NCBI GenBank assembly: GCA_963697305.1
Contig: CAVONO010000014.1
Location: 3,338-67,337 of the forward strand
Direction: 5' to 3'
DNA from: an uncultured Chloroflexia bacterium
GTDB taxonomy: Bacteria > Chloroflexota > Anaerolineae > Promineifilales > Promineifilaceae
DNA length: 64,000 nucleotides
The notes under the pieces are model-generated. The model saw nothing but the letters and a program-made list of their open reading frames with translations. It did not search any database and had not been told where the DNA came from. The number at the start of each line of letters is the position of its first letter. Within the stretch, counting starts at the first letter, position 1. A program made the translations under genes and the position numbers. Shown in pieces: positions 1 through 64,000 of the stretch.

Positions 1-1620
1 GGTCGGCAGAAGATCCGCGACCTGGACCGCGAATTGGATGAAGAAGATCTGACCGACAGCCAGCAGGCGAAGGCGAAGTGGACGCAGTTGGAAGCGCTGG
101 TGGGCAGCGAAGCGCGGCTTAAAAACGTGGCCAGGGACATCATCGCCCATTTTGAACTGCGTCAGGAGGTCTTTGATGGCAAAGGGATGATCGTCACCAT
201 GTCGCGGCGCATCGCCGCCGCCCTCTACCGCGAGATCGTCGCTCTGCGCCCCGACTGGCACAGCGACGCGCTGGAGAAAGGGGCGATCAAAGTGGTCATG
301 ACCGCCGCTTCCTCCGACGGCCCCGAAATCGCCCTGCACCACACCAACAAACAGCAGCGCCGCGCCCTGGCCGAGCGCATGAAGACGCCGGGTGATGCGC
401 TGAAACTGGTCATCGTGCGCGATATGTGGCTGACCGGCTTCGATGTGCCCTCGCTGCACACGATGTATATTGACAAACCGATGCGCGGGCATAACCTGAT
501 GCAGGCCATCGCCCGCGTCAACCGCGTTTACAAGGACAAACCGGGCGGCCTGATTGTCGACTATCTGGGCATCGCCGCCGACCTGAAAAAAGCGCTCTCC
601 TTCTACTCCGACAGCGGCGGCAAAGGGGACCCGGCGGAGACGCAGGAACAGGCCGCTGCCATCATGCTTGAAAAACTGGAAGTTGTCTCGCAGATGTTCC
701 ACGGCTTCCCCTACGAAGATTATTTCGCGGCGGATACGGCGCAGAAGCTGGCGCTCATTTTAGCGGCCGAAGATTTCATCCTGGGGCTGGAAGATGGGAG
801 GCGGCGCTATATCAACCAGGTCACCGCCCTCTCGCAGGCCTTCGCCCTGGCCATCCCTCATGAGGAGGCGTTGGATGTCAAAGACGAGGTCGCCTTCTTC
901 CAGGCCGTCAAAGCGCGGCTGGTGAAGTTTGACAGCACCGGCAGCGGACGCACGGACGAGGAGATGGAAACCGCCATCCGCCAGGTGATTGATCAGGCCC
1001 TGGTCTCGGATAAGGTGATCGATATCTTCGATGCCGCCGGCATAAAAAAGCCAGATATCTCCATTCTCTCTGAGGAGTTCCTCCTGGAGCTCAAGGGTAT
1101 GGAGCACAAGAACCTGGCCCTGGAACTGCTGCGCAAACTGCTCAACGACGAAATCAAGGCGCGCGCCAAAACGAACCTGGTGCAGAGCAGAAAGCTGGAG
1201 GAAATGCTGGACGCTGCAATACAGCGGTACATCATTAAAGCGCTTACCTCGGCCGAGGTGATTGACGAGCTGATCCAGCTTGCTAAAGATATCGAAGAGA
1301 TGGATGGTGAAGCGAGCAAGATGGGTTTGTCGGAGTATGAGTATGCGTTTTATACGGCCGTGGCCAGCAACGACAGCGCCCGCGAATTAATGCAGCAAGA
1401 CAGACTGCGCGAGCTGGCCGTCGTCCTAACCGAGCGCGTGCGCCAAAACACCTCCATCGATTGGACAATCAAAGAAAGCGTCCGCGCCAAGCTCAAAGTA
1501 ATCGTCAAACGCACCCTCCGCCAGTACGGCTACCCGCCCGATATGCAGAAATTGGCTACGGATACGGTCTTGCAGCAGGCGGAGTTGATTGCGGATGAGT
1601 TGGCTAACGTTAATGAATAA
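1..1620 (+). CDS. hsdR: Type I restriction enzyme R subunit (HsdR), C-terminal ~540 aa; the 5' end lies outside the window
   Basis: The frame is open from nt 1 to the TAA at 1618-1620. It carries the helicase C-terminal motifs DMWLTGFDVPSLHTMYIDKP and QAIARVNR and a long helical tail, as in HsdR proteins. Confidence 0.85.
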   Translation, partial: GRQKIRDLDRELDEEDLTDSQQAKAKWTQLEALVGSEARLKNVARDIIAHFELRQEVFDGKGMIVTMSRRIAAALYREIVALRPDWHSDALEKGAIKVVMTAASSDGPEIALHHTNKQQRRALAERMKTPGDALKLVIVRDMWLTGFDVPSLHTMYIDKPMRGHNLMQAIARVNRVYKDKPGGLIVDYLGIAADLKKALSFYSDSGGKGDPAETQEQAAAIMLEKLEVVSQMFHGFPYEDYFAADTAQKLALILAAEDFILGLEDGRRRYINQVTALSQAFALAIPHEEALDVKDEVAFFQAVKARLVKFDSTGSGRTDEEMETAIRQVIDQALVSDKVIDIFDAAGIKKPDISILSEEFLLELKGMEHKNLALELLRKLLNDEIKARAKTNLVQSRKLEEMLDAAIQRYIIKALTSAEVIDELIQLAKDIEEMDGEASKMGLSEYEYAFYTAVASNDSARELMQQDRLRELAVVLTERVRQNTSIDWTIKESVRAKLKVIVKRTLRQYGYPPDMQKLATDTVLQQAELIADELANVNE

Positions 1621-1705
1621 ACTAGGGCACATAGAAATGGCTTGTTACAGTGCAAACAAACCAAATCGAACAGTACCTCTATGATGATTCCTGGGAGAAA
1701 AACCA

Positions 1706-4700
1706 ATGGCTGACGTCTCACCCTATCTACCTGATCTACTGCGCCTCGTTAAGCGCCACTATCCTGACTGGAACGACTTCACCCACCCGCAGTTCGTCGC
1801 CGATGAGATAGAATACAAACATGAAGCCTCACGGCTGGCCAAAGAAATGCTCAACAGAGAAGCTCTGGAGACTTTGCTTGCTGCCGGCGATTACGACGAT
1901 TTCCTGAGTCGCCTTAAGACCGTGGCCAGCAAGACCAATCTACTCTTTCTTGGCGTACCACAGAAAGGAGATCTAGCGCTCATCAGCCAGCCAGACTCCG
2001 GCGTCGCCCCCATCTGCACCGCCATTTTTGACCTCTTACATGGCCCAGATCTCAGCCAGGATCGCCTGGCAGCTTTTCTTGAATTTGTCACCAGCAGCAA
2101 ACTACCCCAGAAATGGACCTTTCCCACCTATTTCCTGTTTCTCCTCTACCCTGAAAGCGAAATCTTCGTCAAGCCAACGGCAATGAACTGGTTCTCCAAG
2201 GAGCTCGGCGGCGCCGTCCCCTTCTCCTGGGGGCCCAATGGCGCCATCTATGTTGAAATGCGCGCCGCCTTCCACGCCTTGCGCGACGAGCTCAGCGATT
2301 ATGGCGCTCGGGACATGATCGACATCCAGAGCTTTGTCTGGGTCGCCTTCTGGGCCGCTCAGAAAAATGCAGTCTTTGATGCCGCCTTCGAGCGCCTGCG
2401 CACTGGCCTGGCTGATCTGGCCAATCACCATGACCTGCTCGAAATCGAGAAACAGAAGGATGAAGTCATCGAACGTTATGGCGCGATTTTCTCCACAGAC
2501 CATCTGCCTGAACTGACCGCCGAGGAATTCACGAGCTTTCTGCTGTTTGAGAACAACCACCACTGGACGGGCATCAATCGCTATGGCTCGCGCCTTACCC
2601 ACGATATGCCCAAACTGCGCGAAGTATTGGCCATGCTCCATGATGAAACGCGCCCCATCGCCGAACGCTTCGACGAGGTTCGGCAAACGGCAAAAGGGTT
2701 GGACAAAGCTGTCCTGACACCCATACTTTTCGTCACGCACCCCGATCGCTATGGCGTTTGGAATGGCAAGGTAATTGCTGGTTTACGCCAGCTAAACCTG
2801 TATCCGAAGGTTTATGGCAAATACACAGAAGGACGTCATTATGCGGAAATCAATGATGTGCTCAATCAACTGGCGACCGAACTAGAAATCGATTTATGGA
2901 CGCTTGACAGTTTATGGGAATGGATTGGCCGCCAATCGATATTGGCGGAGCCCTTCGCTTCTATTTTCGCTGATCGCGATCAAGCCGAGTGGGCCTTCGA
3001 CTTTTTCGCTGACACGGTTGACCGGGTGGGCGGCAGCCTCAATGATAGGCGCTTTGCCATGACATTGCGCCATACACAGACCCTGCTTCGTCTTAACTTT
3101 GGCAACTGGATGCTGCTTGACATATCAAAGGAGCCTGGCACAGTTCACATGGCTTTATTGATCGAACCAATGAAGAGTCATTTCTCCTTTGAACATTGGG
3201 GGGCATTCGCCCAGGATGATGCCGTGGCTGTATTTTCGATTCCTATTGCCACCGCGAAAGAGTGGCCGGCGGAGCTGCAGTCCATCTACGAAGCAAGCAT
3301 GGATCGCATTGCTGATCGTTTTCGCCGTTGGAAAGGCACTCCTTATATTCACGCCCATCGCGAGGAGCTTTTTCAAGCTCTTTTCGACGAGGAGAAGCGC
3401 GACGTCCTCCTAAGTAAGGGACTTAAGGCAGCGGCGCAAACAAGACGCTACTGGCGTATTACCTTGCCGGACGACCTGCGCCAGAACACGGCCGAAGGCA
3501 GCCGCACCTATAGTCTCTGGCAGAACTGTCTGCATCATGCCCTGGCCGCCATTGCCTTCGACGACAGCCCGGAGAACCCCCAGATTGCACGCTTCGCCGA
3601 GATTGAACCGGGCAACAAAATCGTCGCCTTCTTACGCAACAAGACCATCGGCGGCATTGGCGAAGTCACCTGGCCATTGGATGAACGCGTCGCCCTGGAA
3701 CAGCCAGCCGATCAGGACTATTTTGGCGGCAATTTCTGGCTGCGCATCGGCGTCGACTGGCAGCCCAAAACCATCAGTGTCGATCGGCTTCCTGCAAATG
3801 TACGCAACAAGTTTCTGCAGGGGACAGTCTTGGAACTGAGCCAGGCTGAATTTGAGGCGGTGGAGACAGCGATGCAGGCTGACGCCATCATGGGTGGTGT
3901 AGAATCTGTCGCGGCCCAAGAGTTTGCCGGCTTCACGGCCGACACCTTCGCTTTCATGCGCGAACTGCAGGACAACAATACCAAAGAGTGGATGGAACCT
4001 AATCGCGATCGCTGGAAAGACAGCGTTCGCGAACCCATGCGCGCCCTTTTTACCGATCTCGGCCCGCTGCTGAAGTCGAAGTTTGATCCTTACCTGGTTC
4101 CCGACGCGCTGGAGATCAGGCCAACGGCCCATCATGTTTTGGCCAGAATTCACAAGAATTGGGCGGCAAGGCCGGACAGCATGTACCATGAATACTATTG
4201 GGGTGCGTTCTTTCGCGATCGTTTATCAAGAAAATCAGATGCGCAGTTGTTTATCACCCTATACCCTGATGTCTTTCGTTTCGGTTTTTATTTTGGGGAT
4301 TCGGCCAAACAAGTTCACGATCAGTTTCGCCGTCGCGTCTTAGATGACCCCAATAACCTGTATTTATTAGTTAGCCAGCTCGAACTGACCAATGATTTTG
4401 ACTTTGACCGTAGGCTGGAAGATGGCAAACGCGAGAGAACCGAAATTAGCTCAGCGTCAGACCTGCGCCGCTGGGTAGGGGATGGGGATTTTGAAATGCT
4501 CCAATCCTTGAAGCCGGAAGAAGTAACCATGCTGGGTCCAGCATTGGCCGATCGCATTCACAATGCCTTTCTGCGCGTCTTCCCGCTTTACCTTTGGGCT
4601 GTCGCCGATGATCCTGATCAAGTCATTGAGCGCTATCTCGCCGACGAGTTTCCGGACGACGATTGGGATGGGGATGAAGAGGTTGAGCCTTATACAGAAG

Positions 4701-5557
4701 GTGACTTCCTGGCCATGACCTATTTAACCAACGATACGGCCTCTGAACTCCAGGCAATGCTGGAAGATCGCAAGCAGGTGATCTTCTTTGGACCGCCCGG
4801 CACCGGCAAAACATACGTGGCCCGCCACTTGGGCCAACTGCTGACCGGTCTCGCCGACCCACCTGCGGAGCGAATGGAAATCATCCAGTTCCATCCCACT
4901 TACAGCTACGAGGATTTCATTGAAGGCATTCGGCCTAAGAGCAGCAAGAAGGACGGCCGCTATTTTGTCGATTACCCGCCCAGCTCCGGCGTCTTCGTGC
5001 GCTTCTGCCGCCGCGCCGAAAGCATTGATGGCCCCTGCATCTTTATCATTGACGAAATCAACCGCGGCAACATCGCCCGCATCTTTGGCGAGTTAATGCT
5101 CTTGCTGGAATACCGCGATCTGACTGTTCCCCTCCCCTACTCCAGGGAACGTTTCCGGATACCGGGGAACGTCTACATCATCGGCACCATGAACACTGCC
5201 GATCGCTCCATCGCCCTGGTCGACTTCGCCCTGCGCCGCCGCTTCCACTTTTTCCACTTCGCCGCTGATCCCGATCTATTCGAGCGCTGGCTCTCCGCCA
5301 ACCCATCGCAACTGCCCTATCTCGCCGCCCTTTATCGCCGGTTGAGCCAGGAGGCCATCGACGATCCTCACTTCCGCGTCGGTCCCAGTTATTTTATGCG
5401 CGACGATCTCGATGAGCGCAAACTCAAGCGCATCTGGAAGCGCAGCATATTGCCCTACTTAGAAGAGTATCATTTTGACCAGCTGAACAAAGCCCAACGC
5501 TGGGAGTGGGACAGCGAATTCATGCAGCGCCTGCGCGAGAATCCAGATGGCAGCTGA
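1706..5557 (+). CDS. 1283-aa McrB-family AAA+ GTPase fusion protein with ~1000 aa of extra N-terminal domains
   Basis: GGGAGA RBS upstream of the ATG at 1706. C-terminal McrB hallmarks: GPPGTGKT (4790-4813), IFIIDEINR (5039-5065), GTMNTADRS (5183-5209) and RRRFHF. A DUF2461/TIGR02453-like block lies at ~3932-4420 and a possible PUA/EVE-like block at ~3443-3870. Confidence 0.8.
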   Translation: MADVSPYLPDLLRLVKRHYPDWNDFTHPQFVADEIEYKHEASRLAKEMLNREALETLLAAGDYDDFLSRLKTVASKTNLLFLGVPQKGDLALISQPDSGVAPICTAIFDLLHGPDLSQDRLAAFLEFVTSSKLPQKWTFPTYFLFLLYPESEIFVKPTAMNWFSKELGGAVPFSWGPNGAIYVEMRAAFHALRDELSDYGARDMIDIQSFVWVAFWAAQKNAVFDAAFERLRTGLADLANHHDLLEIEKQKDEVIERYGAIFSTDHLPELTAEEFTSFLLFENNHHWTGINRYGSRLTHDMPKLREVLAMLHDETRPIAERFDEVRQTAKGLDKAVLTPILFVTHPDRYGVWNGKVIAGLRQLNLYPKVYGKYTEGRHYAEINDVLNQLATELEIDLWTLDSLWEWIGRQSILAEPFASIFADRDQAEWAFDFFADTVDRVGGSLNDRRFAMTLRHTQTLLRLNFGNWMLLDISKEPGTVHMALLIEPMKSHFSFEHWGAFAQDDAVAVFSIPIATAKEWPAELQSIYEASMDRIADRFRRWKGTPYIHAHREELFQALFDEEKRDVLLSKGLKAAAQTRRYWRITLPDDLRQNTAEGSRTYSLWQNCLHHALAAIAFDDSPENPQIARFAEIEPGNKIVAFLRNKTIGGIGEVTWPLDERVALEQPADQDYFGGNFWLRIGVDWQPKTISVDRLPANVRNKFLQGTVLELSQAEFEAVETAMQADAIMGGVESVAAQEFAGFTADTFAFMRELQDNNTKEWMEPNRDRWKDSVREPMRALFTDLGPLLKSKFDPYLVPDALEIRPTAHHVLARIHKNWAARPDSMYHEYYWGAFFRDRLSRKSDAQLFITLYPDVFRFGFYFGDSAKQVHDQFRRRVLDDPNNLYLLVSQLELTNDFDFDRRLEDGKRERTEISSASDLRRWVGDGDFEMLQSLKPEEVTMLGPALADRIHNAFLRVFPLYLWAVADDPDQVIERYLADEFPDDDWDGDEEVEPYTEGDFLAMTYLTNDTASELQAMLEDRKQVIFFGPPGTGKTYVARHLGQLLTGLADPPAERMEIIQFHPTYSYEDFIEGIRPKSSKKDGRYFVDYPPSSGVFVRFCRRAESIDGPCIFIIDEINRGNIARIFGELMLLLEYRDLTVPLPYSRERFRIPGNVYIIGTMNTADRSIALVDFALRRRFHFFHFAADPDLFERWLSANPSQLPYLAALYRRLSQEAIDDPHFRVGPSYFMRDDLDERKLKRIWKRSILPYLEEYHFDQLNKAQRWEWDSEFMQRLRENPDGS

Positions 5558-6753
5558 ACCAACCGTTTTGTCGCTGTTCGAACACCGCACACGGACCACT
5601 GACAAGGTCACGTTTCCACAAGCGCGTCATTTGCGAGAAAGCTACAAAAACTATCTGAAGGTGGAACAGAGTTGGGATGAGCCAGGCCAGTTTAACCTGA
5701 CCGCCAGTAACTATATCGGCGTCATTACCATCGACGGCCTTCGCATCCATATCCAACCCAAAACACCGCTCACCAACCTGTTCTTCATGCTAACCTACGC
5801 CTACGAGCTGGCCAAATTCCGTGACGGGGAATCGCCCCTCGCGGCAGGTGAGGATCTTTTCAAATTCTTGATCAAGATTTTCGTGAAGCAAGTCGACCAC
5901 CTTGTGCGCAAGGGCATCTACCGTGGCTATGTCGACTTCGAAGAGAACCACCCCTATCTACGCGGTCGTCTGCTGCTGGCCAGGCAGCTGCAGACCAACG
6001 CAGCACAACTGACACGTTTCCACCAGCGGACCAATGAGCTGACGGCCGATCTGCGCGAGAATCGCATCTTGAAATTCACCCTCTGGCAGTTGTCAAGGGC
6101 CAGCTTCGATGATGCAGTTCTTCGCCGCCAGCTTCGCCGCACGCTCTCCGCGTTTTCCGAAGCGCCCCTGGCACCGGTCAGCCCCGCCGACTGTGATCGC
6201 ATTATCTACAATCGTCTAAACGGCGCTTACCAGACGCCCATCAATTTCGGCGCGACTCTTCATGCAGCATCTTTCTTTAGAAGGTCACAGCGGCGAAACG
6301 CCATTCATGACATATTTACTGCCCATGCACTATATATTTGAATTGTTTGTGGGCCGCTTTTTGGAAGAGTATTTTGCCGCCGACCCCACCTACAGTATTG
6401 ATATCAAACCACAAATCTATCTGGATGTGGCGCAGCGAGAAGAAGGACAACCTGATATCGTCCTCAATAAGAACGGCCGGCCACACTTGATTCTGGACAC
6501 TAAGTACAAGTTGTTCGGAGAAAAGCCGATCCGAGACGATCTCAATCAAATGTTCATGTACTGTCACACAATGGGCGTGCGCCGGGCGGTGCTCATCTAC
6601 AGCGATGCCCGAGCTTTCCATTATGAGGGTCAATTCAAGGGCATGTCCTTATCGGCACGGCCGTTGGCACTGGATGGGGATTTGGCGACGTTCCGCGAAC
6701 GCTGCCGCGTTTTTGCCGAAGGCTTCGCCAAAGAAATCGCAACTGATGTTTGA
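5547..6753 (+). pseudogene. mcrC: McrC-family PD-(D/E)xK nuclease subunit interrupted by one frameshift
   Basis: The ATG at 5547 overlaps the upstream stop by 11 nt. The N-terminal McrC pattern (YIGVITIDGLRIHIQPK, YLRGRLL) runs into a stop at 6341. The C-terminal part (FMTYLLPMHYIFELFVGRFL, PDIVLN...LILDTKYK) is in the +1 frame, which is open from ~6220. The junction reads ...YQTPIN/LARLFMQHLSLEG if one base near 6246-6250 is removed. Confidence 0.75.
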
Positions 6754-6855
6754 ATCCTTGGGTTATGTTACGCCAAGGCTGTTGAGCGAGTACATAGAGA
6801 AAATGGCTGCTGGCAGAATATTGTTAGCGGTTTGAGAGTTGTGAGGAGGCGTTAA

Positions 6856-7600
6856 GTGGACCACCCATTTAAAGTAGGCGAAACCTACCACAACCGTTAC
6901 GGCCGTTACCAGGTCCTCTCTATCGACGAACCCAAAATGCGCGTTCGCTATGAAGACGGCCGTGAGATCAATCTGACCATCACCATCCAGGCCCAGATAT
7001 GGGAAAACATACGGCTGCAAGAATCGACGGCCGTCAAGAAAGACACGCGACGAAAATCCAAAAAGCAGGGCCAGAAAGCGCCGTCCAAGGCCAGCGAACA
7101 AGAGGAGCTGATTGCTGAGATCCTCGAAACCGACGACGCCATCTTCGAAATTCTGACCCGCTTGGTTATCCCCCCAGGGCAGCTTGACCTCTACCTGTTC
7201 TTCGTCAGAAACCCCGACGATTACTTCTCGCAGCAGCAAATTGCCGATGCAGTCAGAGGCGCTAATCTTGAGGGTCAGCGGGGCGTGTTTATGGCCTTTG
7301 GTAATCGGATTGGTCGCTCCCCCGTATCCCCGTGTTCGCTCGTTAAAACCGTACAACAGCTTGTTTTTTGAACGCAAGAGAATTGGGGGCAAAAGCTGTT
7401 TAAGGATTCGCCGTCGCGTGGTGGAAATATTTGAATCCTACCCGAAATTTTATGATTTCCTGATCAATGCCGCTCGCGGCTGGCTGCCGGAGGAGTTTGG
7501 ATCGCAAGGATGGGAGAATAGTACGGCCGTGCACCACGCGCAGCTGCGCTATTTTGACTTCTGGGAGCGGTATAAAGCTGATGCAAGGAAAAAAAGTTGA
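6856..7600 (+). pseudogene. Hypothetical protein (small N-terminal beta-rich module, basic linker, wHTH-like segment) with an apparent frameshift
   Basis: GAGGAGG RBS 6 nt upstream of the GTG at 6856. The first frame ends at 7371. The sequence continues plausibly in the +1 frame (PYNSLFFERKRIGGKSCLRI...YPKFYDFLINAARGW) to 7600. The shift lies within ~7310-7345, next to a C5 run. Confidence 0.4.
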
Positions 7601-7744
7601 GGAGTAGGCGCTTTAGCGGCAACGTGATTAAAGTGATTACTCCGTCCAGTTTCAACGCATCTTGATGATCGTTGGCGCGCCCCATAACGGTAAACTCAAC
7701 GGCCGTCTAATTTGCCCGGCTAACAAATATCCATGAACCCATAT

Positions 7745-8431
7745 TTATTCGAATAAATCGGGATCAGACCACGCTTCCGTTGGATCCTGCAACAAGATAA
7801 GCACTTCGTAGTTACCCTGTCCCACGTTGCGATCCAATGTACGCATGATGCTTTCAACATCATCATACGGCCCATTCACAAACAGGGGTTTGCCATCTTT
7901 GCCTAGGGGAATCGTCTGCGCACAGTTCTCTGGGTTGGCGTCGCCGAGTATCTTCAAGGCCATGGCCGCGTCTTTGTGTGGATTGAACCCCAAGGAGCGA
8001 GCGTAGACAGTACCTTCCTCAATCACCTTTGCCGCCAGGTCCAAATCACAATCCATCATCGGTTGGGATGCCAGTAAATGCCGGCGATATTCGCGCCGAT
8101 ATTCGGCTGCTGACGGGTATAGGTTGGTCAAAGCGTTTTTGACGCCCAGGCAGGCCAAATCAACGATGAATCCGCCCACAACGACCTCGCCAGTCGCGGG
8201 TGATTGGCGGACGACTGCCACCTGGCAGAGCTGTGGCGAATCTTGCCAGCTCTGCGAAATCAGACATTCCAGCAGCGGCCACTGGCCTATTTCCGCCAAT
8301 TTAGGCTTTAGCTTTCGCAGGCCGAGCGCGTTCAATGAGCTCATGACGCGGCTGGACCGCGAGCGTTTACGCGCCCGTTGTTGTCGCTGGTTGGTTTTTT
8401 TGAGACGGTATTTAGCGGACTTCTTGACCAT
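7745..8431 (-). CDS. Conserved hypothetical protein with a Lys/Arg-rich N-terminal tail
   Basis: ATG at 8431 preceded by AAGGAG, 7 nt upstream on the minus strand. The 228-aa ORF has non-repetitive composition. I recognise no family motif. Confidence 0.5.
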   Translation of the reverse strand: MVKKSAKYRLKKTNQRQQRARKRSRSSRVMSSLNALGLRKLKPKLAEIGQWPLLECLISQSWQDSPQLCQVAVVRQSPATGEVVVGGFIVDLACLGVKNALTNLYPSAAEYRREYRRHLLASQPMMDCDLDLAAKVIEEGTVYARSLGFNPHKDAAMALKILGDANPENCAQTIPLGKDGKPLFVNGPYDDVESIMRTLDRNVGQGNYEVLILLQDPTEAWSDPDLFE

Positions 8432-8695
8432 GACAATACTCCTTACGATCTCGAATAATAGCCTAAACCGCCAGTTCCTGAAATAGAGGATAGCAGCCAA
8501 AGGGGCTGGAGACGGCCGATGATCGGCGGGCGTGGTTGATTAATGCGCGTAATATGCAGCGCTTGAAGGAAATTAAGGGGATTGGCAATAAAACGGCCGG
8601 CTATTTCAAGATCCTGACGGGAATCCCCACCACTCCACAAAAAATCTGCGTAATCTGAGCAATCTTTGATGATATCTTTTCGATGTTTTTCCCTC

Positions 8696-8725
8696 TTGAC
8701 AAGAACATCTGTTCTATTCTATACT
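8696..8725 (+). promoter_or_regulatory. Sigma-70-type promoter with a LexA (Cheo-type) box in the spacer
   Basis: TTGACA (8696-8701), an 18-nt spacer, then TATACT (8720-8725). The spacer contains AGAACATCTGTTCT (8702-8715), which is GAAC-N4-GTTC with palindromic arms. Confidence 0.5.
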
Positions 8726-8769
8726 GCAAGTGAAACAGAACAAACTTCAACCAAAATACGAGGTAGGGC

Positions 8770-8901
8770 ATGAATTCAGAAAAGCAGTCAGCAATGTCAC
8801 AGAGCGACCGCTTCGCGTACAGGTATCAGGCGTCAGCTGACGCCGGATACCTGACACCTGACCGCTCCCACCCCCCAAAATCGACTTTGATCCCAGAATA
8901 A
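8770..8901 (+). CDS. Candidate 43-codon sORF downstream of the LexA-box promoter (may instead be non-coding RNA)
   Basis: ATG at 8770 with GAGG 8 nt upstream, and TAA at 8899-8901. The product is hydrophilic and matches no known family. It is too short for confidence. Confidence 0.2.
   Translation: MNSEKQSAMSQSDRFAYRYQASADAGYLTPDRSHPPKSTLIPE
8821..8852. repeat. 32-nt near-perfect palindrome
   Basis: AGGTATCaGGCGTCAG/CTGACGCCgGATACCT, with one A/G mismatch and no loop. It lies inside the putative LexA-controlled transcript. Confidence 0.85.
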
Positions 8902-9349
8902 AAACATCAAAAGGAACAAAGAAACAAAAGCTCCCCAAAACACCCTCTCAAAAAAGAGCAATACTCTAACTTGACATAAAACAATAACGAGAAGAGGCGG
9001 CAATTCGGCCCTCTATTTTCGCGCGTCGTCCTGCATGTTGGCCGTATATCATTAGGGTGCGATTAATCCGGCATACGGCCGTTTGTGAAAAAATGTACAC
9101 TGTACGTGGGCTGAGGGGTGATCAAGTCGTACGCCAGGTTATGAATCGAGTGTAGTTTTGTCACGCCATCCCGGTCTCGAGGAGAGACTCTGAGGGTCCA
9201 AGACCGGGTCTGCGCTGGACCCGTAAGCGGCGTGGCAACCGGCCTTTTTGGCGCGGCTGCGTGCCCGAGGAGGTGCTGATGGTTCCTGACTGATACTTTG
9301 GCTCATCTTAATCGTTGGTTTGGGTTAAGATTCACTTCAAGGAGAAATA

Positions 9350-10780
9350 ATGAGTACGCAAAGGGAAAGATCACCGAAGGTAACCATCTACGTTCTTGTG
9401 CTGTTTCTGCTGCTGGGGGGCATCATGGTCGCGGCCATTTTTGTTACACCCTCTTCCGCAGCCCATAAGCCTATCTCCAAAAACATCATCGTCCTCATCG
9501 CCGACGGCCGTGGCTTCAATCACGTCAGGCGGCGGACTACTACAACTATGGCAAGAAAGCGCGGCAGGTGTACGAGCACTTCCCGGTTCGTTCGGCCATG
9601 AGCACCTACATGGACTATGACGAGGGGGATCCCTGCTATGGGCCAGGGTTATGATCCGGCTGCTGCCTGGAGCGCGTTCGATTATGTGAGGATTGCTACA
9701 CGGATTCGGCCGCGGCCGCCACGGCGATGTCTACCGGCGTCAAGTCCTATGATGGCGCCATCGGCGTCGACATGGACGAGGAGTCAGTGCGCCACCTGCT
9801 GGAGATGGCGGAGGAGAAGGGCCAAGCGACGGGCGTGATCACCAGCGTCGAGTGGACGCACGCCACGCCGGCCGGTTTCGTGGCCCACAATGTATAGTCG
9901 CGACAATTATGCTGAAATCGGCCAGGAAATGGTCTATGACAGCGCGGCTGATGTGATCATGGGCGCCGGCCATCCCTGGTACGATGCCGACGGCGTAATG
10001 AAAGCGGATCCCGCCCAACACCTTCAAGTACGTGGGCGGCGAGACAACGTGGGATGACCTGGTGGCCGGGACCGCCGGAGGGGATGCTGATGGCGACGGC
10101 GCCGACGATCCCTGGACGCTCATCCAGACGCGTGCCGAGTTCCAGTCGCTGATGAGCGGCCCGACCCCGAAGCGTGTCCTGGGCACGGCGCAGGTGTACC
10201 AGACGCTTGCAGTCGAACCGCAGTGGTGATGGGTATGCCGATCCCTTTGTGGTGCCTCTGATAGATACGGTACCTACGCTGGAAGAGATGACCAAAGCGG
10301 CGCTCAACATCCTGGACGACGATCCCGATGGCCTGTTCCTGATGATTGAAGGCGGAGCGGTCGACTGGGCCAGCCATGCCAACCAATCCGGGCGCATGAT
10401 TGAAGAACATATCGACTTCGACAATTCTGTGCAGGCGGTGGTGGATTGGGTCCAGAAAAACAGCAACTGGGGCGAGACGCTGCTGATCGTCACCAGCGAC
10501 CATGAAACCGGCTATTTGACCGGTCCGGGCTCCGACCCCAGTTGGATGCCGCTGATCAACTAATGGCAAAGGCGTTCTGCCGGGCATGGAGTGGCACAGC
10601 ACTGATCACACCAACAGCCTGGTGCCGTTCTATGCCAAGGGGGACGGCAGCCGCATCTTCAAGACATTTGCCGATGAATTTGATCCGGTTCGCGGACGCT
10701 ATCTGGACAATACGGAGATGACTGCGGGCATCCAGTGGGCCATGGACCCGGTGGCCAGGCCCCGACGATCGTACAGGTAG
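9350..10780 (+). pseudogene. Alkaline phosphatase (PhoA family) with a signal/TM segment, broken by at least 7 frameshifts
   Basis: AP motifs are spread over three frames: [75 protein letters not shown] and HSTDHTNSLVPFYAKG. Frame switches occur near 9528, 9645, 9690, 9895, 10010, 10205 and 10560. Confidence 0.8.
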
Positions 10781-10850
10781 GCTGATGGGGATGCCTGCGG
10801 CGGTAGGCATTGAATAATTCCCCATTGAGTGCCCTGAATCGTGTGTGCAA

Positions 10851-10892
10851 CAGCAGATACGCTCGGCCAAACGAGCGCATCTGCTGTTTTTT
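10851..10892 (+). terminator. Intrinsic terminator downstream of the phosphatase pseudogene
   Basis: A 15-bp stem (10851-10865 / 10872-10886, one A-C mismatch), a 6-nt loop, then TTTTTT (10887-10892). Confidence 0.65.
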
Positions 10893-10895
10893 CAC

Positions 10896-10937
10896 CTCGC
10901 CACTCGCCACTCGCCACTCGCCACTCGCCCCTCGCAA
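10896..10937. repeat. Heptanucleotide tandem repeat (CTCGCCA)n
   Basis: Four perfect units (10896-10923) followed by two degenerate units (CTCGCCC, CTCGCAA). Intergenic. Confidence 0.9.
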
Positions 10938-11016
10938 CCTTTACCCCTTGCGGTTCGCCATTCTATGAGTATCATGTAATCAGGTGACAATTGCATCAAG
11001 CAGCGAATAGAGGTAT

Positions 11017-12771
11017 ATGATGCCCAACTCAACAAGGCAATATGTTTTTGCCGCATCCCTGGCCGGCGTGGAAGACCGGGGTCAATTGACCGTACAAGTA
11101 GAGGGGCACACCGTGGCCTTATTTGCTCATCAGGGCTCCGTCTTTGCCGTCGATAACCGCTGCCCCCATATGGGTTTCCCTTAGACCAGGGCACGGTACA
11201 CGATGGCATTCTGACCTGCCACTGGCACCATGCCCGTTTTGACCTGGACAGCGGGGGCACCTTTGACCAGTGGGCGGATGATGTACGCCATTTCCCCGTG
11301 CAGGTGCGTGAGGGAGAAGTATGGGTGGACATTGCCGACCATACAGAACCTTGTTTGCATCAATGCGGCCGTTTGCTCGTCGGGCTGGAAAGGGACATCC
11401 CCCTCGTTATTGGCAAATCCGTGCTGCAAATGGCCGAAGGCGAGCCGCAAATGGCCGAACCTTTCAGGACCGGTTTGCAATTTGGCGCGGCTTTTCGCTG
11501 GTCCGGTTGGGGCCAGGGGCTGACGATCCTCACCTGCTTGGTGAATATGCTGCCCTTCCTGCCAGAAGAAGAGCGCCCGCGCGCCCTTTACCAGGGGCTG
11601 TCCGCCATTTCCAGGGAGCTATCCGGCTCGGCGCCCCGTTTCGGCGTGGCCCCTCTGCCCGAGGCCACGAGCGATATCCCGACCCTGAAGCGTTGGCTGC
11701 GGCGCTTCATCGAAGTGCGCGATGCCGAAGGGGCTGAACGATGCCTGGTCTCGGCCGTGGCCAGCCGGCGCTGATCAGCGGCAGGCTGCCGATATGCTCT
11801 TCGCGGCGGCCACGGATCATCGCTACCTGCAAATTGGACATGTCCTCGACTTCACCAACAAGGCGCTCGAAGCCTTAGATATCGCCGGTTGGGATCTGGC
11901 CGGCACCTTGCTGACCAGCCTCGTGCGCGCTTATGCCACGGCCGAGCGCATGGAGGAATCCAATTCCTGGCGCAATCCGCTCGATTTGGTGGCCCTGCTG
12001 GAAAACAGCTTTGAACGTCTGCCGGCGGTTCTCGAACAAGGCCGCTTGCAGCAAAAAAAGGACGGCGCTGCCTGGCCGGGACGGGAGAAGCTGGTCGCCG
12101 TCATCTTGGGGGATGATCCGCAGGCGACGGTAGACGGCCTGTTGGCCGCCCTGGCCGAGGGGTCGCCTGCAGTGGATTTGGCATCGGCCGTTTCCTATGC
12201 CGCCGCTTTGCGCATCGCTCGTTTCCATACCAGCAACGAGTTTTCCGACTGGGACACGGCGCTGCACACCTTTACTTTTGCCAATGCCGTAGAGCAGGGT
12301 TTGCGCCGCGCTCCCTCCGTCGAACTGCTGCGCGCTGTTTTTGATGCCGCGATGAGCGTCTATCTGGATCGTTTTCTCAATATACCCGCGGCCCATTTGC
12401 CGCAGCCAACAGAAGAGGCGGCTGATAGTGAGGCGCTGCTGGCAGCGCTTCCAACCATGCTAGACCGCCAGCAGCAGGTTGATCAGGCGGGAGAACTCGT
12501 AGCGCGTTATCTCTACGCGGGCGGCGATCAGGAGCGCTTGATGGCCGTTTTGGGGTCGCTTTTGCTGCGCGAAGATCGCGACTTCCATACGATTCAGACC
12601 ATGGAAGCGGCCTTCAGGCAGGCACAGTTACTGCAGGGGTCAAAGGATGCGGTTCACGTTTTGGTCGCCGCGGCCCGTTATCTGGCCGCCCACGCCCCCA
12701 CCGTTCGCGCGCAAGGACAGACCTTCGAGATCGCGCGCCGCCTGCACCACGGTGACCGGCTGCACGTCTGA
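11017..12771 (+). pseudogene. Rieske [2Fe-2S] domain protein fused to a ~450-aa helical C-terminal region, with two frameshifts
   Basis: The Rieske motif is split: CPHMGFP is in the frame of the ATG at 11017 (stop at 11182-11184), and LDQGTVHDGILTCHWHHARF follows in the next frame. A second shift near 11750-11765 joins ...CLVSAVAS to ADQRQAADMLFAAATDHRYLQ, which runs to 12771. Confidence 0.65.
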
Positions 12772-13491
12772 TTGATGCCGGCCATGACCTCTCTCCTTTT
12801 AGGAGCGCAGCGCCTCGGCATCCCCTTGACTACCGGGCAAGTGGCTCAGTTTGAACAGTACCAGACGCTGCTGCTGGATTGGAACCTGCGTTTGAACCTA
12901 ACGGCCGTGCGCGAAAGCGACCAGATCCAGACGCGGCACTTTCTAGATTCGCTAACTTGTTTTCTGGCCACGGGTGACTTGAACGGCCGTTCCCTTATCG
13001 ACGTAGGCACGGGTGCCGGCTTTCCTGGTTTAGCGCTGAAGATCGCTTTTCCAGACCTAAAATTAACCCTGCTGGAAAGCGTGCACAAGAAAACGCGCTT
13101 CCTGCAAGCAGTGGTGGACGAGCTGCAGCTAGCCGGCGTTCAGATTATCGCCGGCCGTGCAGAAGGTGTTGCCCGCACCCCTGACCACCGCGAAGCTTAT
13201 GATTGGGCTGCAGCCCGCGCTGTGGCCGGCCTAAACATCCTGGTCGAGTATTTGTTGCCTTTCGTCCGTATAGGGGGGAGCGCCTTAGCCCAGAAGGGGC
13301 CCTCTGCCGTCACTGAAACGGCTGGTACTGAAAAAGCGATTTCAATCCTTGGCGGTGGCGCTGCGCAATTGCTGCCCGTGCAGCTCCCGGGTCACGATCA
13401 GCCGTCCTACCTGGTGGTGATAGAAAAGACAAATCCCACCCCAGACGCATATCCCCGTCGTGTGGGCGTCCCGGCAAAACGGCCGTTGTAG
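12772..13491 (+). CDS. rsmG: 16S rRNA (guanine527-N7)-methyltransferase
   Basis: LNLTAVRESDQIQTRHFLDSL and the SAM motif DVGTGAGFPGLALKI. The length is typical. The start is TTG 12772 or ATG 12775. Confidence 0.9.
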   Translation: MMPAMTSLLLGAQRLGIPLTTGQVAQFEQYQTLLLDWNLRLNLTAVRESDQIQTRHFLDSLTCFLATGDLNGRSLIDVGTGAGFPGLALKIAFPDLKLTLLESVHKKTRFLQAVVDELQLAGVQIIAGRAEGVARTPDHREAYDWAAARAVAGLNILVEYLLPFVRIGGSALAQKGPSAVTETAGTEKAISILGGGAAQLLPVQLPGHDQPSYLVVIEKTNPTPDAYPRRVGVPAKRPL

Positions 13492-13601
13492 GGAGCTTGC
13501 GGTCGAATTTAGAGCCTTTAGTCGGGGGCAGTGGGCTTAATATTTGCGACGCAGGATTTGGCGTCTCCATAGATCCGAAAAATCAACCTGGAGTCCAAAA
13601 C

Positions 13602-13636
13602 GACTGACGACTGTTGGCTGTTGACTGTTGGCTGTT
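13602..13636. repeat. Heptanucleotide tandem repeat (GRCTGTT)5
   Basis: Units GACTGAC GACTGTT GGCTGTT GACTGTT GGCTGTT. This is the reverse complement of the AACAGCC family seen at 63371-63426. It abuts the recF stop codon. Confidence 0.85.
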
Positions 13637-14849
13637 AATCCAGCCGCACACGACCGTCCACAACCGTCATACTTGTCGCTTTCTCCAGGAATCCAGCACT
13701 GAACATCCCCGGATCGGTTGCCGTCAAAATAGCCTGCTCAACCTTTTCCACGGCATGTAGGAGAAGCTCTCGCCGCTGTTGGTCCAATTCAGCCAGGACC
13801 TCATCCAGCAGCAGCACGGGCTTTTCTCCGGACAACCTGGACATCCACTCAATTTCGGCCAGCTTCATGGCCAGCATAGCGCTGCGCTGCTGGCCGCGCG
13901 AGCCATAGTCGCTGAGAAGATGGCCGTCTATCCAGAAACACCAATCATCGCGATGCGGGCCAATTGTAGTCGCCCCGCGTGCGATGTCCGTCCCCTGGCA
14001 GCTTGCCAGTTCGCTGGCAAAGCGTTCGCCGACGGACCCCACATCACCTCGCTGCTCATTTAGCCAGCCGGCTACGCCCACGGCCGTCTCTTTGTCATGG
14101 TCGTTCTGATTCACTTGCAAGCGTGGCAGATAACCGATGCGCAGTGATTCGCGCCGGTCGGTTAGATCCTCGTAATGAATGCGCTGCGTCTCGCGGCTTA
14201 TCTCCCTGAAAAAGGCGGCCCGCCGTGCATAGATTTGACTTCCCAACTGCACCAGGCGCTCGCTGAATATGGCCAATATCTCCAGATTGTCTTGCCCTTC
14301 GGCAAGCCGTCGCAGCGTCGCGTTACGCTGTTCAAGCACCTTGTTATATTGCGACAGGTTGCGGCAGTAGTAGGAGTCGATCTGGCACAGCAGCACGTCC
14401 AAATAACGGCGCCGTTTGTTGGGCGCACCGGTGATCAGGTTCACATCCTCCGGTAGGAACAGCACGACCTGAAGCTGGCCAAGCATATCCATCAAACGGA
14501 CTTTGCGGCGGTTAACCAGCGCTTCGCGCCGGAAACTAACCTGCCCACGCTCCTTTTCCTCCTTGATCAGGCGCAGCTCCACCAGCCGCGTTCCCTCTCC
14601 GGTGGCAATCGTAGCCACTAGACGGCCGACGATCAGCGGATCAGGCGTTTTCAGGACTTCCCAGTTGAGCAGCTGGTTGTCTTGCCCGGCGTGGGGAGAG
14701 CGGGTTGTAGCCAGATAGGTGAGCGCTTCCAGCAGATTCGTTTTGCCTTGCGCGTTTGCCCCATGCAGCAGCGTTGCACCCAGCGGCAGTTTGAGTTCCA
14801 GACGGCCGTAGTTGCGAAAATTTTCGAGGGATAGGTGAGTGACGTGCAT
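13635..14849 (-). CDS. recF: DNA replication and repair protein RecF
   Basis: N-terminus MHVTHLSLENFRNY...LLHGANAQGKTNLLEA (Walker A), and the SMC-like signature and Walker B regions (LLLDEVLAELD). Confidence 0.95.
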   Translation of the reverse strand: MHVTHLSLENFRNYGRLELKLPLGATLLHGANAQGKTNLLEALTYLATTRSPHAGQDNQLLNWEVLKTPDPLIVGRLVATIATGEGTRLVELRLIKEEKERGQVSFRREALVNRRKVRLMDMLGQLQVVLFLPEDVNLITGAPNKRRRYLDVLLCQIDSYYCRNLSQYNKVLEQRNATLRRLAEGQDNLEILAIFSERLVQLGSQIYARRAAFFREISRETQRIHYEDLTDRRESLRIGYLPRLQVNQNDHDKETAVGVAGWLNEQRGDVGSVGERFASELASCQGTDIARGATTIGPHRDDWCFWIDGHLLSDYGSRGQQRSAMLAMKLAEIEWMSRLSGEKPVLLLDEVLAELDQQRRELLLHAVEKVEQAILTATDPGMFSAGFLEKATSMTVVDGRVRLD

Positions 14850-15153
14850 AAATGGGGCACCTTATAGTAAGGCATTACCTCAAGACGGAATAGACCCATT
14901 TTATCATTAAGGAACCATATCGTCACAATGTCCCCGCAGCACCATCAATAGGTCGTTCGCTCAGGCTGCAGAATCATCTATCTTGCTTATTTGATTGGGT
15001 AACCGCCGCAGTCGCGAAAAAACTTTCGCGCTCCAATTACGTGATTGTGAAATCGCGGCTGCCTTCCCCTGTTTTTTTGTACCTCTTCATTATTCTGCGC
15101 AATCTTTGACTCTGAAGGGGTGCCTGTGACGCCATAAAGCAATATAATCCTGT

Positions 15154-16752
15154 GTGAAAATAATGACTACCCGACTACCCGACATACTATTCATTGTGCT
15201 CGACACGCAGCGAGCTGACCGCCTCGGTTGTTATGGTTATGACAAACCGCTTTCACCCAATTTGGATCGTTTCGCCGCCCAAGGTGTGGTTTTTGAACAA
15301 GCGATTGCGCCGGCCCAATGGACCGTGCCCAGCCACGCTTCCATGTTCACCGGGCTATATCCTACCGCTCACCAGCTAACCCAATCCGCGCAACGTCTGA
15401 GCCCGGCGCTGCCACACCTGCCCCAGATCCTGTCGACCTCCGGTTATGAGACAGTCGGTTTTTGCAATAATCCTTTGGTGGGAATACTGAACAATGGCTT
15501 TAAGCGCGGCTTCCAACATTTCTTCAATTATGGCGGCGCCATTCCCAGTTTGCCGCATGCCTCCTCCGGGTTGCCCTGGCCGCTGAACCATTTTGCGGAA
15601 AGCTATACGCAATTCTTGCGCCGCATTTCCTATCCCATTCAGAATTATTTCGGCCAGTCAGACCTGGCTTTCCGCCTTTCGCTTAAGTCTTGGGCAACGC
15701 CGCTGTGGTCGAAATTAGCCAATTTTAAAGGCCAGAATGCCCGTTCCGTAAAGGATGTATCCCACTTTCTGCGCCTGCGCGAAAAGAAAGATTCAGAAAA
15801 ACCGCTCTTTCTTTTCCTCAACCTGATGGAAACGCACCTGCCTTTTTGGCCTCCCGGCCACTATGTAGACCGCGTCGCGCCCTATATCCGCGAAAGCAGA
15901 GAGGCCAGAACCATCATGCGCACCTGGAACCGGGAAGCGTATCGTTGGGCAGCTCCCCTGGCTGATCCACTTGGCGAACTCGAAAGCAACGTTCTCAGCG
16001 ATATGTACGACGCCGAAGTGGCTTACCAGGATGATTACCTGGGCGAGCTATTTTCGGCGCTAGACGGCCGTGCCAACCGCTCCAATACATTGACTGTAAT
16101 TGTAGCGGATCATGGTGATGGCCTGGGTGAACATGGTTACATGGGGCACGCCTTCGTCGCCTACCAGGAACTGGTTCATGTACCCTTGATCGTCGATTGG
16201 CCGCAGCAGTGGCCCCACGCCGCGCGCATAGATACACCGGTCAGCACGCGGCGCGTTTTCCATACCATGTTGGAGGCTTTGGGACAGGGCCCGCAGGAGC
16301 TAGCGGAATCGATTTCTCCAGAGGCACGACGGTTGTCTTTAAGACACACGGCAAACGGCCGTGATCCAGAAAATGGCACAGCCTTTAGCGAAATCTACCC
16401 ACCCCTTAATTTCGTCAAGGCCATCGAACAACGCCAGCCACACCTTCTGCAGCAGTTTCGCTGCCTGTCGGAGCGGCGCGCCATCGTGAGTGAGGGGCAA
16501 GACACAACCCACAAACTGATTCACCTTGATGACCGAGCCGACGAGCTGTTCGATCTCGCGCTTGATCCGCTGGAGTTAAAGGATATCCAAAAAGGCAGGC
16601 CGCACATTCTGGCGTCTCTTGATGTTCAACTCAAACAAATGGTGGATAATGCGCTGCACCAGCGCGGTCACCAGACCGTAGACGCGCCAATTGATTTGGA
16701 AAGTGATGCGCATTTGATGCAGCGCCTGCGCGGGTTGGGCTACCTTGACTGA
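15154..16752 (+). CDS. Sulfatase-like hydrolase/transferase (alkaline phosphatase superfamily)
   Basis: ILFIVLDTQRADRLGCYGY...PNLDRFAAQG...WTVPSHASMFTGLYP and VADHGDGLGEHG. The nucleophile position is Thr rather than Cys/Ser. An alternative start is ATG 15163. Confidence 0.75.
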   Translation: MKIMTTRLPDILFIVLDTQRADRLGCYGYDKPLSPNLDRFAAQGVVFEQAIAPAQWTVPSHASMFTGLYPTAHQLTQSAQRLSPALPHLPQILSTSGYETVGFCNNPLVGILNNGFKRGFQHFFNYGGAIPSLPHASSGLPWPLNHFAESYTQFLRRISYPIQNYFGQSDLAFRLSLKSWATPLWSKLANFKGQNARSVKDVSHFLRLREKKDSEKPLFLFLNLMETHLPFWPPGHYVDRVAPYIRESREARTIMRTWNREAYRWAAPLADPLGELESNVLSDMYDAEVAYQDDYLGELFSALDGRANRSNTLTVIVADHGDGLGEHGYMGHAFVAYQELVHVPLIVDWPQQWPHAARIDTPVSTRRVFHTMLEALGQGPQELAESISPEARRLSLRHTANGRDPENGTAFSEIYPPLNFVKAIEQRQPHLLQQFRCLSERRAIVSEGQDTTHKLIHLDDRADELFDLALDPLELKDIQKGRPHILASLDVQLKQMVDNALHQRGHQTVDAPIDLESDAHLMQRLRGLGYLD

Positions 16753-16805
16753 GTACCTTATAAAATTGTGCACTTATTAACCATAGTTTTCACAGGATAC
16801 AGGAT

Positions 16806-17693
16806 ATGCTAGATACGATTCAAATCGACCCAGTTGCCTTTGTCATTCCTATTGGCAACGGATTCCCCATCTATTGGTACGGTATCATAGTCACCCTTGG
16901 CATCGCCATTGGAGCTATTTGGGCCGGCCGGGAGATACAGCGCCGCGGATATAGCGCCGACGAGCTTTACAATGGTCTCATTGTCGTGATCATCGCCGGC
17001 TACTTCTTCGCCCGCTTGAGTTACGTTCTACTGGATGTTCTGGGCGGCGCCCAATATGAAAGCTTCATCGACGTCATCAACATACGCGCGGGAGGCGTTA
17101 ACATCCTCGGTGGTTTTGTAGGTGCGGCCCTGGTTGGATGGATTTGGGTAAAATGGCGCAAATTGCCCTTCTGGGAATACGCCGACGTAGCTGGACCCGC
17201 TTTACTAATCGCTCAAGCGTTCGGCCGTTGGGGTAATTTCGTCAACCAGGAGCTCTACGGCCCGCCAACCGATCTGCCGTGGGGGATCCTCATCGAACCG
17301 CAAAGTCGCCTGGCACAGTATAGCGATCTGAGCGTTTATCCCCCTGAAACCCGTTTTCACCCCACGTTTCTTTACGAGTCCCTTTGGCTCTTTGCTGGAT
17401 TCTTGTTGTTGGTGTTTCTGAATAACCGCTATCGTGACCAGTGGCGTTCCGGCACACTTTTTGGCCTATTCTTAATCTGGTGGGGCGCGGGACGTACCTG
17501 GGTGGAGTTCTTCCGTCCCGATCAGGTCGCCATGGGCGACAGCTTCATCACCTATTCCATGCTGGTTGCATTCCTTCTCGCCGTCGCCGGCGTATTGGTC
17601 TTGCTAAATCGCTATCAGAAATGGCCCTGGGGGCGCGAAAAGAGACGCCGCAGCCGTCGCGTGCATAAGCCCAAACCGAAACGGAATCAGTAA
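16806..17693 (+). CDS. lgt: Prolipoprotein diacylglyceryl transferase
   Basis: The Lgt signature GRWGNFVNQELYGPPTDLPWGI in a multi-TM protein of typical length. Confidence 0.9.
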   Translation: MLDTIQIDPVAFVIPIGNGFPIYWYGIIVTLGIAIGAIWAGREIQRRGYSADELYNGLIVVIIAGYFFARLSYVLLDVLGGAQYESFIDVINIRAGGVNILGGFVGAALVGWIWVKWRKLPFWEYADVAGPALLIAQAFGRWGNFVNQELYGPPTDLPWGILIEPQSRLAQYSDLSVYPPETRFHPTFLYESLWLFAGFLLLVFLNNRYRDQWRSGTLFGLFLIWWGAGRTWVEFFRPDQVAMGDSFITYSMLVAFLLAVAGVLVLLNRYQKWPWGREKRRRSRRVHKPKPKRNQ

Positions 17694-17957
17694 ACTGCGG
17701 GATCTGATTGGCGAAGGGAAAGTGTTTCTTCGAATCCGTACGCTTCATACCAGCCCTGCGGAACGTTATTTATGGCGAATTTGCGTGAGAGGGGCGGAAA
17801 TTTGCCGCAAAACGTGGTAAAATTGGGTGGTAATTGTAAGTAACCCGGGTAATAACTTCTGCTTGCCCCTTTTGGTTGGGCTTCAGAGGCGAGTTTGCAC
17901 CGCCTGTGGAATGCACAGAATTGTAAGCGGTGCGGAGAGAACACAGGAGTAAGGAGT

Positions 17958-18140
17958 ATGGCTAAGCGCAGAGTGGAGTTGAGCGAGGACCAAATACAAC
18001 GTAATGCGGAGATATTGGCTCGCCTGGAGTCAGAACGCGAACGTCTCTGTGAAGAAACGCGTGCGCTCCAGTTGAGAGAACGCAGCCGTCCCGGTCGTAA
18101 GCGCCGCAAGAAACAGAGAATGAGTGAAGAAGCGACCTGA
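17958..18140 (+). CDS. Small basic coiled-coil hypothetical protein (60 aa)
   Basis: ATG at 17958 preceded by AAGGAG. The product is MAKRRVELSEDQIQRNAEILARLESERERL... and matches no known family. Confidence 0.35.
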   Translation: MAKRRVELSEDQIQRNAEILARLESERERLCEETRALQLRERSRPGRKRRKKQRMSEEAT

Positions 18141-18353
18141 TTTGCAGGATATCTAGTTTCTTTATCAACTTTCTTGCCGCCGGGAGCGCCGGTATCACAG
18201 TGGAACTAATTATCATTTTCCAATGTGTGCGGCGCTTTCGGCGTTTCTATTGATACTAACTTTTACGCAGTCGTGATTTCACAATCGCGCTTCCGTCCGA
18301 ACAGTTATGGTTGAGTCACGGGGGTGGCCGTTACCATGGGTGGTAGAGGCCGT

Positions 18354-20570
18354 TCAGTTGGCTTTGGCATTGGTGTGGGGGGCACGTCCGTTGCGGTCGG
18401 CGTGATAGTGGGCTGTGCGCTTGCTTCGACAGTCGGTGTCACCGTGGGCGCCGGCGTCGGCGTCGGCAGACGTGGGATCGGGATTGATCACGATTTCGCG
18501 GCGGGCGCTTTCTGCTAACACGACCCCGCGGCTGTTCTCTAACTTGATTTGCCACGCGTACGTGCCTAGAAGTTCAGCGACATCAACATCTACAGCTTTC
18601 ATCGCCAAAACATAACGTGTGCCCAAGATTGGGTTTTGAACGCTGCCAACAGCGATTGGGCTCCCGGAACCTTGCAGGTACACCGTGAACTTATCAGCAG
18701 ATGACAACTGTTGTGACCAGTTCCAGGTGAAAGTGACTAGATCGGTATTCAGTGCTTCCAGCTCGTCGCCTGGCGTCAGTACGCGCAGTACAGGTGGGTC
18801 GGCCGGCACAAAGCTGTTGCCAAATTCCGTTGTCCAATACCAGACGCTCGGTGCAGCGTAATCCACCGTATAGCCAACACCCATTTCTGTGGCCCAGCGG
18901 TTGAGAACAATTGGACGGTGGCCCGGACTGTTGACCCAGAACTCTACTGCCTGGCGGGGGTCGGGGAATCCCCACGCTGTCGCTTCACCGGCATAACCCT
19001 GGGTATAGCCATACCAGAGCTGGCGTTCGGCCGGTGCTGAGCCATCCGACCCGACATGCTGCGTGTGCTGCGTTGCCGCCATATCGACCGTATGCTTTTG
19101 CGCCGCTGCGCTCAATTGTGATGATTCACTTAATGGTGGCAAATCAAATAGACGGCGTGCTTCGTTGACATAGAGTAGAAGCTGGCCGGTTGGTGGCGTG
19201 CCGGCTGCTATTTCCAGCGGCTCTATGACAAAGGTGTCCTCTAGATCGACTGCCAGCGCTGGTTGTTCTGAAATTAAGGTCAAATCGGCGTCGGCGGAAC
19301 TGCCACTGGTTAGCCCGGAAAAATAGCTGACCAAAGGGATATAGGACTTCAGGTTACCGGGGTCAACATGGATCCAACGGCCGACTTTCGTCGAACCAAA
19401 TTCGTTGTTGGCAATCAAAGTAACATAATAATCGCCCGTCTGGCGATAAGCGTGGCTGACCTTGTCCCCACTGTACTCTTTGCCGTCTCCCATCTGCCAC
19501 GTTAACTCTGTGCCGGATGCAACGGCGACAGCTTGGCCACTCAGACGTTCCCCTGCAGGCGCGCTGTCGTCGACGAGAATGTCGGCCGTTGGCGGCAGAC
19601 CAACGATAACCGTCTGTGATGCTTCAGAACGGCCGTATTCATTCTCGATCAAAAGCTGTACCTGGTATGTGCCCGGTTGTTGGTAAATATGTTGTGGGTT
19701 CGCTTCGTCTGAAAGGGTGCCATCGCCAAATTGCCAGGTATAGCGTACAGGTGATTGCCCGCCGCTTTCATTGATGAAGCTGACAGCATCTCCTATCCCT
19801 GCTGTTTCATCGGCGGGCCGGAATCCGGCCGTGGCGTGGGGCACAACTGTGATCTGTTCACTATGAGAGGCGCTGCCGACCGGATTCTTGACGGTGACCG
19901 TTACCTTGTAGACCCCGGCTGTCGGGTAAACGACAGGAGGGCTGCTGATTGGCAGGCGACGGCCGTCACCCAGTTCCCAAACTTCAGACAACGGCCCTGG
20001 CCCCGTCGCATCAACCTCCAACTTCAACGGTTGGCCAATCGATACATGCGAAGGACTGGTGATCCCGTTAATAAGCGGTGGAATCCCCAACCAAAGCACG
20101 GTAGAGGTGCTTTCCTCAAGACCGTCGTGGCGCATCGTTACCGTTATTTTCTGTTCGGGGTGTGCCAGATCGACTGCAGCGACCTTGAGTGGTAAGGTCA
20201 ATTCCCTGGTCCCGTTCTGGCCTGGAACGACAGCCAGCCATTGGACCGTGTTCGAAGCAAGATTCATGGTAGCACCCGCAGCCAATTTTTCGCTATCAAT
20301 CTGCAGGTTAGAAGGCAGCTGCAGCAGAATCTCAGGTGAAGCCAGCGTGTCACTGTGGTTGGTCAAAAGAACCCGTAGCTGCAAGCGGTCACGCGGCACG
20401 CCTACAGGGGGAGAAACAACCAGGTCCAACTGTAACGGACCGCTGAGTTGTGCGACTCCAGTGTAGGTGGCAGCAGAAAGCGGTGCAGGTCGTTCATACT
20501 GCATGACAACAGAGGCCATGACGACGAACAAGATCGTCAAAGCCAGAAGCGAGCGCGACTTGAGCTTCAT
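18354..20570 (-). CDS. Secreted protein with three PKD repeats and a CAP/SCP (YkwD-like) domain
   Basis: N-terminal signal/TM segment. PKD motifs WELGDGRR..., WQFGDGTLSDE...H.Y..PGTYQV and WQMGDGKEYS. The CAP-like block is EARRLFDLPPLSESSQLSAAAQKH...VNSPGHRPIVLN. Confidence 0.7.
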   Translation of the reverse strand: MKLKSRSLLALTILFVVMASVVMQYERPAPLSAATYTGVAQLSGPLQLDLVVSPPVGVPRDRLQLRVLLTNHSDTLASPEILLQLPSNLQIDSEKLAAGATMNLASNTVQWLAVVPGQNGTRELTLPLKVAAVDLAHPEQKITVTMRHDGLEESTSTVLWLGIPPLINGITSPSHVSIGQPLKLEVDATGPGPLSEVWELGDGRRLPISSPPVVYPTAGVYKVTVTVKNPVGSASHSEQITVVPHATAGFRPADETAGIGDAVSFINESGGQSPVRYTWQFGDGTLSDEANPQHIYQQPGTYQVQLLIENEYGRSEASQTVIVGLPPTADILVDDSAPAGERLSGQAVAVASGTELTWQMGDGKEYSGDKVSHAYRQTGDYYVTLIANNEFGSTKVGRWIHVDPGNLKSYIPLVSYFSGLTSGSSADADLTLISEQPALAVDLEDTFVIEPLEIAAGTPPTGQLLLYVNEARRLFDLPPLSESSQLSAAAQKHTVDMAATQHTQHVGSDGSAPAERQLWYGYTQGYAGEATAWGFPDPRQAVEFWVNSPGHRPIVLNRWATEMGVGYTVDYAAPSVWYWTTEFGNSFVPADPPVLRVLTPGDELEALNTDLVTFTWNWSQQLSSADKFTVYLQGSGSPIAVGSVQNPILGTRYVLAMKAVDVDVAELLGTYAWQIKLENSRGVVLAESARREIVINPDPTSADADAGAHGDTDCRSKRTAHYHADRNGRAPHTNAKAN

Positions 20571-20745
20571 TTGCCTAGCAGTTTATCAGAAATAGCAGGA
20601 TATAACAAGATATACAGCGCAGATCAGATCATGCTGGGCAACGCCGCGAGAATAACAGAAAGGAAGGCAAGAAAGGAAACAGGGAAGCGGGTACTGCACC
20701 GTAACCGCCACTGCCCCGGCCCCTAACAGCTCTCCCGCGCCACAT

Positions 20746-21372
20746 TCACATATCCCAGGTGGCGTCGCCGAAAAAGTCACCATGATCTTTCTCCACGAAT
20801 ACCTCAATAGCCGCCCGCCGGTCGCCCAGGCGAAAATGGGGGCCATGCCCTGGGTAACAGACCATCCCGTCCGGCCAGGTGAGCACGATCTCGCGCAGCG
20901 TCTTTAATGTCGTCTGAAACTCTTCACTGGTCCAGGTTTTTCCCGGACCGCCATCAAAAATCGTGTCGCCGACGATATTGCGCGAATCATCCTCAATGAC
21001 GAAACAAATATGGTCGCCGATATGGCCTGGGGTGTGGATAACGTTCAGAGTGTGGCTGCCGACTTGAACCGAATCACCGTGCTGCAGCCAGCGGTCTGCA
21101 TCCAGTTCGATTCCTCCGGCATGGGGACCGGGATGGGCCAAGAGCGGCACATTTAAGCGGCTGCGCATCTCCGCCAGCGCGCCAGTATGGTCGCCGTGCG
21201 TATGGGTTAACAGGATGGCTACTGGAGTGCTGCCGGCGAGCATTTCGCTTAATGTGTCGGGATCAGCACCCGGATCGATAAGCACGCTGCGCTTTGTGTC
21301 CAGGCAGATCAGGACATAAGTATTCATGCCCCAGGGGCCAACCTGGCGGGTTCTTAATTCCATGGGTTGCAT
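20746..21372 (-). CDS. MBL-fold metallo-hydrolase (glyoxalase II-like)
   Basis: The LLTHTHGDHTGA (HxHxDH) motif and downstream His/Asp ligands. Confidence 0.85.
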   Translation of the reverse strand: MQPMELRTRQVGPWGMNTYVLICLDTKRSVLIDPGADPDTLSEMLAGSTPVAILLTHTHGDHTGALAEMRSRLNVPLLAHPGPHAGGIELDADRWLQHGDSVQVGSHTLNVIHTPGHIGDHICFVIEDDSRNIVGDTIFDGGPGKTWTSEEFQTTLKTLREIVLTWPDGMVCYPGHGPHFRLGDRRAAIEVFVEKDHGDFFGDATWDM

Positions 21373-21451
21373 TTTGTATTATTGCCTCCTCAAAAATCGT
21401 TGGACGATTTAATAAATCGTCCATTCCAAACGTGTGGAGTAGTCGGCATTC

Positions 21452-22063
21452 TCAGATGCCGCTTATTCCTTGCCATAATTGATGTAGGGCGAAAAAGAGT
21501 AGTGCAATCGCCGAAAGCCCGCTCAAAAGGCGGCTGACGCGTGCATCTAGGCGCTTGGTCAAGGCGAATAAGGCGATGAAAGCGGCAAAACCGCCAACGA
21601 GTGTCAGGTAAAATCCTAGCACAAAACTGATCCCGCTGCTGGGTGACTGCTTCCAGCCGGCAATTAATATCGGTCCGGCGATCGTGGCCCAGAAAACGTA
21701 GGGATTGGGGCTGAGCAGATTCATCAGCGCCGCCTTGAGCATACCTTGTTGGGTTGATTCCAGGGGTTGTGGGGTGGTGGTAACGGCCGTCCTAAAACTC
21801 CTATACGCGCCATAAGCCAGGTACAAGAGAAATATGCCGCCTACGATGCGTAGAATCTGCAAAGACCAGTCAGGCGCTTGCGTCAAGACGAGGAGGACCA
21901 GCAACACAATCGGCAGGTCACTGATTAGTGGAGCAAAAGCAGCCGGCAAGGTGCGCCTCCAGCCGTTTTTCATCGTCTGTGATAACAAATAAGCCTGTAA
22001 AGGGCCCGGCTGCGCCGCGGCCGTTCCCCCAAGAACCAATCCTTGTGATAAATAAACGAGCAA
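21452..22063 (-). CDS. LysE/RhtB family amino-acid efflux protein
   Basis: About 200 aa with six hydrophobic segments and LysE-like N-terminal glycine/proline spacing. Confidence 0.6.
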   Translation of the reverse strand: MLVYLSQGLVLGGTAAAQPGPLQAYLLSQTMKNGWRRTLPAAFAPLISDLPIVLLVLLVLTQAPDWSLQILRIVGGIFLLYLAYGAYRSFRTAVTTTPQPLESTQQGMLKAALMNLLSPNPYVFWATIAGPILIAGWKQSPSSGISFVLGFYLTLVGGFAAFIALFALTKRLDARVSRLLSGLSAIALLFFALHQLWQGISGI

Positions 22064-22308
22064 AAGATCTTCTCCGTGCTAAAGAATGGACAATTTACTC
22101 TATCACAAAACAGCGCGCTGATCATTTCAGGAATGGAAATTGACAGATAGCTCTATTGTTGGAGAGCCATCTTTACGCGCTTAACGATCGACAACCGTTC
22201 CTTGGCTCACACTTTACGATTATGTGCACGAAAGATGCTATACTCCAAAAGTGGACTTTTTTGATTTGTACATCGCAGGTAACCGCCGTATTAAACGAGA
22301 AGCCAAGC

Positions 22309-23394
22309 ATGCAAGAGAGCAAAAGTTGGAGTACTACAACCCGCTACTTTGTGCTGATCCTGATCCTGGGCGGTCTCATCTGGCTGGCGATTTCGGCCAG
22401 GGATCTGATTGGACCTCTGGCCATTTCGGCGCTCCTCGCTTACGTATTGAACCCGTTGGTGCTGCGGGTCAGCAAGCAAAGCCGTTTGAGCCGTCCGTGG
22501 GCGGTGTTGCTCGTGTTTATGGCATTTCTTGCCGTGTTGGTGATCGCAGGTGCCCTGATTGCCCCTGTGCTTCCAGCACAACTTTCCAACCTGGCAGAGC
22601 AATTGGAGACGATCACGGTTCAGGTCCAGACCTTACTCGCGACGCCGATTACCGTCTTCGGCATGCAAATACCGTTGGATACGGTTCTGGCTAACTGGCC
22701 GGCGATCACACAAGATGCCGCACGGCCTGATCTGCTGATCACTGTCGTCTTGTCTACATCGCACAATCTTGTTTGGGTTCTGGTGGTCGTTTTCACAACC
22801 TATTACTTGCTGCTGGACTGGGTACAATTACGCGACTGGCTGATCGGCCTTGTGCCCGAACCGTATGCCCCCGATATGCGCCATCTCTATGTGGATATAC
22901 GCGACGTCTGGAACCGTTATTTTGCCGGCCAATTACGGCTGATGTTTATCGTAGGTCTGTTGACCGGTGCCGCCTCTGCTGCCATGGGTTTGCCTGGGGC
23001 TTTTGCTTTCGCCGTGTTGGCAGGATTGTTCGATATCTTCCTTTCAGTTGGCCCACTGATTGTGACGGTTATTGCCGGCATTGTCGCCTTTGTCGCCGGA
23101 TCGAACTATTTACCCTTATCCAACTTCTGGTTCATGGTCTTGGTAGTCGTGGTGTTTAATATTATTCATTTGTTCGAGAACGGATGGCTCCGGCCTCGAA
23201 TTATGAGCGAAAGATTACACATACATCCCGCTGTCGTTTTTGTAGCCGTGGTCGCCTCCCTGGCGCTGGCCGGCATACTCACGGCGCTGATCATCGTGCC
23301 CTTAATTGGCTCAGCCATGGTCGTGGGACACTATCTTTACTGTAAGATTCTGGACATACAGCCGTGGCCGGAAATCAACGAAGAAAAGCAATGA
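22309..23394 (+). CDS. AI-2E (PerM/UPF0118) family transporter
   Basis: A multi-TM protein with AI-2E-like topology. The start is uncertain: the ORF is open from 22156, and ATG 22309 precedes the first TM segment. Confidence 0.6.
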   Translation: MQESKSWSTTTRYFVLILILGGLIWLAISARDLIGPLAISALLAYVLNPLVLRVSKQSRLSRPWAVLLVFMAFLAVLVIAGALIAPVLPAQLSNLAEQLETITVQVQTLLATPITVFGMQIPLDTVLANWPAITQDAARPDLLITVVLSTSHNLVWVLVVVFTTYYLLLDWVQLRDWLIGLVPEPYAPDMRHLYVDIRDVWNRYFAGQLRLMFIVGLLTGAASAAMGLPGAFAFAVLAGLFDIFLSVGPLIVTVIAGIVAFVAGSNYLPLSNFWFMVLVVVVFNIIHLFENGWLRPRIMSERLHIHPAVVFVAVVASLALAGILTALIIVPLIGSAMVVGHYLYCKILDIQPWPEINEEKQ

Positions 23395-23403
23395 CCCTTT
23401 TCT

Positions 23404-23467
23404 AGAAGTTCAACTTTTTATCTTTTGAGATCAGGAAAAGCTCCTGGTCTTGAAAAGTTGAACTTCT
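23404..23467. repeat. Hairpin repeat element, copy 1
   Basis: Arms AGAAGTTCAACTTTT (23404-23418) and AAAAGTTGAACTTCT (23453-23467) are perfectly complementary, with a 34-nt loop. It lies between convergent genes. Confidence 0.85.
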
Positions 23468-23477
23468 TTGTTAACCC

Positions 23478-24245
23478 CTACAGCTTGGTCAAAATCTCTG
23501 GGCCATTCTTGGTGATGACGACCGTGTGTTCATATTGCACGCTCAAATCGCCGTCGGCCGTAACCACCGTCCAACCGTCATTAAGCAAAAACCACTTGTG
23601 AGTCCCGGCATTGATCATTGGTTCGATTGTGAAGGTCATACCACGTCGCAGCAGGGGACCTCTCGTCGACTGGCGGATATGTGAGACTGAAGGCGGTTCG
23701 TGCAGGGCACGGCCGATACCATGTCCACCCCATTCATGAACCACGCTCACCCCCTGAGCATCCGTATAAGCATTGATAGCTGCGCCAATATCATGCAAGT
23801 AGCCACCCGGTTGGGCCGCTTCAATGCCCACACGCAGCGCTTCCTTGCCGATAGCCATCATGCGCTGCGCTTTAGCGGATACATTGCCCACGGCAAATGT
23901 GTAGCAAGCATCGCCACAGAAACCTTTATGCTTGAGGCCGATGTCAACGCCGATCAAGTCGCCCTCTTTGAGAACCCGATTATCGGGCAGGCCGTGACAT
24001 ATCTCGTGGTTGACCGAGGCGCAGATGACGCCAGGGAAGGGCGGGTGTTCGGCCGAACTGCCCTGGTAACCCTTATAAAGCGGCTCTGCTCCCTGTTGGG
24101 CGATGTAATCCTCGACGAGCTTATCTAGGACACTTAAGGGGACCCCTGGCTGTATTTTCTCTTCCAAGAGTGCAAAGCACTCGGCAACCATGCGTCCCGC
24201 CTCACGCATACGGGAGATAGCTCTAGCATTCTTTACGCGCATCAT
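23478..24245 (-). CDS. map: Type I methionine aminopeptidase
   Basis: Pita-bread fold metal ligands in the expected context (GDLIGVDIG..., HGIGRALHE, TIEPMI). 255 aa. Confidence 0.95.
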   Translation of the reverse strand: MMRVKNARAISRMREAGRMVAECFALLEEKIQPGVPLSVLDKLVEDYIAQQGAEPLYKGYQGSSAEHPPFPGVICASVNHEICHGLPDNRVLKEGDLIGVDIGLKHKGFCGDACYTFAVGNVSAKAQRMMAIGKEALRVGIEAAQPGGYLHDIGAAINAYTDAQGVSVVHEWGGHGIGRALHEPPSVSHIRQSTRGPLLRRGMTFTIEPMINAGTHKWFLLNDGWTVVTADGDLSVQYEHTVVITKNGPEILTKL

Positions 24246-24391
24246 ATCCTTCTCAAGCTAAATAGGGTTAAGCGAGGCGAAGTATAGCACAGAATCGTGT
24301 TTAGCGTCACACTGCATAACAAGAAAGTGATTCAATTCTATGCCGTTTTATCAATATAATTGGCAATAATGTTCATAAAATCACCAACATG

Positions 24392-24420
24392 TTGACAATA
24401 TCAATATATTTGTTTATTAT
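24392..24420 (+). promoter_or_regulatory. Candidate sigma-70 promoter for the MFS gene
   Basis: TTGACA (24392-24397), a 17-nt spacer, then TATTAT (24415-24420), about 30 nt upstream of the ATG at 24449. Confidence 0.4.
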
Positions 24421-24448
24421 CTTGTTTGTCAAAGGAGTAAAGATCGAC

Positions 24449-25759
24449 ATGAACAAACCAGACGCCACCCCCTCCACCTCGCTTCGACCGTTCCTGGTAC
24501 TATGGACGGGTCAGGCGGTGTCCTTGCTGGGCAGCCAGCTAGTCCAATTCGCACTTATCTGGTGGCTGACCCAGGAAACCGGATCGGCCACCGTGTTGGC
24601 CATGGCTTCCTTGGTGGGGCTGCTGCCGCAAGTGGTCCTGGGTCCTTTTGTGGGCGTTCTTGTCGATCGCTGGAACCGGCGGCTGACCATGCTGCTTGCC
24701 GACAGCCTGGTGGCCGCGGCCACGCTGGTTCTGGCTTACCTGTTCTCAACCGGTGCGGTTGAGATTTGGCATATTTACCTTTTACTGTTTGTCCGCGCTC
24801 TTGGTGGCGCCTTTCATTGGCCGGCCATGATGGCCTCGACCAGTTTAATGGTTCCGGATGAGCAGCTGACGCGTATCCAGGGCCTCAACCAGATGTTAAA
24901 TGGGGGTATGAATATCGCCGCCGCACCTTTGGGTGCTTTGCTGTTGGCCTTGCTGCCCTTACAGGGCATATTAGCCATTGATGTGGCTACCGCCTTGTTC
25001 GCCATTGTACCCTTATTATTCATCCACGTGCCCCAGCCGCAGAAGCAAGATGAGAATGGGGTGGAGAAAGCGCCCGCTGCCCGATCGTACTGGACCGACC
25101 TGCGCACGGGGCTGCGTTATGTACTTGACCGGCCGGCGCTAATAATCCTGATGAGCATGGCCATGCTGGTGAATCTGGTGCTCACCCCCGCCTTTTCCTT
25201 TATGCCGCTACTGGTGACGAATCACTTCGCCGGAACGGCGTGGCACCTTGGAGCCATCGATGCCGCAGCCGGCATAGGCATGTTGGCTGGAGGGCTCGTG
25301 CTTAGCTTCTGGGGAGGTTTCAAGCGACGCGTGCTAACCACGCTAATGGGCTTGTTCTTTCTGGGTTTGAGCCTGGTTCTGTTGGGCCTGGTACCGGCAA
25401 ATCTTTTTTTCCTGGCAATTGCTGTGGCCGTGCTGGCCGGGTTTATGATTCCGATGATCGACGGTCCACTGATCGCAATTCTGCAGGCCATTGTAGCCCC
25501 TGAAGTGCAGGGTAGGGTCTTTACTTTATTAGGGAGTCTCTCCAAAGCGATGACGCCGCTGGGGTTGATCATTGCCGGCCCGGTCGCCGATCTCATCGGG
25601 GTCCGCAGTTGGTTTATAATGGGTGGGCTGGTTACTTCAGGACTGGCTGTCGCCAGTCTCTTAATACCCCAATTGCTGCACATTGAAGATGGCCAGGAAC
25701 CGTTAACGCTGCAGGCGGGTGATGACCAGCCGCTTCCCGAAATGAGCGCTTCAAGCTAG
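24449..25759 (+). CDS. MFS transporter (EntS/MFS_3-like)
   Basis: ATG at 24449 with AAGGAG upstream. Twelve predicted hydrophobic segments and the loop motif DRWNRR between TM2 and TM3. Confidence 0.8.
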   Translation: MNKPDATPSTSLRPFLVLWTGQAVSLLGSQLVQFALIWWLTQETGSATVLAMASLVGLLPQVVLGPFVGVLVDRWNRRLTMLLADSLVAAATLVLAYLFSTGAVEIWHIYLLLFVRALGGAFHWPAMMASTSLMVPDEQLTRIQGLNQMLNGGMNIAAAPLGALLLALLPLQGILAIDVATALFAIVPLLFIHVPQPQKQDENGVEKAPAARSYWTDLRTGLRYVLDRPALIILMSMAMLVNLVLTPAFSFMPLLVTNHFAGTAWHLGAIDAAAGIGMLAGGLVLSFWGGFKRRVLTTLMGLFFLGLSLVLLGLVPANLFFLAIAVAVLAGFMIPMIDGPLIAILQAIVAPEVQGRVFTLLGSLSKAMTPLGLIIAGPVADLIGVRSWFIMGGLVTSGLAVASLLIPQLLHIEDGQEPLTLQAGDDQPLPEMSASS

Positions 25760-25766
25760 GTGCCGG

Positions 25767-27923
25767 CTACTCCGTGGCCCGCAGCCAATAACTCGCCGTG
25801 TCTTTTGTGAATGGGGTCAAGGGCACGACTACCAACGTACCGCCTTCCGTACCGAGATCAACCAGTCCCTGGTACTGGTTGTAAGCGTTTAGCTCTAGCT
25901 GTTCAACCTCAGGAACCACCCCCTTCCTGATTAGCTGCAATGCCCAACGTTGGGGCAGCAGCCAGCCGCTGCGCACAAAGCCTTGCATTTGCCATCGCTG
26001 GTCATCTGTCTCCGCGTCCGCATAATAGCCTAGTTCCGGTATGGCGATGTCGTCCAAGGCGAATCCTTGTCCAACTCCCTCGAAATCGGTCAGCACATGA
26101 AAGCGAAGCAGGATCTGCTGGCCGCTGAAACTGCTTAAGGGAATCGACTCATGGATCCAACCGCTGCTGCTGCCCTCCTTGCCGGCGCTGCTCCCAGTGT
26201 AAGCCGGGCCATAATCTCCGCTGACCCACTGTTGCGGTGAAATCACGCGCCATGTGGTCCCCTGGTCGGTGGAGACGGAAATGTAGCCAAAATCAAAACC
26301 CTCTTCCAAGTCGTACCAGACGTTATATTCCAGGGTGGCTTGCTCAACCTGGCTCAAATCGAAGGCGGCCGTCAATTGGGCATCACTGTCATTTGCGGGC
26401 GGTGCAACCCACATCTGTTCGCCGCTGGTGGGTTTGGCGTCGATCAGCCTGGTCGTCGTATCGCCGGCGAAGGTCAGGTTTATCCGCCCGTTGTGATCAA
26501 GGTCTATGTAGTGCACCGCTAATTGATCTAGTTCGAACGAATCATCTAACGTCGGCGGGCGAAATCGATTCTGTAATGTGGGCTGCGTCAAATCCAGCTG
26601 CGTATACGCGTACTTCTCTCCGGACGCCGGTTCATCCAGGAAGTTAGCTACGGCCCAATCCGCTATAAACTGTTCCAGGCTGCGGTCCGGCGCGAATCCG
26701 CGCAGTACATTGCGGACGGCCGTTAACCCGTTGGCCGGTTGTCTGATTAGCTCGTACACTGCGTTCTCTCCGAGTTGTTCCCAAAGATAGACGGTGAAGA
26801 GAAAACTACTCGCATAATGGGCGTCAATGATGTCATCATCGTATTCCCATCGATCCAGACGCGTATCCGTTTGCGACAGGTAAGCGTCCGGCAAAGCCGT
26901 ATCTAGCCCCACATACTGTTCGGCCAGTTGGGAAATCCCCTCATTGAACCAGGTGGACTCATTCCTATCCAGGTTCCACTGAAAAAGGTGCTGCAACTCG
27001 TGCACCAACGTGCCGAAGTAAAGCTCGCTGCCGATTTCCAGCTGCCCCATATTAAGATAGATGATTTCTTGTTCGTTGGAATCGCTAAATAGGGTCTTCG
27101 GATATTCGTCTTGATCGCTGAAGTAACCTAATTCGTAGATGTCACCGGAACCGGCCAGATGCAGGATAGAGAAGCGAGAATCGCCATCGATGCCTGGATC
27201 CCAAGGATGGCCAAAGAGGTGGCTGAGTCGCGGGTAATAGGCGGTTTCAAGCTGTTCAGCGGCCTCGCGCACGGCCGTTTCATCCAGGTACAGTGCATCA
27301 TCCACCCAGAAATAAGCGTGCTCACTGACTGCGATCAGCGTCGCCTCAACAGGCCCTTCATCCGTATAAAAGTCCAAGGGATCGCCAACCTGGAAGCCAG
27401 AGCGATCGAAAACGGTCGAGTCCTCTGCAAAACCGCCCAGATTCTTTGCCGCTTCATAATAATTATGCACCGGGAAATCCGTCTCGTACAGGCGCTCAAG
27501 ATCGGCAAAAGCACGTTCAGGAATAGGATCCTGGGTAATGTCCGCCGGAGGTTCGAGCCCCAACTTGGAAGAAGGAGGAGACGGCTGGTCGAGTTCCTGG
27601 CTGGGCGATGGAAGCGTTGTCGCTGTGGGCACGCTCTGGGTTGGGATAACGACCGTCGTTGGCGACAGGGTAGCCAGAGCGGCTCCCGCTGGCGATACCA
27701 GGCTCGGCGTTGCCGCCGGCGGCACGGTAGGTGGCGATTGCGGCAGCGGCTGGGCGCCGGCGTCGATTCCCACCACCGTCTGTCCGCCATCTCGCGTGTA
27801 GAAATAAAGACCGGCCAGCGTTCCCGCTCCCAAGATGAAAAGACAAATAAGCAGCAAGAGACAGCCACTCAATCCGATCAGTAATGCCTTTTGCCTTTTA
27901 CGCTGGCGGTTTTGCTCTTCCAT
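25767..27923 (-). CDS. Membrane-anchored or secreted zinc metalloprotease (HExxH gluzincin-like) with a Pro/Ser/Thr-rich linker
   Basis: An N-terminal TM segment, a PT-rich linker, then GTLVHELQHLFQW...FNEGISQLAE (HExxH plus a downstream Glu). The C-terminal part is beta-rich. Confidence 0.55.
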   Translation of the reverse strand: MEEQNRQRKRQKALLIGLSGCLLLLICLFILGAGTLAGLYFYTRDGGQTVVGIDAGAQPLPQSPPTVPPAATPSLVSPAGAALATLSPTTVVIPTQSVPTATTLPSPSQELDQPSPPSSKLGLEPPADITQDPIPERAFADLERLYETDFPVHNYYEAAKNLGGFAEDSTVFDRSGFQVGDPLDFYTDEGPVEATLIAVSEHAYFWVDDALYLDETAVREAAEQLETAYYPRLSHLFGHPWDPGIDGDSRFSILHLAGSGDIYELGYFSDQDEYPKTLFSDSNEQEIIYLNMGQLEIGSELYFGTLVHELQHLFQWNLDRNESTWFNEGISQLAEQYVGLDTALPDAYLSQTDTRLDRWEYDDDIIDAHYASSFLFTVYLWEQLGENAVYELIRQPANGLTAVRNVLRGFAPDRSLEQFIADWAVANFLDEPASGEKYAYTQLDLTQPTLQNRFRPPTLDDSFELDQLAVHYIDLDHNGRINLTFAGDTTTRLIDAKPTSGEQMWVAPPANDSDAQLTAAFDLSQVEQATLEYNVWYDLEEGFDFGYISVSTDQGTTWRVISPQQWVSGDYGPAYTGSSAGKEGSSSGWIHESIPLSSFSGQQILLRFHVLTDFEGVGQGFALDDIAIPELGYYADAETDDQRWQMQGFVRSGWLLPQRWALQLIRKGVVPEVEQLELNAYNQYQGLVDLGTEGGTLVVVPLTPFTKDTASYWLRATE

Positions 27924-28253
27924 AGGGCAATCTTGTCAATTTACGCGATCCATAATAAGTTTCTCAACCAACACCTCAGATGTTTTCGCGTTACTTCAAG
28001 AGCATGGGTATCCAAAAACCTCCGGTGTATTTCATGTAGATGTGCTTCTGTAGGTCAATCGTAACTCCATACATAGCACAGGGTTATTTTGCATGTAAGG
28101 TATGCTAATATAACCGGCACTACTGTCTGGTACGAATTAAACCACAGATCGTTGCCCGCGTGAAAATAGATATCTACCCTTTCTCATACTGTTACCACTG
28201 AGCAGAGGTTCACCCGGCCGGGATGAAAAAGGAATAAAATAGTTGAGGCCTCT

Positions 28254-29420
28254 ATGAAATATGCACATATCATTGGCTGGGGCAGTTTTCTGCCGAAACG
28301 TATTCTCACCAATGATGACATCGCTCAGATCGTGGATACGTCTGACGATTGGATATACGCAAGAACAGGCATCCGCCAGCGCCACATTGCCAGTGAGATG
28401 GAAACCACGGCTACTCTGGCTTTTGAGGCTGCTGCCCGCGCTTTGGCCGTTGCCGATATGCATCCTTCGCAGGTAGACTTGATTATCGTTGCTACCTCCA
28501 CGCCGGAGTATATTTTCCCGTCAACTGCCAGTCGCGTGCAAGATTATCTGGGTGCGGTGCGGGCTGGCGCCTTCGATCTTGCCGCCGCCTGTTCCGGTTT
28601 CGTTTATGCCCTGAATATGGCCGCCCAATCTATTGCCACGGGATCAGTGCGAAATGCGATTGTTATTGGCGCCGAAACGATGTCCAGGGTAGTGGATTGG
28701 AGCGATCGCAGCACCTGTATCCTTTTTGGCGATGGCGCCGGTGCTGTGGTGCTAAAGGGCTCCAGTATACCAGGAGGCCTACTGGCTTCGATCATGCGCT
28801 CTGATGGATCAGGGGGCAATTTGCTGCGCTTGCCGGCCGTCTACCACAATCCGGTACCAACCCTGGGCCCCGAATATCTGGGAAACGGGCGAGGCCATAA
28901 GACCATAGCCATGAACGGCCGTCAGGTTTTTCGCTTCGCCTCTCATGTCGTCCATACTTCTATCCAGGATGTGCTTGTCAAAGCGGAACTGACCTTGGAC
29001 GACGTAGACCTGATCATTCCCCATCAGGCCAACACACGCATAATCGATCATGTAGCCAAAAAGTTGAAGCTGCCCAAGGAGAAATTCTTTGTCAATCTCG
29101 AGAAGACCGGGAATACATCAGCTGCCTCGATTCCCATTGCGCTATCCGCTGCTGTGGAAGCTGGACGCTTGCGGCCCGACAACAACATTGTCTTTGTCGG
29201 TTTTGGCGGAGGCCTGACCTGGGCTTCGGCGGTGGTGAAGTGGGACGTGACACCACCAGACGTCTCGCTGCTGGATCGTGAATGGAAACGGACCCGCTAT
29301 ATCGTGGCCCGCGGCCGTTCCAGAATGCGCAGATGGGGCCGCCGTATGGGTGCTACACTTGCGGGTTCACCCACACCAGATGCGCGCTTGCGGGATGCGG
29401 ATAAGAAGGTGGGGGAGTAA
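28254..29420 (+). CDS. fabH: 3-oxoacyl-ACP synthase III with a ~57-aa basic C-terminal extension
   Basis: The active-site context AAACSGFVYAL, the HQAN motif, GNTSAASIP and GFGGGLTWASAVVKW. The ORF continues past the usual FabH end. Confidence 0.9.
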   Translation: MKYAHIIGWGSFLPKRILTNDDIAQIVDTSDDWIYARTGIRQRHIASEMETTATLAFEAAARALAVADMHPSQVDLIIVATSTPEYIFPSTASRVQDYLGAVRAGAFDLAAACSGFVYALNMAAQSIATGSVRNAIVIGAETMSRVVDWSDRSTCILFGDGAGAVVLKGSSIPGGLLASIMRSDGSGGNLLRLPAVYHNPVPTLGPEYLGNGRGHKTIAMNGRQVFRFASHVVHTSIQDVLVKAELTLDDVDLIIPHQANTRIIDHVAKKLKLPKEKFFVNLEKTGNTSAASIPIALSAAVEAGRLRPDNNIVFVGFGGGLTWASAVVKWDVTPPDVSLLDREWKRTRYIVARGRSRMRRWGRRMGATLAGSPTPDARLRDADKKVGE

Positions 29421-29513
29421 CAGTTAACAATCAACGACCAACAGCTTGACCCATGCAAGTTGGCTCCATTAATGGATGAATGTCAAGTTCTGAGATAGGT
29501 TTCCTGCTGACTG

Positions 29514-30182
29514 CTATCCCAGCGCTTTGGCAATCTGTTTTAGTATCTTTTCTTCTTCCATGACGCCGTCAATGTGCACACGGCCGTTAATGACCAGGTG
29601 CGGCAGGTAGGTAGCTGAATAACGGACGGCGGCCACGGGGAAAACGTCGGCCATGATTAAAAAGGAGCGAATATGCGGGCTGGCGACGGCCAGGCCAAAG
29701 GCTATCTTGGCCATCACAACCCCGCCTTCATCATCGGCTGAGGTCAGCAACTCCAGGCGAATCTCCTGATCCAATGCCTGTAGTTGGACCCGTGTTTTTA
29801 CTTCTAGCGAAGCCCCCTGAAAGGACACTGCTTGAACGGCCGTAATCAGTGAGGTCATCTGGTAGCCAGAAGGCAGGCCGATCAACCTGACGCCATAATC
29901 AACCGGCTCGTCATTGTCATCACGTCCGAAAACGCCGATGACCGGGTAGTAAGGATAATTGGCGCGACGCGGGAAAAAGGAGGCATTAATCTGGTTGAAG
30001 CGGTCAGCCAAGGTCTGCACCAGGTACTGCGCCTCTTGCTCACCGCCACCTTCGCTTGGGTCGCCCCAGACGTGGATGTCTACCGCGTTGGGCAGCTGTT
30101 CAAAATAGTCTGGTAGCAAGGCCCAGGTTTCGGCGTCAAAGGGATTACTTTTTGATGAGTCATGCATGCGTTTCTTCCTCAC
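29514..30182 (-). CDS. Thioredoxin-fold (glutaredoxin/PDO-like) domain protein lacking cysteines
   Basis: The C-terminal pattern VFPVAAVRYSATYLPHLVINGRVHIDGVMEEEKILKQI resembles glutaredoxin-like domain proteins. The ORF contains no Cys. Confidence 0.35.
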   Translation of the reverse strand: MRKKRMHDSSKSNPFDAETWALLPDYFEQLPNAVDIHVWGDPSEGGGEQEAQYLVQTLADRFNQINASFFPRRANYPYYPVIGVFGRDDNDEPVDYGVRLIGLPSGYQMTSLITAVQAVSFQGASLEVKTRVQLQALDQEIRLELLTSADDEGGVVMAKIAFGLAVASPHIRSFLIMADVFPVAAVRYSATYLPHLVINGRVHIDGVMEEEKILKQIAKALG

Positions 30183-30212
30183 CCCGGATTATAATGCACG
30201 CTGTGCAAACAA

Positions 30213-30282
30213 AGAAGTTCAACTTTTCAGGTTTAGCGCAGTGATACGCTTGCGCCGGCAGAGTCGGCAAAGTTGAGCTTCT
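30213..30282. repeat. Hairpin repeat element, copy 2
   Basis: Arms AGAAGTTCAACTTTT (30213-30227) and CAAAGTTGAGCTTCT (30268-30282, 2 mismatches), with a 40-nt loop. It lies between divergent genes. Confidence 0.8.
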
Positions 30283-30306
30283 ACAAATAAGGGTTTCTGA
30301 GACAGT

Positions 30307-30921
30307 ATGCTCTGGTTTCTGATCAGCTTTGTAATTTGGGCCTTCGTTCACAGTATTACGGCGGCATCCTCAACTAAAAGAGCTTTCCGCAACCGCTTTG
30401 GCGAAAGGGCTTATCAAGGTCTTTACCGCTTGCTCTATAATTTGTTTTCGCTGCTCTCCTTTTTGCCTGTGCTTTACGCTCTGTGGACGCAAATTCCGCA
30501 GGTGACCCTTTGGATTATTCCCTATCCCTGGCGTTATATCACGATGGGCATGCAATTGCTGGCCGTGCTTGGCCTGGCGCTTTCCTTATTACAGACGGAT
30601 GTATGGGCATTTATTGGCTTGCGCCAGGCCCTGCGCTACGTGCAAGGGTCTGCCGACCCGGAAGTGCCCGATCAACTTGTTGTTACAGGGACTTATCGTT
30701 GGGTGCGCCATCCCCTTTACTCCTTCAGCCTGCTGTTCATCTGGTTGAACCCAGCTATAACCTTGGGAACTTTGCTTTTTAATGTTCTGGCAACGTTGTA
30801 TTTCTGGATTGGCTCAATCTATGAAGAACGCCGCCTGGTTAGGGCCTTTGGCCAGGCTTATGAGGAATACCAGCAAACCGTTCCCCGCCTGTTCCCCCTC
30901 CGCCGCCAATCGCAATCGTAG
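30307..30921 (+). CDS. Membrane methyltransferase of the ICMT/PEMT family
   Basis: VVTGTYRWVRHPLYSFSLLFIW...EERRLVRAFGQAYEEYQQTVP, with several TM segments. Confidence 0.7.
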   Translation: MLWFLISFVIWAFVHSITAASSTKRAFRNRFGERAYQGLYRLLYNLFSLLSFLPVLYALWTQIPQVTLWIIPYPWRYITMGMQLLAVLGLALSLLQTDVWAFIGLRQALRYVQGSADPEVPDQLVVTGTYRWVRHPLYSFSLLFIWLNPAITLGTLLFNVLATLYFWIGSIYEERRLVRAFGQAYEEYQQTVPRLFPLRRQSQS

Positions 30922-31401
30922 TCCCAATCGCAGTCGAGGTTTTTTCTGTCCTGACCCCAGATCAGTGGTCCTTCCACATCTTCAGTGCAAGCGGCATTGG
31001 AAGCGCAGTGAAACTATGAGTCGCCTCCCACCCTTCCCGCCTCATCCCTGACACCTTTTTCCTTCCTACCAGCCGTCGATAATTGTTTTAATTTGTGGAA
31101 AGCAATTATCAAAGATATGGGGGTGCATTGGAAATCATCCCCGATATCGCGTACATGGTTGACATAATGTTTGGATATGTGGTGGATTTACGGCCGTTGC
31201 ACTTGACCAATCCTGGACTTGCTCCATAATGGTCGTATAACAATATCGTGATGGCGCTTAATACAGTGCTAAATAGGTAGTGGTAGCGTCGAAAGTCTGC
31301 CACCTTTTCAATCTACCGCAAGTTGAACACCCTGTACGGATACAGAAAGTTGGCAACTTCTTCTTAATCTTAAGTGTAGTGGAAAAAGTCCAAGGCAGAT
31401 T

Positions 31402-33789
31402 GTGAGTTTCACTGTTGACAGCCAACCTGGCAACGATTTAGGTTTGCCTGGCGAAGGATCCAAACCGGATTTACGCGTTCGTTTTTTGCGTCTGTACATC
31501 TTGTTCGCTGCACTGATCCTTGCTGGAGCGTTGATTTTTGCCCTGCTGCTCAATAATCGTCTGGAACAAAATGTGCAGACGGCCGACCTGGCTCTCGTCG
31601 AGGCGCTGGCCAAGCGCGTGGACCCAAAAGCAGATGAGGCACTGTTTGCCAATGAGTTTGAATCTTGGGTCGAGGTTGCCGGCATTAAGGGACCGCTCAC
31701 GGCTACTGTTATCGATCCAGCGCACAATATATTAGCCAGCTACCAACAAGGCATCGCTTTGGATGTTTCGCGAGATTGGAACATCTGGCTGCGGCTCATT
31801 TTTCGCACGGCACTTTTTGACGATTCTGGCTCCTTTACGTCCACTGCGCCTGATGGAGAGGAGTGGCTGCATTCCTACACTACCCTACCAGAAAACGGGC
31901 AGCGGTTAATCATACAGCGCCCTACGCGAATTGCGTTTGCCACGTCTCAACTGCTAACAGCGGGCCTTCTGGTGGCCATCCTTATCTATTTGGCCGGGGG
32001 GATCTTCTCCTGGTTTATCTTATCGTACCGGGTCATTCGTCCTTTAGAGTATCTGGAAACATACAGTGAGCGGATTCGCTGGCACGGGAAACTATCAGCG
32101 GCTGAACAGAAAAATATCGAAAAGTTGGCCCAGCGTAGTGACCAGCTTGGTAACCTGACACGATCCCTGGAGGCGATGCAAGAAGAAACAGAGAAACGGC
32201 TCGTGCAACTGGCGACGCTGCTGGAAACCAGCCGCGTTGTTGCGGCTTCTCTGGAGTCAACGGCTGTGATCGACAATATCCTGGAACAAGTACAGATGCT
32301 TTTTAGTGTAGGGCGCGTTGCGGTCGTGGTTCTAGACATGCGGGCCGATGTCTTTCGCATACGCTCAAGCCGCGGGTTGTCCGAGAACTATGCGAAGCAA
32401 TTACGGATCGACCCTGGCGAGCCGAACTCTCCCTCCATGCGCGCCTTACGCAAAAAGATCCCGGTTCAGGTTGCAGACACGGAAACAGACTTGTCGTTCA
32501 CCAAGCTGCGCCAGCGATCGCGAGCAGAAGGTTTTCAATCGGTCCTGGCTATCCCGCTGCACACGCAACATGCTCCGCCGGCCGTTCTGCTGCTCTACAA
32601 GTCGGAACCGTACCGCTATAGCTACGGCGAGTTGGAGCTCGCTTCCAGTTTCGGCCACCATGCCTCTATCGCCCTCGAAAACGCCGCTTTGTATGCGAAA
32701 ACGGATGAACGATTGCAGGTACAGACGCTGCGCCTTGAGGCTATTGTAGAAAGCCTCAACGATGGATTGATATTAGAAAGCTTGAGCGGGGAAGTTCTTT
32801 TCTGCAACCAACGCCTGCTCTCCTGGCTGCAAATTTCGCGCGGCCAGGCCAGGGGCAAGAACTCGTCCGAACTGATGGAAATCTTGCTGGCGGATGCAAT
32901 TGATTCAGATGAGATCAGGCAAAAGTTGGCTGCCGCCCCAGACCAGGTGCAGGAACATGCCCTTGATTTTTCATTAAGAACGAAAAACGGCCGTATCCGG
33001 GATTTGCGTATCCATCTTTTTGACGTCACCGATACGCGAGGGGATTTACTCGGCCGCGGGCAACTTTGGCAGGATGTGACGCGAGATAAAGAAGTCGACC
33101 GCATGAAATCAGCGCTACTTTCCACGGTATCGCACGAATTGCGCACACCTCTGGCAACTATCAAAGGTTTTGCGAGCACGCTGCTGGCCGAAGACGTGGA
33201 ATGGGACGAAGCGGCACAGCGGGAGTTTCTCAAATCGATCAGCGACGAATCTGACCGGCTGACCAGGCTGGTACAAAACTTGTTGGACATGTCGCGAATC
33301 CAGGCCGGCATGTTGACGATTCAGTGCGAACTCTTTTCACTTAACGATTTACTGCCGCAAGTCGTGCAAGGGTTTGGCGGCGCGCTTGATGGACGGTTGC
33401 GCACAGAGGCATCGCCCGAATTACCGCCCGTGTGGATGGATGTTTCGCGTATCGCGACTGTCATGCGTAACTTGATTGAGAACGCGGTCAAGTATTCGGA
33501 GGCGGATAGCGATATCGAGATCACAACCCAAACAGAAAACGGTGACGTGCTGTTCGCCGTGCGCGATTATGGACCTGGGATTCCGGAAAATCTGCGAATG
33601 AAGGTGTTTGAGCGCTTCTTCCGCATGGAAAATGGGTTGACGCGGCAAGTCGGTGGCAGCGGCCTGGGATTGGCTATTAGCAAAGGATTTGTAGAAGCGC
33701 ACGGCGGTGGCATCTGGGTCAGCCCGGCAGATCCGGGCGCGATTTTCACTTTCTCGCTGCCAGTAGACCGGCAGCGTGGGGAAGGATGA
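31402..33789 (+). CDS. Sensor histidine kinase (TM-HAMP-GAF-PAS-HisKA-HATPase)
   Basis: H-box SHELRTPLATIKGF, N-box NLIENAVKY, and G-boxes RDYGPGIP and GGSGLGLAISK. Confidence 0.9.
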   Translation: MSFTVDSQPGNDLGLPGEGSKPDLRVRFLRLYILFAALILAGALIFALLLNNRLEQNVQTADLALVEALAKRVDPKADEALFANEFESWVEVAGIKGPLTATVIDPAHNILASYQQGIALDVSRDWNIWLRLIFRTALFDDSGSFTSTAPDGEEWLHSYTTLPENGQRLIIQRPTRIAFATSQLLTAGLLVAILIYLAGGIFSWFILSYRVIRPLEYLETYSERIRWHGKLSAAEQKNIEKLAQRSDQLGNLTRSLEAMQEETEKRLVQLATLLETSRVVAASLESTAVIDNILEQVQMLFSVGRVAVVVLDMRADVFRIRSSRGLSENYAKQLRIDPGEPNSPSMRALRKKIPVQVADTETDLSFTKLRQRSRAEGFQSVLAIPLHTQHAPPAVLLLYKSEPYRYSYGELELASSFGHHASIALENAALYAKTDERLQVQTLRLEAIVESLNDGLILESLSGEVLFCNQRLLSWLQISRGQARGKNSSELMEILLADAIDSDEIRQKLAAAPDQVQEHALDFSLRTKNGRIRDLRIHLFDVTDTRGDLLGRGQLWQDVTRDKEVDRMKSALLSTVSHELRTPLATIKGFASTLLAEDVEWDEAAQREFLKSISDESDRLTRLVQNLLDMSRIQAGMLTIQCELFSLNDLLPQVVQGFGGALDGRLRTEASPELPPVWMDVSRIATVMRNLIENAVKYSEADSDIEITTQTENGDVLFAVRDYGPGIPENLRMKVFERFFRMENGLTRQVGGSGLGLAISKGFVEAHGGGIWVSPADPGAIFTFSLPVDRQRGEG

Positions 33790-34490
33790 GCGATATGGCT
33801 GCCTCCAGAATACTCGTCGTTGATGATGAGAAGCCATTGCGGGAATTTATCGGCCGTAACCTGGCAGCTCGCGGTTTTCAAGTGTTTTATGCAGCTAATG
33901 GGCTGGAAGCATTGGCGTTCGTTAATACGGAAGCGCTCGATCTAATCATTATGGATGTGATGATGCCGCATATGGATGGCCTGGAAGCCTCGCGCCGTAT
34001 TCGCCAAAGTTCCACTTTGCCGATCATCATCCTCACCGCTTTGGGCGAAGAGTCAGACAAGGTGACAGCCCTGAATATGGGCGCCGACGACTATCTGACT
34101 AAGCCGTTCGGTGTAAATGAATTGCTGGCGCGGGTTAAAGCTGTGCTGCGGCGGGCCAGTTGGTCGAGCAGACCCTCTGCATCGGCACTTGAAATCTTAC
34201 GTTACGGCGAGATAGAGCTGGATAGTGAAGCCCAGACGGCCGTTTTGCGTGGACAGCGCCTAAAGCTGACGCGAACGGAGTTTGACTTGCTGCAATATTT
34301 CATGCGTAATGTAGGCAAAGCGCTGCCTCATCGCGCAATCCTGCACAATGTGTGGGGGCCGGAATATGGCGGCGAGGCGGAGTACTTGCGCGTGTATATC
34401 GGCCGTTTGCGACGCAAGCTAGAAGAAGACCCGTCGAACCCGATTTATTTACAGACTGAATACGGCATCGGTTACCGCTTCGGCGAATAG
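33786..34490 (+). CDS. OmpR-family response regulator
   Basis: ATGA start/stop overlap with the kinase gene. The receiver has VVDDE...DLIIMDVMMPHMDG...K, and the wHTH ends in GIGYRF. Confidence 0.9.
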   Translation: MSDMAASRILVVDDEKPLREFIGRNLAARGFQVFYAANGLEALAFVNTEALDLIIMDVMMPHMDGLEASRRIRQSSTLPIIILTALGEESDKVTALNMGADDYLTKPFGVNELLARVKAVLRRASWSSRPSASALEILRYGEIELDSEAQTAVLRGQRLKLTRTEFDLLQYFMRNVGKALPHRAILHNVWGPEYGGEAEYLRVYIGRLRRKLEEDPSNPIYLQTEYGIGYRFGE

Positions 34491-34587
34491 CCTATTGACT
34501 TGTTACATTTTGTTTATAATCTCCCCTCCTATTTTTATGCCCTATCTACGACATAAGCGTAGAATGCATTGGGTGTAGCTACGAACG

Positions 34588-34681
34588 GGCAACCTCTTTC
34601 CTGGCCCGGAGACGTCCATTGTACTCACCGTCGCAGCCTGACGTCCTGGAGGTTGCCTAGAATCTTTTTCCCCGTTTTTTT
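34588..34681 (+). promoter_or_regulatory. Candidate structured leader or attenuator upstream of the liv operon
   Basis: GGCAACCTC (34588-34596) pairs with GAGGTTGCC (34649-34657) around an inner GACGTC/GACGTC helix. A U-rich tract follows (34663-34681), 25 nt before the ATG at 34706. Confidence 0.3.
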
Positions 34682-34705
34682 AGTCTTCCTGGAGGAGGTA
34701 AATAC

Positions 34706-36037
34706 ATGTCTTATCGTAAATGCGCAATGTGGTTATCAATTTTGCTGATCTTGTTGTTGGCCCTGGTGGCCTGCCAGCCACAGGCAGAGCCGGCAGCTGA
34801 ACAGCCCGCGGAGTCTAAGGCGGCCGAGGCGGAACCTGCTGAAGCAGAAGCGCCCCCGGAAGAGGAGCCGGCTGCGGAGCCGGTAGAGGAAGAAGCTGCC
34901 TCGGACTTTGCGGGAACGATTACGTTGGGTGCGGCCGTGTCAGAGACGGGCAAGTATGCACGTGAAGGAAAGGATACACGCCAGGGATACAACACCTGGC
35001 TACAATGGGTCAACGAAGAATATGGCGGTATCAAGGTCGGCGACGATCGTTATATGGTAGATATCGTTTACTATGACGACGAAGGTGATCCGGATACGGC
35101 CGCGAACCTTGTGGAAAAGCTGATCACGGATGATGAAGTGGATTTCCTGCTCGGCCCCTATTCCAGTGGCTTAACCATGTCGACCAGCGCCATCGCCGAG
35201 AAATACGGCATGATCATGGTTGAAGGCAACGGCTCGTCGGAGTCGATATTCGAGCGTGGTTTCCAGAATATCTTCGCCGTTTTAACCCCTGCTGGCAATT
35301 ACGCACAGTCGGCATTGAAGGCGCTCTCCGACCAAGGAGCCAGCTCCGTGGTCATCGCCTACGAAGATACCGCCTTTCCGACCTCCGTCGGCATCGGAGC
35401 GGAGAAGTGGGCAAAAGAGTACGGCATGGAGGTGCTGGCGGTGGAGACATATCCCGTTGATGTAGCCGACGTGACAGCGATCATGACCAAGTTCCGCGAC
35501 CTGGATCCCGATGTCTTTGTCGGCGGTGGACATTTTAATGACGCCTTGCTCTTCGTCCGCGCCGCGGAGGAACTGGGATTCTCGCCCGAGATGGTTATCA
35601 CGGTCGGTCCCAGCAATCCGGAATTTGTCGCAGAAGTAGGCGATTCCGCCAATTACATCATCGGGCCAACGCAGTGGGAAGCCACGATGTCCTGGGAAGA
35701 TGAATACTTTGGCACGCCTGCCGATTTTGCGGCGCGCTATGAAGAGATGTGGGGCGAGCCGCCGACCTACCAGGCTGCTGAATCGACCGCCACCGCTTTG
35801 GCCCTACAATTGGCCATTGAACAAGCGGGAAGTTTAGAGATGGACGCGGTGCGCCAGGCGCTCTTTGACCTGGATGCGATGACCTTCTACGGTCCGATCA
35901 ACTTTGACGAGACCGGCAAGAATGCGGCCAAACCGATGGGCGCGATCCAGATTCAAGATGGTGTTATCAACGTCGTAGCACCACCGGAAGCGGCGGTGGC
36001 CGATCTGATACCCATGGTTCCCTGGGATGAACGGTAG
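34706..36037 (+). CDS. livJ: Branched-chain amino acid ABC transporter substrate-binding lipoprotein
   Basis: Lipobox LALVAC, an Ala/Glu/Pro-rich linker, and a Peripla_BP_6-like body (LGPYSSG...). Confidence 0.85.
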   Translation: MSYRKCAMWLSILLILLLALVACQPQAEPAAEQPAESKAAEAEPAEAEAPPEEEPAAEPVEEEAASDFAGTITLGAAVSETGKYAREGKDTRQGYNTWLQWVNEEYGGIKVGDDRYMVDIVYYDDEGDPDTAANLVEKLITDDEVDFLLGPYSSGLTMSTSAIAEKYGMIMVEGNGSSESIFERGFQNIFAVLTPAGNYAQSALKALSDQGASSVVIAYEDTAFPTSVGIGAEKWAKEYGMEVLAVETYPVDVADVTAIMTKFRDLDPDVFVGGGHFNDALLFVRAAEELGFSPEMVITVGPSNPEFVAEVGDSANYIIGPTQWEATMSWEDEYFGTPADFAARYEEMWGEPPTYQAAESTATALALQLAIEQAGSLEMDAVRQALFDLDAMTFYGPINFDETGKNAAKPMGAIQIQDGVINVVAPPEAAVADLIPMVPWDER

Positions 36038-36134
36038 CTAGTTGCCCATTTTCCCGGAGACTCAAGTGGCGTTGCCCAGTGGAACGTGCGACCAAGTTTC
36101 CAGGGAAATAACGATCAAAAGAAAAGCTACGAGT

Positions 36135-36170
36135 CAGTAGCCAATACATAACTTATTGTATTGGCTACTG
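36135..36170 (+). terminator. Strong intra-operon hairpin after livJ
   Basis: A perfect 14-bp stem CAGTAGCCAATACA / TGTATTGGCTACTG with an 8-nt loop, followed by ATTTGT (a weak U tract). Confidence 0.45.
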
Positions 36171-36276
36171 ATTTGTAAAGGCCGACTATTACTCAGTGTA
36201 GAGTTTTTAGTTTAGGTTCGATGTTCGCTCAAGCTGAAAAACCGGTTTCTTAAATCTGGCATGAGGATAATGCCCT

Positions 36277-37167
36277 ATGGATCAATTTACGCAAGCCGTG
36301 ATTAACGGTATTATGTTGGGCGGATTTTATGCCGTGATGGTATTGGGCTTCTCGATTATCTGGGGAGTGATGGGGGTCATTAACCTGGCCCATGGTGAAT
36401 TTGTCATGGCCGGAGCCTATCTAAGCTGGTACTTGCACAAGCAGTACGGCTGGGAACCCTTTTTTACGATTCTTGTCGTGGCGGCCGTTATGTTTGTCGT
36501 TGGCTACTTGCTGCAACGTATCTTGATCAATCGCATCATCGAACGGCCATATCTGATCTCTTTGCTGGTCACATTTGGCCTTTCAATCATCATGTCCAAC
36601 GCGTTCAAACTTGCTTTCACGGCCACACCACGCACCGTCGACACCATGTTCAGCGGCTTCTGGCGCGCAGGCGGAAGTGTAACAGTCCCTATCACCAGGT
36701 CCGTGGTTCTGGTCGCCGCTTTGTTCATGATGGGCTTGGTATATCTATTCTTGCAACGCACGCGACTAGGCAAGAGTATTCGCGCCGCAGCCCAAAACCG
36801 CGAAGCAGCGCGCATCGTAGGCATAGAAATCAGCGCTGTTTACGCGTTGACTTTTGCTATAGCGATTGCCCTCACCGGGGCCGCGGGAACACTGATCAGC
36901 CCAACACAGGCCATCCATCCCTTTATGGGAGCGGCGCTAACATTAAAGGCGTTTGCGATCACAGCTATGGCCGGTCTGGGCAGCATCCCAGGGGCGCTGA
37001 TGGGAGGGCTTTTGTTGGGCTTGATTGAGGTCTTCATCGCCACATTTGTTCCCGGAGTCGGCACCAACCTGGGTATCGTATCCTCTTACGTGATCCTGGT
37101 TATTGTGTTGGTTACCCGGCCACAAGGGCTGTTTGGCGGCATGCAGGCGGCCAGGGAGGTAAATTGA
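36277..37167 (+). CDS. livH: Branched-chain amino acid ABC permease
   Basis: LivH-like multi-TM protein containing the IWGVMGVINLAHGEF motif. Confidence 0.9.
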   Translation: MDQFTQAVINGIMLGGFYAVMVLGFSIIWGVMGVINLAHGEFVMAGAYLSWYLHKQYGWEPFFTILVVAAVMFVVGYLLQRILINRIIERPYLISLLVTFGLSIIMSNAFKLAFTATPRTVDTMFSGFWRAGGSVTVPITRSVVLVAALFMMGLVYLFLQRTRLGKSIRAAAQNREAARIVGIEISAVYALTFAIAIALTGAAGTLISPTQAIHPFMGAALTLKAFAITAMAGLGSIPGALMGGLLLGLIEVFIATFVPGVGTNLGIVSSYVILVIVLVTRPQGLFGGMQAAREVN

Positions 37168-37168
37168 G

Positions 37169-38215
37169 ATGCGCAGCTTCGCACGCATCTGGCGACAATA
37201 CAGACTGGGGCGATACGCTTTGCTGCTAATCGTCTTATTCCTGCTTGCTCTGCCAATTGTGCAAAAGTTCACGCCCGATCGCAAACTGGTCACGAATTCG
37301 CTTTTGTTCTCTTTTACCCAGCTATTTATGCTGATTACACTGGCCAGCAACTGGAATCTGACGGGCGGCTTCACCGGCTACGTCGACTTTGGTCACGCCG
37401 TCTTCTTCGGTTTGGGAGCGTATGGCACGGGTATCTTGATGGTCAAGGCGGGCTGGTCATTCGCGCCAGCTCTGATCTTCGGAGCCATTGTGGCCGGGCT
37501 TTTTGCGCTGCTAATTGGATCGGCAACCTTGCGTTTGAAAGGCCCCTATTTTTCGATCTCGATGTTGGGCACATTCGTCGCCATGCGCGAGATCGTTCGC
37601 GTGATCAAACCGCTCACCGGGGGTGGCACGGGGCTCACGCTTCCTCCCTATCTGAACCGGCCGCTTTTTTATTATCTGACATTGATTATGACGATCCTGG
37701 TCGTGGCATTCGTCTGGTGGTTGATAAAGCGCACGGAATTTGGCGCGACTTTGATCGCCATCCGTGAAGACGAGATCGGGGCGGAGATGCGCGGCATCAA
37801 TACCACGCTAAACAAGATCACTATTTTCATGATTGGCGCCATCCTAACCGGTATCGTCGGGGGAATGTGGGCCTACCAAAATACATTCATTGATCCTGAT
37901 GTTGTTTTCTTTTCGTCGCGCACCGTAGAGTTGGTGATGATGGTGATGCTCGGTGGCTTGGGAACCGTGGCCGGTCCCGTCATTGGGGCCACGCTTATCT
38001 ACTGGCTGCGGGATGTACTTTGGGCGAATTTGCTGCAATTCCATCTCATCGCTCAGGGCGTTATACTGATCCTTATCGTGCTCTTTGTGCCGGAAGGTAT
38101 CGTAGGTACGCTGGCGGACGATTCCGGCACATCGCTTGGCCGGTTGTGGAATCGTTATTGGGGCACACCCACGGTAGCGGAGGCAGGGACCGAGGAAGTG
38201 GAGGTGAGCGCGTGA
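37169..38215 (+). CDS. livM: Branched-chain amino acid ABC permease
   Basis: LivM-like multi-TM protein (NLTGGFTGYVDFGHAVFFGLGAY), directly adjacent to livH. Confidence 0.9.
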   Translation: MRSFARIWRQYRLGRYALLLIVLFLLALPIVQKFTPDRKLVTNSLLFSFTQLFMLITLASNWNLTGGFTGYVDFGHAVFFGLGAYGTGILMVKAGWSFAPALIFGAIVAGLFALLIGSATLRLKGPYFSISMLGTFVAMREIVRVIKPLTGGGTGLTLPPYLNRPLFYYLTLIMTILVVAFVWWLIKRTEFGATLIAIREDEIGAEMRGINTTLNKITIFMIGAILTGIVGGMWAYQNTFIDPDVVFFSSRTVELVMMVMLGGLGTVAGPVIGATLIYWLRDVLWANLLQFHLIAQGVILILIVLFVPEGIVGTLADDSGTSLGRLWNRYWGTPTVAEAGTEEVEVSA

Positions 38216-38979
38216 GCGGAGATAATGACCAGCAACCATTGTTGGAAGGGCGGAATGTCAGCAAATTCTTTGGCGGGCTGGCCGCTCTCAGTCAGGTAGA
38301 TTTCGCGGTATACCCGCACGAGGTATTGGGTCTTATCGGTCCCAACGGCAGCGGCAAGACGACTTTGTTCGACTGTCTAAGTCGCGTGCAGAAGATCAGC
38401 GAGGGACAAGTGATCTTTAAGGGTGAAGATATAACGGACAAAAAGCCTTTTCAAGTGGCGCATATGGGCATGTCGCGAACTTTTCAAGTGATCCGGGTCT
38501 ATCGCAAGATGACGGTTCTGGAAAATATGCTGTTGAGCCGCCAATATGGGGGGCAAGGTCTGTTGAAATTATTCAGGCCTGCCCCGGAAGAAACGGAAAA
38601 ACGGGCAAGGGAATTGATCCATTTCTTGCTGCTGGATCGGGTTGTCGACGAAAAAGCGGGCAAATTATCCGGCGGGCAAAAACGTTTGCTGGAGATTGGG
38701 ATGGCTTTGATGCCAGACCCGGATCTGATTCTGCTCGACGAGGCGACATCAGGCGTCAACCCAACGCTGGTGGAAACGATCAAAGATCGCATCAGAGAAC
38801 TAAATACAAGGTATAACAAGACGTTCCTTCTGATTGAGCATAATATTCACTTTATCGCCGACCTGTGCAGCCGTGTTTTTGTGCTGAATTATGGACAGAA
38901 GCTGGCGGAGGGCACACCAGAGGAGATTATGGAGGACGAGGCGGTCATAGAAGCTTATTTTGGGGCGGAGGGAGGTTAG
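38212..38979 (+). CDS. livG: Branched-chain amino acid ABC transporter ATPase
   Basis: The GTG at 38212 overlaps the livM stop (GTGA). Walker A GPNGSGKTT, signature LSGGQKRLLEI, Walker B LILLDE. Confidence 0.9.
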   Translation: MSGDNDQQPLLEGRNVSKFFGGLAALSQVDFAVYPHEVLGLIGPNGSGKTTLFDCLSRVQKISEGQVIFKGEDITDKKPFQVAHMGMSRTFQVIRVYRKMTVLENMLLSRQYGGQGLLKLFRPAPEETEKRARELIHFLLLDRVVDEKAGKLSGGQKRLLEIGMALMPDPDLILLDEATSGVNPTLVETIKDRIRELNTRYNKTFLLIEHNIHFIADLCSRVFVLNYGQKLAEGTPEEIMEDEAVIEAYFGAEGG

Positions 38980-38980
38980 G

Positions 38981-39721
38981 ATGGACGGTATGGGTAATGG
39001 CCGGCCATTGCTGGAAGTACAGGATATTTACAGCGGTTACCAGACAGATTTCGACATCTTGCAAGGGGTCAGTTTATATGTCAAGCCGGGAGAGATCGTT
39101 TGCGTGATCGGTCCAAACGGCGCCGGTAAATCAACCGTGTTCAAGGCGCTGTACGGCTTCTTAAGCGTGCGCCGGGGGCGTGTGCTGTTCGACGACCGGG
39201 ATATCACCAACATCCGGCCGCAGGACACGTTGAAGACCGGGATTACGATTGTACCGCAGTTACGCAGCCTGTTCCCACAAATGACGGTTTATGAAAACCT
39301 GGAAATGGGCATGTATCTGGAAAGGGATAAAACGCGCATCAAGCAGCGCATCGATTACATCCTGGAGCTCTTCCCGCGGCTGGCGGAACGGGAAAAGCAG
39401 ATGGCGGGGACGATGAGCGGCGGCGAGCAGCGTATGTTGGAGATTGGCCGTGCGTTGATGTGGGAACCGAAGCTGGTTTTGATGGACGAACCCTCGGCCG
39501 GCCTGGCTCCCCTGATCACGAAGATGATTTTCGAAAGTATTCTACGCCTCAATGATGAGATTGGCCTGACGGTGCTGATGATCGAACAGAATGCACGGCA
39601 GGGATTGCAGATCAGCGATCGCGGTTACGTGCTGGAATTGGGCCGCAACAGTTATGAAGGTACGGGGCAAGAGTTGTTAGGAAATGAAGAAGTGCGGCGC
39701 GCGTTTTTGGGCGGCAGGTAG
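38981..39721 (+). CDS. livF: Branched-chain amino acid ABC transporter ATPase
   Basis: GGAGGT RBS then the ATG at 38981. Walker A GPNGAGKST, signature MSGGEQRMLEI, Walker B LVLMDE. Confidence 0.9.
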   Translation: MDGMGNGRPLLEVQDIYSGYQTDFDILQGVSLYVKPGEIVCVIGPNGAGKSTVFKALYGFLSVRRGRVLFDDRDITNIRPQDTLKTGITIVPQLRSLFPQMTVYENLEMGMYLERDKTRIKQRIDYILELFPRLAEREKQMAGTMSGGEQRMLEIGRALMWEPKLVLMDEPSAGLAPLITKMIFESILRLNDEIGLTVLMIEQNARQGLQISDRGYVLELGRNSYEGTGQELLGNEEVRRAFLGGR

Positions 39722-39735
39722 GTGGGGTTTTACAC

Positions 39736-40188
39736 ATGAAGCATTATTTGGTACGGGATTGGATGCAAAGAAAGGTTATTTCGGCGGGGCCGAATATGGG
39801 CATGTTGGAAGCGCACCGGCTCATGCGCAACAACAAGATCAGGCGATTACCTATTGTGGCGCGTGATGGCAAGTTGGTGGGGATCGTCACGCGCAGCGAT
39901 GTGCGCCAGGCAGAACCTTCAGAAGCCACGACATTGAATGTATGGGAAATGAATTACTTGCTGGCCAAATTGCAGCTAAGTGACATTATGACCCGCGAGC
40001 CATATTATGTGCGTCCTGAAGACACGATCAAAACGGCGGCAACACTCATGCACAGTAACAAGATTGGCGCCTTGCCCGTCGTAGACGAGGAGAATAAGGT
40101 AGTTGGCATCTTGACTGAATCGGATGTCTTCCGGGTCTTGATTGAGTGGTTCGATGAAGATATGAGGAGCGATGAAGAGGGGGGATAA
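39736..40188 (+). CDS. CBS-pair domain protein
   Basis: Two CBS repeats (RRLPIVARDGKLVGIVTRSD and GALPVVDEENKVVGILTESD). Confidence 0.85.
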   Translation: MKHYLVRDWMQRKVISAGPNMGMLEAHRLMRNNKIRRLPIVARDGKLVGIVTRSDVRQAEPSEATTLNVWEMNYLLAKLQLSDIMTREPYYVRPEDTIKTAATLMHSNKIGALPVVDEENKVVGILTESDVFRVLIEWFDEDMRSDEEGG

Positions 40189-40240
40189 TTGTTAATTGGT
40201 AAATTGTTGAAACTTGAATTGTTAATGTAATCGGCGAACT

Positions 40241-41515
40241 GTGACCGGCCGGCGCTACTACTATGGCTGGGTGATCGTTGGCGTCAGCGGGATTATCTTG
40301 CTGGTCGCTTTCGGGATTCGTCTTTCTTTCACCGTCTTTTTTGTCGCCCTCACTGAGGATTTCGCCTGGCTGCGGGCTGAAACTTCGCTTGTCTTCTCCG
40401 TAAGCATGATTGTTTTTGCGGCCACCTCCTTGTTCGCGGGCATGGCCATGGATCGCTGGGGAGCGCACTTCGTATTCGCCTTTGGCGCCGGGCTGTTGGC
40501 GATTGGTCTGTTTTTAAGCAGCCTGATCCAGACATTGGGACAACTAATCCTCACTTATGGCGTTGTCGTCGGCTTAGGGATCACTATCCTGGGATTGGGA
40601 CCCCAGGCGGGTCTATTGGCGAGCTGGTTTCGGCGGCGGCTGGGACTGGCCATTGGTTTGGCTTTTGCCGGAACCGGGCTGGGGACTTTGATTTTGACGC
40701 CAGGGGTGGAGTTGATTATCTCCAATTGGGGCTGGCGCGCCGCCTATCGTCTGCTGGCCATGCTGGCGCTGCTGCTCATCCCCCTCATCCTGATTTTTAT
40801 TCGGCGCAGCCCGCGAACTTTTGGCCGGCGCGAACATGAGAAATCGGAAGTTAGCGGTACGCGGCACAGCCGTTTGCGGCGCAGCAACTGGACCATGTCT
40901 GCGGCCGTACGCACCCACTCTTTCTGGCTGGTGATGATCGCCGCTTTCGGGGCGATAGGTCCCCTGCGCATGCTAACGGTGCACCAGCTGGCGGTGGCTG
41001 TTGGGGCGGGTTACGATCGTCTGTATGCAGCGACGGTGATCGGTTTCTCCGGGCTGGTGACGGCCGTAGCTTTTGTCGGTTTCGGTTATCTATCCGACCG
41101 CATCGGCCGTCGAAAAACGTACGTGATCGGATCCCTCTGTCTTTTGATGGCGATCGCTATCCTGTCCCGGCTCAACACAGCACAGCAGGCAAGTTGGCTG
41201 CTCGCTTATGCGCTGCTGCTGGGAGCGGGAGAAGGGTCGCGTTCGTCGTTGGTAACGGCCGTGGCCAGCGATCTTTTTCCCGGCAACGCATTGGGCTCGA
41301 TCAACGGCGCTGTGGGGTCGGCCTTTGGCGCGGGGGCGGCCCTATTCCCCTGGTTCGCCGGGCACATTTTTGATCTGAGCGGGGCTTATACGGCCGCGTT
41401 TTTCGTGGCGTCGGGGGCGGTGGTGGTTTCGACGATTGCTTTGTGGTTGGCGAAGAGTTTTGCGCCCAGAAATTCAGGGATAAGGGAAGTGGGCGGGCGA
41501 GACAGCGCGGATTGA
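40241..41515 (+). CDS. MFS transporter (oxalate/formate antiporter or MCT-like)
   Basis: Twelve hydrophobic segments and the MFS loop motif GMAMDRWG. Confidence 0.75.
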   Translation: MTGRRYYYGWVIVGVSGIILLVAFGIRLSFTVFFVALTEDFAWLRAETSLVFSVSMIVFAATSLFAGMAMDRWGAHFVFAFGAGLLAIGLFLSSLIQTLGQLILTYGVVVGLGITILGLGPQAGLLASWFRRRLGLAIGLAFAGTGLGTLILTPGVELIISNWGWRAAYRLLAMLALLLIPLILIFIRRSPRTFGRREHEKSEVSGTRHSRLRRSNWTMSAAVRTHSFWLVMIAAFGAIGPLRMLTVHQLAVAVGAGYDRLYAATVIGFSGLVTAVAFVGFGYLSDRIGRRKTYVIGSLCLLMAIAILSRLNTAQQASWLLAYALLLGAGEGSRSSLVTAVASDLFPGNALGSINGAVGSAFGAGAALFPWFAGHIFDLSGAYTAAFFVASGAVVVSTIALWLAKSFAPRNSGIREVGGRDSAD

Positions 41516-41558
41516 GGTTGGTTCGGCAAAGACGAGATGTTGCCGCGCTGTCTCGCCC

Positions 41559-42368
41559 CTACGTGATTTTTGTGGTGTTGCAGATTACGGTACCCGATGC
41601 GGATTGGGGTGTCAAGAGCGTCCGTTCCACATGACCGGGTTCGAGACCGGAGAAGATGCGGATCTGCATTTGCGGTTGGGCGGAGACGAGGTCGAGCATG
41701 CTGCGTACTTTGCCGGCCATGCCGCCGGTGACGTCGGTGCCGCGCGAGCCGCCGAGGGCCGGCGCGATTGCTTCTAGATTTGCTGCGCTGATCAGAGGTA
41801 CGACCTGCCCCTCCAAATCGAGCACGCCGGCTGAATCTCCCGCCAGGAGCAGCCAGGACGGCCGTATTGTTTGGGCCAAATACATCATCACCTCTTCTGT
41901 AGAGATGATCGTGCCGCTGCGCACGGTATCAAAAGCGACATCGCCAAAGACGACAGGCAGCAAGCCAGCTTGCAGGGCCAACTGCACAGGCCGCACAGCC
42001 AGCTCCTGGATCTGGCCATCCTCACAGAGCGCCGATGCGGAGGGCTGCAAGCTCAAGGCAGGAACGCCGGCCTGCAGCAGGGCGGCTATTACCAGTTCGT
42101 TGAGGCGGGAGGCGGCGGCGCTGACCTGGGCGAAGCCGCGCCATTGATCGGCCGTGCGCACGCCCTGGCGGGTTCCATGCTGGGCGCCATGCACGTGGCC
42201 AAAGGAACCGCTGCCATGCCCTAGAACGAGCTTTAGGTCTGGGTTGGCTTCACGCGCGCGCTGTATTTCCTGAGCCAGGCGGGCCAAGGTGGGTCCCCGT
42301 ACTTCCTCTACGCCACTCTTGTCGGTAATGAGCGAGCCACCGAGTTTTAGGAATAAGATGGGGTTCAT
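41559..42368 (-). CDS. Isopentenyl phosphate kinase (amino-acid kinase fold)
   Basis: LKLGGSLITDK and GHGSGSFGH motifs. About 270 aa. Confidence 0.8.
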   Translation of the reverse strand: MNPILFLKLGGSLITDKSGVEEVRGPTLARLAQEIQRAREANPDLKLVLGHGSGSFGHVHGAQHGTRQGVRTADQWRGFAQVSAAASRLNELVIAALLQAGVPALSLQPSASALCEDGQIQELAVRPVQLALQAGLLPVVFGDVAFDTVRSGTIISTEEVMMYLAQTIRPSWLLLAGDSAGVLDLEGQVVPLISAANLEAIAPALGGSRGTDVTGGMAGKVRSMLDLVSAQPQMQIRIFSGLEPGHVERTLLTPQSASGTVICNTTKIT

Positions 42369-42379
42369 GTTTTCTCCTG

Positions 42380-42421
42380 GCTGAAAGCTGATCGCTTTCA
42401 GCTTTCAGTCATCAGCTCCCG
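42380..42421. repeat. Heptanucleotide array (GCTTTCA family)
   Basis: Units GCTGAAA GCTGATC GCTTTCA GCTTTCA GTCATCA GCTCCCG. It overlaps the last 7 codons and the stop of the hydrolase-LOG gene. Confidence 0.85.
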
Positions 42422-43831
42422 GCATCGCTGTACGACGAAAGATACGGCCGATTCGGGTGAGTCTGCAAAATGCAGCAAGGCCAGATGTTCGGGGCGGATG
42501 ACGGCGGGATCGTTGAAGGCGTTTATGGTTCCATGCCATGTTTCGCCAAGCAGGGATAACGGCCGTTGTTCGATCTCACCGACCTGCATGAAACTCCAGG
42601 CGAGGGCCATCTCCGACAGGGTGCCGATACCGCCAGGCAAGATGATCATACCGTCGTTATTGATGACCAGGTGCAGCAGCCGCTCCTGCAGCGTCTCATA
42701 GCGGATCTCCTCAATGACCCATTCATTTGGCCCCAGAGGGCGGAACTGCTCTATCTGGTCACAGGTCACGCCAATAACGTGCCCTCCTGCTTCGGCCGCG
42801 CCTTGAGAAACGGCCGACATGGTGCCGCTGTATCCGCCAGTGGCCACGGCAAAGCCGGCTTCGGCCAGCAGACGGCCGGCCTGCCGCGCCTCTTCATAGT
42901 CGGGCGTGCCCGGTTGCGGGGCAGAACTGCCAAATACAGAAATGACAGGCCTCGTAGAAGAGGAATCCTCCTGCTCAGCCAGGGCTGATAAGGCCTGGGC
43001 ACCATCTTCCCCTTTGAAAAATGCGCGGGCAAGGGCCTGAACCTGCGCCTGCTGCTCCAAAATGAGCATATGGCCACATTGGCTTAATAGCAGTGCCTCT
43101 CCATCGGGCAGTAAATCGGCCAGCTCAGCCGCCTGGCTCGCGGGCAGCACCGGATCCTCCTGACCCCAAACGATAAAGGTGGGCACGCGCATGGTTTCTA
43201 GCCCTGGCCGCATATCTTCGAAAGCGACTATTTTCATGACATCGGACGACGCGCGCGCCAGGTCATAATCTTGCAGGCGGCGCTCCCAGACGCTCTCATC
43301 TTGTTTGTCCGCATCGTAGAAGGAGAGCTTAACCTGCTGCTTGACCATGGCCCTGGACTGGGAAACAACGGTACTTAGATCCACCAGGCCGAGCGTTATA
43401 CCGGCACGCTTCAGATAGTGAGGATACATCTTGCTGGCCAGGACAGCCGGCGCCAATAAAAGCAAGCGCACCACATCTTCGGGATAGGACATGGCGTAGC
43501 TGGTGGCCAACGAGCCGCCAAAAGAATGGCCGGCCAAGATCATGGGCGGAAGGTCCAGCGTTTCACGAAATGCAGCCAGCCACTCCACCAAATGGGGAAA
43601 GGTGAAGGGCGTTGTGCTGTCGCTGAAGCCAAAGCCGGGAATATCGGGAGCGATAAGCCAGAAATCAGCCGCCAATTCGTGCATCATCTCGCGGTATACA
43701 TCCCCGGAACTGGTCATGCCGTGTAACAAGAGCACCGGCCGTCCATCCGGTTGCCCGGCAGTGACAAATGAAGTCTTGATACCCAGCGCGTCTACAGCCT
43801 GGCGTGGAAACTCGGGATAAGGGTAGGGCAA
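42398..43831 (-). CDS. Alpha/beta-hydrolase fused to a LOG/TIGR00730 (nucleotide N-glycosidase-like) domain
   Basis: The N-terminal part has the nucleophile elbow GHSFGG and a C-terminal His (QCGHM). The C-terminal part has ATGGYSGTMSAVSQGA and PGGIGTLSE, the LOG family PGGxGTxxE motif. Confidence 0.8.
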   Translation of the reverse strand: MPYPYPEFPRQAVDALGIKTSFVTAGQPDGRPVLLLHGMTSSGDVYREMMHELAADFWLIAPDIPGFGFSDSTTPFTFPHLVEWLAAFRETLDLPPMILAGHSFGGSLATSYAMSYPEDVVRLLLLAPAVLASKMYPHYLKRAGITLGLVDLSTVVSQSRAMVKQQVKLSFYDADKQDESVWERRLQDYDLARASSDVMKIVAFEDMRPGLETMRVPTFIVWGQEDPVLPASQAAELADLLPDGEALLLSQCGHMLILEQQAQVQALARAFFKGEDGAQALSALAEQEDSSSTRPVISVFGSSAPQPGTPDYEEARQAGRLLAEAGFAVATGGYSGTMSAVSQGAAEAGGHVIGVTCDQIEQFRPLGPNEWVIEEIRYETLQERLLHLVINNDGMIILPGGIGTLSEMALAWSFMQVGEIEQRPLSLLGETWHGTINAFNDPAVIRPEHLALLHFADSPESAVSFVVQRCRELMTES

Positions 43832-43852
43832 TGGTTGTTCTCCTTGGTGAAA

Positions 43853-43887
43853 GCTGACAGCTATCAGCTTTCAGCTTTCAGCTTCTT
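43853..43887. repeat. Heptanucleotide array (GCTTTCA family)
   Basis: Units GCTGACA GCTATCA GCTTTCA GCTTTCA GCTTCTT. It fills most of the 65-nt spacer between the two hydrolase genes. Confidence 0.85.
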
Positions 43888-43896
43888 CAGTCGCAT

Positions 43897-44733
43897 TCAA
43901 TCAAAGTGATCTGCTAAGAAGCGGCGAGCTATCTCCTGGAACACTGTTTGTTGTTCCAGGATGGATACATGGCCGCATTCAGCCAGCATGTGCAGTTGCG
44001 CATTGGGCAGCAGCGCCTGCAAATCATGCGCGTCTGACGGGGGCACGACATGGTCGTTTTCGCCCCACACCAAACAGACAGGTTGGGTAATTTGGCCTAG
44101 TGACGGCCGTATATCAAGAAAGGCGGACGCTTTTATTACCTCGGCCGATGCGCGTGCCAACTTATAATCTTGCCGCCGCCGCTGCCACACGCTTTCATCT
44201 TGTTCTTCTGGCGCATAGAAAGGGGCTTTGATCTGTCGCTTAACCCACAGTGGCGATTGGGAAAAGGCGAAAGCAAGGTCGATCAGGCCGAGGGAGATGC
44301 CGATATGCTTCAGCAGTTTGGGATAGGCGCCGTTGCTCAATATGGAAGGCGCGGCCAAAATCAGGCTGCTTACATCTTGGGGATAGGCTACCGTATAAGC
44401 GACCCCCACTGTCCCGCCAAATGAATGGCCTAGCAGCGCACAGGGCGGCAGATCCAAAGCCATACAGAGGGCGGCCAACCACTCCACGAGATGGGCGTAG
44501 GTGTACGGCCGTGTGTTTTCACTGTAACCAAAGCCGGGAATGTCCGGGGCAAGCAGCCAGAATTCACCGGCCAGTCCGTGCATCGTCTCACGGAAACTGT
44601 CGGCGGCGGTGGACATGCCATGGAGGAGCAAAACGGGGCCCTTGTTGCCCTCACCAAGCATGTAGTAGTTTGTACGGACGCCTAAAGCGTCTACTTCGTA
44701 ACGGGGCGCTTCAGGATATATTTTGTTCACCAA
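43897..44733 (-). CDS. Alpha/beta-hydrolase, a tandem paralogue of the N-terminal half of the 42398-43831 product
   Basis: GHSFGG elbow and ECGHV. It aligns by eye at roughly half identity with the neighbouring hydrolase domain. Confidence 0.85.
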   Translation of the reverse strand: MVNKIYPEAPRYEVDALGVRTNYYMLGEGNKGPVLLLHGMSTAADSFRETMHGLAGEFWLLAPDIPGFGYSENTRPYTYAHLVEWLAALCMALDLPPCALLGHSFGGTVGVAYTVAYPQDVSSLILAAPSILSNGAYPKLLKHIGISLGLIDLAFAFSQSPLWVKRQIKAPFYAPEEQDESVWQRRRQDYKLARASAEVIKASAFLDIRPSLGQITQPVCLVWGENDHVVPPSDAHDLQALLPNAQLHMLAECGHVSILEQQTVFQEIARRFLADHFD

Positions 44734-44777
44734 TGGTTATAGCCTGATTCGACGTAATTTAACCGCTCAAGCAGTTA

Positions 44778-45731
44778 CTACGAAACTAAACCTTCGCCTG
44801 CCAGGCCTGGGATTGTACCTAAGGAGCGCGCGTAGCGTACGGCGTTGCGGATCGCTTCGGCGACCATTTCCGCGGCTGCTGTCGCTACCATTTCAAAGGG
44901 CGCGTTTACTTGATCGGTGGCCAGGGCAAAGGCGGTATCCCCTTCATGGGTCATGTGCACCGGCCGTATGGCAATGGCCAGGCCATCGTGGGCGCGCTGC
45001 GCCAAACGGAAGGCGTCTACTTTGCTCATTTTGGCGTTGGTCATGACGACAGCCAGTGTCGTGTTGGTACCCATCTGCGGCGGTGGAGCAAAAGGAGCGT
45101 AACGCAAAGGATAACGATCCACGCGCCAGGCGCCATCCTCATCATGAGCACCGGCCAGTACCGAGCCGTCCCTGTTTAGCACATCGCCGATGGCATTGAC
45201 CACCACGGCCGCACCTACGAAAAGGTCATCCAGTTGCACGCCGGCCAGGCCAAAACCGCCCTTCATCATACCTTCCGGACCAGACCACTTGCCCACGGTC
45301 ACGCCAGCCCCGGCACCAACATTGCCTTGAACATGGTTAGCGGGCCGCGCGTCCAGGCAGGCGGCGTAACCCATTTTCGGGCCGGGAGGATATTCGCCCC
45401 GGTTAAGAAAAAGATCAAAAACCACGGCCGCGCTGACGATCGGTACGGGACGGACAGGCGTGACGTAGCCGAACCCATGTTCGGCCAGGTAACGTACCAC
45501 ACCATCGGCCGTCGCCAGGCCAAACGCGCTGCCGCCGGTCAGTACGACCGCGTTCAGTTTATGTAACGGCCGTTCGGGAGCCAGCAGGGCGATCTCGCGC
45601 GTGCCCGGTCCAGGTCCGCGCACATCCACACTGGCCACCGCCCCTTGCGGGCAGAGGATAACGGTACATCCGGTGTGATGTTCCTCGTCCGTGGCATGGC
45701 CGATTTTTATCCCAGGAATTTCAAAGGTCAC
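44778..45731 (-). CDS. DmpA/S58 (P1) family aminopeptidase
   Basis: GIKIGHATDEEHHTGCTVIL...LTGGSAFGLA...TNTTLAVV pattern. Confidence 0.85.
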   Translation of the reverse strand: MTFEIPGIKIGHATDEEHHTGCTVILCPQGAVASVDVRGPGPGTREIALLAPERPLHKLNAVVLTGGSAFGLATADGVVRYLAEHGFGYVTPVRPVPIVSAAVVFDLFLNRGEYPPGPKMGYAACLDARPANHVQGNVGAGAGVTVGKWSGPEGMMKGGFGLAGVQLDDLFVGAAVVVNAIGDVLNRDGSVLAGAHDEDGAWRVDRYPLRYAPFAPPPQMGTNTTLAVVMTNAKMSKVDAFRLAQRAHDGLAIAIRPVHMTHEGDTAFALATDQVNAPFEMVATAAAEMVAEAIRNAVRYARSLGTIPGLAGEGLVS

Positions 45732-45852
45732 AAAATCCTCCGCATATGAAGTCGGATGCAGATTTCCTGAAAAAGGACTTTGAACACTGATGAACGCAGA
45801 TTTTTCAAAAATGGTGACAATTCAGCGCAGTGTTAATTCAATCTCAACAAAT

Positions 45853-45914
45853 AGAAGTTCAACTTTTTAGCGAATAAATCGAAGAAACTGCATGATTTGA
45901 AAAGTTGAACTTCT
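45853..45914. repeat. Hairpin repeat element, copy 3
   Basis: Arms AGAAGTTCAACTTTT (45853-45867) and AAAAGTTGAACTTCT (45900-45914) are perfectly complementary, with a 32-nt loop. Confidence 0.85.
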
Positions 45915-46076
45915 TGCTTAACAGAGAATTCAGTCCTTGCTTGATTCAGAAAGTGTAGTTATTAGGTCAGCTATAAAGCGGGCAGATTATAGGCCATTTT
46001 GAGCAAAGGTTAAAAAGGGTGTGAAGTCGCTGCCGCCTGCTTGCAATCAGTGCGGCCAGGAATATACTACGGTGCC

Positions 46077-46841
46077 ATGATCCGCTTTCTGCGCTGGCTG
46101 TTTGCGCCCCGTTTTCGCCCCTTGAAGCTGCTGCTCGCCGCTTGTTTACTGCTGCTCTTTTTTTGGTTCGCCTTGCAGGCCACAAACCTTCTGCGCGATT
46201 GGCGAGACCCGCGCAGCGAATCGTTTTCCCAGTGGTTGCAGGGAGATACGGGGTCCCGGGAGAAGCTGATCACGGTGCAGCGCGATCTCTGCCCAGAGGC
46301 GCCTTTTATCCTGCCCGCGGATGGTTTCATCGGCCTGCTCTACGGCGACCCGCGCGGCCCTTATTCACAGAGTTACCCCCACCAGGGCATTGATATCTTC
46401 AGCAACGCTGATCCCGGCGTGGTGCCGGTCTATGCCGCTTTTGACGGGTATGTCACCAGGGAAGCGGAATGGAAGAGCAGCTTGATTATACGCGTGCCGC
46501 AGGATCCGCTGCAGGCGGGAAGGCAGGTGTGGCTCTATTACACGCATATGGCGGACGAAGCGGGTAACGATTTCATCGAAGATGCCTTTCCTGCCGGCAC
46601 ACAAGACAAGTTTGTGCAGCAGGGCACCTTGTTGGGTTACACCGGGAACTATGATGGTAACGCTTTCCGTGATACTTGGGTGCATCTGCACTTTTCGGTG
46701 GTGAAAGATAAGGGCAACGGCCGTTACAGCAATGAATTGGACTTCGACAATACGCTCGATCCCTCTCCTTATTTGGGCATGTCTGTTAATTATGCTTGTG
46801 ATACGGCCGCCAGCGGTTGTTCTTCTACTCCTACTTGCTAA
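46077..46841 (+). CDS. M23 family metallopeptidase with an N-terminal TM/signal segment
   Basis: HQGIDIF (HxxxD) and WVHLHFSV (HxH). The ORF is open from TTG 46041, and ATG 46077 precedes the hydrophobic segment. Confidence 0.8.
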   Translation: MIRFLRWLFAPRFRPLKLLLAACLLLLFFWFALQATNLLRDWRDPRSESFSQWLQGDTGSREKLITVQRDLCPEAPFILPADGFIGLLYGDPRGPYSQSYPHQGIDIFSNADPGVVPVYAAFDGYVTREAEWKSSLIIRVPQDPLQAGRQVWLYYTHMADEAGNDFIEDAFPAGTQDKFVQQGTLLGYTGNYDGNAFRDTWVHLHFSVVKDKGNGRYSNELDFDNTLDPSPYLGMSVNYACDTAASGCSSTPTC

Positions 46842-47025
46842 CGTGTATGTATCATGCCAGCTAGTAATTGAGTGGGTCGCATTTTCAAATGCGACAGGCC
46901 GGTATCTGAGAATGCCTGCTACTCCAATCGGGCGGTAAAAACCTTAGCCGGGCTTTTCGCCCCGCCTTCTTTTGTTTCAGCCAGAAATCTTGGGATAGTG
47001 TCCTCCGGTACTCTTGCCGCGACCA

Positions 47026-47087
47026 GGAAGCTCAACTTTTCCAATCGTGACCTGGCACACGTAGTTGGGACAAAAAGTTGAACTTCA
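47026..47087. repeat. Hairpin repeat element, copy 4
   Basis: Arms GGAAGCTCAACTTTT (47026-47040) and AAAAGTTGAACTTCA (47073-47087), with a 32-nt loop. Confidence 0.8.
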
Positions 47088-47163
47088 CGCTGAGAAATGG
47101 GTAAGGTTTGCCCAACTGATCTTCGTTCTGGGTTACAATTTTGGCAGAATAAGGAAATGAAAT

Positions 47164-49185
47164 ATGAATTTCGCTAAATTACTTGGGGCGGCCATCCTTC
47201 TGATCTTGCTTGTCAATAGAATTCCAGCATCTTTGGCCCAGGCCGATCTTGAGATCAAATTGAAGAACCGCAGCTTCGTGCCGCAGACGAGCGGGGCGAT
47301 GCGCGTAGCAGGGAGCAACGGGGCCGGCAGGCAGCATGTCATTTTGCAGTTTGCTGAACTTCCCGATCCGGAAATATTGGCGCAGTATGGTATTCAGCCG
47401 CTCAACTATATTCCTGATAATGCGATCATGGCTTCCGTTCCCGCCGGCTTTGAGCAGCGCAGTGCACCCGGCGTTCGTTGGATGGGACAGCTATTAGCGA
47501 CGGACAAAATCAGCGCCTATGTAAGCAAGCAGTTGGAAATGATGGCTGCAGATCAGCAGGTCACGCTGCTCGTGGAAGCGCACCCGGATGTGGATTCGCA
47601 GACGCTGGCTTCGCTCGCGGTCAGGGCCGGCGGCACATTCAACAGCCATCCCGCCCTGCCTGGCCATTTGGGGCTGGTCACGGGCACGCGGGAAGTGTTC
47701 CAGCAGCTTGCGCTTGACGAGCGCATTGCCTGGATCACGGCGGCAAGCGACGAGCTGGTGAACGGCGAAGCAGTATACTACTGCCCTGGACCTATTACAG
47801 AGTTTGGGCCGGTTGCTAATTATGTCGTTCAGGGCGATGGATGGGATGGGCCAGGGCTGGGTTCCGCAGCTCTAACCTATCATTTCCTCAATGGTACGCC
47901 TGACATTGGTGGATCGGGTGAAGAGGGAGCGGTGAGAGACGCGCTTGCCGTGTGGGCTAGTTACGTTGATCTCTCCTTTAGCGAAACGGGCACGGCGGGG
48001 CTTACGCGCTCGCTAGACATTCTGTGGGCAACGGGATCGCATGGCGATCCATACCCTTTTGATGGTCCGAGCGGAATATTGGCACATGCCTATTTTCCAT
48101 CACCACCCAATTCGGAAACGATCGCCGGTGATATCCATTTTGACGACGACGAAAACTGGTCGCTCAACACCCACATTCATATGTTTACAGTTGCGCTGCA
48201 TGAATCAGGTCATTCCCTGGGTCTGGCACATTCTGATGTTCCCGGGTCAGTGATGTATCCTTCTTATAGTGTAGCGGTGACAGACCTTCAGCCGGATGAT
48301 GTAGCGGGCATCCGCTCACTATATAGCGATAGTGGGAGCACAGATCCTGCACCTGACCCGCCTGTCTTGAACAGCATCTCCAACAGTGACGGAGATGGGA
48401 GTTTCACGGTAAGTTGGCCCAGCGTCGCCACCGCCAGCAGTTACACCTTACAGGAGTGGCACGACGGTGGGAGTTGGAACACGATTTACAGCGGGAACAG
48501 CAGCAGCCAGAATATCAACGGCCGTAGCTCAGGGGAATGGTGCTATCGTGCATTGGCTTCCAATACTGGGGGCGACAGCGGCTGGAGCAATACGCAGTGC
48601 GCGACGGTTACGGAGCTTGCGCCTGGCGCGCCCTTTTTGAAGAGCATCGCTAATAGCGACGGGGATGGGACCTATGCGGTAAGTTGGTCCATCATCGCCA
48701 ACGCCACCAGCTACAGCTTACAGGAGCAGCACGATAACGGTATCTGGAACACAATTTACAACGGCGGCGGCAGCAGCCAGAGCATCAACGGCCGTAGCCC
48801 GGGTGAATACTGTTATCGCGTACTGGCTGCCAATGGCGGAGGGGGCAGCGCCTGGAGCAATATGGTGTGCACGACGGTTACGGTGGATGTCGAACCATGC
48901 TATCTTCTGACGCGCGAGCATACGGGATTCGGCAGCGATCCAATAGCCACTCCTGCGCACTCGCCAGCATGTCCGATAGATCAGTACAACGCCGGAACCC
49001 TAATCAATCTGAGCGCCACGCCTGATTCGGGATGGTACGTGAGCGGCTGGAGCCGGACCACAAATGATGCCAGCACGGCCATCGTTAACAGCATCACAAT
49101 GCCGGCCCAAAACCATTCCATAGCGGTGCATTACGCCTTCAACGCAAGCGACTTTCATTTCATACCTTTTGTCTTGAAAGGGTAG
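47164..49185 (+). CDS. Secreted matrixin-type (M10) zinc metalloprotease with two FN3-like repeats and a C-terminal beta domain
   Basis: A signal peptide, then the metzincin motif HESGHSLGLAHS with the Met-turn SVMYP. Two ~90-aa repeats follow (SNSDGDGSFTVSW... and ANSDGDGTYAVSW...). Confidence 0.85.
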   Translation: MNFAKLLGAAILLILLVNRIPASLAQADLEIKLKNRSFVPQTSGAMRVAGSNGAGRQHVILQFAELPDPEILAQYGIQPLNYIPDNAIMASVPAGFEQRSAPGVRWMGQLLATDKISAYVSKQLEMMAADQQVTLLVEAHPDVDSQTLASLAVRAGGTFNSHPALPGHLGLVTGTREVFQQLALDERIAWITAASDELVNGEAVYYCPGPITEFGPVANYVVQGDGWDGPGLGSAALTYHFLNGTPDIGGSGEEGAVRDALAVWASYVDLSFSETGTAGLTRSLDILWATGSHGDPYPFDGPSGILAHAYFPSPPNSETIAGDIHFDDDENWSLNTHIHMFTVALHESGHSLGLAHSDVPGSVMYPSYSVAVTDLQPDDVAGIRSLYSDSGSTDPAPDPPVLNSISNSDGDGSFTVSWPSVATASSYTLQEWHDGGSWNTIYSGNSSSQNINGRSSGEWCYRALASNTGGDSGWSNTQCATVTELAPGAPFLKSIANSDGDGTYAVSWSIIANATSYSLQEQHDNGIWNTIYNGGGSSQSINGRSPGEYCYRVLAANGGGGSAWSNMVCTTVTVDVEPCYLLTREHTGFGSDPIATPAHSPACPIDQYNAGTLINLSATPDSGWYVSGWSRTTNDASTAIVNSITMPAQNHSIAVHYAFNASDFHFIPFVLKG

Positions 49186-49470
49186 AGGTTTGCCCTGAGG
49201 GTCTGCGCCTGTCCGTACCTGCGCGGCAGGCCGCCCAAATCCGCCTCTTGGCAGTGATGCCAGGCGTCAAGAGCTTGCACCAGTCCATAACCAAAGGAAT
49301 TGTCTCGCCCGGCCGTCCTCAGGTCTGCGGCCGTCTCCCTGAGCACTGTGTGCAGATCCTGGTTGGTAGCGAAGGTAGAATGCGCGTTGCAGCGGGGAGG
49401 CGGATGATTCGCCAGGATTGATTACATAAAACAGCCAAGAAGCCCAGTGACAGAAGCAACAGGGTCCAAC
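49155..49470 (-). pseudogene. Remnant of the C-terminus of a subtilisin-like (S8) peptidase
   Basis: FATNQDLHTVLRETAADLRTAGRDNSFGYGLVQALDA matches S8 C-termini. Upstream, in another frame, GESSASP occupies the position of the GTSMASP serine motif. There is no N-terminal catalytic part, and the remnant contains a stop and a frameshift. Confidence 0.4.
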
Positions 49471-49864
49471 GAGCCCCCCTAACCTGGCTTGGATTTCTTC
49501 TTTCATGACCTTTCGTCCTTGTCCGCCCCGCCCAGAGTTGCGGCATTTGCGACCAGCTTACAAATTGATCTGTTAACCGTTCATCACACCATCCGTTGTA
49601 ATGGTTGCCACATGGTATCACAAGCCTATTTGAGGAGATGGGTGCACCCGATCAGAAAGAGTTTTGATGTGCAAAGGCAGGCATACCCTCTTCGATACAC
49701 GTTGAAGATAGCCGAAAAACCGGGTTTCAAACCACATTTGGGAGGTAAGTCATCAAATAAACATGACAAGTATCACTTCCCTATGGCGCATCTTATCCTT
49801 ATTATAGTAGATAAGGGATAAGGTTCTGTTCGTCATCCCGGCAATGCCGGGAAAGAGGTGAGTC

Positions 49865-50251
49865 ATGACGCGGACAACAGATGGAAATTACGGCAGCAGT
49901 TTTGATGAATTGCGGGTATTTGCACGGATGGTCGGCTTGCTGGCGCTGCTAACGGCCGTTCTTTATTTGCGCGCGCTGGCAAGTGGCGGATTCCTATATC
50001 GAGGAGACAGCGAAACGATTCCCGTCACAACGATATTGTTTGTGCTCATGCTTGTTGCGGCCGCAGGATTGGTGTTGACCTGGAAGTGGGAATGCCTTGG
50101 TGGCGTGGTGGCCGTATTAGGCTCCATTGCAGTGGCGTTCATTGTCTACAGCACCTTTAGTGAAAACCGGCTGCTGGCGACGCTTATCTACAGCTCCCCT
50201 TTTCTGGTCGCCGGCACCCTCTGTCTGGCTGATTGGTGGAAACATCGCTAG
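49865..50251 (+). CDS. Hypothetical small membrane protein (about 4 TM segments)
   Basis: GAGG RBS upstream of the ATG at 49865, with hydrophobic segments. No recognised family. Confidence 0.4.
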   Translation: MTRTTDGNYGSSFDELRVFARMVGLLALLTAVLYLRALASGGFLYRGDSETIPVTTILFVLMLVAAAGLVLTWKWECLGGVVAVLGSIAVAFIVYSTFSENRLLATLIYSSPFLVAGTLCLADWWKHR

Positions 50252-50321
50252 CTGTTGACACGTCGACTTTGGTGATGAACGCTCAGGTCTGTAAGTATAC
50301 TTTATTTACAAAGCGAGCCGT

Positions 50322-51218
50322 ATGAAGAAGGCAACACGGCAGCACACAAGAGCCCACACTAAACAGCTGGCTCTAAGAACGATTTTCCAACAGGAGGCGA
50401 TCAGCCGCGCAGATATCGCGCGCGTTACGCACCTGACCCGCACTGCGGTGTCTCATATCGTCTCCGAACTTATCGCCGAAGGTCTTATCGAAGAATCGGG
50501 ACTTGGTCCTCCGGCGGCGGAAAACCGCCGGTGATACTCGAGGTTGTGCGGCATTCAAGGAATTTGATCGGCGCCGACCTGGCGAACAGCGCGTTTCATG
50601 GGGATGTTTTCGATTTGCGTGGCAACCTTATCCAGCGTATCGATCTGCCCGTGCGAGATAAGAATGGGATGCAGGCGTTGGAACTTGTCACACAGCTGAT
50701 CGACACCCTGCTGGAATCTTGTAATGGCCCAGTGTTAGAAATTGGCCATGTGCGCGTGGTAAAACAAGGGACTTTATGCTTATGCGGGCAGAGGGGCTGT
50801 TACTGCAGTCAGTTCGCGTGCCCTTATCAAAAAGGCCAAAGTGCTGTTCCAGGATAATCGCAACTCAACGCTGCAACAGCCTGTTACTTCATCAGAAGAG
50901 ATCACAATCGATATCGTCTTGCAGGCGTTTAGGGCTGGTAACGAAGCGATCAGACTGATGATCATCGAGGTCGGCCAATTTCTAGGCATCGCCGTGGCAC
51001 ATTTGGTAGGTGCGCTCAACATCCAACATATCTTCATCGCAGGTAGTGTGGCCCGTTTCGGCGAGACCCTTTTGGATTCCATTCGCTCTGAAGTGCTTCA
51101 ACGCACTATGTCCATTCTTGCCGATAATAACCGTTCAGTGTTCAGTCAACTTGGCCAGGATATCGTCATGCTGGGCGCTGCGTCGCACCTATTGACCAAC
51201 GAGTTGGGATTAACTTGA
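50322..51218 (+). pseudogene. ROK-family transcriptional repressor with two frameshifts and a ~0.3-kb internal deletion
   Basis: The wHTH ISRADIARVTHLTRTAVSHIVSELIAEGLI is in frame 0. GGGKPPVILEV... follows in another frame after ~50510. GPVL is joined directly to EIGHVRVVKQGTLCLCGQRGC, so about 110 aa expected between the GIGIG and GEIGH regions are missing. A second shift lies near 50808, before AVSSRALIKKAK... Confidence 0.7.
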
Positions 51219-51392
51219 CCAAGGCCGAATGAGCCATAAATAATGCGAGTCACCCAATGTCTTGTTACAATCATTGCACCATAAAAGGAGGTACTATCGA
51301 CCAAACAGCTAGATAAGGATCACCCAATTCAGCAGTAGAGAACTGTTTTAGAAAGCAGTGGCAAATAAGAACAATATAGGAGAAGAAAAATC

Positions 51393-54008
51393 ATGTTAAA
51401 GAAAGCGTTTATTGTGTTGACAGCTCTGTTAATTTTGGCCTTGATGCTCGCCGCTTGTGGCGGCGGCGCAACAGAAGAACCAAGCACGACCAGCGATGAC
51501 ACCAGCGTATCTTCCGAAGAAACAGCGGCCCTAGAGGCAGCACCTACCGAAGAAGCGGCGCCCGCCGAAGAAGCAGCGCCATCTGGCGAAAAAGTTACCC
51601 TGACCATTGAAAGCTGGCGCAATGATGACCTGCCCATCTGGCAGGATCTGATTATTCCCGCCTTCAATGCCGAGCACCCAGACATTGAAGTCATCTTTTC
51701 GCCTTCCGCCCCAGCAGAATATAATGGCGCTTTGAATACGCGGCTGGAAGGTGGTGTGGCTGGCGATCTAATCACCTGCCGTCCCTTTGATGCCTCTCTG
51801 GCTCTCTTCGAACAGGGTCACCTCGCTTCTCTGAATGACCTGGAGGGGATGGCCAACTTTGGTTCAGTCGCCAAATCCGCCTGGGTTACCGACGATGGTT
51901 CCGATGCTTTCTGCGTGCCCATGGCCTCTGTTATCCACGGCTTCATCTACAACAAGGACATCTTTGATGAACTGGGCTTGAGCGAGCCAGCCACGGTCGA
52001 CGAGTTCTATGCCGTTCTGGACGCCGTTCAGGAGGCTGGTTACACAGCACTGGATATGGGCACGGCCGATCAATGGGAAGCGGCGACAATGGGCTACCAG
52101 AATATCGGTCCCAACTACTGGCGCGGTGAAGAGGGCCGTTTAGCCCTGATCAGCGGTGAAGCGAAGTTCACCGACCCGGAACATGTTGCTGTGTGGAATG
52201 AATTGGCCAAATGGGGACCCTATCTGGCCAGTGGCTACCAGGCCCAGACCTATCCCGATTCGCAAAATCTATTCACCTTGGGCGAAACTGCCATCTACCC
52301 GGCCGGCTCTTGGGACATAACCACTTTCAATAACCTGGCCGATTTCGAGATGGGCGCCTTCCCGCCGCCCGTGGTCAATGCTGGCGATACCTGCTACATC
52401 AGCGACCACACCGACATCGCGATTGGCATGAACACCGCGACGCCCAATCCGGAAGCGGCCAAGACATTCTTGAACTGGGTGGCGACGGCTGAGTTTGCCG
52501 AGCTGTACAGCAATGCCCTGCCTGGTTTCTTCTCCCTGGCTGATGTCGATATTACACTCGAAGACCCGTTGGCCCAGACTTTCCTGGATTGGCGTGGTGA
52601 TTGTGAATCGACCATCCGCAACTCCTACCAGATTCTGTCTCGCGGCGAGCCTAATTTGGAAAACGAGTTGTGGCGCGTCAGTGCCCAGGTCATAAACGGC
52701 GACATCACCCCCGAAGAGGGTGCGCAGCAGATTCAAGATGGCATGGATTCCTGGTATACCCCCAGTGAAGGTGCCTCTGATGTGGCGGAAGCGGCCGTTG
52801 CCGATGCCGGCGCTGAGAGCAGCGCCGACCTATCAGGAAGCCTGGTCATCGAAAGCTGGCGCAATGATGACCTGCCCATCTGGGAAGATTCGATTATTCC
52901 AGCATTCAACGTCCACTATCCCAACATCGAAGTTGAATTCGCGCCTGCTGCCCCAGCAGAATATAATGGCGCTTTGAATACGCGGCTGGAAGGTGGTGTG
53001 GCTGGCGATCTAATCACCTGCCGTCCCTTTGATGCCTCTCTGGCTCTCTTCGAACAGGGTCACCTCGCTTCTCTGAATGACCTGGAGGGGATGGCCAACT
53101 TTGGTTCAGTCGCCAAATCCGCCTGGGTTACCGACGATGGTTCCGATGCTTTCTGCGTGCCGATGGCCTCTGTTATCCACGGCTTCATCTACAACAAGGA
53201 CATCTTTGATGAACTGGGCTTGAGCGAGCCAGCCACGGTCGACGAGTTCTATGCCGTTCTGGACGCCGTTCAGGAGGCTGGTTACACAGCACTGGATATG
53301 GGCACGGCCGATCAATGGGAAGCGGCGACAATGGGCTACCAGAATATTGGTCCCAACTACTGGCGCGGTGAAGAGGGCCGTTTAGCCCTGATCAGCGGTG
53401 AAGCGAAGTTCACCGACCCGGAACATGTTGCTGTGTGGAATGAATTGGCCAAATGGGGACCCTATCTGGCCAGTGGCTACCAGGCCCAGACCTATCCCGA
53501 TTCGCAAAATTTATTCACCTTGGGCGAAACTGCCATCTACCCGGCCGGCTCTTGGGACATAACCACTTTCAATAACCTGGCCGATTTCGAGATGGGTGCC
53601 TTCCCGCCGCCCGTGGTCAATGCTGGCGATACCTGTTACATCAGCGACCACACCGACATCGCCCTGGGTATGAATACCGCCAGTGAAAACCAGGAAGCAG
53701 CGCGTGCTTTCCTCAACTGGGTGGCGACGGCTGAGTTTGCCGAGCTGTACAGCAATGCCCTGCCTGGTTTCTTCTCCCTGGCTGATGTCGATATTACACT
53801 CGAAGACCCGTTGGCCCAGACTTTCCTGGATTGGCGTGGTGATTGTGAATCGACCATCCGCAACTCCTACCAGATTCTGTCTCGCGGCGAGCCTAATTTG
53901 GAAAACGAGTTGTGGCGCGTCAGTGCCCAGGTCATAAACGGCGACATCACCCCCGAAGAGGGTGCGCAGCAGATTCAAGATGGCATGGATTCCTGGTATA
54001 CTCCCTAA
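51393..54008 (+). CDS. Sugar ABC transporter substrate-binding lipoprotein with two complete tandem SBP modules (871 aa)
   Basis: AGGAGA RBS and lipobox LAAC. Two ~390-aa family-1 SBP modules are joined by an acidic linker, with a 1242-nt (414-codon) period. Confidence 0.85.
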   Translation: MLKKAFIVLTALLILALMLAACGGGATEEPSTTSDDTSVSSEETAALEAAPTEEAAPAEEAAPSGEKVTLTIESWRNDDLPIWQDLIIPAFNAEHPDIEVIFSPSAPAEYNGALNTRLEGGVAGDLITCRPFDASLALFEQGHLASLNDLEGMANFGSVAKSAWVTDDGSDAFCVPMASVIHGFIYNKDIFDELGLSEPATVDEFYAVLDAVQEAGYTALDMGTADQWEAATMGYQNIGPNYWRGEEGRLALISGEAKFTDPEHVAVWNELAKWGPYLASGYQAQTYPDSQNLFTLGETAIYPAGSWDITTFNNLADFEMGAFPPPVVNAGDTCYISDHTDIAIGMNTATPNPEAAKTFLNWVATAEFAELYSNALPGFFSLADVDITLEDPLAQTFLDWRGDCESTIRNSYQILSRGEPNLENELWRVSAQVINGDITPEEGAQQIQDGMDSWYTPSEGASDVAEAAVADAGAESSADLSGSLVIESWRNDDLPIWEDSIIPAFNVHYPNIEVEFAPAAPAEYNGALNTRLEGGVAGDLITCRPFDASLALFEQGHLASLNDLEGMANFGSVAKSAWVTDDGSDAFCVPMASVIHGFIYNKDIFDELGLSEPATVDEFYAVLDAVQEAGYTALDMGTADQWEAATMGYQNIGPNYWRGEEGRLALISGEAKFTDPEHVAVWNELAKWGPYLASGYQAQTYPDSQNLFTLGETAIYPAGSWDITTFNNLADFEMGAFPPPVVNAGDTCYISDHTDIALGMNTASENQEAARAFLNWVATAEFAELYSNALPGFFSLADVDITLEDPLAQTFLDWRGDCESTIRNSYQILSRGEPNLENELWRVSAQVINGDITPEEGAQQIQDGMDSWYTP
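51609..54002 (+). repeat. In-frame tandem duplication, period 1242 nt
   Basis: 51609-52760 matches 52851-54002. The two copies are almost identical except for two divergent patches (~51642-51705 and ~52425-52470) and 5 isolated synonymous differences. Confidence 0.9.
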
Positions 54009-54040
54009 TCCCAACACTTGATTGCATGTGAATTAGTAGA

Positions 54041-54077
54041 CAGGGGGCTAGAAAATGAAACAACTTCTAGCCCCCTG
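54041..54077 (+). terminator. Strong hairpin after the SBP gene
   Basis: A perfect 13-bp stem CAGGGGGCTAGAA / TTCTAGCCCCCTG with an 11-nt loop and no U tract. It is flanked by 9-bp direct repeats TCCCAACAC (54009-54017, 54079-54087). Confidence 0.4.
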
Positions 54078-54220
54078 GTCCCAACACACGGTTAGACCAG
54101 CTTCTTCCTCAATTACCGTTGATTTTTAAGGTAGAATACAAGCGCCTTGGCGTACTTTTATTCTTTACAAGTTGGTGGGTAAGCAAGAACCTTACCCACC
54201 CATTTTGAAGGAGTCTTGCT

Positions 54221-55147
54221 ATGCAATCGCAATCTCCCCGAAAACGCAAGTCGTTTCCAACACACATCATCGTCTTCTTGGCCCCGGCCGTCATTGTCTA
54301 CACGGTCTTTATGATCTTCCCATTGCTGGATTCACTGCGTCTAAGTTTCGTTGAAAATGAGACAGGAATATTCATAGGGATGCAAAACTATATTACCTTG
54401 CTGACCAACCAATTGTGGGCAGACCAATTTTGGAATTCGTTTTGGAATAATGTCAAATTTTTCATCATCAATATGCTGGTGCAAAATCCAGTCGCTCTTT
54501 TTTTAGCAGCCTTATTAAGCAGCCGCACCTTACGTTGGACGAGCGGCTATCGCACCCTCATTTTCGTGCCGACTGTCTTGTCGGTGGTCATCATCGGTTT
54601 CATCTGGCAGCTCATTTTGAGTCCCCTCTGGGGAATCGCCGAAAGTTTTATGACCTTCTTTGGGATCGGCCACTTATTCCAACCCTGGTTAGGTCTGGAA
54701 AGCACTGCTCTAACCACGATCTCTTTGATATCGGTCTGGCAATTTGTTGGAATTCCGCTGATGCTGTTTTACGCAGCGCTCATTGGCATCCCGGAAGAAC
54801 TGATTGAAGCGGCTTATGTTGATGGGGCCACAACCTGGACCGTCTTCTGGAGAGTGAAATTTCCCCTCATTCTACCGACGGTTGGCATAGTGACCATCCT
54901 CACATTTGTCGGCAATTTCAATGCCTTTGACCTTATCTACACCATCAAGGGTGCTTTGGCCGGGCCAAATTTCTCAACAGATATCATGGGCACCATGTTT
55001 TTCCGCACATTCTTCGGCCAGCAGCTACAGCTGGGCAATGCCGCAATGGGCTCGACCGTGGCCGCCATGATGCTGTTAATTATTTTGATCGGCGTACTGA
55101 TTTATCTGGTAGGCTGGCAGCGCCGCATCCATACATACGAGATCTAA
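54221..55147 (+). CDS. Sugar ABC transporter permease (MalF/UgpA-like)
   Basis: The EAA loop EAAYVDGATTWTVFWRVKFPL, with six TM segments. Confidence 0.9.
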   Translation: MQSQSPRKRKSFPTHIIVFLAPAVIVYTVFMIFPLLDSLRLSFVENETGIFIGMQNYITLLTNQLWADQFWNSFWNNVKFFIINMLVQNPVALFLAALLSSRTLRWTSGYRTLIFVPTVLSVVIIGFIWQLILSPLWGIAESFMTFFGIGHLFQPWLGLESTALTTISLISVWQFVGIPLMLFYAALIGIPEELIEAAYVDGATTWTVFWRVKFPLILPTVGIVTILTFVGNFNAFDLIYTIKGALAGPNFSTDIMGTMFFRTFFGQQLQLGNAAMGSTVAAMMLLIILIGVLIYLVGWQRRIHTYEI

Positions 55148-55189
55148 GAATTAGGCAATGCTTTTGCGTAATTATTATGGGAGAACAAG

Positions 55190-56032
55190 ATGAGTGCATC
55201 AACTATCCGTCATCGCTTCACTGAATCAATCATACCCCATACTGCTCTGCTAATTTATACGGCCATCGCTTTGTTTCCGATTTTCCTGGTCGTTATCAAC
55301 TCATTCAAAGCACGCAAAGCGATTTTCCGCCAACCACTGGCGCTGCCCAATGCCGAGACTTTCAGCCTGGAAGGATATTTAACTGTCTGGGAAAGGGCCG
55401 GTTTTCCGCTCTATTTTCGCAACAGTTTGGTCGTCACGCTTGCTTCGATCTTCTTTATTTTGCTCTTTGGCGCCATGGCAGCTTTCGCCCTGTCCGAATA
55501 CAAGTTTCGCGGCAATACGCTGCTCGGTTTGTATCTGGCGTTGGGCATCATGATCCCCATTCGTTTGGGCACAGTAGGTATACTGCGCTTGGTAGCATCC
55601 ATGGGCCTCGTGAACAATCTTATGGGTTTGATATTCGTCTATATTGCTCAGGGCCTGCCACTGACGGTGTTTGTCCTGCAAAGTTTTATGAGCCATGTGC
55701 CCAGGGAAATGAAGGAGGCCGCCCGCGTGGATGGCGCCAGCGAATACCGCATCTTTGGTCTCGTGCTGCCCATGGTGCGGCCCGCGGTGGCGACCGTGGC
55801 CGTATTCGTCATGATCCCGATCTGGAATGACCTCTGGTTCCCTTTGATATTGGCGCCTGGCGAGTCGACGAAGACGGTCACCCTCGGTGCGCAGCAGTTC
55901 TTGGGGCAGTTTGTTAGTGATTGGAACGCTGTTCTCTCTTCATTGACACTGGCGATGATCCCCGTTCTGATTCTATATATTATCTTCTCGCGGCAGTTGA
56001 TTAGAGGTATTACGAGTGGAGCGATAAAGTGA
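55190..56032 (+). CDS. Sugar ABC transporter permease (MalG/UgpE-like)
   Basis: The EAA loop EAARVDGASEYRIFGLVLPMVRP. Confidence 0.9.
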   Translation: MSASTIRHRFTESIIPHTALLIYTAIALFPIFLVVINSFKARKAIFRQPLALPNAETFSLEGYLTVWERAGFPLYFRNSLVVTLASIFFILLFGAMAAFALSEYKFRGNTLLGLYLALGIMIPIRLGTVGILRLVASMGLVNNLMGLIFVYIAQGLPLTVFVLQSFMSHVPREMKEAARVDGASEYRIFGLVLPMVRPAVATVAVFVMIPIWNDLWFPLILAPGESTKTVTLGAQQFLGQFVSDWNAVLSSLTLAMIPVLILYIIFSRQLIRGITSGAIK

Positions 56033-57066
56033 GCAGTCATATACGTGTAGGAATTGTGGGCACAGGAGTTATGGGGCGAACCCACGCTGCGGCCTGGGCG
56101 GTAACGGGCGCAACCATTGCCGGTTTCGTTTCCAAAGATGAAGCATCGGCACAGGAGTTGGCCACCCAGCACCAGGGGCAGGTTTATGGGGATTTGCCAT
56201 CGTTGATCGCCGATGTGGATGTAGTTGATGTTTGTGCACCAACGCACCGCCATCATGAAATTGTGCTGGCGGCGGCCGCCGCCGGCAAACATGTGGTTTG
56301 TGAAAAGCCGCTGGCGCGAACCGTGGCGCAAGGGCAAGAGATGATCGCCGCTTGTGAAGAGGCAGGGGTGAAACTGATGGTGGCCCACGTCGTGCGTTTC
56401 TTTCCTGAGTATGCCCAAGCGAAGGCACAGGTAGAGGGCGGGGCTATCGGACAGACGGCCGTGTTGCGCCTGACGCGCGGCTCCTTCCAGCCCAAGAAGG
56501 CGGTGGATAACTGGTTTATCGATTACGAGAAGTCTGGCGGCATGATGCTGGACTTGATGATTCACGACCTGGATTACGCGCGATGGGTGGCGGGTGAAGT
56601 GGACATGGTCTTCGCCAAGAAAATCAGCAGCAGCCATCCAGGCAGCAGCGTGGACCATGGTTTAGCTATTCTCAAGCATCGTAACGGCACGATCTCCCAT
56701 GTGGAGGGATCTTGGGCGTATCCCCCGCCCCTGTTCCGCACACGATTTGAAATCTCCGCTTCTAATGGCTTGATCCAGTTCGATTCGGATGATACGGCAG
56801 CGATTACTCTGCACCTGCGCCAGGCTGAAGAGGAAGGTATCCCAGATGTACCGCTGCCGGGCAGTCCTCTGAATGAAAGTCCTTATACAACGCAGATCAA
56901 AGCGTTCTATGCCTGCCTGGCCAACGATACGGCCGTTCCGGTCACAGGAGCCGATGGGCTAGCCGCTTTACAGATCGCGCTCGCGGCCATCGAATCGGCC
57001 GAAACTGGGCGACCCGTTGCGCTGCAACCCTTACCCGAAGTCGCAGCGCAGGAGGTAGTACAATGA
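56029..57066 (+). CDS. Gfo/Idh/MocA family oxidoreductase
   Basis: The Rossmann N-terminus IRVGIVGTGVMG and the VVCEKPLA motif. Its start overlaps the stop of the upstream permease. Confidence 0.85.
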   Translation: MSSHIRVGIVGTGVMGRTHAAAWAVTGATIAGFVSKDEASAQELATQHQGQVYGDLPSLIADVDVVDVCAPTHRHHEIVLAAAAAGKHVVCEKPLARTVAQGQEMIAACEEAGVKLMVAHVVRFFPEYAQAKAQVEGGAIGQTAVLRLTRGSFQPKKAVDNWFIDYEKSGGMMLDLMIHDLDYARWVAGEVDMVFAKKISSSHPGSSVDHGLAILKHRNGTISHVEGSWAYPPPLFRTRFEISASNGLIQFDSDDTAAITLHLRQAEEEGIPDVPLPGSPLNESPYTTQIKAFYACLANDTAVPVTGADGLAALQIALAAIESAETGRPVALQPLPEVAAQEVVQ

Positions 57067-58055
57067 GAATCGGAATCATGAGCTTTGCCCATCACCATGC
57101 CGAAGCATACATCCACAACGTGCGCACTATTCCCGAGCTAGCGTTGATGGGCATTGCGGATGAGGATATGGAACGCGGCCGTTCCTATGCTGATCGCTTC
57201 AACACACACCTCTATGCGAATTACCAGGCGCTGCTCGACGACAACCCGGACGGCGTCATTGTCTGTTCCGAAAATGTCAAACACCGCCCCCTGGTGGAAA
57301 TGGCAGCCAGAGCCGGCGCGCACGTGCTCTGTGAAAAACCGCTGGCTACGACGCTTGAAGATGCGCAGGCGATGATCGACAGTTGCCGCCAGGCGGGTGT
57401 GATTTTGATGACCGCCTTCCCCATGCGCTTCAGCGCGCCCATCACGCAGGTCAAAGCGCAGCTAGATAAAGGTGCGTTGGGTCACGTATACTGCCTCAAT
57501 ACGACGAACCAGGGACGAATGCCCATTCACGAACGGCGTTGGTTTGTGGACCCGGAATTGGCCGGAGGCGGGGCCGTGACTGACCATACGGTGCACCTGG
57601 CAGACGTGCTGCGCTGGTACCTGAACAGTGAAGTGACGGAGGTATTCGCTCTGACCAATCGTATCTTGCATGCGGATCTGGTCAGCGTGGAAACGGCGGG
57701 GCTGTTGATGCTGACCTTCGCCGACGGCACCTTCGCCACGATCGATTGCAGCTGGAGCAAGCCGCTTAATTATCCCACCTGGGGCGGCCTGACCATGGAA
57801 TTGATCAGCGAGCGTGGATTGACGGTTGTGGATGCATTCAGCCAGAACCTGACCGTACACCGGCAAGAACCGGCTGCTTCAGCCTGGACGTATTGGGGCT
57901 CGGATGCAGACCGGGGGATGGTAGAGGAGTTCGCGGCGGCTATGCGTGAAGGGCGACCAGCGATGATCAGCGGCGAAGATGGATATAAAGCATTGGAGAT
58001 CGTCCTGGCTGCTTATGAATCGGCTGCCACAGGTCAGGCAATTAGCTTAAGATAA
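57063..58055 (+). CDS. Gfo/Idh/MocA family oxidoreductase (second paralogue)
   Basis: The VLCEKPLA motif. ATGA overlap with the upstream gene. Confidence 0.85.
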   Translation: MRIGIMSFAHHHAEAYIHNVRTIPELALMGIADEDMERGRSYADRFNTHLYANYQALLDDNPDGVIVCSENVKHRPLVEMAARAGAHVLCEKPLATTLEDAQAMIDSCRQAGVILMTAFPMRFSAPITQVKAQLDKGALGHVYCLNTTNQGRMPIHERRWFVDPELAGGGAVTDHTVHLADVLRWYLNSEVTEVFALTNRILHADLVSVETAGLLMLTFADGTFATIDCSWSKPLNYPTWGGLTMELISERGLTVVDAFSQNLTVHRQEPAASAWTYWGSDADRGMVEEFAAAMREGRPAMISGEDGYKALEIVLAAYESAATGQAISLR

Positions 58056-58146
58056 ACATCAGCCAGATATCTGGTTTCCATATCCGAATCGGGTATATTT
58101 GCCGGCGGTAATCTCGAAGATCGAAACAGTGAACGAGGTATAAGCG

Positions 58147-58446
58147 ATGTCTGAATTACAAGCGCAGTTTGAATCGGCCACGGTGCGGGCTAAGAACCTC
58201 CCGGCCAGACCAGACAATGAAACCATGCTGCAACTGTACAGCCTCTACAAGCAGGCCACGGCGGGTGATGTATCCGGCAAGCGGCCCGGGTTCACTGATT
58301 TTGTAGGCCGGGCGAAGTACGACGCCTGGAAGAAACTAAAAGGCACCGGCAGTGACGCGGCGAAACAAGCTTATATTGACAAGGTGGACGAGCTTAGCGG
58401 TTCCGAGGATGATAGCGGCGGTGGTTCGGCGAGCTTCGGCGATTGA
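58147..58446 (+). CDS. Acyl-CoA-binding protein (ACBP) domain protein
   Basis: ACBP signature LQLYSLYKQATAGD...KPGFTDFVGRAKYDAW. Confidence 0.85.
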   Translation: MSELQAQFESATVRAKNLPARPDNETMLQLYSLYKQATAGDVSGKRPGFTDFVGRAKYDAWKKLKGTGSDAAKQAYIDKVDELSGSEDDSGGGSASFGD

Positions 58447-58597
58447 TCAAGAACGCACGCTTGTTGGTGTAACACAGTCAAAACAACCAACTAATCAACA
58501 GTTAGTCAGTCAAACGCACCGCGGCGCACCATTATCGATAAATTTGCAAAGCTGACAGCAGACGGCTGACACCTGATATCAAAGGAGACAAAATATT

Positions 58598-59086
58598 ATG
58601 AGCAAACAATGGAGCAGCCCCCCTGAGATGATCATTGATCCCCAAAAGAAATACGGGGCGACTATGGAAACCAACAAGGGCAATATCGAACTAAACTTGT
58701 TTACGGCAGACGCGCCCCAGACGGTCAACAATTTCGTCTTTTTGGCCCGCGAGGGGTTTTATGACGGCGTCGTATTCCATCGCGTGATCAGCAACTTCAT
58801 GATCCAGGGTGGCGATCCGACGGGTACCGGCCGTGGCGGCCCAGGTTATCGCTTTGAAGATGAACTGGTTGGTAACCCGCAGAAGCACGAAACGGGCACG
58901 CTTTCCATGGCCAATGCCGGCCCAAATACCAACGGCAGCCAATTCTTCATCACCCACGCTCCCCAGCCGCACCTGAACGGCGCGCACACAGTCTTTGGCG
59001 AAGTGGCCAATAAGACGAGCATGAACGTGGTCAATGCCATCCGGCAAGGGGACAGCATCAAAGCCGTAACCATCAGCGAAATGTAG
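58598..59086 (+). CDS. ppiB: Cyclophilin-type peptidyl-prolyl cis-trans isomerase
   Basis: [25 protein letters not shown]...[18 protein letters not shown]. Confidence 0.95.
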
Positions 59087-59146
59087 TCAATCTGGACAAG
59101 TGCGTGAGCAGTAGCTTTTCCCGGTTTCCAACCTGATTTTAGCGCG

Positions 59147-59188
59147 AAAACCGGCTGCCCGTTCAGATGAACGGGCAGCCGGTTTTTT
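59147..59188 (+). terminator. Intrinsic terminator after ppiB
   Basis: An 18-bp perfect stem AAAACCGGCTGCCCGTTC / GAACGGGCAGCCGGTTTT with a 4-nt loop, running into a T tract. Confidence 0.85.
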
Positions 59189-59598
59189 ATTGAACCAGAT
59201 ACCGAACAGGGGTTCAATCTCAGTTAAAAATGAAGGACGTCGCACAAGGTGCCCTTTTCGGCATCTCAAATGCAAGCAGGCGACATCTTAGGGTGCCTGC
59301 TACTCCAACCCATTTGAAACACACCCATTACCAAATCGGCCAAAAATAGGCGATAATTGGGCGATTGTGCGATGAGGGAAAGGGCCCATTAGCGCAGGTC
59401 TTAGCGCTGCCGGAATCTCCCCACACGCAATAACATGCAAAATGATTAGCAGGCGTTAAGGGAAAAAACCTTGACTCGTGGTTGCTTTTATAATGATAAG
59501 TTCGTGTGCTGGACAGGAGCGATCCAGCCAGCCTCTGTCGGCGAGTTGATCATGGGTGGGCTTCCTTTGCTCCAGGAAGTTGCCAATGCGAGGTGTAC

Positions 59599-61392
59599 GT
59601 GACAGGAGAGAAGTCTCGAAGGCGAGCAAATGTAGATGTATACCGGCGCCTTTTAGGTTATTTACGGCCGTATTCCAAACAGGTCATTTTGGCGTACACG
59701 GCGATGCTGGCCGTGACAGGGCTCAACCTCGTCGTGCCTTTGATCATCAAGAGAGCTATCGACGATGGTCTGGCTGCGGGCAATGCGCAGGCGCTGCTTA
59801 GGGCGGGCGTGGCCATCCTGGGCGTGGCCCTGGTGCGCGGGATCGCCGGCTTCGGCCAACGCTACTACGGCGAGTGGCTCTCGCACCGTACCGGCTATGA
59901 TCTACGCAATCGTTTCTACGACAGCGTGCAGTACCAACCTTTCTCATTTCATGATCGCAGCCATACCGGGGATATGATGAGTCGCGCTACTAGCGATATC
60001 TCGGAAACTGAGCGATTTACGGGAATTGGCCTGGCGGACTTACTGGCCACGATTATGCTGCTGACAGGCGTGATCATCGCCATGCTGCTGGAAGCGCCGC
60101 GCCTGGCCTTAATTGCGCTTTTGCCGTTCCCGGTGCTCATATTCGCTACAATTCGCTTTGGCAGCATCATACGGCCGATGTTCCAACGTATCCAGGAACA
60201 AATGGGCGTGCTCTCGACGACGATGCAGGAGAGTATGACCGGTATCAACGTGGTCAAAGCGTTCTCGCGCGAGCCCTATGAACTGGAAAAATTCGATAAG
60301 GAAAACGATTTGTGGTTTGAGCAGCGCCATCGCGTGATCCGGGCTTGGGCCAACAACTGGCCCTTATTCTCCTTCCTGGTGGCCTTGAGCATCTTTCTGC
60401 TGCTCTGGTTTGGCGGCCCGCTGGCCATGGCGGGGGCGGTCACCGCAGGCACACTCTTCGCCTTGATCTCTTATGTGCTGATGCTCAATGGTCCGGTGCA
60501 GCGGCTTGGGTTCCTGGTTAACCTGGCAGCCACGGCCGGCGCCAGCGCCTCGCGCGTATTCGAAATCATGGATACGCCCAGCGAACTTGTGGAGAAAGAA
60601 AATGCAAAAATCGCGGACCAGATCGCTGGGGACGTGCGCTTCGAGGGCGTTTGCTTTGCTTACCAGTCGGGCGTCAAGATTTTGAGCGACGTGTCATTTT
60701 ATGCCGAGCCAGGGCAAAAGATCGCTCTGATCGGGCCCACCGGTTCGGGAAAATCGACTGTGACCAATCTCATCTTGCGCTTCTATGATGTGAGCGACGG
60801 CCGTGTCCTGGTAGATGGCGTGGACGTGCGCGATTGGCAGTTGCACAGCCTGCGCTCCCATATCGGCATCGTGCAGCAGGCTCCCTTCTTGTTCAGCCAG
60901 TCTGTTGCCGAGAATATCGCTTACGGCCGTGCCGATGCCTCGGATGAAGAGATCATAGCGGCGGCCAAAGCGGCGCACGCCGACAAGTTCATCACTGAGA
61001 TGGCTGATGGATATAACACACGCGTCGGCGAGAGAGGTGTGACCTTGAGCGGCGGCCAGAAGCAGCGCGTGGCCATTGCACGGGCGCTGTTGACTGATCC
61101 GCGTATTTTGATCCTGGACGATTCGACGAGCAGCGTGGACACGGAGACGGAATATTTGATCCAGGAAGCACTCGAGGTGCTGATGGCAGGGCGCACGACC
61201 TTTATCATCGCCCAGAGATTGCAAACGCTGAAGAGCGCAGATGTAATCTTGGTGTTGGACAACGGCCGTATTGTGGAACGGGGCACGCATGATACTTTAC
61301 TGGCCAGGAAGGGTTTATACCAGCAGATTTACGACTTGCAGCTGAAAGATCAGGAAGAGTTCGTCGCTTTGCAAAGGCAGATGGGGGTATAG
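59599..61392 (+). CDS. ABC exporter, fused permease-ATPase (heterodimer partner 1)
   Basis: Six TM segments, Walker A GPTGSGKST, signature LSGGQKQRVAIARAL, Walker B ILILDD. The ORF is open from GTG 59506. I prefer GTG 59599, which has GAGG upstream. Confidence 0.85.
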   Translation: MTGEKSRRRANVDVYRRLLGYLRPYSKQVILAYTAMLAVTGLNLVVPLIIKRAIDDGLAAGNAQALLRAGVAILGVALVRGIAGFGQRYYGEWLSHRTGYDLRNRFYDSVQYQPFSFHDRSHTGDMMSRATSDISETERFTGIGLADLLATIMLLTGVIIAMLLEAPRLALIALLPFPVLIFATIRFGSIIRPMFQRIQEQMGVLSTTMQESMTGINVVKAFSREPYELEKFDKENDLWFEQRHRVIRAWANNWPLFSFLVALSIFLLLWFGGPLAMAGAVTAGTLFALISYVLMLNGPVQRLGFLVNLAATAGASASRVFEIMDTPSELVEKENAKIADQIAGDVRFEGVCFAYQSGVKILSDVSFYAEPGQKIALIGPTGSGKSTVTNLILRFYDVSDGRVLVDGVDVRDWQLHSLRSHIGIVQQAPFLFSQSVAENIAYGRADASDEEIIAAAKAAHADKFITEMADGYNTRVGERGVTLSGGQKQRVAIARALLTDPRILILDDSTSSVDTETEYLIQEALEVLMAGRTTFIIAQRLQTLKSADVILVLDNGRIVERGTHDTLLARKGLYQQIYDLQLKDQEEFVALQRQMGV

Positions 61393-61395
61393 ACC

Positions 61396-63276
61396 ATGTC
61401 TACTCACAATGGATCCAGTACAGACCGTTCGCGTCGCGGTTCGCGTCTGTTGCGGCGCGATGAGAGCATTGAAGAGCAGATCGGAGACCTGCTACCCGAG
61501 GAGGATGACCAGCTAGGCAAGGCGTATGACGGTCGCTTGGTGCGTCGCCTTTCGGTCTATTTACAGCCGTATAAGGCTCGCCTGATTCTGGCTATTGTGC
61601 TGATGATCATCAGTTCGCTTCTAGCGGTCTCGCAGCCGTTGATCATCGGCCTAGCTATCGACAAAGGTATCCGCGCCGGCTCGATGACGGCGCTGCGCAC
61701 CTGGTCCCTCATCTTCCTGGTGGCTGCAGTGGGAGCATGGATAACCAATCGTTGGCGTATCGCCATTATGGCCTACGTGGGAACGGCCGTGGTCGCCGAT
61801 TATCGCAGCCACCTTTTCCGCCACTTACACACCTTGTCGCTCAGTTTCTTCAACAACTACAGCGTGGGTCGCCTGATGAGCCGGCTGATCAGTGATATCG
61901 GCGTGGTGCAGGATTTTATCACCTGGTCGATCACTGGCTTGTTCCGCTCGGTTTTCACGCTCGCGGGCATCGTGATCGCCATGTTTTTACTCAATTGGCA
62001 GTTGGCGCTGGTTACTTTTTCGGTGCTGCCGCTGATGGCCATTTTGACCAATTATTGGCGCAAACATGTACGTATCGCCTACCGGGCCACGCGCCAGCGC
62101 CTTTCGCTGATCAACGGCTACTTGAACGAATCGATCACCGGCATCCGGGTCACGAAAAGCTTCACACGCGAGGAGCGCAACTACCAATATTTCAACAATC
62201 TGAACCACTCCTACTTTAACGCCAATGTCGATGCTTCGCGCCTCTCGGCCATATTCTTCCCCAGCGTTGACCTGATGGGTTCGCTGGCGACGGCGCTGGT
62301 CGTGGGTGTAGGTGGCTGGCTGGTATTGGGCGACGCGCTGACGGCGGGAACGCTGGTCGCCTTCGTCTTGTATGTGGATCATTTTTTCGAGCCGATTCGG
62401 GAACTGGCACAACGTTATAATGTCTTCCAGGCCACGATGGCCGCCAGCGAACGGGTATTTGGTCTATTGGATATCGAACCGGCTATCGCCGACGCGCCTG
62501 AAGCAACGTCACTGCCTCGCATAAATGGACGGGTGGAGTTCCGCGATGTGAGCTTCGGTTACGATGATCGTACGCTGGTGCTGCAGGGGGTCAATCTAAG
62601 CGCGGAACCAGGACAGCGCATCGCTCTGGTGGGCGAAACGGGTGCGGGGAAGAGCACAATCGTACGCCTGTTGGCCCGTTTTTTCGACGTTAGTAGTGGA
62701 AAACTACTGATCGACGGCTTTGATATTCGCCAGATTACACAAGAGAGCTTGCGCCAACAGCTGGGTATCGTCTTGCAGGATACGTTCTTATTCAAGGGCA
62801 GCATTATGGAAAATATCCGCTACGGCCGTCTCGATGCCACTGATGAAGAAGTGATCGACGCGGCTAAAGCGGTGGGGGCACACGAGTTCATCAGCAAGAT
62901 GGTGGATGGTTATGAGACGGATGTCGGGGAGAATGGCGGGAACTTGAGTGTCGGCCAGCGGCAGATCATCTCTTTCGCACGGGCACTGCTGGCGGACCCC
63001 AGTATTCTCGTCCTCGATGAAGCCACGAGCAGCGTGGATACGGCGACGGAAAGGATTATCCAGGAAGCGATGGATACGCTGATGGCCGGGCGCACAAGTT
63101 TCGTCATCGCCCATCGTCTGAGCACGATAGTCACTGCGGATCAGATCGTGGTATTGGATAACGGCCGTATTGTGGAGCAAGGGTCGCACGAAGAGCTGCT
63201 GGGCGAGGAAGGGCGGTACTACAATCTGTACACCATGCAGTGGGCGCAGGAAGGATCGTCTTTTAGTGCCAATTGA
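61396..63276 (+). CDS. ABC exporter, fused permease-ATPase (heterodimer partner 2)
   Basis: Walker A GETGAGKST, signature LSVGQRQIISFARAL, Walker B ILVLDE. It starts 4 nt after the upstream stop. Confidence 0.9.
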   Translation: MSTHNGSSTDRSRRGSRLLRRDESIEEQIGDLLPEEDDQLGKAYDGRLVRRLSVYLQPYKARLILAIVLMIISSLLAVSQPLIIGLAIDKGIRAGSMTALRTWSLIFLVAAVGAWITNRWRIAIMAYVGTAVVADYRSHLFRHLHTLSLSFFNNYSVGRLMSRLISDIGVVQDFITWSITGLFRSVFTLAGIVIAMFLLNWQLALVTFSVLPLMAILTNYWRKHVRIAYRATRQRLSLINGYLNESITGIRVTKSFTREERNYQYFNNLNHSYFNANVDASRLSAIFFPSVDLMGSLATALVVGVGGWLVLGDALTAGTLVAFVLYVDHFFEPIRELAQRYNVFQATMAASERVFGLLDIEPAIADAPEATSLPRINGRVEFRDVSFGYDDRTLVLQGVNLSAEPGQRIALVGETGAGKSTIVRLLARFFDVSSGKLLIDGFDIRQITQESLRQQLGIVLQDTFLFKGSIMENIRYGRLDATDEEVIDAAKAVGAHEFISKMVDGYETDVGENGGNLSVGQRQIISFARALLADPSILVLDEATSSVDTATERIIQEAMDTLMAGRTSFVIAHRLSTIVTADQIVVLDNGRIVEQGSHEELLGEEGRYYNLYTMQWAQEGSSFSAN

Positions 63277-64000
63277 TGTCGTTGCGGGAACGGGTAGCAG
63301 CTGGCGACGATGGCTGATTTTGGGGTTGGCAGCGGTTCTGTTGTTGGCAGGATGTGGCCAGCATAACGGCCAACAGTCAACAACCAACAGCCAACAGCCA
63401 ACAGCCAACAGCCAACAGCCAACCGTTCGCGGGACTACCGTTGTGGAGGCGCAAGGAAGTGGCCAGACAGCAACTATGTCTCCCACCTCGTCGATCACGC
63501 CTGTTCCCTCTTTCACCCCCATTCCGACCCTTAAAGCCGTTCCAACTTCCACCCCAGAGCCGACGCCGACGGCCGCGCCGGCTTTTCCTTTGTATAAAGG
63601 GCCAGCTCTGAAGCGAGAGGATATTGGAGTCCAGGTTCATATTCACCACGAAGATATGGACGAGATTATGGGGCATTTGCGTGCGTTGGGGGTGGGCTGG
63701 GTGAAGGTGCAGGTCTCTTGGAAACTATACCAATCCGCGCCAGACCAGTACACGCAAGATCGCCTGGCGGAATTGGATGGGCTGGTGGATGCGGCGCAGG
63801 CTAATGACATCGAGGTTTTGCTCAATGTATCTAAAGCGCCTGAGTGGAGCCGGTCAACGACGGAGCTGGATGGTCCGCCAACTGATTACGGCCTGTACCA
63901 GGATTTCATGGCTTTTTTGGCGGGCCGCTACCGCGGACGGGTAGCGGCGTTTGAGTTGTGGAATGAGCCGAACTTACAGCGGGAGTGGAATGGATCGCGG
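63266..64000 (+). CDS. GH5-like (clan GH-A) glycoside hydrolase lipoprotein; the 3' end lies outside the window
   Basis: The GTG at 63266 overlaps the upstream stop. Lipobox LLLAGC, a Q/S/T/P-rich linker, then GVGWVKVQVSW...FELWNEPN (the NEP catalytic-acid motif). The frame is open to nt 64000. Confidence 0.6.
   Translation, partial: MPIDVVAGTGSSWRRWLILGLAAVLLLAGCGQHNGQQSTTNSQQPTANSQQPTVRGTTVVEAQGSGQTATMSPTSSITPVPSFTPIPTLKAVPTSTPEPTPTAAPAFPLYKGPALKREDIGVQVHIHHEDMDEIMGHLRALGVGWVKVQVSWKLYQSAPDQYTQDRLAELDGLVDAAQANDIEVLLNVSKAPEWSRSTTELDGPPTDYGLYQDFMAFLAGRYRGRVAAFELWNEPNLQREWNGSR
63371..63426 (+). repeat. Heptanucleotide tandem repeat (CAACAGC)n inside the lipoprotein CDS
   Basis: Units CAACAGT CAACAAC then CAACAGC x5 then CAACCGT. 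It is translated as ...QQSTTNSQQPTANSQQPT... directly after the lipobox Cys. Confidence 0.9.

Follow-up and report, generated by a model that had tools for sequence, protein, structure and literature searches.

The window, a stretch of 64,000 nucleotides of DNA from an uncultured Chloroflexia bacterium of a Chloroflexota lineage near Promineifilaceae, carries predicted genes ranging from a type I HsdR-like gene through GidB/RsmG and RecF to several peptidases and a pair of ABC exporters. Scattered among them are copies of the 8-base palindrome ACGGCCGT (Table 1). An exact search of the window finds 47 copies, with none missing from and none in addition to the 47 positions counted by hand in an earlier note on this DNA.

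Table 1. Copies of ACGGCCGT in the window and one decayed copy, with the residues that they encode or their frame, the gene (coordinates, strand) and the state of the corresponding place elsewhere (L numbers are the compared loci)
Positions	Residues or frame	Gene or region	Corresponding place
1354..1361	Thr-Ala-Val	type I HsdR-like gene (1-1620, +)	
6657..6664		outside gene calls; within ORF 6262-6753 (McrC C-terminal fragment)	
6899..6906	Y-G-R	ORF 6856-7371 (+)	
6956..6963	D-G-R	ORF 6856-7371 (+)	
7027..7034	T-A-V	ORF 6856-7371 (+)	
7523..7530		non-coding per gene calls	
7699..7706		non-coding per gene calls	
9075..9082		non-coding per gene calls	
9504..9511		non-coding per gene calls	
12901..12908	T-A-V	GidB/RsmG (12772-13491, +)	kept in L153, L002, L152
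12983..12990	N-G-R	GidB/RsmG (12772-13491, +)	kept in L154
13479..13486	K-R-P-L	end of GidB/RsmG (12772-13491, +)	kept in L153
14080..14087	T-A-V	RecF (13635-14849, -)	kept in L006, L001, L005, L154
14802..14809	Y-G-R	RecF (13635-14849, -)	kept in L006, L001, L005, L153, L002
16064..16071	D-G-R	sulfatase (15154-16752, +)	kept in L006, L001
16355..16362	N-G-R	sulfatase (15154-16752, +)	kept in L006, L001; one-off ACGGGCGT in L153
18384..18391 (decayed copy, ACGTCCGT)			ACGGCCGT in L006, L153, L002
19629..19636	Y-G-R	PKD/CAP protein (18354-20570, -)	ACGGCCGA in L153, L002; CCGGCCAA in L154
19959..19966	D-G-R	PKD/CAP protein (18354-20570, -)	kept in L006, L153, L154
21783..21790	T-A-V	ORF 21452-22063 (-), LysE-like by synteny with Pfam-annotated L006 gene	kept in L006, L153, L154; ATGGCCGT in L002
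26716..26723	T-A-V	InhA-like peptidase (25767-27923, -)	
27271..27278	T-A-V	InhA-like peptidase (25767-27923, -)	
28915..28922	N-G-R	FabH-like gene (28254-29420, +)	
29580..29587	N-G-R	ORF 29514-30182 (-)	
29836..29843	T-A-V	ORF 29514-30182 (-)	
31190..31197		non-coding, upstream of histidine kinase (31402-33789, +)	
32987..32994	N-G-R	GAF/PAS histidine kinase (31402-33789, +)	
34236..34243	T-A-V	ORF 33786-34490 (+)	
41060..41067	T-A-V	MFS transporter (40241-41515, +)	
41255..41262	T-A-V	MFS transporter (40241-41515, +)	
41858..41865	I-R-P-S	ORF 41559-42368 (-)	
42559..42566	Q-R-P-L	hydrolase/LOG-like gene (42398-43831, -)	
44103..44110	I-R-P-S	ORF 43897-44733 (-)	
44505..44512	T-R-P-Y	ORF 43897-44733 (-)	
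45566..45573	E-R-P-L	peptidase S58 (44778-45731, -)	
46717..46724	N-G-R	M23 peptidase-like gene (46041-46841, +)	
48518..48525	N-G-R-S	matrixin (47164-49185, +), repeat 1	
48788..48795	N-G-R-S	matrixin (47164-49185, +), repeat 2	
49952..49959	T-A-V	ORF 49865-50251 (+)	
56455..56462	T-A-V	Gfo/Idh/MocA oxidoreductase (56029-57066, +)	
56929..56936	T-A-V	Gfo/Idh/MocA oxidoreductase (56029-57066, +)	
59664..59671	L-R-P-Y	ABC exporter 1 (59506-61392, +)	ACAGCCGT in paralog
60797..60804	D-G-R	ABC exporter 1 (59506-61392, +)	
60923..60930	Y-G-R	ABC exporter 1 (59506-61392, +)	alignment column shared with 62822 (exporter 2)
61262..61269	N-G-R-I	ABC exporter 1 (59506-61392, +)	alignment column shared with 63161 (exporter 2)
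61783..61790	T-A-V	ABC exporter 2 (61396-63276, +)	
62822..62829	Y-G-R	ABC exporter 2 (61396-63276, +)	
63161..63168	N-G-R-I	ABC exporter 2 (61396-63276, +)	

Abundance and coding context

The octamer is the commonest 8-mer of the window by a wide margin; most of the nine 8-mers ranked below it overlap it, and no unrelated one exceeds 16 copies. Its mean count in 100 dinucleotide-preserving shuffles is 1.09 and the maximum 4, against 47 observed, and Markov models of orders 1, 2, 3 and 4 predict 1.1, 1.6, 3.9 and 6.7 copies, respectively (Poisson P(>=47 | 6.65) = 3e-24). At orders 5-6 the expectation comes near the observed count (43.8 at order 6) because the constituent 6- and 7-mers stem mostly from the octamer's own copies, the 7-mers numbering 72 and 76. 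Sequences flanking the copies in the window are unrelated and not conserved; consequently the octamer is not part of a longer element there. Of 13 loci, 12 show local spacing indistinguishable from random, and spacing within the window is slightly over-dispersed (CV 1.20, P = 0.049). In certain metagenome contigs, the octamer is embedded in a longer repeat, GTGTACACGGCCGTGTACAC.

The earlier note held that most copies lie inside coding sequences, on either coding strand and in different frames, and this is borne out by 41 of the 47 copies, which fall within gene calls in three frames and on both strands; its N-G-R examples, from both ABC exporters and both repeats of the matrixin, are likewise correct. 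Non-coding DNA, 16% of the window, holds 6 copies (P = 0.35), a density similar to that of coding DNA. Codon usage, set beforehand as the check that could refute the motif, failed to do so: with every protein sequence and codon usage held constant, synonymous-codon shuffles yielded 4.0-4.7 copies (maximum 12 of 300), compared with 41 observed in coding sequence.

The encoded peptides reflect this usage. The octamer spells 15 of the 17 Thr-Ala-Val (TAV) tripeptides in the window, 19 of 30 [NDYH]GR peptides and 7 of 14 xRPx, and both TAV and xGR are over-represented, by 2.4-2.7 times. Among three relatives sampled regardless of the motif, it is used in 42 of 43 TAV tripeptides, which are 6-7 times in excess.

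Core and flanks

The core CGGCCG is invariant and the flanks form lineage "dialects", namely AACGGCCGTT, strict ACGGCCGT, RCGGCCGY and WCGGCCGW, with a 10-bp form of the motif in some lineages. Since CGGCCG is the only part that is constant across dialects, its proposed role as the functional core is indirectly supported. The flanking base is A on 59% of half-sites in the window, and independent flanks would give 43.8 A..T copies where 47 are observed. The unit of the motif is a fixed CGGCCG core, and each half-site prefers a certain flanking base independently of the other, the preference differing between lineages.

The "dozens" of variants matching at seven of eight bases that had been reported amount to 54 outer-position variants in the window (29 BCGGCCGT and 25 ACGGCCGV). 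One-off variants are enriched 1.6-5.9 times at the first and last base, and inner variants are at or below expectation. Nearly every CGGCCG in high-density lineages lies within the full 8- or 10-mer (38 of 43 in L151), which implies that whatever reads the site recognises a longer sequence than the 6 bp usual for a methylase, a point against the methylase mechanism considered below.

Relatives and phages

No 8-mer outranks ACGGCCGT even in relatives whose RecF identity is as low as 67%. Its density rises to 1.4-1.8 per kb in Ca. Leptofilum and Anaerolineales genomes that were sampled independently, and the enrichment is repeated in independent assemblies from NCBI, ENA and JGI. At 79% nucleotide identity, 7 of 7 orthologous sites are conserved against a background of 19.6% (P = 1e-5); in other comparisons, 5 of 10 sites are kept against 6.6% (P = 2e-4) and 4 of 9 against 5.3% (P = 8e-4). 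A stepwise gain from CCGGCCAA through ACGGCCGA to ACGGCCGT can be followed at the site at 19629. Copies originate by point substitution where the coding sequence permits, amino-acid changes included, and once established they persist far longer than the adjoining sequence.

Tailed phages and prophages of this Chloroflexota group carry the motif at 1.5-4 per kb, an excess that is partly an ascertainment effect because the phage loci were found by scans requiring three clustered copies. Phages and prophages akin to prophages of the clade have a host-like or higher density, and the motif is in the host dialect. The motif is a property of an uncultured Chloroflexota clade (Promineifilaceae / Anaerolineales-type) and its resident phages, in whose DNA it stands tens of times above the level that chance or codon usage would give. 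Its carriage by phages fits an intracellular process and argues against the site as an active restriction target.

Likeness to HIP1 and possible mechanism

We are nearly certain that ACGGCCGT is a real highly iterated palindrome, and the signal is carried by the DNA itself and not by protein or RNA. The cyanobacterial HIP1, to which the earlier note likened it, is built on the core CGATCG, which resident orphan methyltransferases methylate. Every HIP1 behaviour open to testing was found here: like HIP1, the octamer is extremely over-represented beyond codon usage, dispersed with unrelated flanks, present in all frames and in non-coding DNA, conserved at orthologous positions well above background, and lineage-wide with derivative forms. 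Its one-base deviations cluster at the first and last base, the same outer-position pattern that Elhai reported for HIP1 variants (PMC4390886). The impression that it had not been described as a HIP agrees with our literature searches, in which no paper within the searchable library names it and no description of highly iterated palindromes outside cyanobacteria was found in the searchable literature. ACGGCCGT is a second, independent example of these long-unexplained palindromes, and the mechanism of HIP1 itself is still unsettled (PMC5861425; bioRxiv 10.64898/2026.06.24.733823).

By analogy with HIP1, the earlier note suggested a link to a resident methyltransferase or to a repair or recombination bias, and we tentatively favour a mechanism linked to methylation or repair. 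A resident symmetric (dimeric) protein would read the half-sites ACGG and CCGT, and the likeliest reader would be an orphan EagI-type cytosine methyltransferase acting alongside methyl-directed or short-patch mismatch correction. Mismatch correction towards the cognate sequence, selection for dense methylated marks, or both, would create and maintain the sites, and the process would act on all DNA replicating in these cells, phage DNA included. Several points count against it. Very-short-patch repair gives only mild enrichment in E. coli, and its classic fingerprint, a specific depletion of C-to-T one-off variants, is absent here (observed/expected about 1). The window and about 170 fetched loci contain no PROSITE m5C (cytosine-methyltransferase) signatures and yielded no candidate reader (methyltransferase, Vsr or other); the only methyltransferases in them are an N6/N4 enzyme, which one phage locus pairs with a nuclease of the MvaI/BcnI family, and that of a HindIII-type pair in L149. 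In its favour, environmental genomes do have CGGCCG-specific 4mC and 5mC methylation (Nanomotif supplement).

Alternative explanations

The density of the motif, 0.5-3 per kb, equals those of the Haemophilus USS and Neisseria DUS, and its use of all frames with an imprint on peptide composition, its strong orthologous conservation and its flank dialects, reminiscent of DUS dialects, would suit a mark by which cells recognise their own kind of DNA during uptake or when recombining incoming DNA, spread through the population by biased uptake and subsequent recombination. We nevertheless consider such a signal unlikely, as ACGGCCGT is palindromic whereas known uptake sequences are asymmetric. In Neisseria and Haemophilus, prophages and newly acquired DNA hold fewer of them, whereas the density of ACGGCCGT in tailed phages and in one prophage-like cluster matches or exceeds that of the host. 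The window showed no competence genes, and no natural competence is known for these uncultured organisms. Recent work makes the case for an uptake or self-recognition role of HIP1, and two preprints tie HIP1 to methylation-dependent transformation and the DNA-uptake machinery (bioRxiv 10.1101/2024.09.10.611283; bioRxiv 10.64898/2026.06.24.733823). Given the random-like spacing, the presence of the motif in phage genomes, and thousands of genic sites per genome, far more than known chromosome-architecture sites would require, it is improbable that selection acts on the number and placement of binding sites for an abundant symmetric nucleoid protein organising or segregating the chromosome. A palindrome with independent half-site preferences would fit a dimeric binder, however, the 10-bp form is longer than the sites of most methylases, the conservation points to selection acting on individual copies, and Xu et al. 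(2018) proposed a chromosome-architecture role for HIP1 from kilobase-scale periodicity (PMC5861425).

The highest densities, up to 4 per kb, occur in phages, which would make sense if copies shielded DNA ends, and the length of the over-represented octamer is Chi-like. A nuclease-attenuating "self" mark, Chi-like for a RecBCD/AddAB-type or other host nuclease, with host and phage both selected for copies, is nonetheless highly improbable: all known Chi sequences are asymmetric and strand-skewed relative to replication, whereas a palindrome carries no direction, the density is several times above that of 8-mer Chi sites, and the phage excess is in part the ascertainment effect described above. 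We give practically no credence to the idea that the excess merely follows from base composition, codon usage or favoured peptides, or to membership in a longer repeat (REP, MITE, satellite), although some metagenome contigs hold the octamer inside GTGTACACGGCCGTGTACAC and the order-6 Markov expectation is close to the observed count. That expectation is circular, as explained above, and the independent assemblies show the same enrichment. For the window, the by-product explanation is refuted by the unrelated flanks, the spread of copies over three frames, either strand and non-coding sequence, and the 4-5 copies in synonymous shuffles against 41 observed.

Over-representation of the octamer

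The commonest 8-mer of the window is, by a wide margin, the palindrome ACGGCCGT, and the next ranks are mostly words that overlap it. An exact search returned the same 47 copies at the same positions that an earlier note on this sequence had listed, and the dozens of variants matching at seven of eight bases mentioned there are borne out by 54 variants at the outer positions. The dinucleotide-preserving shuffles (n=100) of the window, which has a G+C content of 54.6%, contained 1.09 copies on average and at most 4. Markov models, which the note had proposed as a check, predict 1.1, 1.6, 3.9 and 6.7 copies at orders 1, 2, 3 and 4, respectively; orders 5–6 come near the observed count only because the 6-mers and 7-mers (ACGGCCG, 72 occurrences; CGGCCGT, 76) are largely the octamer's own copies. 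The octamer is therefore far in excess, being the top word of its length with 47 copies compared to 1.1–6.7 expected at orders 1–4. No other palindromic octamer exceeds 8 copies, and GCGATCGC, the HIP1 word of the cyanobacterial highly iterated palindrome (HIP), occurs 5 times compared to 3.9 expected.

By our own simple gene calls, 84% of the window is coding. As the note had stated for most copies, the octamer lies in genes (41 of 47), on both strands and in all three frames: 15 coding copies encode Thr-Ala-Val (TAV), 19 encode [N/D/Y/H]-Gly-Arg (xGR) and 7 encode x-Arg-Pro-x (xRPx). The 6 copies outside genes are in line with the non-coding share of the window. Synonymous-codon shuffles that keep both the proteins and the codon usage yield 4.0–4.7 copies (maximum 12) compared to the 41 observed. 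An account in terms of codon usage and dinucleotide composition, which the note had left as the way to overturn its claim, thus fails in the window, where the excess remains after both kinds of shuffle; the Markov models and the synonymous shuffles rule out an artefact of base composition or codon choice. The excess beyond codon usage and peptides, in all frames and in non-coding DNA, is likewise found in L149–L151, three loci sampled regardless of the motif.

Peptides compatible with the octamer are close to saturated in the window: it spells 15 of 17 TAV, 19 of 30 [NDYH]GR and 7 of 14 xRPx, compared to ~16% for TAV (0.37 x 0.43) and ~4% for [NDYH]GR (roughly 0.5 x 0.48 x 0.18) predicted from codon usage alone as products of codon frequencies from the window's codon analysis. 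The tripeptides themselves are also in excess (TAV 17 vs. 7.0 expected, xGR 30 vs. 11.0), and consequently the motif has also changed amino acids. In L149–L151, where TAV occurs 13–16 times compared to ~2 expected, the octamer spells 42 of 43 TAV.

The 15 bases on each side of the 47 copies bear no relation to one another, and the composition within +/-12 nt is near background, with only weak symmetric preferences for A at -1 and G at -4. The copies are thus dispersed and single, and their dissimilar flanks rule out a longer repeat (REP, MITE, satellite) around the octamer in the window. Rfam and tRNA scans of the window gave no matches.

Some short metagenome contigs (L031, L037, L038, L045, L047, L053, L058, L061–L063, L073–L075 and similar; samples Ga0056108, Ga0056133-5, Ga0209259 and Ga0209459) hold the octamer at 7–18 copies per kb within a longer repeat, GTGTACACGGCCGTGTACAC. 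Such an arrangement resembles a satellite- or REP-like element from a different organism and is distinct from the dispersed palindrome.

Core and flanks of the motif

The core CGGCCG is the window's most over-represented palindromic hexamer (125 vs. 32.6 expected). With A on 59% of half-sites, 43.8 copies flanked by A and T are predicted and 47 are observed, i.e., the two flanks are independent. Variants with one base changed were analyzed in pooled DNA from three sets: unbiased cellular sequence (~170 kb), pattern-selected cellular sequence (140 kb) and phage sequence (107 kb). Changes at the outer positions give observed/expected ratios of 1.0–5.9 over the three sets (1.6–5.9 in the unbiased cellular and phage sets), and those at the inner six bases are about as frequent as expected or rarer, mostly 0–1.2. 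One-base deviations are thus biased to the first and last positions, as in HIPs.

The preferred flanks differ among lineages on a fixed core, which we refer to as dialects. L150 and L151 prefer AACGGCCGTT, with 91% A at -1, and phages L013 and L162 are strict for ACGGCCGT. The dialect of phage L159, and weakly of the RecF-region relative L152, is WCGGCCGW (TTCGGCCGAA). Phages L171, L169 and L016 use mostly RCGGCCGY and carry CGGCCG at 5.8–7.8 per kb where ~1 per kb is expected, a density of EagI-type sites far above that of any cellular locus examined.

Conservation and origin of individual sites

Sites are kept between the window and its relatives above the level of control octamers, with significant P values in four of six comparisons (see the table of related loci); the background in that table is that of all 8-nt windows of the same syntenic RecF-region alignments, not of composition-matched palindromes. 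The partners of non-conserved sites are often one base off the octamer. At one site a stepwise series reads CCGGCCAA in L154, ACGGCCGA in L153 and L002, and ACGGCCGT in the window and L006, and at 18384 the window itself reads ACGTCCGT, the octamer having been lost there. Conservation, the one-base-off partners and the stepwise series together indicate that copies arise by point substitution and then stay.

The tandem ABC exporter paralogs of the window, which are 38% identical as proteins and 51% as DNA, have the octamer at two homologous columns (60923/62822 and 61262/63161) against a background of 2.5% conserved 8-mers. Either these shared sites were present before an old duplication, or conversion of the same conserved x-Gly-Arg peptides happened twice. 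A copy with one base changed, ACAGCCGT, stands opposite 59664 in the paralog.

Distribution among related lineages

RecF groups the window with uncultured Chloroflexota that carry the labels Anaerolineaceae, Promineifilaceae or Ardenticatenaceae. An exact search of the assembly index with this RecF gave no entry; the closest RecF protein, 99% identical, is on a 1.7-kb JGI contig. In the RecF-region loci of relatives, each covered over about 20 kb, the octamer ranks first among 8-mers, alone or jointly, down to 67% RecF identity (the top 8-mer in L001, L005–L009, L153 and L154). The L006-type strain recurs in many metagenome samples. Among the matches listed by a search of metagenome contigs for three clustered copies were contigs of 7–15 kb with ordinary chromosomal genes and 2–3 copies per kb. 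The wax-ester synthase of one such contig, L051, assigns it to an Anaerolineales organism, and homologs of this enzyme in large assemblies led to L149–L151, whose sampling is therefore independent of the motif. The octamer is again the top 8-mer in all three, where order-3 models predict about 1.2 copies each. The distribution is thus lineage-wide, spanning the RecF clade, Ca. Leptofilum and Anaerolineales, with derivatives and with exceptions (L152, L003 and L004) in which the motif is weak or absent.

Copies of the octamer in related loci and conservation of the window's sites
Locus	RecF identity	Copies	Nucleotide identity to window	Sites kept	Background	P
L001	83%	4 in 4.6 kb	80.2%	4/4	20.8%	2e-3
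L006–L009	83%	10–12 in 14–20 kb	78.8% (L006)	7/7 (L006)	19.6% (L006)	1e-5 (L006)
L005 (CP070822.1, GCA_020344355.1)	82%	7 in 21 kb
L153	76%	14 in 21 kb	70.6%	5/10	6.6%	2e-4
L002	75%	6 in 21 kb	69.9%	2/9	5.8%	0.09, not significant
L154 (47% G+C)	67%	10 in 21 kb	69.4%	4/9	5.3%	8e-4
L152 (Promineifilaceae)	65%	2 in 14 kb, not enriched	67.8%	1/5	5.4%	0.24, not significant
L003, L004	60%	0–1, not enriched
L149 (Ca. Leptofilum, Promineifilaceae)		34 in 21.6 kb
L150 (Anaerolineales, GCA_041390905.1)		29 in 21.4 kb
L151 (uncultured assembly ERZ25039527, contig_46005)		38 in 21.4 kb

Spacing and motif-free stretches

Local nearest-neighbour spacing of the octamers is indistinguishable from random, with a CV near 1, and regular spacing is rejected at this scale. 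Over the window, three motif-free stretches make the spacing slightly over-dispersed (see the table of coordinates). No clear deviation in G+C or GC3 was found in these stretches, which are without compatible tripeptides rather than with unconverted ones; consequently, their recent import cannot be asserted.

Coordinates of features in the window and other loci
Locus	Position	Feature
Window	1-6753	Defence island
Window	1-1620	Type I HsdR, C-terminal part
Window	1706-5557	McrB-like protein, 1283 aa, DUF2461 and AAA_5 domains
Window	5547-6341	McrC, first of two overlapping ORFs (Pfam McrBC positions 1-190)
Window	6262-6753	McrC, second ORF (positions 197-318)
Window	1.7-6.3 kb	Motif-free stretch
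Window	8500-11300	Poorly coding stretch
Window	10174-10563	Alkaline phosphatase fragment (Pfam model positions 236-322 of 423)
Window	13635-14849, minus strand	RecF
Window	34.2-41.0 kb	Motif-free stretch
Window	50.0-56.4 kb	Motif-free stretch
Window	59506-63276	Tandem ABC exporter paralogs
L028	8314-10738	IS1595-family transposase beside N6/N4 DNA methylase and MvaI/BcnI-family nuclease
L129	1652-5803	1383-aa ORF with NPPY motif
L149	659-2614	HindIII-family nuclease beside N6/N4 methylase
L155 (L153 genome)	9768-18694	Portal-capsid cluster
L156 (L002 genome)	9750-19760	Corresponding cluster

Phage genomes and prophage-like clusters

IMG/VR was searched three times for three clustered copies, giving 19, 11 and 13 stretches, and the number of matches due to chance is estimated to be below one. 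Some stretches with only 3–4 copies resemble chance or simple-repeat matches. In many of the stretches the octamer is the top 8-mer. Genes on the motif-rich phage stretches include those for tape-measure, minor tail and portal proteins. Host assignment comes from one portal family: the portal of phage L017, which has the AACGGCCGTT dialect, has 54% identical homologs in the chromosomes of L002 and L153 and in named Anaerolineales and Promineifilaceae assemblies.

In the genomes of L153 and L002, which are only ~75% identical in RecF, compact clusters of 9–10 kb (L155 and L156) share a chromosomal place, bordered on one side by a 5'-3' exonuclease/YokU gene and on the other by YceI/sulfatase genes. 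Each comprises genes for a portal, an SU10-type adaptor and a Phage_capsid_4 protein together with small ORFs. Neither a terminase nor an integrase was seen within the 20 kb, and the cluster may be a cryptic prophage that has been conserved, or else a domesticated element resembling a gene-transfer agent. The L155 cluster has 13 copies in 8.9 kb (1.46 per kb compared to 0.88 in its flanks) and the L156 cluster has 0 in 10 kb. Together with the kinship of the L017 portal, these counts indicate that phage DNA of the host group can carry the motif at the density and in the dialect of the host, but does not always do so. We make no claim of a higher density in phages than in their hosts because the phage samples, like part of the metagenome samples, were chosen via the motif itself by scans that favour dense genomes.

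Relation to HIP1 and other iterated motifs

HIP1 has been known for about thirty years and its origin and function are disputed, with methylation-guided repair, chromosome architecture and DNA uptake among the proposals. The note had called the octamer HIP-like, and this description holds in the window and its relatives for excess, dispersal, reading frames, conservation, bias of deviations and lineage distribution; all testable defining features of HIPs are found in ACGGCCGT. Both motifs are G+C-rich 8-bp palindromes and the top 8-mers of their genomes (PMC4390886, PMC5861425). Both exceed codon usage tens-fold, are dispersed over all frames and non-coding DNA, are conserved between genomes above control, vary mostly at the first and last base and have a patchy phyletic distribution. 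In each, the 6-bp core is a known restriction/modification site (CGATCG in HIP1, CGGCCG in ACGGCCGT), and some lineages extend the palindrome to 10 bp (GGCGATCGCC and AACGGCCGTT, respectively); Elhai described the same relation of the CGATCG core to its flanks, with 10-bp extensions, for HIP1 and its derivative TCGATCGA (PMC4390886). HIP1 is cyanobacterial, whereas ACGGCCGT is another sequence in another, non-photosynthetic phylum, Chloroflexota, for which carriage on phage genomes is documented.

Alternate cyanobacterial HIPs, namely the derivative TCGATCGA, GGCGCC, GCSGC and RCCGGY (Elhai 2015, PMC4390886), show that the phenomenon is not bound to one sequence, and the flanks vary on a fixed core (GCGATCGC vs. 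TCGATCGA) as they do in the CGGCCG dialects. Each is accompanied by a methylase of matching specificity (PMC4390886). CGGCCG is not among them and has 0 occurrences in that paper, which surveyed cyanobacteria only (PMC4390886). The note knew of no description of this octamer as a HIP, and our full-text search of the literature within reach agrees, yielding no paper that treats ACGGCCGT or AACGGCCGTT as an iterated palindrome. Within the limits of that literature, both the sequence and the phylum are new for a HIP, with documented dialects and phage carriage.

We lean, by a small degree, to the view that HIPs are not peculiar to cyanobacteria, the CGGCCG system of Chloroflexota being independent, and that a general cell-internal mechanism writes a palindrome into replicating DNA. 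Such a mechanism would raise particular tripeptides 6–7 fold in proteomes, and resident phages would share the dialect of the host, unlike with uptake sequences. If this is true, the mechanism could be a bias in repair guided by methylation, or a self-marking system, and comparison of the two phyla could identify it: a second HIP of different sequence in an unrelated phylum is an independent replicate, so that a gene family, methylation type or repair component common to both systems would be a strong candidate cause, and explanations that depend on GATC or on HIP1's G-methylC context become weaker. TAV, 6–7 times in excess and nearly always spelled by the octamer, clearly shows a process at the DNA level prevailing over neutrality at the protein level. 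The lineages are filamentous Chloroflexota that abound in soils and activated sludge and for which long-read assemblies exist, and methylation is therefore readable from raw data. In practice, the motif and its dialects could serve as markers in contig binning and link phages to Chloroflexota hosts, and motif-poor stretches could flag recently acquired DNA.

Possible mechanisms

The octamer is a symmetric DNA-level signal centred on the core, which is made by substitution, long retained, alters proteins and acts on resident phage DNA. We infer a dimeric reader that would recognize ACGG/CCGT half-sites. By analogy with HIP1, the most likely candidate is an orphan EagI-type cytosine methyltransferase, which might act together with a biased correction of mismatches or with selection that favours dense methyl marks. 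On that analogy, we give a mechanism linked to methylation or repair a little less than an even chance. In dense lineages the reader clearly sees 8–10 bp, which counts against it. It is further weakened because no such methylase or Vsr was found in the window and fetched loci: PROSITE m5C patterns had no match in the window or in the loci retrieved by the time of each scan, translated in all six frames, in contrast to HIP1, whose cognate methyltransferases are known, and no Vsr was found near octamer sites in the window and fetched loci. In Dcm/Vsr of E. coli (CCWGG), a cytosine methylase and a T:G mismatch endonuclease turn a near-cognate sequence into a cognate site; to our knowledge this is the only mechanistically established route to over-representation of a methylase site. 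Its effect is mild and depletes T-containing words one base off, whereas the excess of ACGGCCGT is at least 10-fold and its C-to-T words are not depleted; a very-short-patch fingerprint is thus rejected, which also counts against a methylase/repair model. Since ACGGCCGT is without GATC, no Dam-type methylase can be involved, and since its outer bases are A/T, Elhai's "G-methylC" logic for the outer G/C of HIP1 does not transfer.

That the octamer is instead a DNA uptake or recombination signal, a model recently favoured for HIP1 (bioRxiv 10.64898/2026.06.24.733823), seems unlikely, even though density, dialects and proteome imprint fit. With the uptake sequences USS and DUS, ACGGCCGT has in common about one copy per kb, molecular drive by point substitution, the peptide effect and dialects. 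USS (Haemophilus) and DUS (Neisseria) depend on competence receptors, are asymmetric and are scarce in phages and in recently acquired DNA. ACGGCCGT is, in contrast, a perfect palindrome, a form that suits uptake poorly, and it is abundant in many phages (1.4–4 copies per kb in phage loci; 1.46 in the L155 cluster, 0 in L156 and none in the island part 1706-6341); this mixed phage content may be a poor fit as well. A site for an architectural binder protein finds little support and is decidedly improbable. Least of all would we expect a Chi-like signal, which also finds little support: Chi-type hotspots are asymmetric and strand-skewed relative to replication, and the palindrome is identical on both strands.

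Methylases and other features of the loci

The N6/N4 motif IV ([DNS]PP[YFW]) was scanned over the same translations as the m5C patterns. The finds in L028, L129 and L149 (see the table of coordinates) are the only candidates from these scans, and none has a matching specificity. The methylase and nuclease of L028, a motif-rich phage or prophage, are a CCWGG/CCSGG-type system with specificity unrelated to CGGCCG. The ORF of L129, a motif-rich cellular contig with 21 copies over 10.8 kb, could encode an adenine methylase of type IIG/IIL or of the BREX type, and the L149 pair is an ordinary type II system with no link to the motif. CGGCCG methylation is reported in the portion of the Nanomotif supplement available to us, one such bin being the anaerobic-digester bin.1.215 with 70% G+C; neither ACGGCCG nor ACGGCCGT occurs in that portion of the supplementary files.

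The octamer is nearly absent from part of the defence island of the window, with 0 copies in 1706-6341. Judged from sequence, the split of McrC points to a methylcytosine-dependent restriction system that is frameshifted and possibly inactive, or else to an error in the assembly. As a speculation, an inactivated McrBC would fit a cytosine-methylating host. The poorly coding stretch at 8500-11300 contains two of the "non-coding" octamer copies, 9075 and 9504; its sole gene remnant is the alkaline phosphatase fragment, and the stretch is probably a decayed gene.

Follow-up and report, generated by a model that had tools for sequence, protein, structure and literature searches.

The window (the whole 64,000-nt stretch of DNA analyzed) begins inside a type I restriction subunit gene, hsdR, which extends beyond the window start. 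Its 3′ part (34..1620) matches Pfam T1RH-like_C (E 6.4e-132) and T1R_D3-like (E 7e-22), and the PADLOC REase_I model over profile positions 506–1028 of 1029 (E 7e-186). After 85 nt comes the ATG of an mcrB-like gene (1706..5557), uninterrupted and encoding 1283 amino acids in the order N1–N2–N3–EVE–DUF2461–linker–GTPase/lid; its end is overlapped by an mcrC gene that carries a frameshift. All features described here are on the + strand, with hsdR and the mcrB-like gene co-directional. This arrangement is usual in the E. coli-type branch of McrBC, and an association between McrBC and type I R-M systems is already on record (PMC11090510). A preliminary description of the locus had proposed the 1283-aa ORF, the hsdR neighbor and a series of motifs; all were borne out, the motifs being found at exactly the nucleotide positions quoted, including RRYWRITLP at 3443–3469 and the stretch beginning FTADTF at 3932–4015 within the mcrB-like ORF. 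This is no chance ORF, because its product has full-length homologs at 55–75% identity (P0001 and P0002, 67%; P0004, 55%; L001, 75%).

The McrB-type AAA+ GTPase with its lid occupies residues 1021–1283 (4766..5557, including the stop codon). Walker A (GPPGTGKT) is at residues 1029–1036 (nt 4790–4813); the Walker B sequence IIDEINR is within IFIIDEINR at residues 1112–1120 (nt 5039–5065); the NxxD signature MNTADRS (residues 1161–1167) lies inside GTMNTADRS (1160–1168, nt 5183–5209); and the Arg motif RRRF is part of RRRFHF (1177–1182, nt 5234–5251). By phmmer against the PDB, the region matches E. coli McrB (6hz4, E 2e-52) and T. gammatolerans McrB (6ut3, E 8e-40), and Pfam AAA_5 is found at E 1.7e-19; homologs also have McrB_lid (PF28529). 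The NCBIfam McrB model PRK11331 gives E 3.6e-51, yet the score of 174 bits is under the equivalog cut-off of 637, and the region is therefore a McrB domain homolog rather than an equivalog. Judged from motifs and profile matches, the C-terminal ~290 aa are a genuine McrB-type AAA+ GTPase with all catalytic motifs, as had been read from these hallmarks beforehand.

The mcrC ATG is at 5547 and the mcrB-like stop codon at 5555–5557, an overlap of 11 nt that is also found in homologous loci L008 and L009. The 5′ part of mcrC (5547..6248), in the original frame, encodes the N-terminal McrB-interacting region (PF10117 McrBC, E 4.9e-31, profile positions 1–190). The 3′ part (6249..6753), in the +1 frame, encodes the PD-(D/E)xK nuclease domain (PDIVLN...ILDTKYK; PF10117, E 3e-13, profile positions 197–318). 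The frameshift site (6246..6250) has one extra C at ~6248, in TTTCGGCG, and the split gene accordingly appears as two ORFs, 5547..6341 and 6262..6753. The base is extra relative to a 95%-identical contig, L013 (blastn), and a tblastn comparison with the McrC of L002 shows the switch in frame, with 47% identity over the 5′ part and 53% over the C-terminus. Deleting the extra C yields ...PINLARLFMQHLSLEG... and a McrC of 401 aa. Homologs of the mcrB-like gene are followed by intact, overlapping McrC genes of 406–418 aa. The proposed coupling to McrC thus stands, with the overlap, PF10117 on both halves and the PD...DxK motif all in place; a survey of homologs found the pairing conserved, and the earlier wording “frame-repaired operon” agrees with a split mcrC.

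The remainder of the McrB-like protein, some 1000 aa, appears in structural models as five confidently folded modules, which are shuffled as independent units among its relatives. The first two, N1 (residues 1–222; 1706..2371) and N2 (residues 223–412; 2372..2941), are all-helical. An AlphaFold2 (AF2) model of residues 1–580, covering N1–N3, has a pLDDT of 91.6, and about half of its best 50 Foldseek matches are HhH-GPD glycosylases, led by Ogg enzymes (MjOgg 3knt, E 6.5e-3; TmOgg 3n0u; SsOgg 3fhg; top Ogg matches at probability 1.0, E 6.5e-3 to 0.12) and followed by MutY, MUTYH, MagIII and hOGG1. TMt values for the glycosylases are a modest 0.35–0.50, and the match is not attributable to N1 or N2 singly. 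N2 is Ogg/EndoIII-like, with a helix-hairpin-helix formed by helices 318–328 and 334–344 and, in an alignment of its homologs, an invariant YGVWN motif that includes Asn352. The N2 segment of one homolog reaches the Pfam OGG-like family PF21790 at E 0.011 (15.9 bits, cut-off 27); the Pfam search found no PF21790 match in the window's own N2 and no family match in N1. Neither profile searches of the PDB nor an hhalign comparison with E. coli Nth linked N1 or N2 significantly to HhH-GPD families at the sequence level. The two modules are collinear with each other over 147 columns by hhalign, weakly (E 0.0035, probability 9–17%), which with the fold matches suggests that N1 is a putative HhH-GPD glycosylase-like module and a distant paralog of N2.

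Relatives of N2 (n = 253) extend beyond McrB proteins: the module is found at the N-terminus of proteins bearing NucS (PF01939) or HNH nuclease domains, and in one Salinibacter protein together with the 5mC-reading DUF3578 domain. The preliminary description had left about 570 N-terminal residues as two similar helical modules of no family. Two such modules are indeed there, and their likeness is real if weak, but the count is three with N3, and the helical pair can now be assigned, by Foldseek, to glycosylase-like folds, N2 being the one that recurs in fusions with NucS-like and HNH nucleases.

N3 (residues 413–576; 2942..3433) is an alpha/beta module, with a six-stranded sheet and flanking helices in the AF2 secondary structure; its best Foldseek match, YjbR (2fki), is weak at probability 0.57. 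Next is an EVE/YTH-like domain of the PUA superfamily (residues 577–740; 3434..3925). In a second AF2 model covering this and the DUF2461 part (pLDDT 89.5), most of the domain is above 85, with ~70–74 over the first strands. Its Foldseek matches (E 6e-5 to 3e-2 overall) are PH1033 (1wmm, E 6e-5, TMt 0.66), a YTH domain (4u8t, 2e-4), VcaM4I (6yex, 2e-4) and Rpa0253 (2gbs, 4e-4), and further 2hd9, YTHDF2 and THYN1 (5j3e). The earlier EVE/PUA call is therefore upheld at the level of fold but not of profile: in residues 575–745, neither EVE (PF01878) nor any other Pfam family was found even at E ≤ 10. From its fold, the domain is predicted to read a flipped-out modified base.

The fifth module, DUF2461 (residues 741–965; 3926..4600), has a YktB/DUF1054-like fold (Foldseek 2a8e, E 8.7e-6, TMt 0.69). 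PF09365 matches residues 747–964 over profile positions 2–208 of 208 (E 2.2e-17, 64.1 bits against a gathering threshold of 22.8), while TIGR02453 (E 8e-11) scores 42.1 bits, below its cut-off of 105.4. By these scores the block is a member of the Pfam domain family that lies outside the TIGR02453 subfamily; the earlier DUF2461 call is confirmed, and the block runs to ~4597 rather than 4420. Residues 966–1020 (4601..4765) are a linker that includes an acidic stretch, DEFPDDDWDGDEEVEPY, and leads into the AAA+ domain; the final blocks of the second model, where the acidic stretch lies, have low pLDDT.

These modules are widespread. A full search found them in 1802 representative protein clusters, in most cases ahead of a McrB GTPase, and the architecture is no isolated oddity. 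The GTPase was detected in 130 of 210 mapped proteins, with the modules N-terminal to it; among the remainder, many sequences are short or truncated. N1 is in 161 of the 210 collected homologs and N3 in 76, repeated in some, and DUF2461 is the module most commonly found immediately upstream of the GTPase in this clade. The complete six-part layout is rare (~6 clusters). Annotations of related long McrBs combine McrB_lid with either DUF2461 or DUF8426 (PF28530), and in RefSeq the clade goes under “AAA family ATPase” or “DUF2461 family protein”.

The reading we prefer, at a probability of roughly 60%, is that the locus is a type IV (modification-dependent) McrBC-like module in which the one small DNA reader seen in E. 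coli McrB has given way to a tandem array of sensors. N2, and probably N1, would be inactivated Ogg/EndoIII-like modules that flip out hypermodified bases and hold them without excision, as has been proposed for the END nucleases (PMC12191111). The EVE domain could add a second class of modified base, for example 5mC/5hmC-type marks, and DUF2461 might couple the array to the GTPase ring or make extra DNA contacts. Sensor-bound McrB hexamers would then recruit McrC, use GTP hydrolysis to translocate DNA, and cut once complexes have stalled, and one enzyme could in this way target a wide variety of modifications in phage DNA. In its strongest form, a “pan-modification” McrB, three base-flipping readers on one GTPase ring would act against phages with chemically unrelated hypermodifications (deazaguanines, modified pyrimidines, 5mC/5hmC derivatives), and the DUF2461/YktB-like domain would be a coupling module passing sensor occupancy to the McrB motor. 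That version is speculative and on balance unlikely; if true, it would give a first function to the widespread DUF2461/DUF8426/DUF1054 fold.

Whether the module works in its present host is a separate matter. The insertion in mcrC means that it may not, and unless the extra base is an assembly error, the module is unable to cut here. The locus could thus be a decayed relic: a formerly working McrBC variant, pseudogenized by a real frameshift, perhaps counter-selected for attacking self or newly acquired modified DNA, and retaining at most DNA binding by the McrB-like protein. We take this seriously while leaning somewhat against it. The insertion at ~6248 separates the McrB-interacting from the nuclease part of mcrC. 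Sequencing errors concentrate in long homopolymers, and the site is outside any of these; the other genes examined in the window are long unbroken ORFs with full-length family matches. Against this, the 3.85-kb mcrB-like ORF and both halves of mcrC show no other damage and keep their conserved motifs, and an inactivation, if there was one, must therefore be very recent. The nearest relatives, moreover, are known from assemblies rich in errors (52 gaps in 6.9 kb for L013, a fragmented L001), so the window may have a similar error profile.

Alternatively, N1 and/or N2 could be active, removing modified bases from phage DNA as Brig1-type defenses do and leaving abasic DNA for McrB and McrC to process. 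The best structural matches are to active Ogg and MutY enzymes, antiviral glycosylases exist (cited in PMC12191111), and the strictly conserved polar residues of N2 (NN-HW, DE, YGVWN, DLW) are a potential active site. HhH-GPD catalysis, however, depends on an essential Asp. In a by-eye alignment to E. coli Nth, the place of this catalytic Asp would be taken in N2 by the invariant Asn352, 23 residues past the hairpin Gly (the spacing of Asp138 in Nth), and in N1 by Lys-Pro (FVKP). In MutY and EndoIII, an Asp-to-Asn exchange leaves enzymes that bind DNA without cutting it. The inactivated EndoIII (iEndoIII) domains of END nucleases are reported to be without catalytic residues (PMC12191111). An active glycosylase is thus improbable, and N2 is better predicted, from the model and this alignment, to be a non-catalytic sensor of modified bases.

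That the EVE/YTH-like and other modules read modified RNA, with the complex acting on RNA as proposed for CoCoNuTs, is very improbable: several YTH domains that bind m6A RNA are among the top matches of the EVE module, and an RNA target is predicted for CoCoNuT McrB homologs that carry YTH-like domains (PMC11090510), but the signature here is NxxD (MNTAD) rather than the NxD of CoCoNuT clades, the models have no long coiled coil, CSD, HEPN and other RNA-linked domains are absent, other matches are to DNA enzymes (VcaM4I, THYN1 with 5mC DNA, Ogg/MutY), and McrC has a standard PD-(D/E)xK motif.

The locus cleanly represents a very large clade of long McrB proteins, so far without a name, in which interchangeable predicted sensors are stacked. 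McrBC is a textbook modification-dependent restriction system, and to our knowledge only a few of its N-terminal readers (ADAM/DUF3578, YTH/EVE-like) have been characterized. Some of the stacked sensors are predicted to be glycosylase-derived, the kind of module recently shown to let END nucleases recognize many phage hypermodifications (PMC12191111). If stacked sensors are additive, they could be how bacteria extend type IV restriction to phages whose hypermodified DNA lets them escape, could supply new modular modified-base readers for epigenetic tools, and would provide a first functional context for DUF2461/DUF8426, N1 and N3. Since the copy in this genome may be dead, the intact homologs L008 and L009 are better experimental entry points.

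A search of the accessible literature found no characterized system with this architecture, and the initial statement to that effect still holds that far. Like E. coli K-12 McrBC (6hz4, 6ut6, 7vsr), the locus has an AAA+ GTPase with Walker A/B, NxxD and Arg motifs, a PD-(D/E)xK McrC gene directly downstream and a co-directional type I R-M system. It differs in length (1283 aa against 459–468 aa for E. coli McrB), in its frameshifted mcrC, and in having five modules (two glycosylase-like, N3, EVE and DUF2461) where E. coli McrB has its DUF3578/ADAM reader. The CoCoNuT subclass, defined by extensive coiled-coils in CnuB/McrB, an NxD signature and RNA-linked accessory domains (PMC11090510), was considered and rejected, given NxxD and the lack of long coiled-coil helices in models of residues 1–1000; CSD, HEPN and SmpB domains were not found in the Pfam search.

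END nucleases are fusions of an inactivated EndoIII/Ogg sensor to PLD or NucS-like nucleases (bioRxiv 2025, PMC12191111), in which the inactivated EndoIII domain senses hypermodified phage DNA; END-Mag (“NucS-like PD-DExK + iEndoIII”) restricts modified-G phages, and an iEndoIII-McrB fusion is already named there (PMC12191111). The likeness, a glycosylase-derived and apparently non-catalytic HhH module as sensor, is one of fold and layout. NucS-like nuclease domains, as in END-Mag, also occur on N2 relatives, and both point most closely to archaeal Ogg, by structure here and by HHpred for END-Mag (PMC12191111). The effector is different, a GTPase motor with separate McrC instead of a fused nuclease, and here two glycosylase-like modules stand in tandem, together with EVE and DUF2461.

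Residues 747–964 share PF09365 membership with DUF2461/TIGR02453 proteins. These are typically stand-alone proteins of ~220–230 aa. For the EVE module the precedents are EVE/YTH-McrB fusions, T. gammatolerans McrB and the EVE-HNH enzyme VcaM4I, reportedly treated by Bell et al. in 2020. Such EVE-McrB fusions are already documented (PMC11090510) and, as here, place a PUA-superfamily fold, predicted to hold a flipped modified base, N-terminal to the McrB GTPase. In those, however, it is the sole N-terminal reader, whereas the module here is too divergent for PF01878 and internal, at residues 577–740, with other modules on either side.

The long McrB-like protein of the window joins five well-folded N-terminal modules to a complete McrB GTPase, and is coupled to a PD-(D/E)xK McrC. 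As the preliminary description had it, the protein is encoded by an uninterrupted ORF of 1283 aa (1706..5557, + strand). The peptides quoted there were each located in this ORF and back-converted to nucleotides, with all coordinates in agreement: RRYWRITLP (3443-3469), FTADTF...RDRW (3932-4015), GPPGTGKT (Walker A, 4790-4813), IFIIDEINR (Walker B, 5039-5065), and GTMNTADRS (the NxxD signature, 5183-5209), all on the + strand. The E. coli McrB GTPase (PDB 6hz4, 6ut6, 7vsr) aligns to residues 994-1267 (E 2e-52), and Thermococcus gammatolerans McrB also matches the GTPase (E 8e-40). The NCBIfam McrB model matches at E 3.6e-51, although its 174 bits fall short of the equivalog cut-off (637). The motif set is complete, from Walker A and Walker B through the McrB-specific NxxD (MNTAD) to the RRRF arginines. 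PADLOC picked up the GTPase through "REase_II" models only, and did not recognize the window McrC. The upstream neighbor is indeed a type I hsdR: only its 3' half lies in the window, separated from the mcrB-like gene by an 85-nt gap (Pfam T1RH-like_C, E 6e-132; PADLOC REase_I, E 7e-186). A scan for promoters and terminators gave counts indistinguishable from shuffled sequence, and an Rfam scan of the window yielded no RNA families.

The mcrC gene begins at an ATG at 5547, ahead of the mcrB-like stop (5555-5557), so that the two genes overlap, as previously noticed, and do so by 11 nt. It is split between two + strand ORFs in different frames: the first (5547..6341) matches positions 1-190 of Pfam McrBC PF10117 (E 5e-31), and the second (6262..6753) matches positions 197-318 (E 3e-13) and includes the PD-(D/E)xK motif, PD...ILDTKYK. 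In alignment to an intact 418-aa McrC from an Anaerolinea MAG (L002), the reading frame changes after ...PINFG and before ARLFMQHLSLEG.... L013, a metagenomic contig with 95% identity to the window, has one C fewer in TTTCGGCG, at ~6248, and there reads INLARLFMQH in a single frame; the L002 counterpart is INLARLLIQH. Because L013 lacks the C and gives an L002-like peptide in one frame, the window mcrC carries a 1-nt insertion, minus which McrC would be 401 aa long. This may be a real mutation, in which case the locus would be a dead relic and the window copy possibly inactive: no long homopolymer is present at the site, and the other window genes examined are long unbroken ORFs with full-length family matches. 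It may also be an assembly error; the closest relatives, L013 and L001, derive from error-rich assemblies.

Sequence families say little about the region preceding the DUF2461 module. Pfam returned nothing usable at E<=10 for residues 1-745 searched as segments (1-225, 220-415, 410-585, 575-745) or for the linker, and ten N1 segments from homologues had no Pfam match, including to the OGG-like family PF21790. Searches of PDB sequences with alignment profiles (A1, A2, A3) found McrB/AAA+ proteins or noise only; a Pfam census of 69 short N1- or N2-containing proteins had AAA-type families only among its top 25, and was uninformative as to OGG-like matches. An exhaustive HMMER search of 1.84 billion cluster representatives with residues 1-745 matched 1802 proteins at E<=1e-3, 1042 of them at E<=1e-10. 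When the query segments were mapped onto 210 collected homologues, N1 (residues 1-222) was found in 161, N2 (223-412) in 48, N3 (413-576) in 76, the EVE-like module E (577-740) in 14, and the DUF2461 module D (741-965) in 53; between D and the GTPase there is a linker. To judge by these alignments, the N-terminal region is a chain of independently shuffled modules. The most frequent layouts, with G for the GTPase, are N1-G, N1-D-G, and N1-N3-D-G; 130 of the 210 have a detected McrB GTPase on the C-terminal side of the modules, and many of the remainder are short or truncated. The complete N1-N2-N3-E-D-G layout is confined to some six clusters: P0001, P0002, and P0004, and the frameshifted or truncated P0003 (on L001), P0005 (on L013), and P0018. 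The modules recur in relatives, and the architecture is not unique.

For the two similar helical modules that could not at first be assigned to a family, structure prediction suggests that one or both have an Ogg/EndoIII-like fold. An AlphaFold2 model of residues 1-580, built on custom alignments, has a mean pLDDT of 91.6. Its top 50 Foldseek matches in the PDB are all weaker than E 1e-3, and HhH-GPD DNA glycosylases make up about half. At the head of the list are the Ogg2-type enzymes MjOgg (3knt, 3fhf), TmOgg (3n0u), and SsOgg (3fhg), with probability 1.0, E 6.5e-3 to 0.12, ~200-213 columns, and TMt 0.35-0.50; these matches come with no query coordinates, so N1, N2, or both may be matched. 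MutY, MUTYH, MagIII, and hOGG1 follow. Among viral structures (BFVD) the N-terminal model matched nothing below E 0.04. PF21790 matches one N2 homologue (E 0.011) over a segment ending in a predicted helix-hairpin-helix, and in the N2 model helices 318-328 and 334-344 are joined by the hairpin AKGLD and followed by a Pro/Gly-rich loop, after which invariant Asn352 caps a helix. In a by-eye alignment to E. coli Nth, Asn352, 23 residues past the hairpin Gly, would take exactly the place of the catalytic Asp138 of Nth; hhalign gave no meaningful alignment of the N2 profile to this single sequence. The N1 and N2 profiles align weakly (E 0.0035, probability 9-17%) and collinearly over 147 columns, pairing LPnKWTFPTYfLF..P..E.FVKP in N1 with GlGkAv.TaILlV.yPdrYGVWN in N2. 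N3 is modeled as an alpha/beta module of helices and a six-stranded sheet, with no convincing structural match in the PDB by Foldseek.

N2 can be compared with the END nucleases, whose specificity for hypermodified phage DNA is reported to lie in an inactivated EndoIII/Ogg domain (iEndoIII), alignable to PF21790 and EndoIII (PMC12191111, a 2025 preprint). One of these, the metagenomic END-Mag, combines a NucS-like PD-DExK domain with iEndoIII; it is similar to the Ogg enzymes of archaea and restricts phages whose guanines are modified (PMC12191111). A profile search found 253 relatives of N2, many of them stand-alone at ~200 aa. In ~40% of the 120 examined, an N-terminal N2 is followed by at least 80 more residues, some of them annotated as NucS (PF01939) or HNH (PF01844). 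In plasmids, tblastn located N2 in two annotated proteins, one from Paracoccus ("endonuclease NucS domain-containing protein") and one from Salinibacter ("DUF3578 domain-containing protein"). Across the wider N2 family FL..N.HW, YGVWN, and DLWT.D.LW are at least 90% conserved, and the N2 of the window keeps these motifs. Since some of its relatives carry NucS or HNH regions and these motifs are retained, N2 is very probably an END-Mag-type sensor module, END-Mag having been compared by its published description. Of the closest N2 relatives (P0211-P0327), about 60% are stand-alone proteins of ~190-300 aa with no further domain detected; truncation on short contigs may account for some, and others could serve as free-standing sensors or decoys. 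Sulfitobacter brevis DSM 11443 (L007, 9584-11581) encodes a 665-aa protein that, read by eye, has an N2-type module (FLLFENNHHWTG...YGVWN), a PUA/EVE-like middle region, and a C-terminal HNH-like motif; such a protein would add a further single-chain nuclease to those using this sensor.

A second AlphaFold2 model, of residues 575-1000 (custom alignments; pLDDT 89.5), bears on the two modules nearest the GTPase. The suspected DUF2461 block is well founded: PF09365 covers residues 747-964 over the whole profile, above its gathering score (E 2.2e-17). The best overall Foldseek match to the model, B. subtilis YktB (2a8e, DUF1054; E 8.7e-6, TMt 0.69, 238 columns), falls on this module, as does the DUF1054 protein 3mqz. 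The proposed EVE/PUA-type reader finds support at the level of fold, since the modeled E module matches EVE and YTH structures: PH1033 (1wmm; E 6e-5, TMt 0.66), the MRB1 YTH domain bound to m6A RNA (4u8t; 2e-4), the EVE-HNH restriction enzyme VcaM4I (6yex; 2e-4), Rpa0253 (2gbs; 4e-4), many YTHDF2 entries, and THYN1 bound to 5mC DNA (5j3e). No sequence family detects it, however, and as a homologue query the segment alone had no matches. Two recent Pfam families occur on the relatives: McrB_lid (PF28529) and DUF8426 (PF28530), the latter a domain of unknown function on record for many long McrB homologues, including P0004 and the more distant P0066. That DUF8426 equals N1 was considered and is not supported; as DUF8426 is absent from the record of a 223-aa N1-only protein, which has no Pfam match, and present in proteins without N1, it probably overlaps the DUF2461-like region. 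Literature searches turned up nothing on the function of DUF2461 or DUF1054/YktB and no paper linking DUF2461 to McrB; the text and searched supplements of a McrBC census do not mention it (PMC11090510).

In the mechanism proposed here, each glycosylase-like module, like the EVE domain, would bind a flipped-out modified base, and the GTPase hexamer with McrC would translocate and cleave DNA as E. coli McrBC does; stacking different readers would then widen the range of phage DNA modifications recognized. A coupling or DNA-clamping role is favored for DUF2461, because it so often stands directly before the GTPase. That N1 and N2 are instead active glycosylases is improbable given Asn/Lys at the presumed catalytic position, and a system reading modified RNA is likewise improbable given the NxxD signature, the matches to DNA enzymes, and the lack of coiled coils and RNA-linked domains. 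Membership in the CoCoNuTs is ruled out by the NxxD signature and the lack of a coiled coil.

The expected pairing with McrC recurs: both intact full-length homologues, P0004 (on L008) and P0002 (on L009), are followed by mcrC (411 and 406 aa), again with an 11-nt overlap, and P0066, also N1-bearing, by a DUF2357 + PDDEXK_7 McrC. The closest relatives of the long McrB are from Chloroflexota MAGs (Chloroflexia, 75% identity; Anaerolineae), and the neighborhoods of both intact homologues are defense islands. Directly upstream of each is a UvrD-family helicase (L008 4037-6160, 707 aa; L009 5782-7923, 713 aa), in the position taken by hsdR in the window; a conserved helicase association is possible. 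Beyond the helicase L008 has an unannotated 1169-aa protein, and a gene for a GmrSD type IV enzyme is present in L009. The error-rich L013, near-identical to the window over 12-6899, reaches upstream of it; positions 1-6400 of L013 hold fragments of an N6 DNA methyltransferase (HsdM-like), a DarT-domain (DNA ADP-ribosyltransferase toxin) gene, and hsdR, in that order; the island there probably includes a type I R-M system with an embedded DarT-like gene. Downstream of mcrC, ~5 kb (6760-11700) holds ORFs of 60-250 aa only, GC dropping to 0.49-0.52 around 8000-9500, and ORFs between 6763 and 11771 have no Pfam or NCBIfam match; novel small genes, decayed island cargo, and non-coding DNA are all conceivable here. 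Housekeeping genes follow, among them rsmG (gidB; 12772-13491), recF (13635-14849, minus strand), and lgt. Cumulative GC skew over 15000-19000 has its minimum near 16.5-17.5 kb, where local skew switches from ~-0.15 to +0.15. Genes recF and rsmG (gidB), often located near replication origins, are found here at 12.8-14.8 kb. The pattern may mark a strand switch or proximity to an origin; it may also reflect nothing more than the orientation of the genes.

Searches of the literature found neither a tandem of two diverged glycosylase-like modules with N3, EVE, and DUF2461 on one McrB, nor N1, N3, and DUF2461/DUF8426 as a shuffled sensor toolkit in more than 1000 McrB-like clusters, nor an experimental test of such a multi-module McrB. 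The kind of system is already known: this is McrBC type IV restriction, and EVE-McrB fusions are known too, EVE-family domains being the commonest fusions to McrB GTPases and the E. coli-type NxxD branch often being co-directional with type I R-M (PMC11090510). The most striking element also has a precedent, iEndoIII fused to "the McrB-like GTPase" having been noted, without experimental test, in the END nuclease preprint (PMC12191111). The locus is still a good entry point to a large uncharacterized clade.

Follow-up and report, generated by a model that had tools for sequence, protein, structure and literature searches.

The substrate-binding proteins (SBPs) of CUT1-type carbohydrate ABC importers, such as RafE of Streptococcus pneumoniae (2heu/2i58), BlG16BP (4zs9) and NagB2 (7ehq), are known with one binding module per chain. 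Two linked binding domains per chain are a feature of the GlnPQ amino-acid importer, where the tandem domains SBD1 and SBD2, which differ in specificity and affinity, serve one translocator (PMC8025302). No description of tandem or fused CUT1 SBPs was found in the literature that we searched.

Tandem repeats that are near-identical in DNA, variable in copy number and homogenised by recombination are found in the Rib/alpha-C and SasG/Aap 'periscope' surface proteins. In theoretical work of 2004, Teshima and Innan reportedly concluded that gene conversion together with selection leads to islands of divergence around sites that are selected to differ. The tufA/tufB genes and the rRNA operons are examples of concerted evolution in bacteria. 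A published study (PMC6053082) catalogues recurrent cases in which gene conversion has kept bacterial paralogues evolving in concert, among them the tandem fla and mtrA genes; its text makes no mention of ABC-transporter binding proteins. Tandem paralogues under interlocus gene conversion and selection are modelled for HMA4 in a preprint (bioRxiv 10.1101/2025.10.29.685298).

Here we describe an SBP gene that can be compared with each of these systems. It lies in a 64,000-nucleotide stretch of DNA from an uncultured Chloroflexia bacterium, which we call the window. We use WIN for the gene and modules of the window, L001, L002, L003 and L081-L087 for related loci, and P0001 and so on for homologous proteins. 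In our judgement the gene is an old two-module fusion, with modules that evolve in concert by gene conversion and two old, position-specific islands that differ between them; we give this reading a probability of roughly 0.8. The chain is laid out as follows.

51393..54008, + strand: complete, intact ORF of a two-module solute-binding lipoprotein, 871 amino acids plus stop (ORF translation, Pfam)
51393..51458, + strand: lipoprotein signal peptide, residues 1-22, MLKKAFIVLTALLILALMLAAC, lipobox LAAC (read from the sequence, without a dedicated signal-peptide predictor)
51459..51596, + strand: disordered tether, residues 23-68, rich in Ala, Glu, Pro, Thr and Ser, outside the repeat (pLDDT below 50 for residues 21-64)
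51597..52763, + strand: module 1, a complete CUT1 / SBP_bac_1 binding module, residues 69-457 (repeat comparison, Pfam, predicted structure)
52764..52838, + strand: unique inter-module linker, residues 458-482, 25 amino acids, beginning SEGASDVAEAAVADAGAESSADLSG (comparison of the copies; low model confidence)
52839..54005, + strand: module 2, a complete CUT1 / SBP_bac_1 binding module, residues 483-871 (repeat comparison, Pfam, predicted structure)

The order in the chain is thus signal peptide with lipobox, tether, module 1, 25-residue linker and module 2. An RBS-like GGAG lies ~10 nt upstream of the ORF, and Cys22 of the lipobox is invariant in 42 aligned homologues. The linker (residues 458-482) contains neither a signal peptide nor a lipobox, and a comparison of the tether and linker sequences showed no similarity. 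The original prediction of two complete sugar SBP modules in one ORF behind a single lipoprotein signal therefore holds, given the intact frame and the presence of both SBP_bac_1 and SBP_bac_8 twice. These two families, PF01547 (SBP_bac_1; 189 bits, cut-off 26) and PF13416 (SBP_bac_8; 190 bits, cut-off 27), each match two stretches of the ORF. They are the only Pfam families above threshold on the SBP chain, where neither SBP_bac_3 nor BPD_transp_1 was detected.

An AlphaFold model of the full chain (mean pLDDT 83.5, pTM 0.51) contains two well-folded bilobed modules joined by a low-confidence linker. In Foldseek searches the single modules match RafE, NagB2, AcbH and BlG16BP (E-values between 1e-19 and 1e-22; TM scores, normalised by target, between 0.76 and 0.84), and the model and these matches together identify the bilobed class II periplasmic-binding-protein fold. 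No solved structure found by Foldseek spans both modules (query-normalised TM at most 0.39). Each module therefore has the fold of RafE, BlG16BP and NagB2 (target-normalised TM ~0.8) and shares their Pfam families, although the identity to them is only ~20-25%. A sequence search of the PDB gave remote matches only, the best at ~25% identity, and no close liganded homologue; NCBIfam equivalog models scored far under their cut-offs. The genes that follow complete the resemblance to CUT1 systems, in which a lipobox signal and two BPD_transp_1 permease genes are likewise seen.

54221..55147, + strand: ABC permease subunit 1, BPD_transp_1 (Pfam; conserved gene order in relatives)
55190..56032, + strand: ABC permease subunit 2, BPD_transp_1 (Pfam)
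56029..58055, + strand: two Gfo/Idh/MocA oxidoreductase genes, 56029-57066 and 57063-58055 (Pfam; co-conserved with the transporter in relatives)
50322..51176, + strand: degraded ROK-family regulator upstream of the SBP gene (at least two frameshifts and an internal deletion of ~92 amino acids)

An SBP gene followed by two MalF/MalG-type permease genes is found in the same order in seven related loci, and the ROK regulator gene is intact in L001, L081, L082, L084 and L085. Judged by family membership and gene order, the protein is the lipid-anchored substrate-binding protein of a CUT1-type carbohydrate ABC importer, predicted to bind and deliver sugar. Permease subunit 1 is presumed to be the docking partner of both modules. 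The neighbouring conserved genes, namely the two Gfo/Idh/MocA genes and, in relatives, PIG-L, SIS and ROK genes, hint at a modified or amino sugar as a candidate substrate.

The departure from known CUT1 SBPs is that two modules share one lipid anchor. The best functional analogy for this architecture is GlnPQ, where two covalently linked binding domains per chain likewise offer more binding sites. In GlnPQ, however, small amino-acid SBDs that have clearly diverged from each other are joined to the transmembrane domain itself. The present protein has large CUT1 sugar SBPs as its modules, near-identical by recombination, and the SBP ORF ends at 54008 while the permease is a separate ORF that starts 213 nt downstream, at 54221.

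The repeat was initially described as a 1242-nt tandem duplication, and an offset scan with a step of 1 indeed places the best self-offset at exactly 1242 nt. Copy 1 runs from ~51599 to 52763 and copy 2 from ~52841 to 54005, up to the stop codon. Tandem Repeats Finder reported no repeat because its longest period is 500, a second repeat search recovered just the initial 300 nt of the repeat, and the copies were compared in full by script instead. Over the 1151 nt of 51609-52759 there are 50 differences from copy 2, and 45 of these fall in 51642-51707 and 52419-52472, leaving five in the other 1031 nt. Together these two islands comprise 120 nt, or 10% of the repeat. When the 50 differences were placed at random 2000 times, the best pair of windows of the island sizes caught a mean of 13 and never more than 19. 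The islands and their partners are as follows.

51642..51707, + strand: island 1 of module 1, residues 84-105, running from helix 80-94, of which it takes in the C-terminal two-thirds, through a loop to strand 98-104 (65% nucleotide identity to its partner, 52884-52949)
52419..52472, + strand: island 2 of module 1, residues 343-360, running from the last part of strand 338-347 through loop 348-352 into the first part of helix 353-363 (59% nucleotide identity to its partner, 53661-53714)
52884..52949, + strand: island 1 of module 2 (82% identity to module 2 and 61% to module 1 of L001)
53661..53714, + strand: island 2 of module 2 (78% identity to module 2 and 56% to module 1 of L001)

Two strongly diverged patches had been proposed from a first inspection; both exist, and the peptides quoted for them match the translation, although the second is slightly wider than described (52419-52472). 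The five isolated differences reported with them (ccc/ccg, atc/att, cta/tta, ggc/ggt and tgc/tgt, all synonymous) are exactly those that we find, and a further synonymous difference at 52760 (acc/act) had been missed. At the 5' edge, 51603-51608, three bases differ, in codons 71 (T/V) and 72 (att/atc). The island edges are sharp, with the copies perfectly identical right up to them, and the longest exactly identical run between the copies is 287 nt. At the protein level the modules differ only in the two islands, by ~18 amino acids across both, and at one residue of the 5' edge. Presumably, by homology to MalE, both islands lie in lobe I (the N-terminal lobe), distal from the cleft, which we treat as a lead and not as a result. 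Searches for another donor copy with blastn and tblastn, using a module and each island against the 64-kb window, returned the two modules only.

The islands and the core are of different age. Between the WIN copies the islands have a pS of 0.75 and 0.86 and a pN of 0.23 and 0.27, while the core has a pS of 0.02-0.03 and a pN of 0. The islands are therefore old, with saturated synonymous sites, and the core is young. The six core differences are all synonymous, although only ~23% of the core sites are (p ~1.4e-4). This bears out the suggestion that both modules are under selection, and points to purifying selection acting on each. Within the islands pN/pS is well below 1 and gives no sign of positive selection, for which it is a poor guide because the synonymous sites are saturated.

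A young core with old islands could be read in two ways, and both had been considered in the original prediction. One has older paralogues that undergo gene conversion but are kept different in islands. The other is a very recent tandem duplication of one module, after which two patches were replaced locally or diversified rapidly, and the core pS of 0.02-0.03, taken alone, would fit it. Saturated synonymous sites are, however, not what rapid adaptive change would produce, and the comparison with L001, the closest syntenic orthologue (a MAG contig of 1.9 Mb), speaks clearly for the former. The core identity is 99.5% within WIN and 77-79% between WIN and L001, with a same-position core pS of ~0.75. 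The islands behave in the opposite manner. For island 1, WIN module 1 is 76% identical to L001 module 1 and 65% to L001 module 2, while WIN module 2 is 82% identical to L001 module 2 and 61% to L001 module 1. For island 2, the corresponding values are 82% and 61% for WIN module 1, and 78% and 56% for WIN module 2. We sorted the informative sites of the quartet of these four modules by whether they group them by genome, by position or crosswise. The counts, in that order, are 117/0/0 for the core, 2/10/0 for island 1 and 0/10/0 for island 2, so that 20 of the 22 island sites group by position.

The two loci are also syntenic, and one alignment of 2568 nt with 77% nucleotide identity passes straight through the linker. 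Similar linkers are present in P0003, P0004, P0007, P0008 and P0009. Because the islands group by module position and the core by genome, the fusion predates the split between WIN and L001 and the core was homogenised afterwards. A very recent duplication is accordingly most unlikely, as the islands of either module are positional orthologues of those in the corresponding L001 module and the gene is collinear with L001, linker included. The direction of the conversion is a separate matter. At sites where the two L001 modules differ, the WIN core bases are interleaved (74/59/34) with no tract structure, which fits the divergence of L001's own modules after the split and is uninformative on the donor.

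The pattern agrees with concerted evolution in three respects. Core copies are closer within a genome than orthologues are between genomes; the duplication is older than the genome split, by the island sites, the synteny and the linker; and the quartet and the permutations reveal a mosaic with phylogenetic incongruence along the sequence. In the described bacterial cases, too, paralogues within a genome are closer than orthologues over long spans, and the ancient duplication is shown by other shared features. What sets this gene apart from the catalogued cases is that the converting units are halves of one ORF and contain two islands that resist conversion, have sharp boundaries and are orthologous by position.

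The architecture is not confined to WIN and L001. In Chloroflexota metagenomes we find more than 30 two-module homologues and two with three modules (P0001 and P0002), ranging from uniformly diverged modules to identical ones, several with the same islands. Two-module SBPs are thus spread through a clade of Chloroflexota (Anaerolineae-like) genomes. The expectation that tandem SBPs on one chain are rare is correct for the wider family, where one of the best 150 representatives (of clusters at 50% identity) has two full matches, although this search is of limited use for prevalence because two-module proteins are absent from the listed representatives. In its own clade, with more than 30 homologues, the arrangement is the norm. 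Like the periscope proteins, these are cell-surface proteins with near-identical tandem repeats that vary in copy number, here two or three modules. Periscope repeats, however, are small stalk domains of ~80-130 amino acids with no role in ligand delivery, whereas each repeat here is a complete transporter receptor of 390 amino acids.

Differences between modules are concentrated in the same two segments throughout the family. The same mosaic is seen in the independent assembly L081, with island pS of 0.78 and 0.77 and a core pS of 0.05. At the DNA level L087 and L083 retain island 1 only, L086 retains island 2 only and L085 is intermediate. The modules of L001 and L084 are diverged throughout (core pS ~0.6), as are those of L002 except in island 1 (pS 0.14), and L003 has a divergence peak at island 2. 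In L082 the modules are identical, and in L083 there are identical runs of 974-1170 nt; repeat collapse is possible in both of these assemblies.

Assembly or polishing errors deserve attention for the window as well. The second module might be absent in reality, or the near-identity of the core might be due to repeat collapse or consensus polishing, since a near-identical tandem repeat of 1.2 kb is hard for short reads. Polishing could have inflated the exact identity of the WIN core, and modules that are 100% identical in some relatives are suspicious in short-read assemblies. The WIN ORF, however, is intact through the unique tether, linker and 3' junctions; isolated single-base differences are kept, and no identical run exceeds 287 nt. 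The same architecture recurs in more than 30 independent assemblies, some of them with contigs of 0.37-1.9 Mb, among which are the large MAG contigs of L001 (1.9 Mb) and L003 (0.66 Mb). A false duplication could not yield islands with positional orthologues in another genome, and the mosaic recurs in L081. These comparative data largely answer the concern, and we regard an artefact as very unlikely.

Modules could also resemble each other within genomes if each lineage had duplicated its module independently, with no gene conversion. Core trees do group modules by genome: among 33 multi-module homologues, the nearest neighbour of the core is its own partner for 58 of the 66 modules. Tandem duplication is also seen in Nitratireductor indicus, where this SBP gene is present as two separate genes with 81% amino-acid identity. 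The islands of the same 33 proteins argue otherwise. Their nearest neighbour is the own partner in 31 cases, the same position of another protein in 22 and the other position in only one. Add to this the WIN and L001 island sites (20 by position against two by genome), the similar linkers, the syntenic locus and repeat boundaries that are the same across relatives, and independent duplication becomes extremely unlikely. It is contradicted for the WIN/L001 clade, although distant branches of the family might yet be explained by it.

We therefore return to an old fusion with modules that evolve in concert, for which the following course of events may be proposed. Recombination between the 1242-nt direct repeats would copy one module onto the other, repeatedly, as non-reciprocal gene conversion; the patterns suggest that this may be of the RecA type. 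Occasional unequal exchange would give rise to three-module or single-module versions. In the WIN genome the core was last homogenised very recently, up to a sharp halt at residues 84-105 and 343-360, and both of these segments have been module-specific since before the split from the closest sequenced relative. Both modules may dock on the same permease pair, and two modules per anchor would give a higher capture capacity and possibly a wider or tuned specificity, as with the tandem SBDs of GlnPQ. The islands may persist because converted variants are selected against, because dense mismatches block the extension of heteroduplexes, or through both.

Why the islands persist can be explained with or without selection. 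They may be neutral relics, short segments that diverged strongly once, through local import from a diverged homologue or a lapse in conversion, where dense mismatches alone now end the conversion tracts and the residues themselves are irrelevant. This explanation keeps the framework of concerted evolution, and differs only on the reason for the persistence of the islands. We consider it a serious possibility, if somewhat short of an even chance. It sits well with the sharp edges and the perfect identity up to them, with the low pN/pS of the islands and with the loss of one or both islands in several lineages that retain the gene, as well as with modules that are wholly identical in others. 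The recurrence of the same islands in many lineages is explicable by shared descent. The signature columns, moreover, accept many residues in single-module orthologues, where column 101 is V, T, K, N or E, and are therefore probably surface positions.

Other observations are harder to reconcile with neutrality. In a set of 45 non-redundant orthologues with a single module, the variability of island 1 is equalled or exceeded by 43% of sliding windows of its size and that of island 2 by 34%, so the islands are not unusually variable and not simply the least constrained segments. The ratio of island to core pN is 0.9-2.7 between same-position orthologues and 3.3-6.8 between the modules of genomes with old cores; this three- to sevenfold excess of amino-acid divergence, found where the core is also old, could nevertheless reflect the greater age of the islands alone. 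Residue classes specific to the position in the chain persist in many proteins. In column 101 all 15 first modules have V, I or L, whereas 12 of the 15 second modules have a polar residue. In column 351 most first modules have P where second modules have E or A, and in column 358 most have T or I where second modules have A. Finally, theory expects islands around selected sites when conversion is continuous, and a neutral origin requires a special founding event.

These points leave room for a second, tentative explanation, that the islands are selected determinants which would give modules 1 and 2 different roles and be held against continual homogenisation. The modules might differ in affinity or in the range of their ligands, or in how they behave towards tether, linker or permease. 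A homogenised background broken by short islands of high divergence is likewise the pattern of Teshima and Innan and of HMA4. Those cases are eukaryotic gene pairs, whereas the present one is intragenic and bacterial, with island selection only a candidate.

With respect to transporter biology, the results indicate that two or three homotypic modules can be strung on a single lipid anchor to form the sugar receptor of an ABC importer, clade-wide in Chloroflexota, an architecture for which the unrelated GlnPQ class is the only functional precedent. The gene also provides a clean bacterial case of intragenic concerted evolution. As the relatives span recently homogenised, partly escaped, fully escaped and island-erased states, the dynamics of conversion can be dated and modelled in this family. 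Assembly easily collapses or homogenises near-identical repeats of this size within a gene, so the family doubles as a check on MAG quality. Should the islands prove to be selected, the family would serve as a natural experiment, singling out the few residues by which otherwise identical transporter receptors differ. It would then also illustrate, within single bacterial genes, how selection against gene conversion produces divergence islands that are stable over deep evolutionary time.

An intact ORF at 51393-54008 (+) encodes 871 aa and has a GGAG ~10 nt 5′ of its ATG. Its N-terminus is the lipoprotein signal MLKKAFIVLTALLILALMLAAC, the Cys22 of which is invariant among 42 aligned homologues. 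Pfam places two stretches of SBP_bac_1 and two of SBP_bac_8 in the ORF (~190 bits), and the sequence matches itself best at an offset of exactly 1242 nt. The original prediction, that two complete solute-binding protein (SBP) modules sit in one ORF, is borne out by the intact frame, the doubled matches and this offset.

Parts of the two-module SBP gene
~51599 to 52763, + strand: repeat copy 1 (self-comparison)
~52841 to 54005, + strand: repeat copy 2, stop codon at its end (self-comparison)
residues 23-68: tether, unique, outside the repeat
residues 458-482: inter-module linker, unique, outside the repeat

The AlphaFold model (mean pLDDT 83.5, pTM 0.51) has two well-folded bilobed modules, with residues 21-64 of the tether disordered and residues 471-479 of the linker of low confidence. 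Foldseek matches the modules to the oligosaccharide SBPs RafE, NagB2, BlG16BP and AcbH (target-normalised TM ~0.8), and no solved chain in this search spans both modules.

The two modules differ at 50 nucleotides over 51609-52759, with 45 of these inside two islands (island 1, 51642-51707; island 2, 52419-52472) and 5 in the other 1031 nt, whereas by chance the best pair of windows of these two sizes contained at most 19 (2000 random placements). Five isolated, wholly synonymous differences had been predicted for the core, as we call the rest of the repeat, and were recovered exactly. Both predicted divergent patches are real, the second being slightly wider than first described. A further synonymous change lies at 52760, and three bases differ at the 5′ edge of the repeat, in codons 71 (T/V) and 72 (att/atc).

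Divergence of module 1 from module 2 in the window gene (Nei-Gojobori counts)
island 1: pS 0.75, pN 0.23
island 2: pS 0.86, pN 0.27
core, 51708-52418: pS 0.031, pN 0
core, 52473-52763: pS 0.015, pN 0

Synonymous sites are saturated in the islands, which are therefore old sequence and not recently diversified. The core, judged by its sequence, is very recently homogenised. All six core differences are synonymous, against ~23% of core sites (p ~1.4e-4 under neutrality). Purifying selection has therefore acted on both modules, as had been proposed, ever since the core was last homogenised.

Two histories had been offered for this mosaic: gene conversion between older paralogues with the islands kept different, or a recent duplication with local replacement. 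Both can be tested by comparison with L001, the nearest genome locus (87% protein identity), from a contig of 1.94 Mb in MAG MFD03804.bin.2.153.

Window modules (m1, m2) against each other and against L001: DNA identity and informative sites
core: m1 to m2 99.5%; same position in L001 79%, 77% (m1, m2); other position 77%, 79%; sites by genome 117, by position 0, crosswise 0
island 1: m1 to m2 65%; same position 76%, 82%; other position 65%, 61%; sites by genome 2, by position 10, crosswise 0
island 2: m1 to m2 59%; same position 82%, 78%; other position 61%, 56%; sites by genome 0, by position 10, crosswise 0

Across these four sequences, core sites group by genome and island sites by module position. 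This incongruence places the duplication and the divergence of the islands before the split of the two lineages, and the homogenisation of the core after it. It contradicts a recent duplication with local replacement. An independent duplication in each lineage is likewise rejected, as 20 of the 22 informative island sites group by module position. Gene conversion between older paralogues is thus the history that we retain. The paralogous core pS of L001 (0.64) is somewhat below that between same positions of the window gene and L001 (0.73-0.79), so the L001 lineage was also homogenised after the split and then escaped.

The same process can be followed across the family. In 33 multi-module proteins, 58 of 66 modules have their own partner as the nearest neighbour of the core, while for the islands the nearest neighbour is the partner in 31 cases, the same-position module of another protein in 22 and an other-position module in 1. 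Inter-module differences peak in the two islands, in up to 15-18 of the 33 proteins per column, compared with 8 or fewer at most other columns. In DNA comparisons, the lineages span a continuum of states.

Inter-module pS by locus (island 1, island 2, core)
window gene: 0.75, 0.86, 0.02
L081: 0.78, 0.77, 0.05
L087: 0.66, 0, 0
L083: 0.26, 0, 0.02
L086: 0, 0.21, 0.05
L085: 0.61, 0.67, 0.28
L001: 0.77, 0.69, 0.64
L084: 0.55, 0.67, 0.57
L002: 0.14, 0.48, 0.51
L082: 0, 0, 0

In L003 (a 0.66-Mb contig of MAG MFD09964.bin.2.44) the two modules differ by 10%, most strongly at island 2. A 1-nt indel at ~6180 (module 1) / 7415 (module 2) disrupts the reading frame near the start of module 2 and may reflect either a sequencing error or true pseudogenisation. 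Three-module variants and single-module relatives would be the expected products of unequal exchange between repeats of this kind.

All of these forms were returned by the protein search: single-module orthologues, which the original prediction had suggested looking for in relatives, more than 30 two-module homologues (843-900 aa, 63-87% identity, 92-100% query coverage) and two three-module proteins, P0001 (1276 aa) and P0002 (1283 aa), the latter with island 1 homogenised in all three modules. Named sources are MAGs of Anaerolineales, Anaerolineae, Chloroflexi and Chloroflexia. L001 is syntenic with the window, and one collinear 2568-nt alignment (77% identity) spans both modules and the linker. 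The gene order of ROK regulator, SBP, two permeases and two Gfo/Idh/MocA genes is kept in seven further loci, some with an additional PIG-L gene. The relatives' genes and this synteny show that the architecture is real and clade-ancestral, and an assembly artefact of the window is rejected. A further Anaerolineae group of ~880-900 aa (P0039-P0052) pairs the same module with an SBP module that is only distantly related to it (26% identity in the self-comparison of P0039), thus heterotypic SBP-SBP fusions also exist in the phylum.

Single-module orthologues with 62-70% identity (L006-L080) occur in many Alphaproteobacteria (Paracoccus, Mesorhizobium, Rhizobium, Pseudochrobactrum), some Spirochaetota MAGs and Thermanaerothrix; such cross-phylum identity suggests horizontal transfer of the transporter. 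The alphaproteobacterial isolate Nitratireductor indicus C115 (L027, 5710-8558) carries a tandem duplicate from this family that is not fused: two adjoining single-module genes, both with a signal peptide of their own (81% protein, 80% DNA identity). Nine representatives of ~1000-1270 aa (P0198, P0200, P0211, P0213, P0217, P0226, P0245, P0259 and P0263) have one C-terminal copy of this SBP module after 600-800 other residues.

The neighbourhood offers some further observations. The ROK-family regulator directly upstream of the SBP gene (50322-51176, +) is degraded: an intact 398-aa orthologue matches it by tblastn in four pieces in two frames, with ~92 internal residues missing. The gene is intact in L001, L081, L082, L084 and L085, so in this genome the operon is possibly deregulated. 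Several relatives (L081, L082, L086) have a PIG-L deacetylase and an unannotated ~465-aa protein between the ROK and SBP genes, with GATase1_like and SIS genes nearby. None of these adjoins the SBP gene of the window. As neighbours they may point to an amino sugar or a modified sugar as the substrate. A 673-aa secreted protein (47164-49185, +) has a zinc-metalloprotease motif, HESGHSLGLAHS, no NCBIfam match, and two clearly alike tandem domains of ~90 aa (…NSDGDGSFTVSWPSV…CYRALASN… and …NSDGDGTYAVSWSII…CYRVLAAN…). Adjoining MsbA-like permease-ATPase fusions of 628 and 626 aa (59506-61392 and 61396-63276, +) probably form a heterodimeric exporter, which appears unrelated to the SBP operon.

What preserves the islands? 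In the AlphaFold model, island 1 takes in the C-terminal part of helix 80-94, a loop and strand 98-104. Island 2 stretches from the end of strand 338-347 through loop 348-352 into the start of helix 353-363. Both islands flank, and exclude, the invariant motifs ESWRNDD..IW and ISDHTDI.GMN. By homology to MalE we take both to lie in lobe I, and island 2 is presumably the counterpart of the INAASPNKELAKEFL segment after the second hinge crossing.

Selection may hold the islands apart. They are not the least constrained regions: in 45 non-redundant single-module orthologues, 43% of sliding windows of the same size equal or exceed the variability of island 1, and 34% that of island 2. The pN ratio of island to core is 0.9-2.7 in same-position orthologues versus 3.3-6.8 between the modules of old-core genomes. 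Several island columns have position-specific residue classes: column 101 is V/I/L in 15/15 first modules and polar in 12/15 second modules; first and second modules mostly have P versus E/A at column 351 and T/I versus A at 358; column 97 is D versus N, and second modules have H at column 94. Judged by eye, modules 2 and 3 of P0001 both carry the second-module signature. However, many different residues occur at these columns in single-module orthologues, a pattern that makes a place at the protein surface probable. The islands have also been erased in several lineages, their pN/pS is below 1, their excess pN is explicable by greater age alone and their recurrence by shared descent. Dense mismatches are a barrier to RecA-mediated exchange and could keep the islands with no selection at all, for which the sharp island edges speak. 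We consider selection and this neutral barrier roughly evenly matched.

CUT1 SBPs, tandem binding domains, concerted evolution and mosaic islands under conversion are each known, and concerted evolution by gene conversion has been described in bacteria (PMC6053082). The tandem substrate-binding domains of GlnPQ, which differ in specificity and affinity (PMC8025302), would be the closest functional precedent, although the domain type differs and the SBP is not fused to a TMD, so that the protein lacks both defining features of that class. In the literature searched there is no account of the combination, a clade of homotypic two- and three-module CUT1 lipoproteins with concerted evolution and two position-orthologous islands. 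In the lipid-anchored protein each module would capture sugar, and the modules would dock by turns on one permease pair, whose genes lie downstream. The ATPase would be encoded elsewhere, as the SBP operon has no gene for one.
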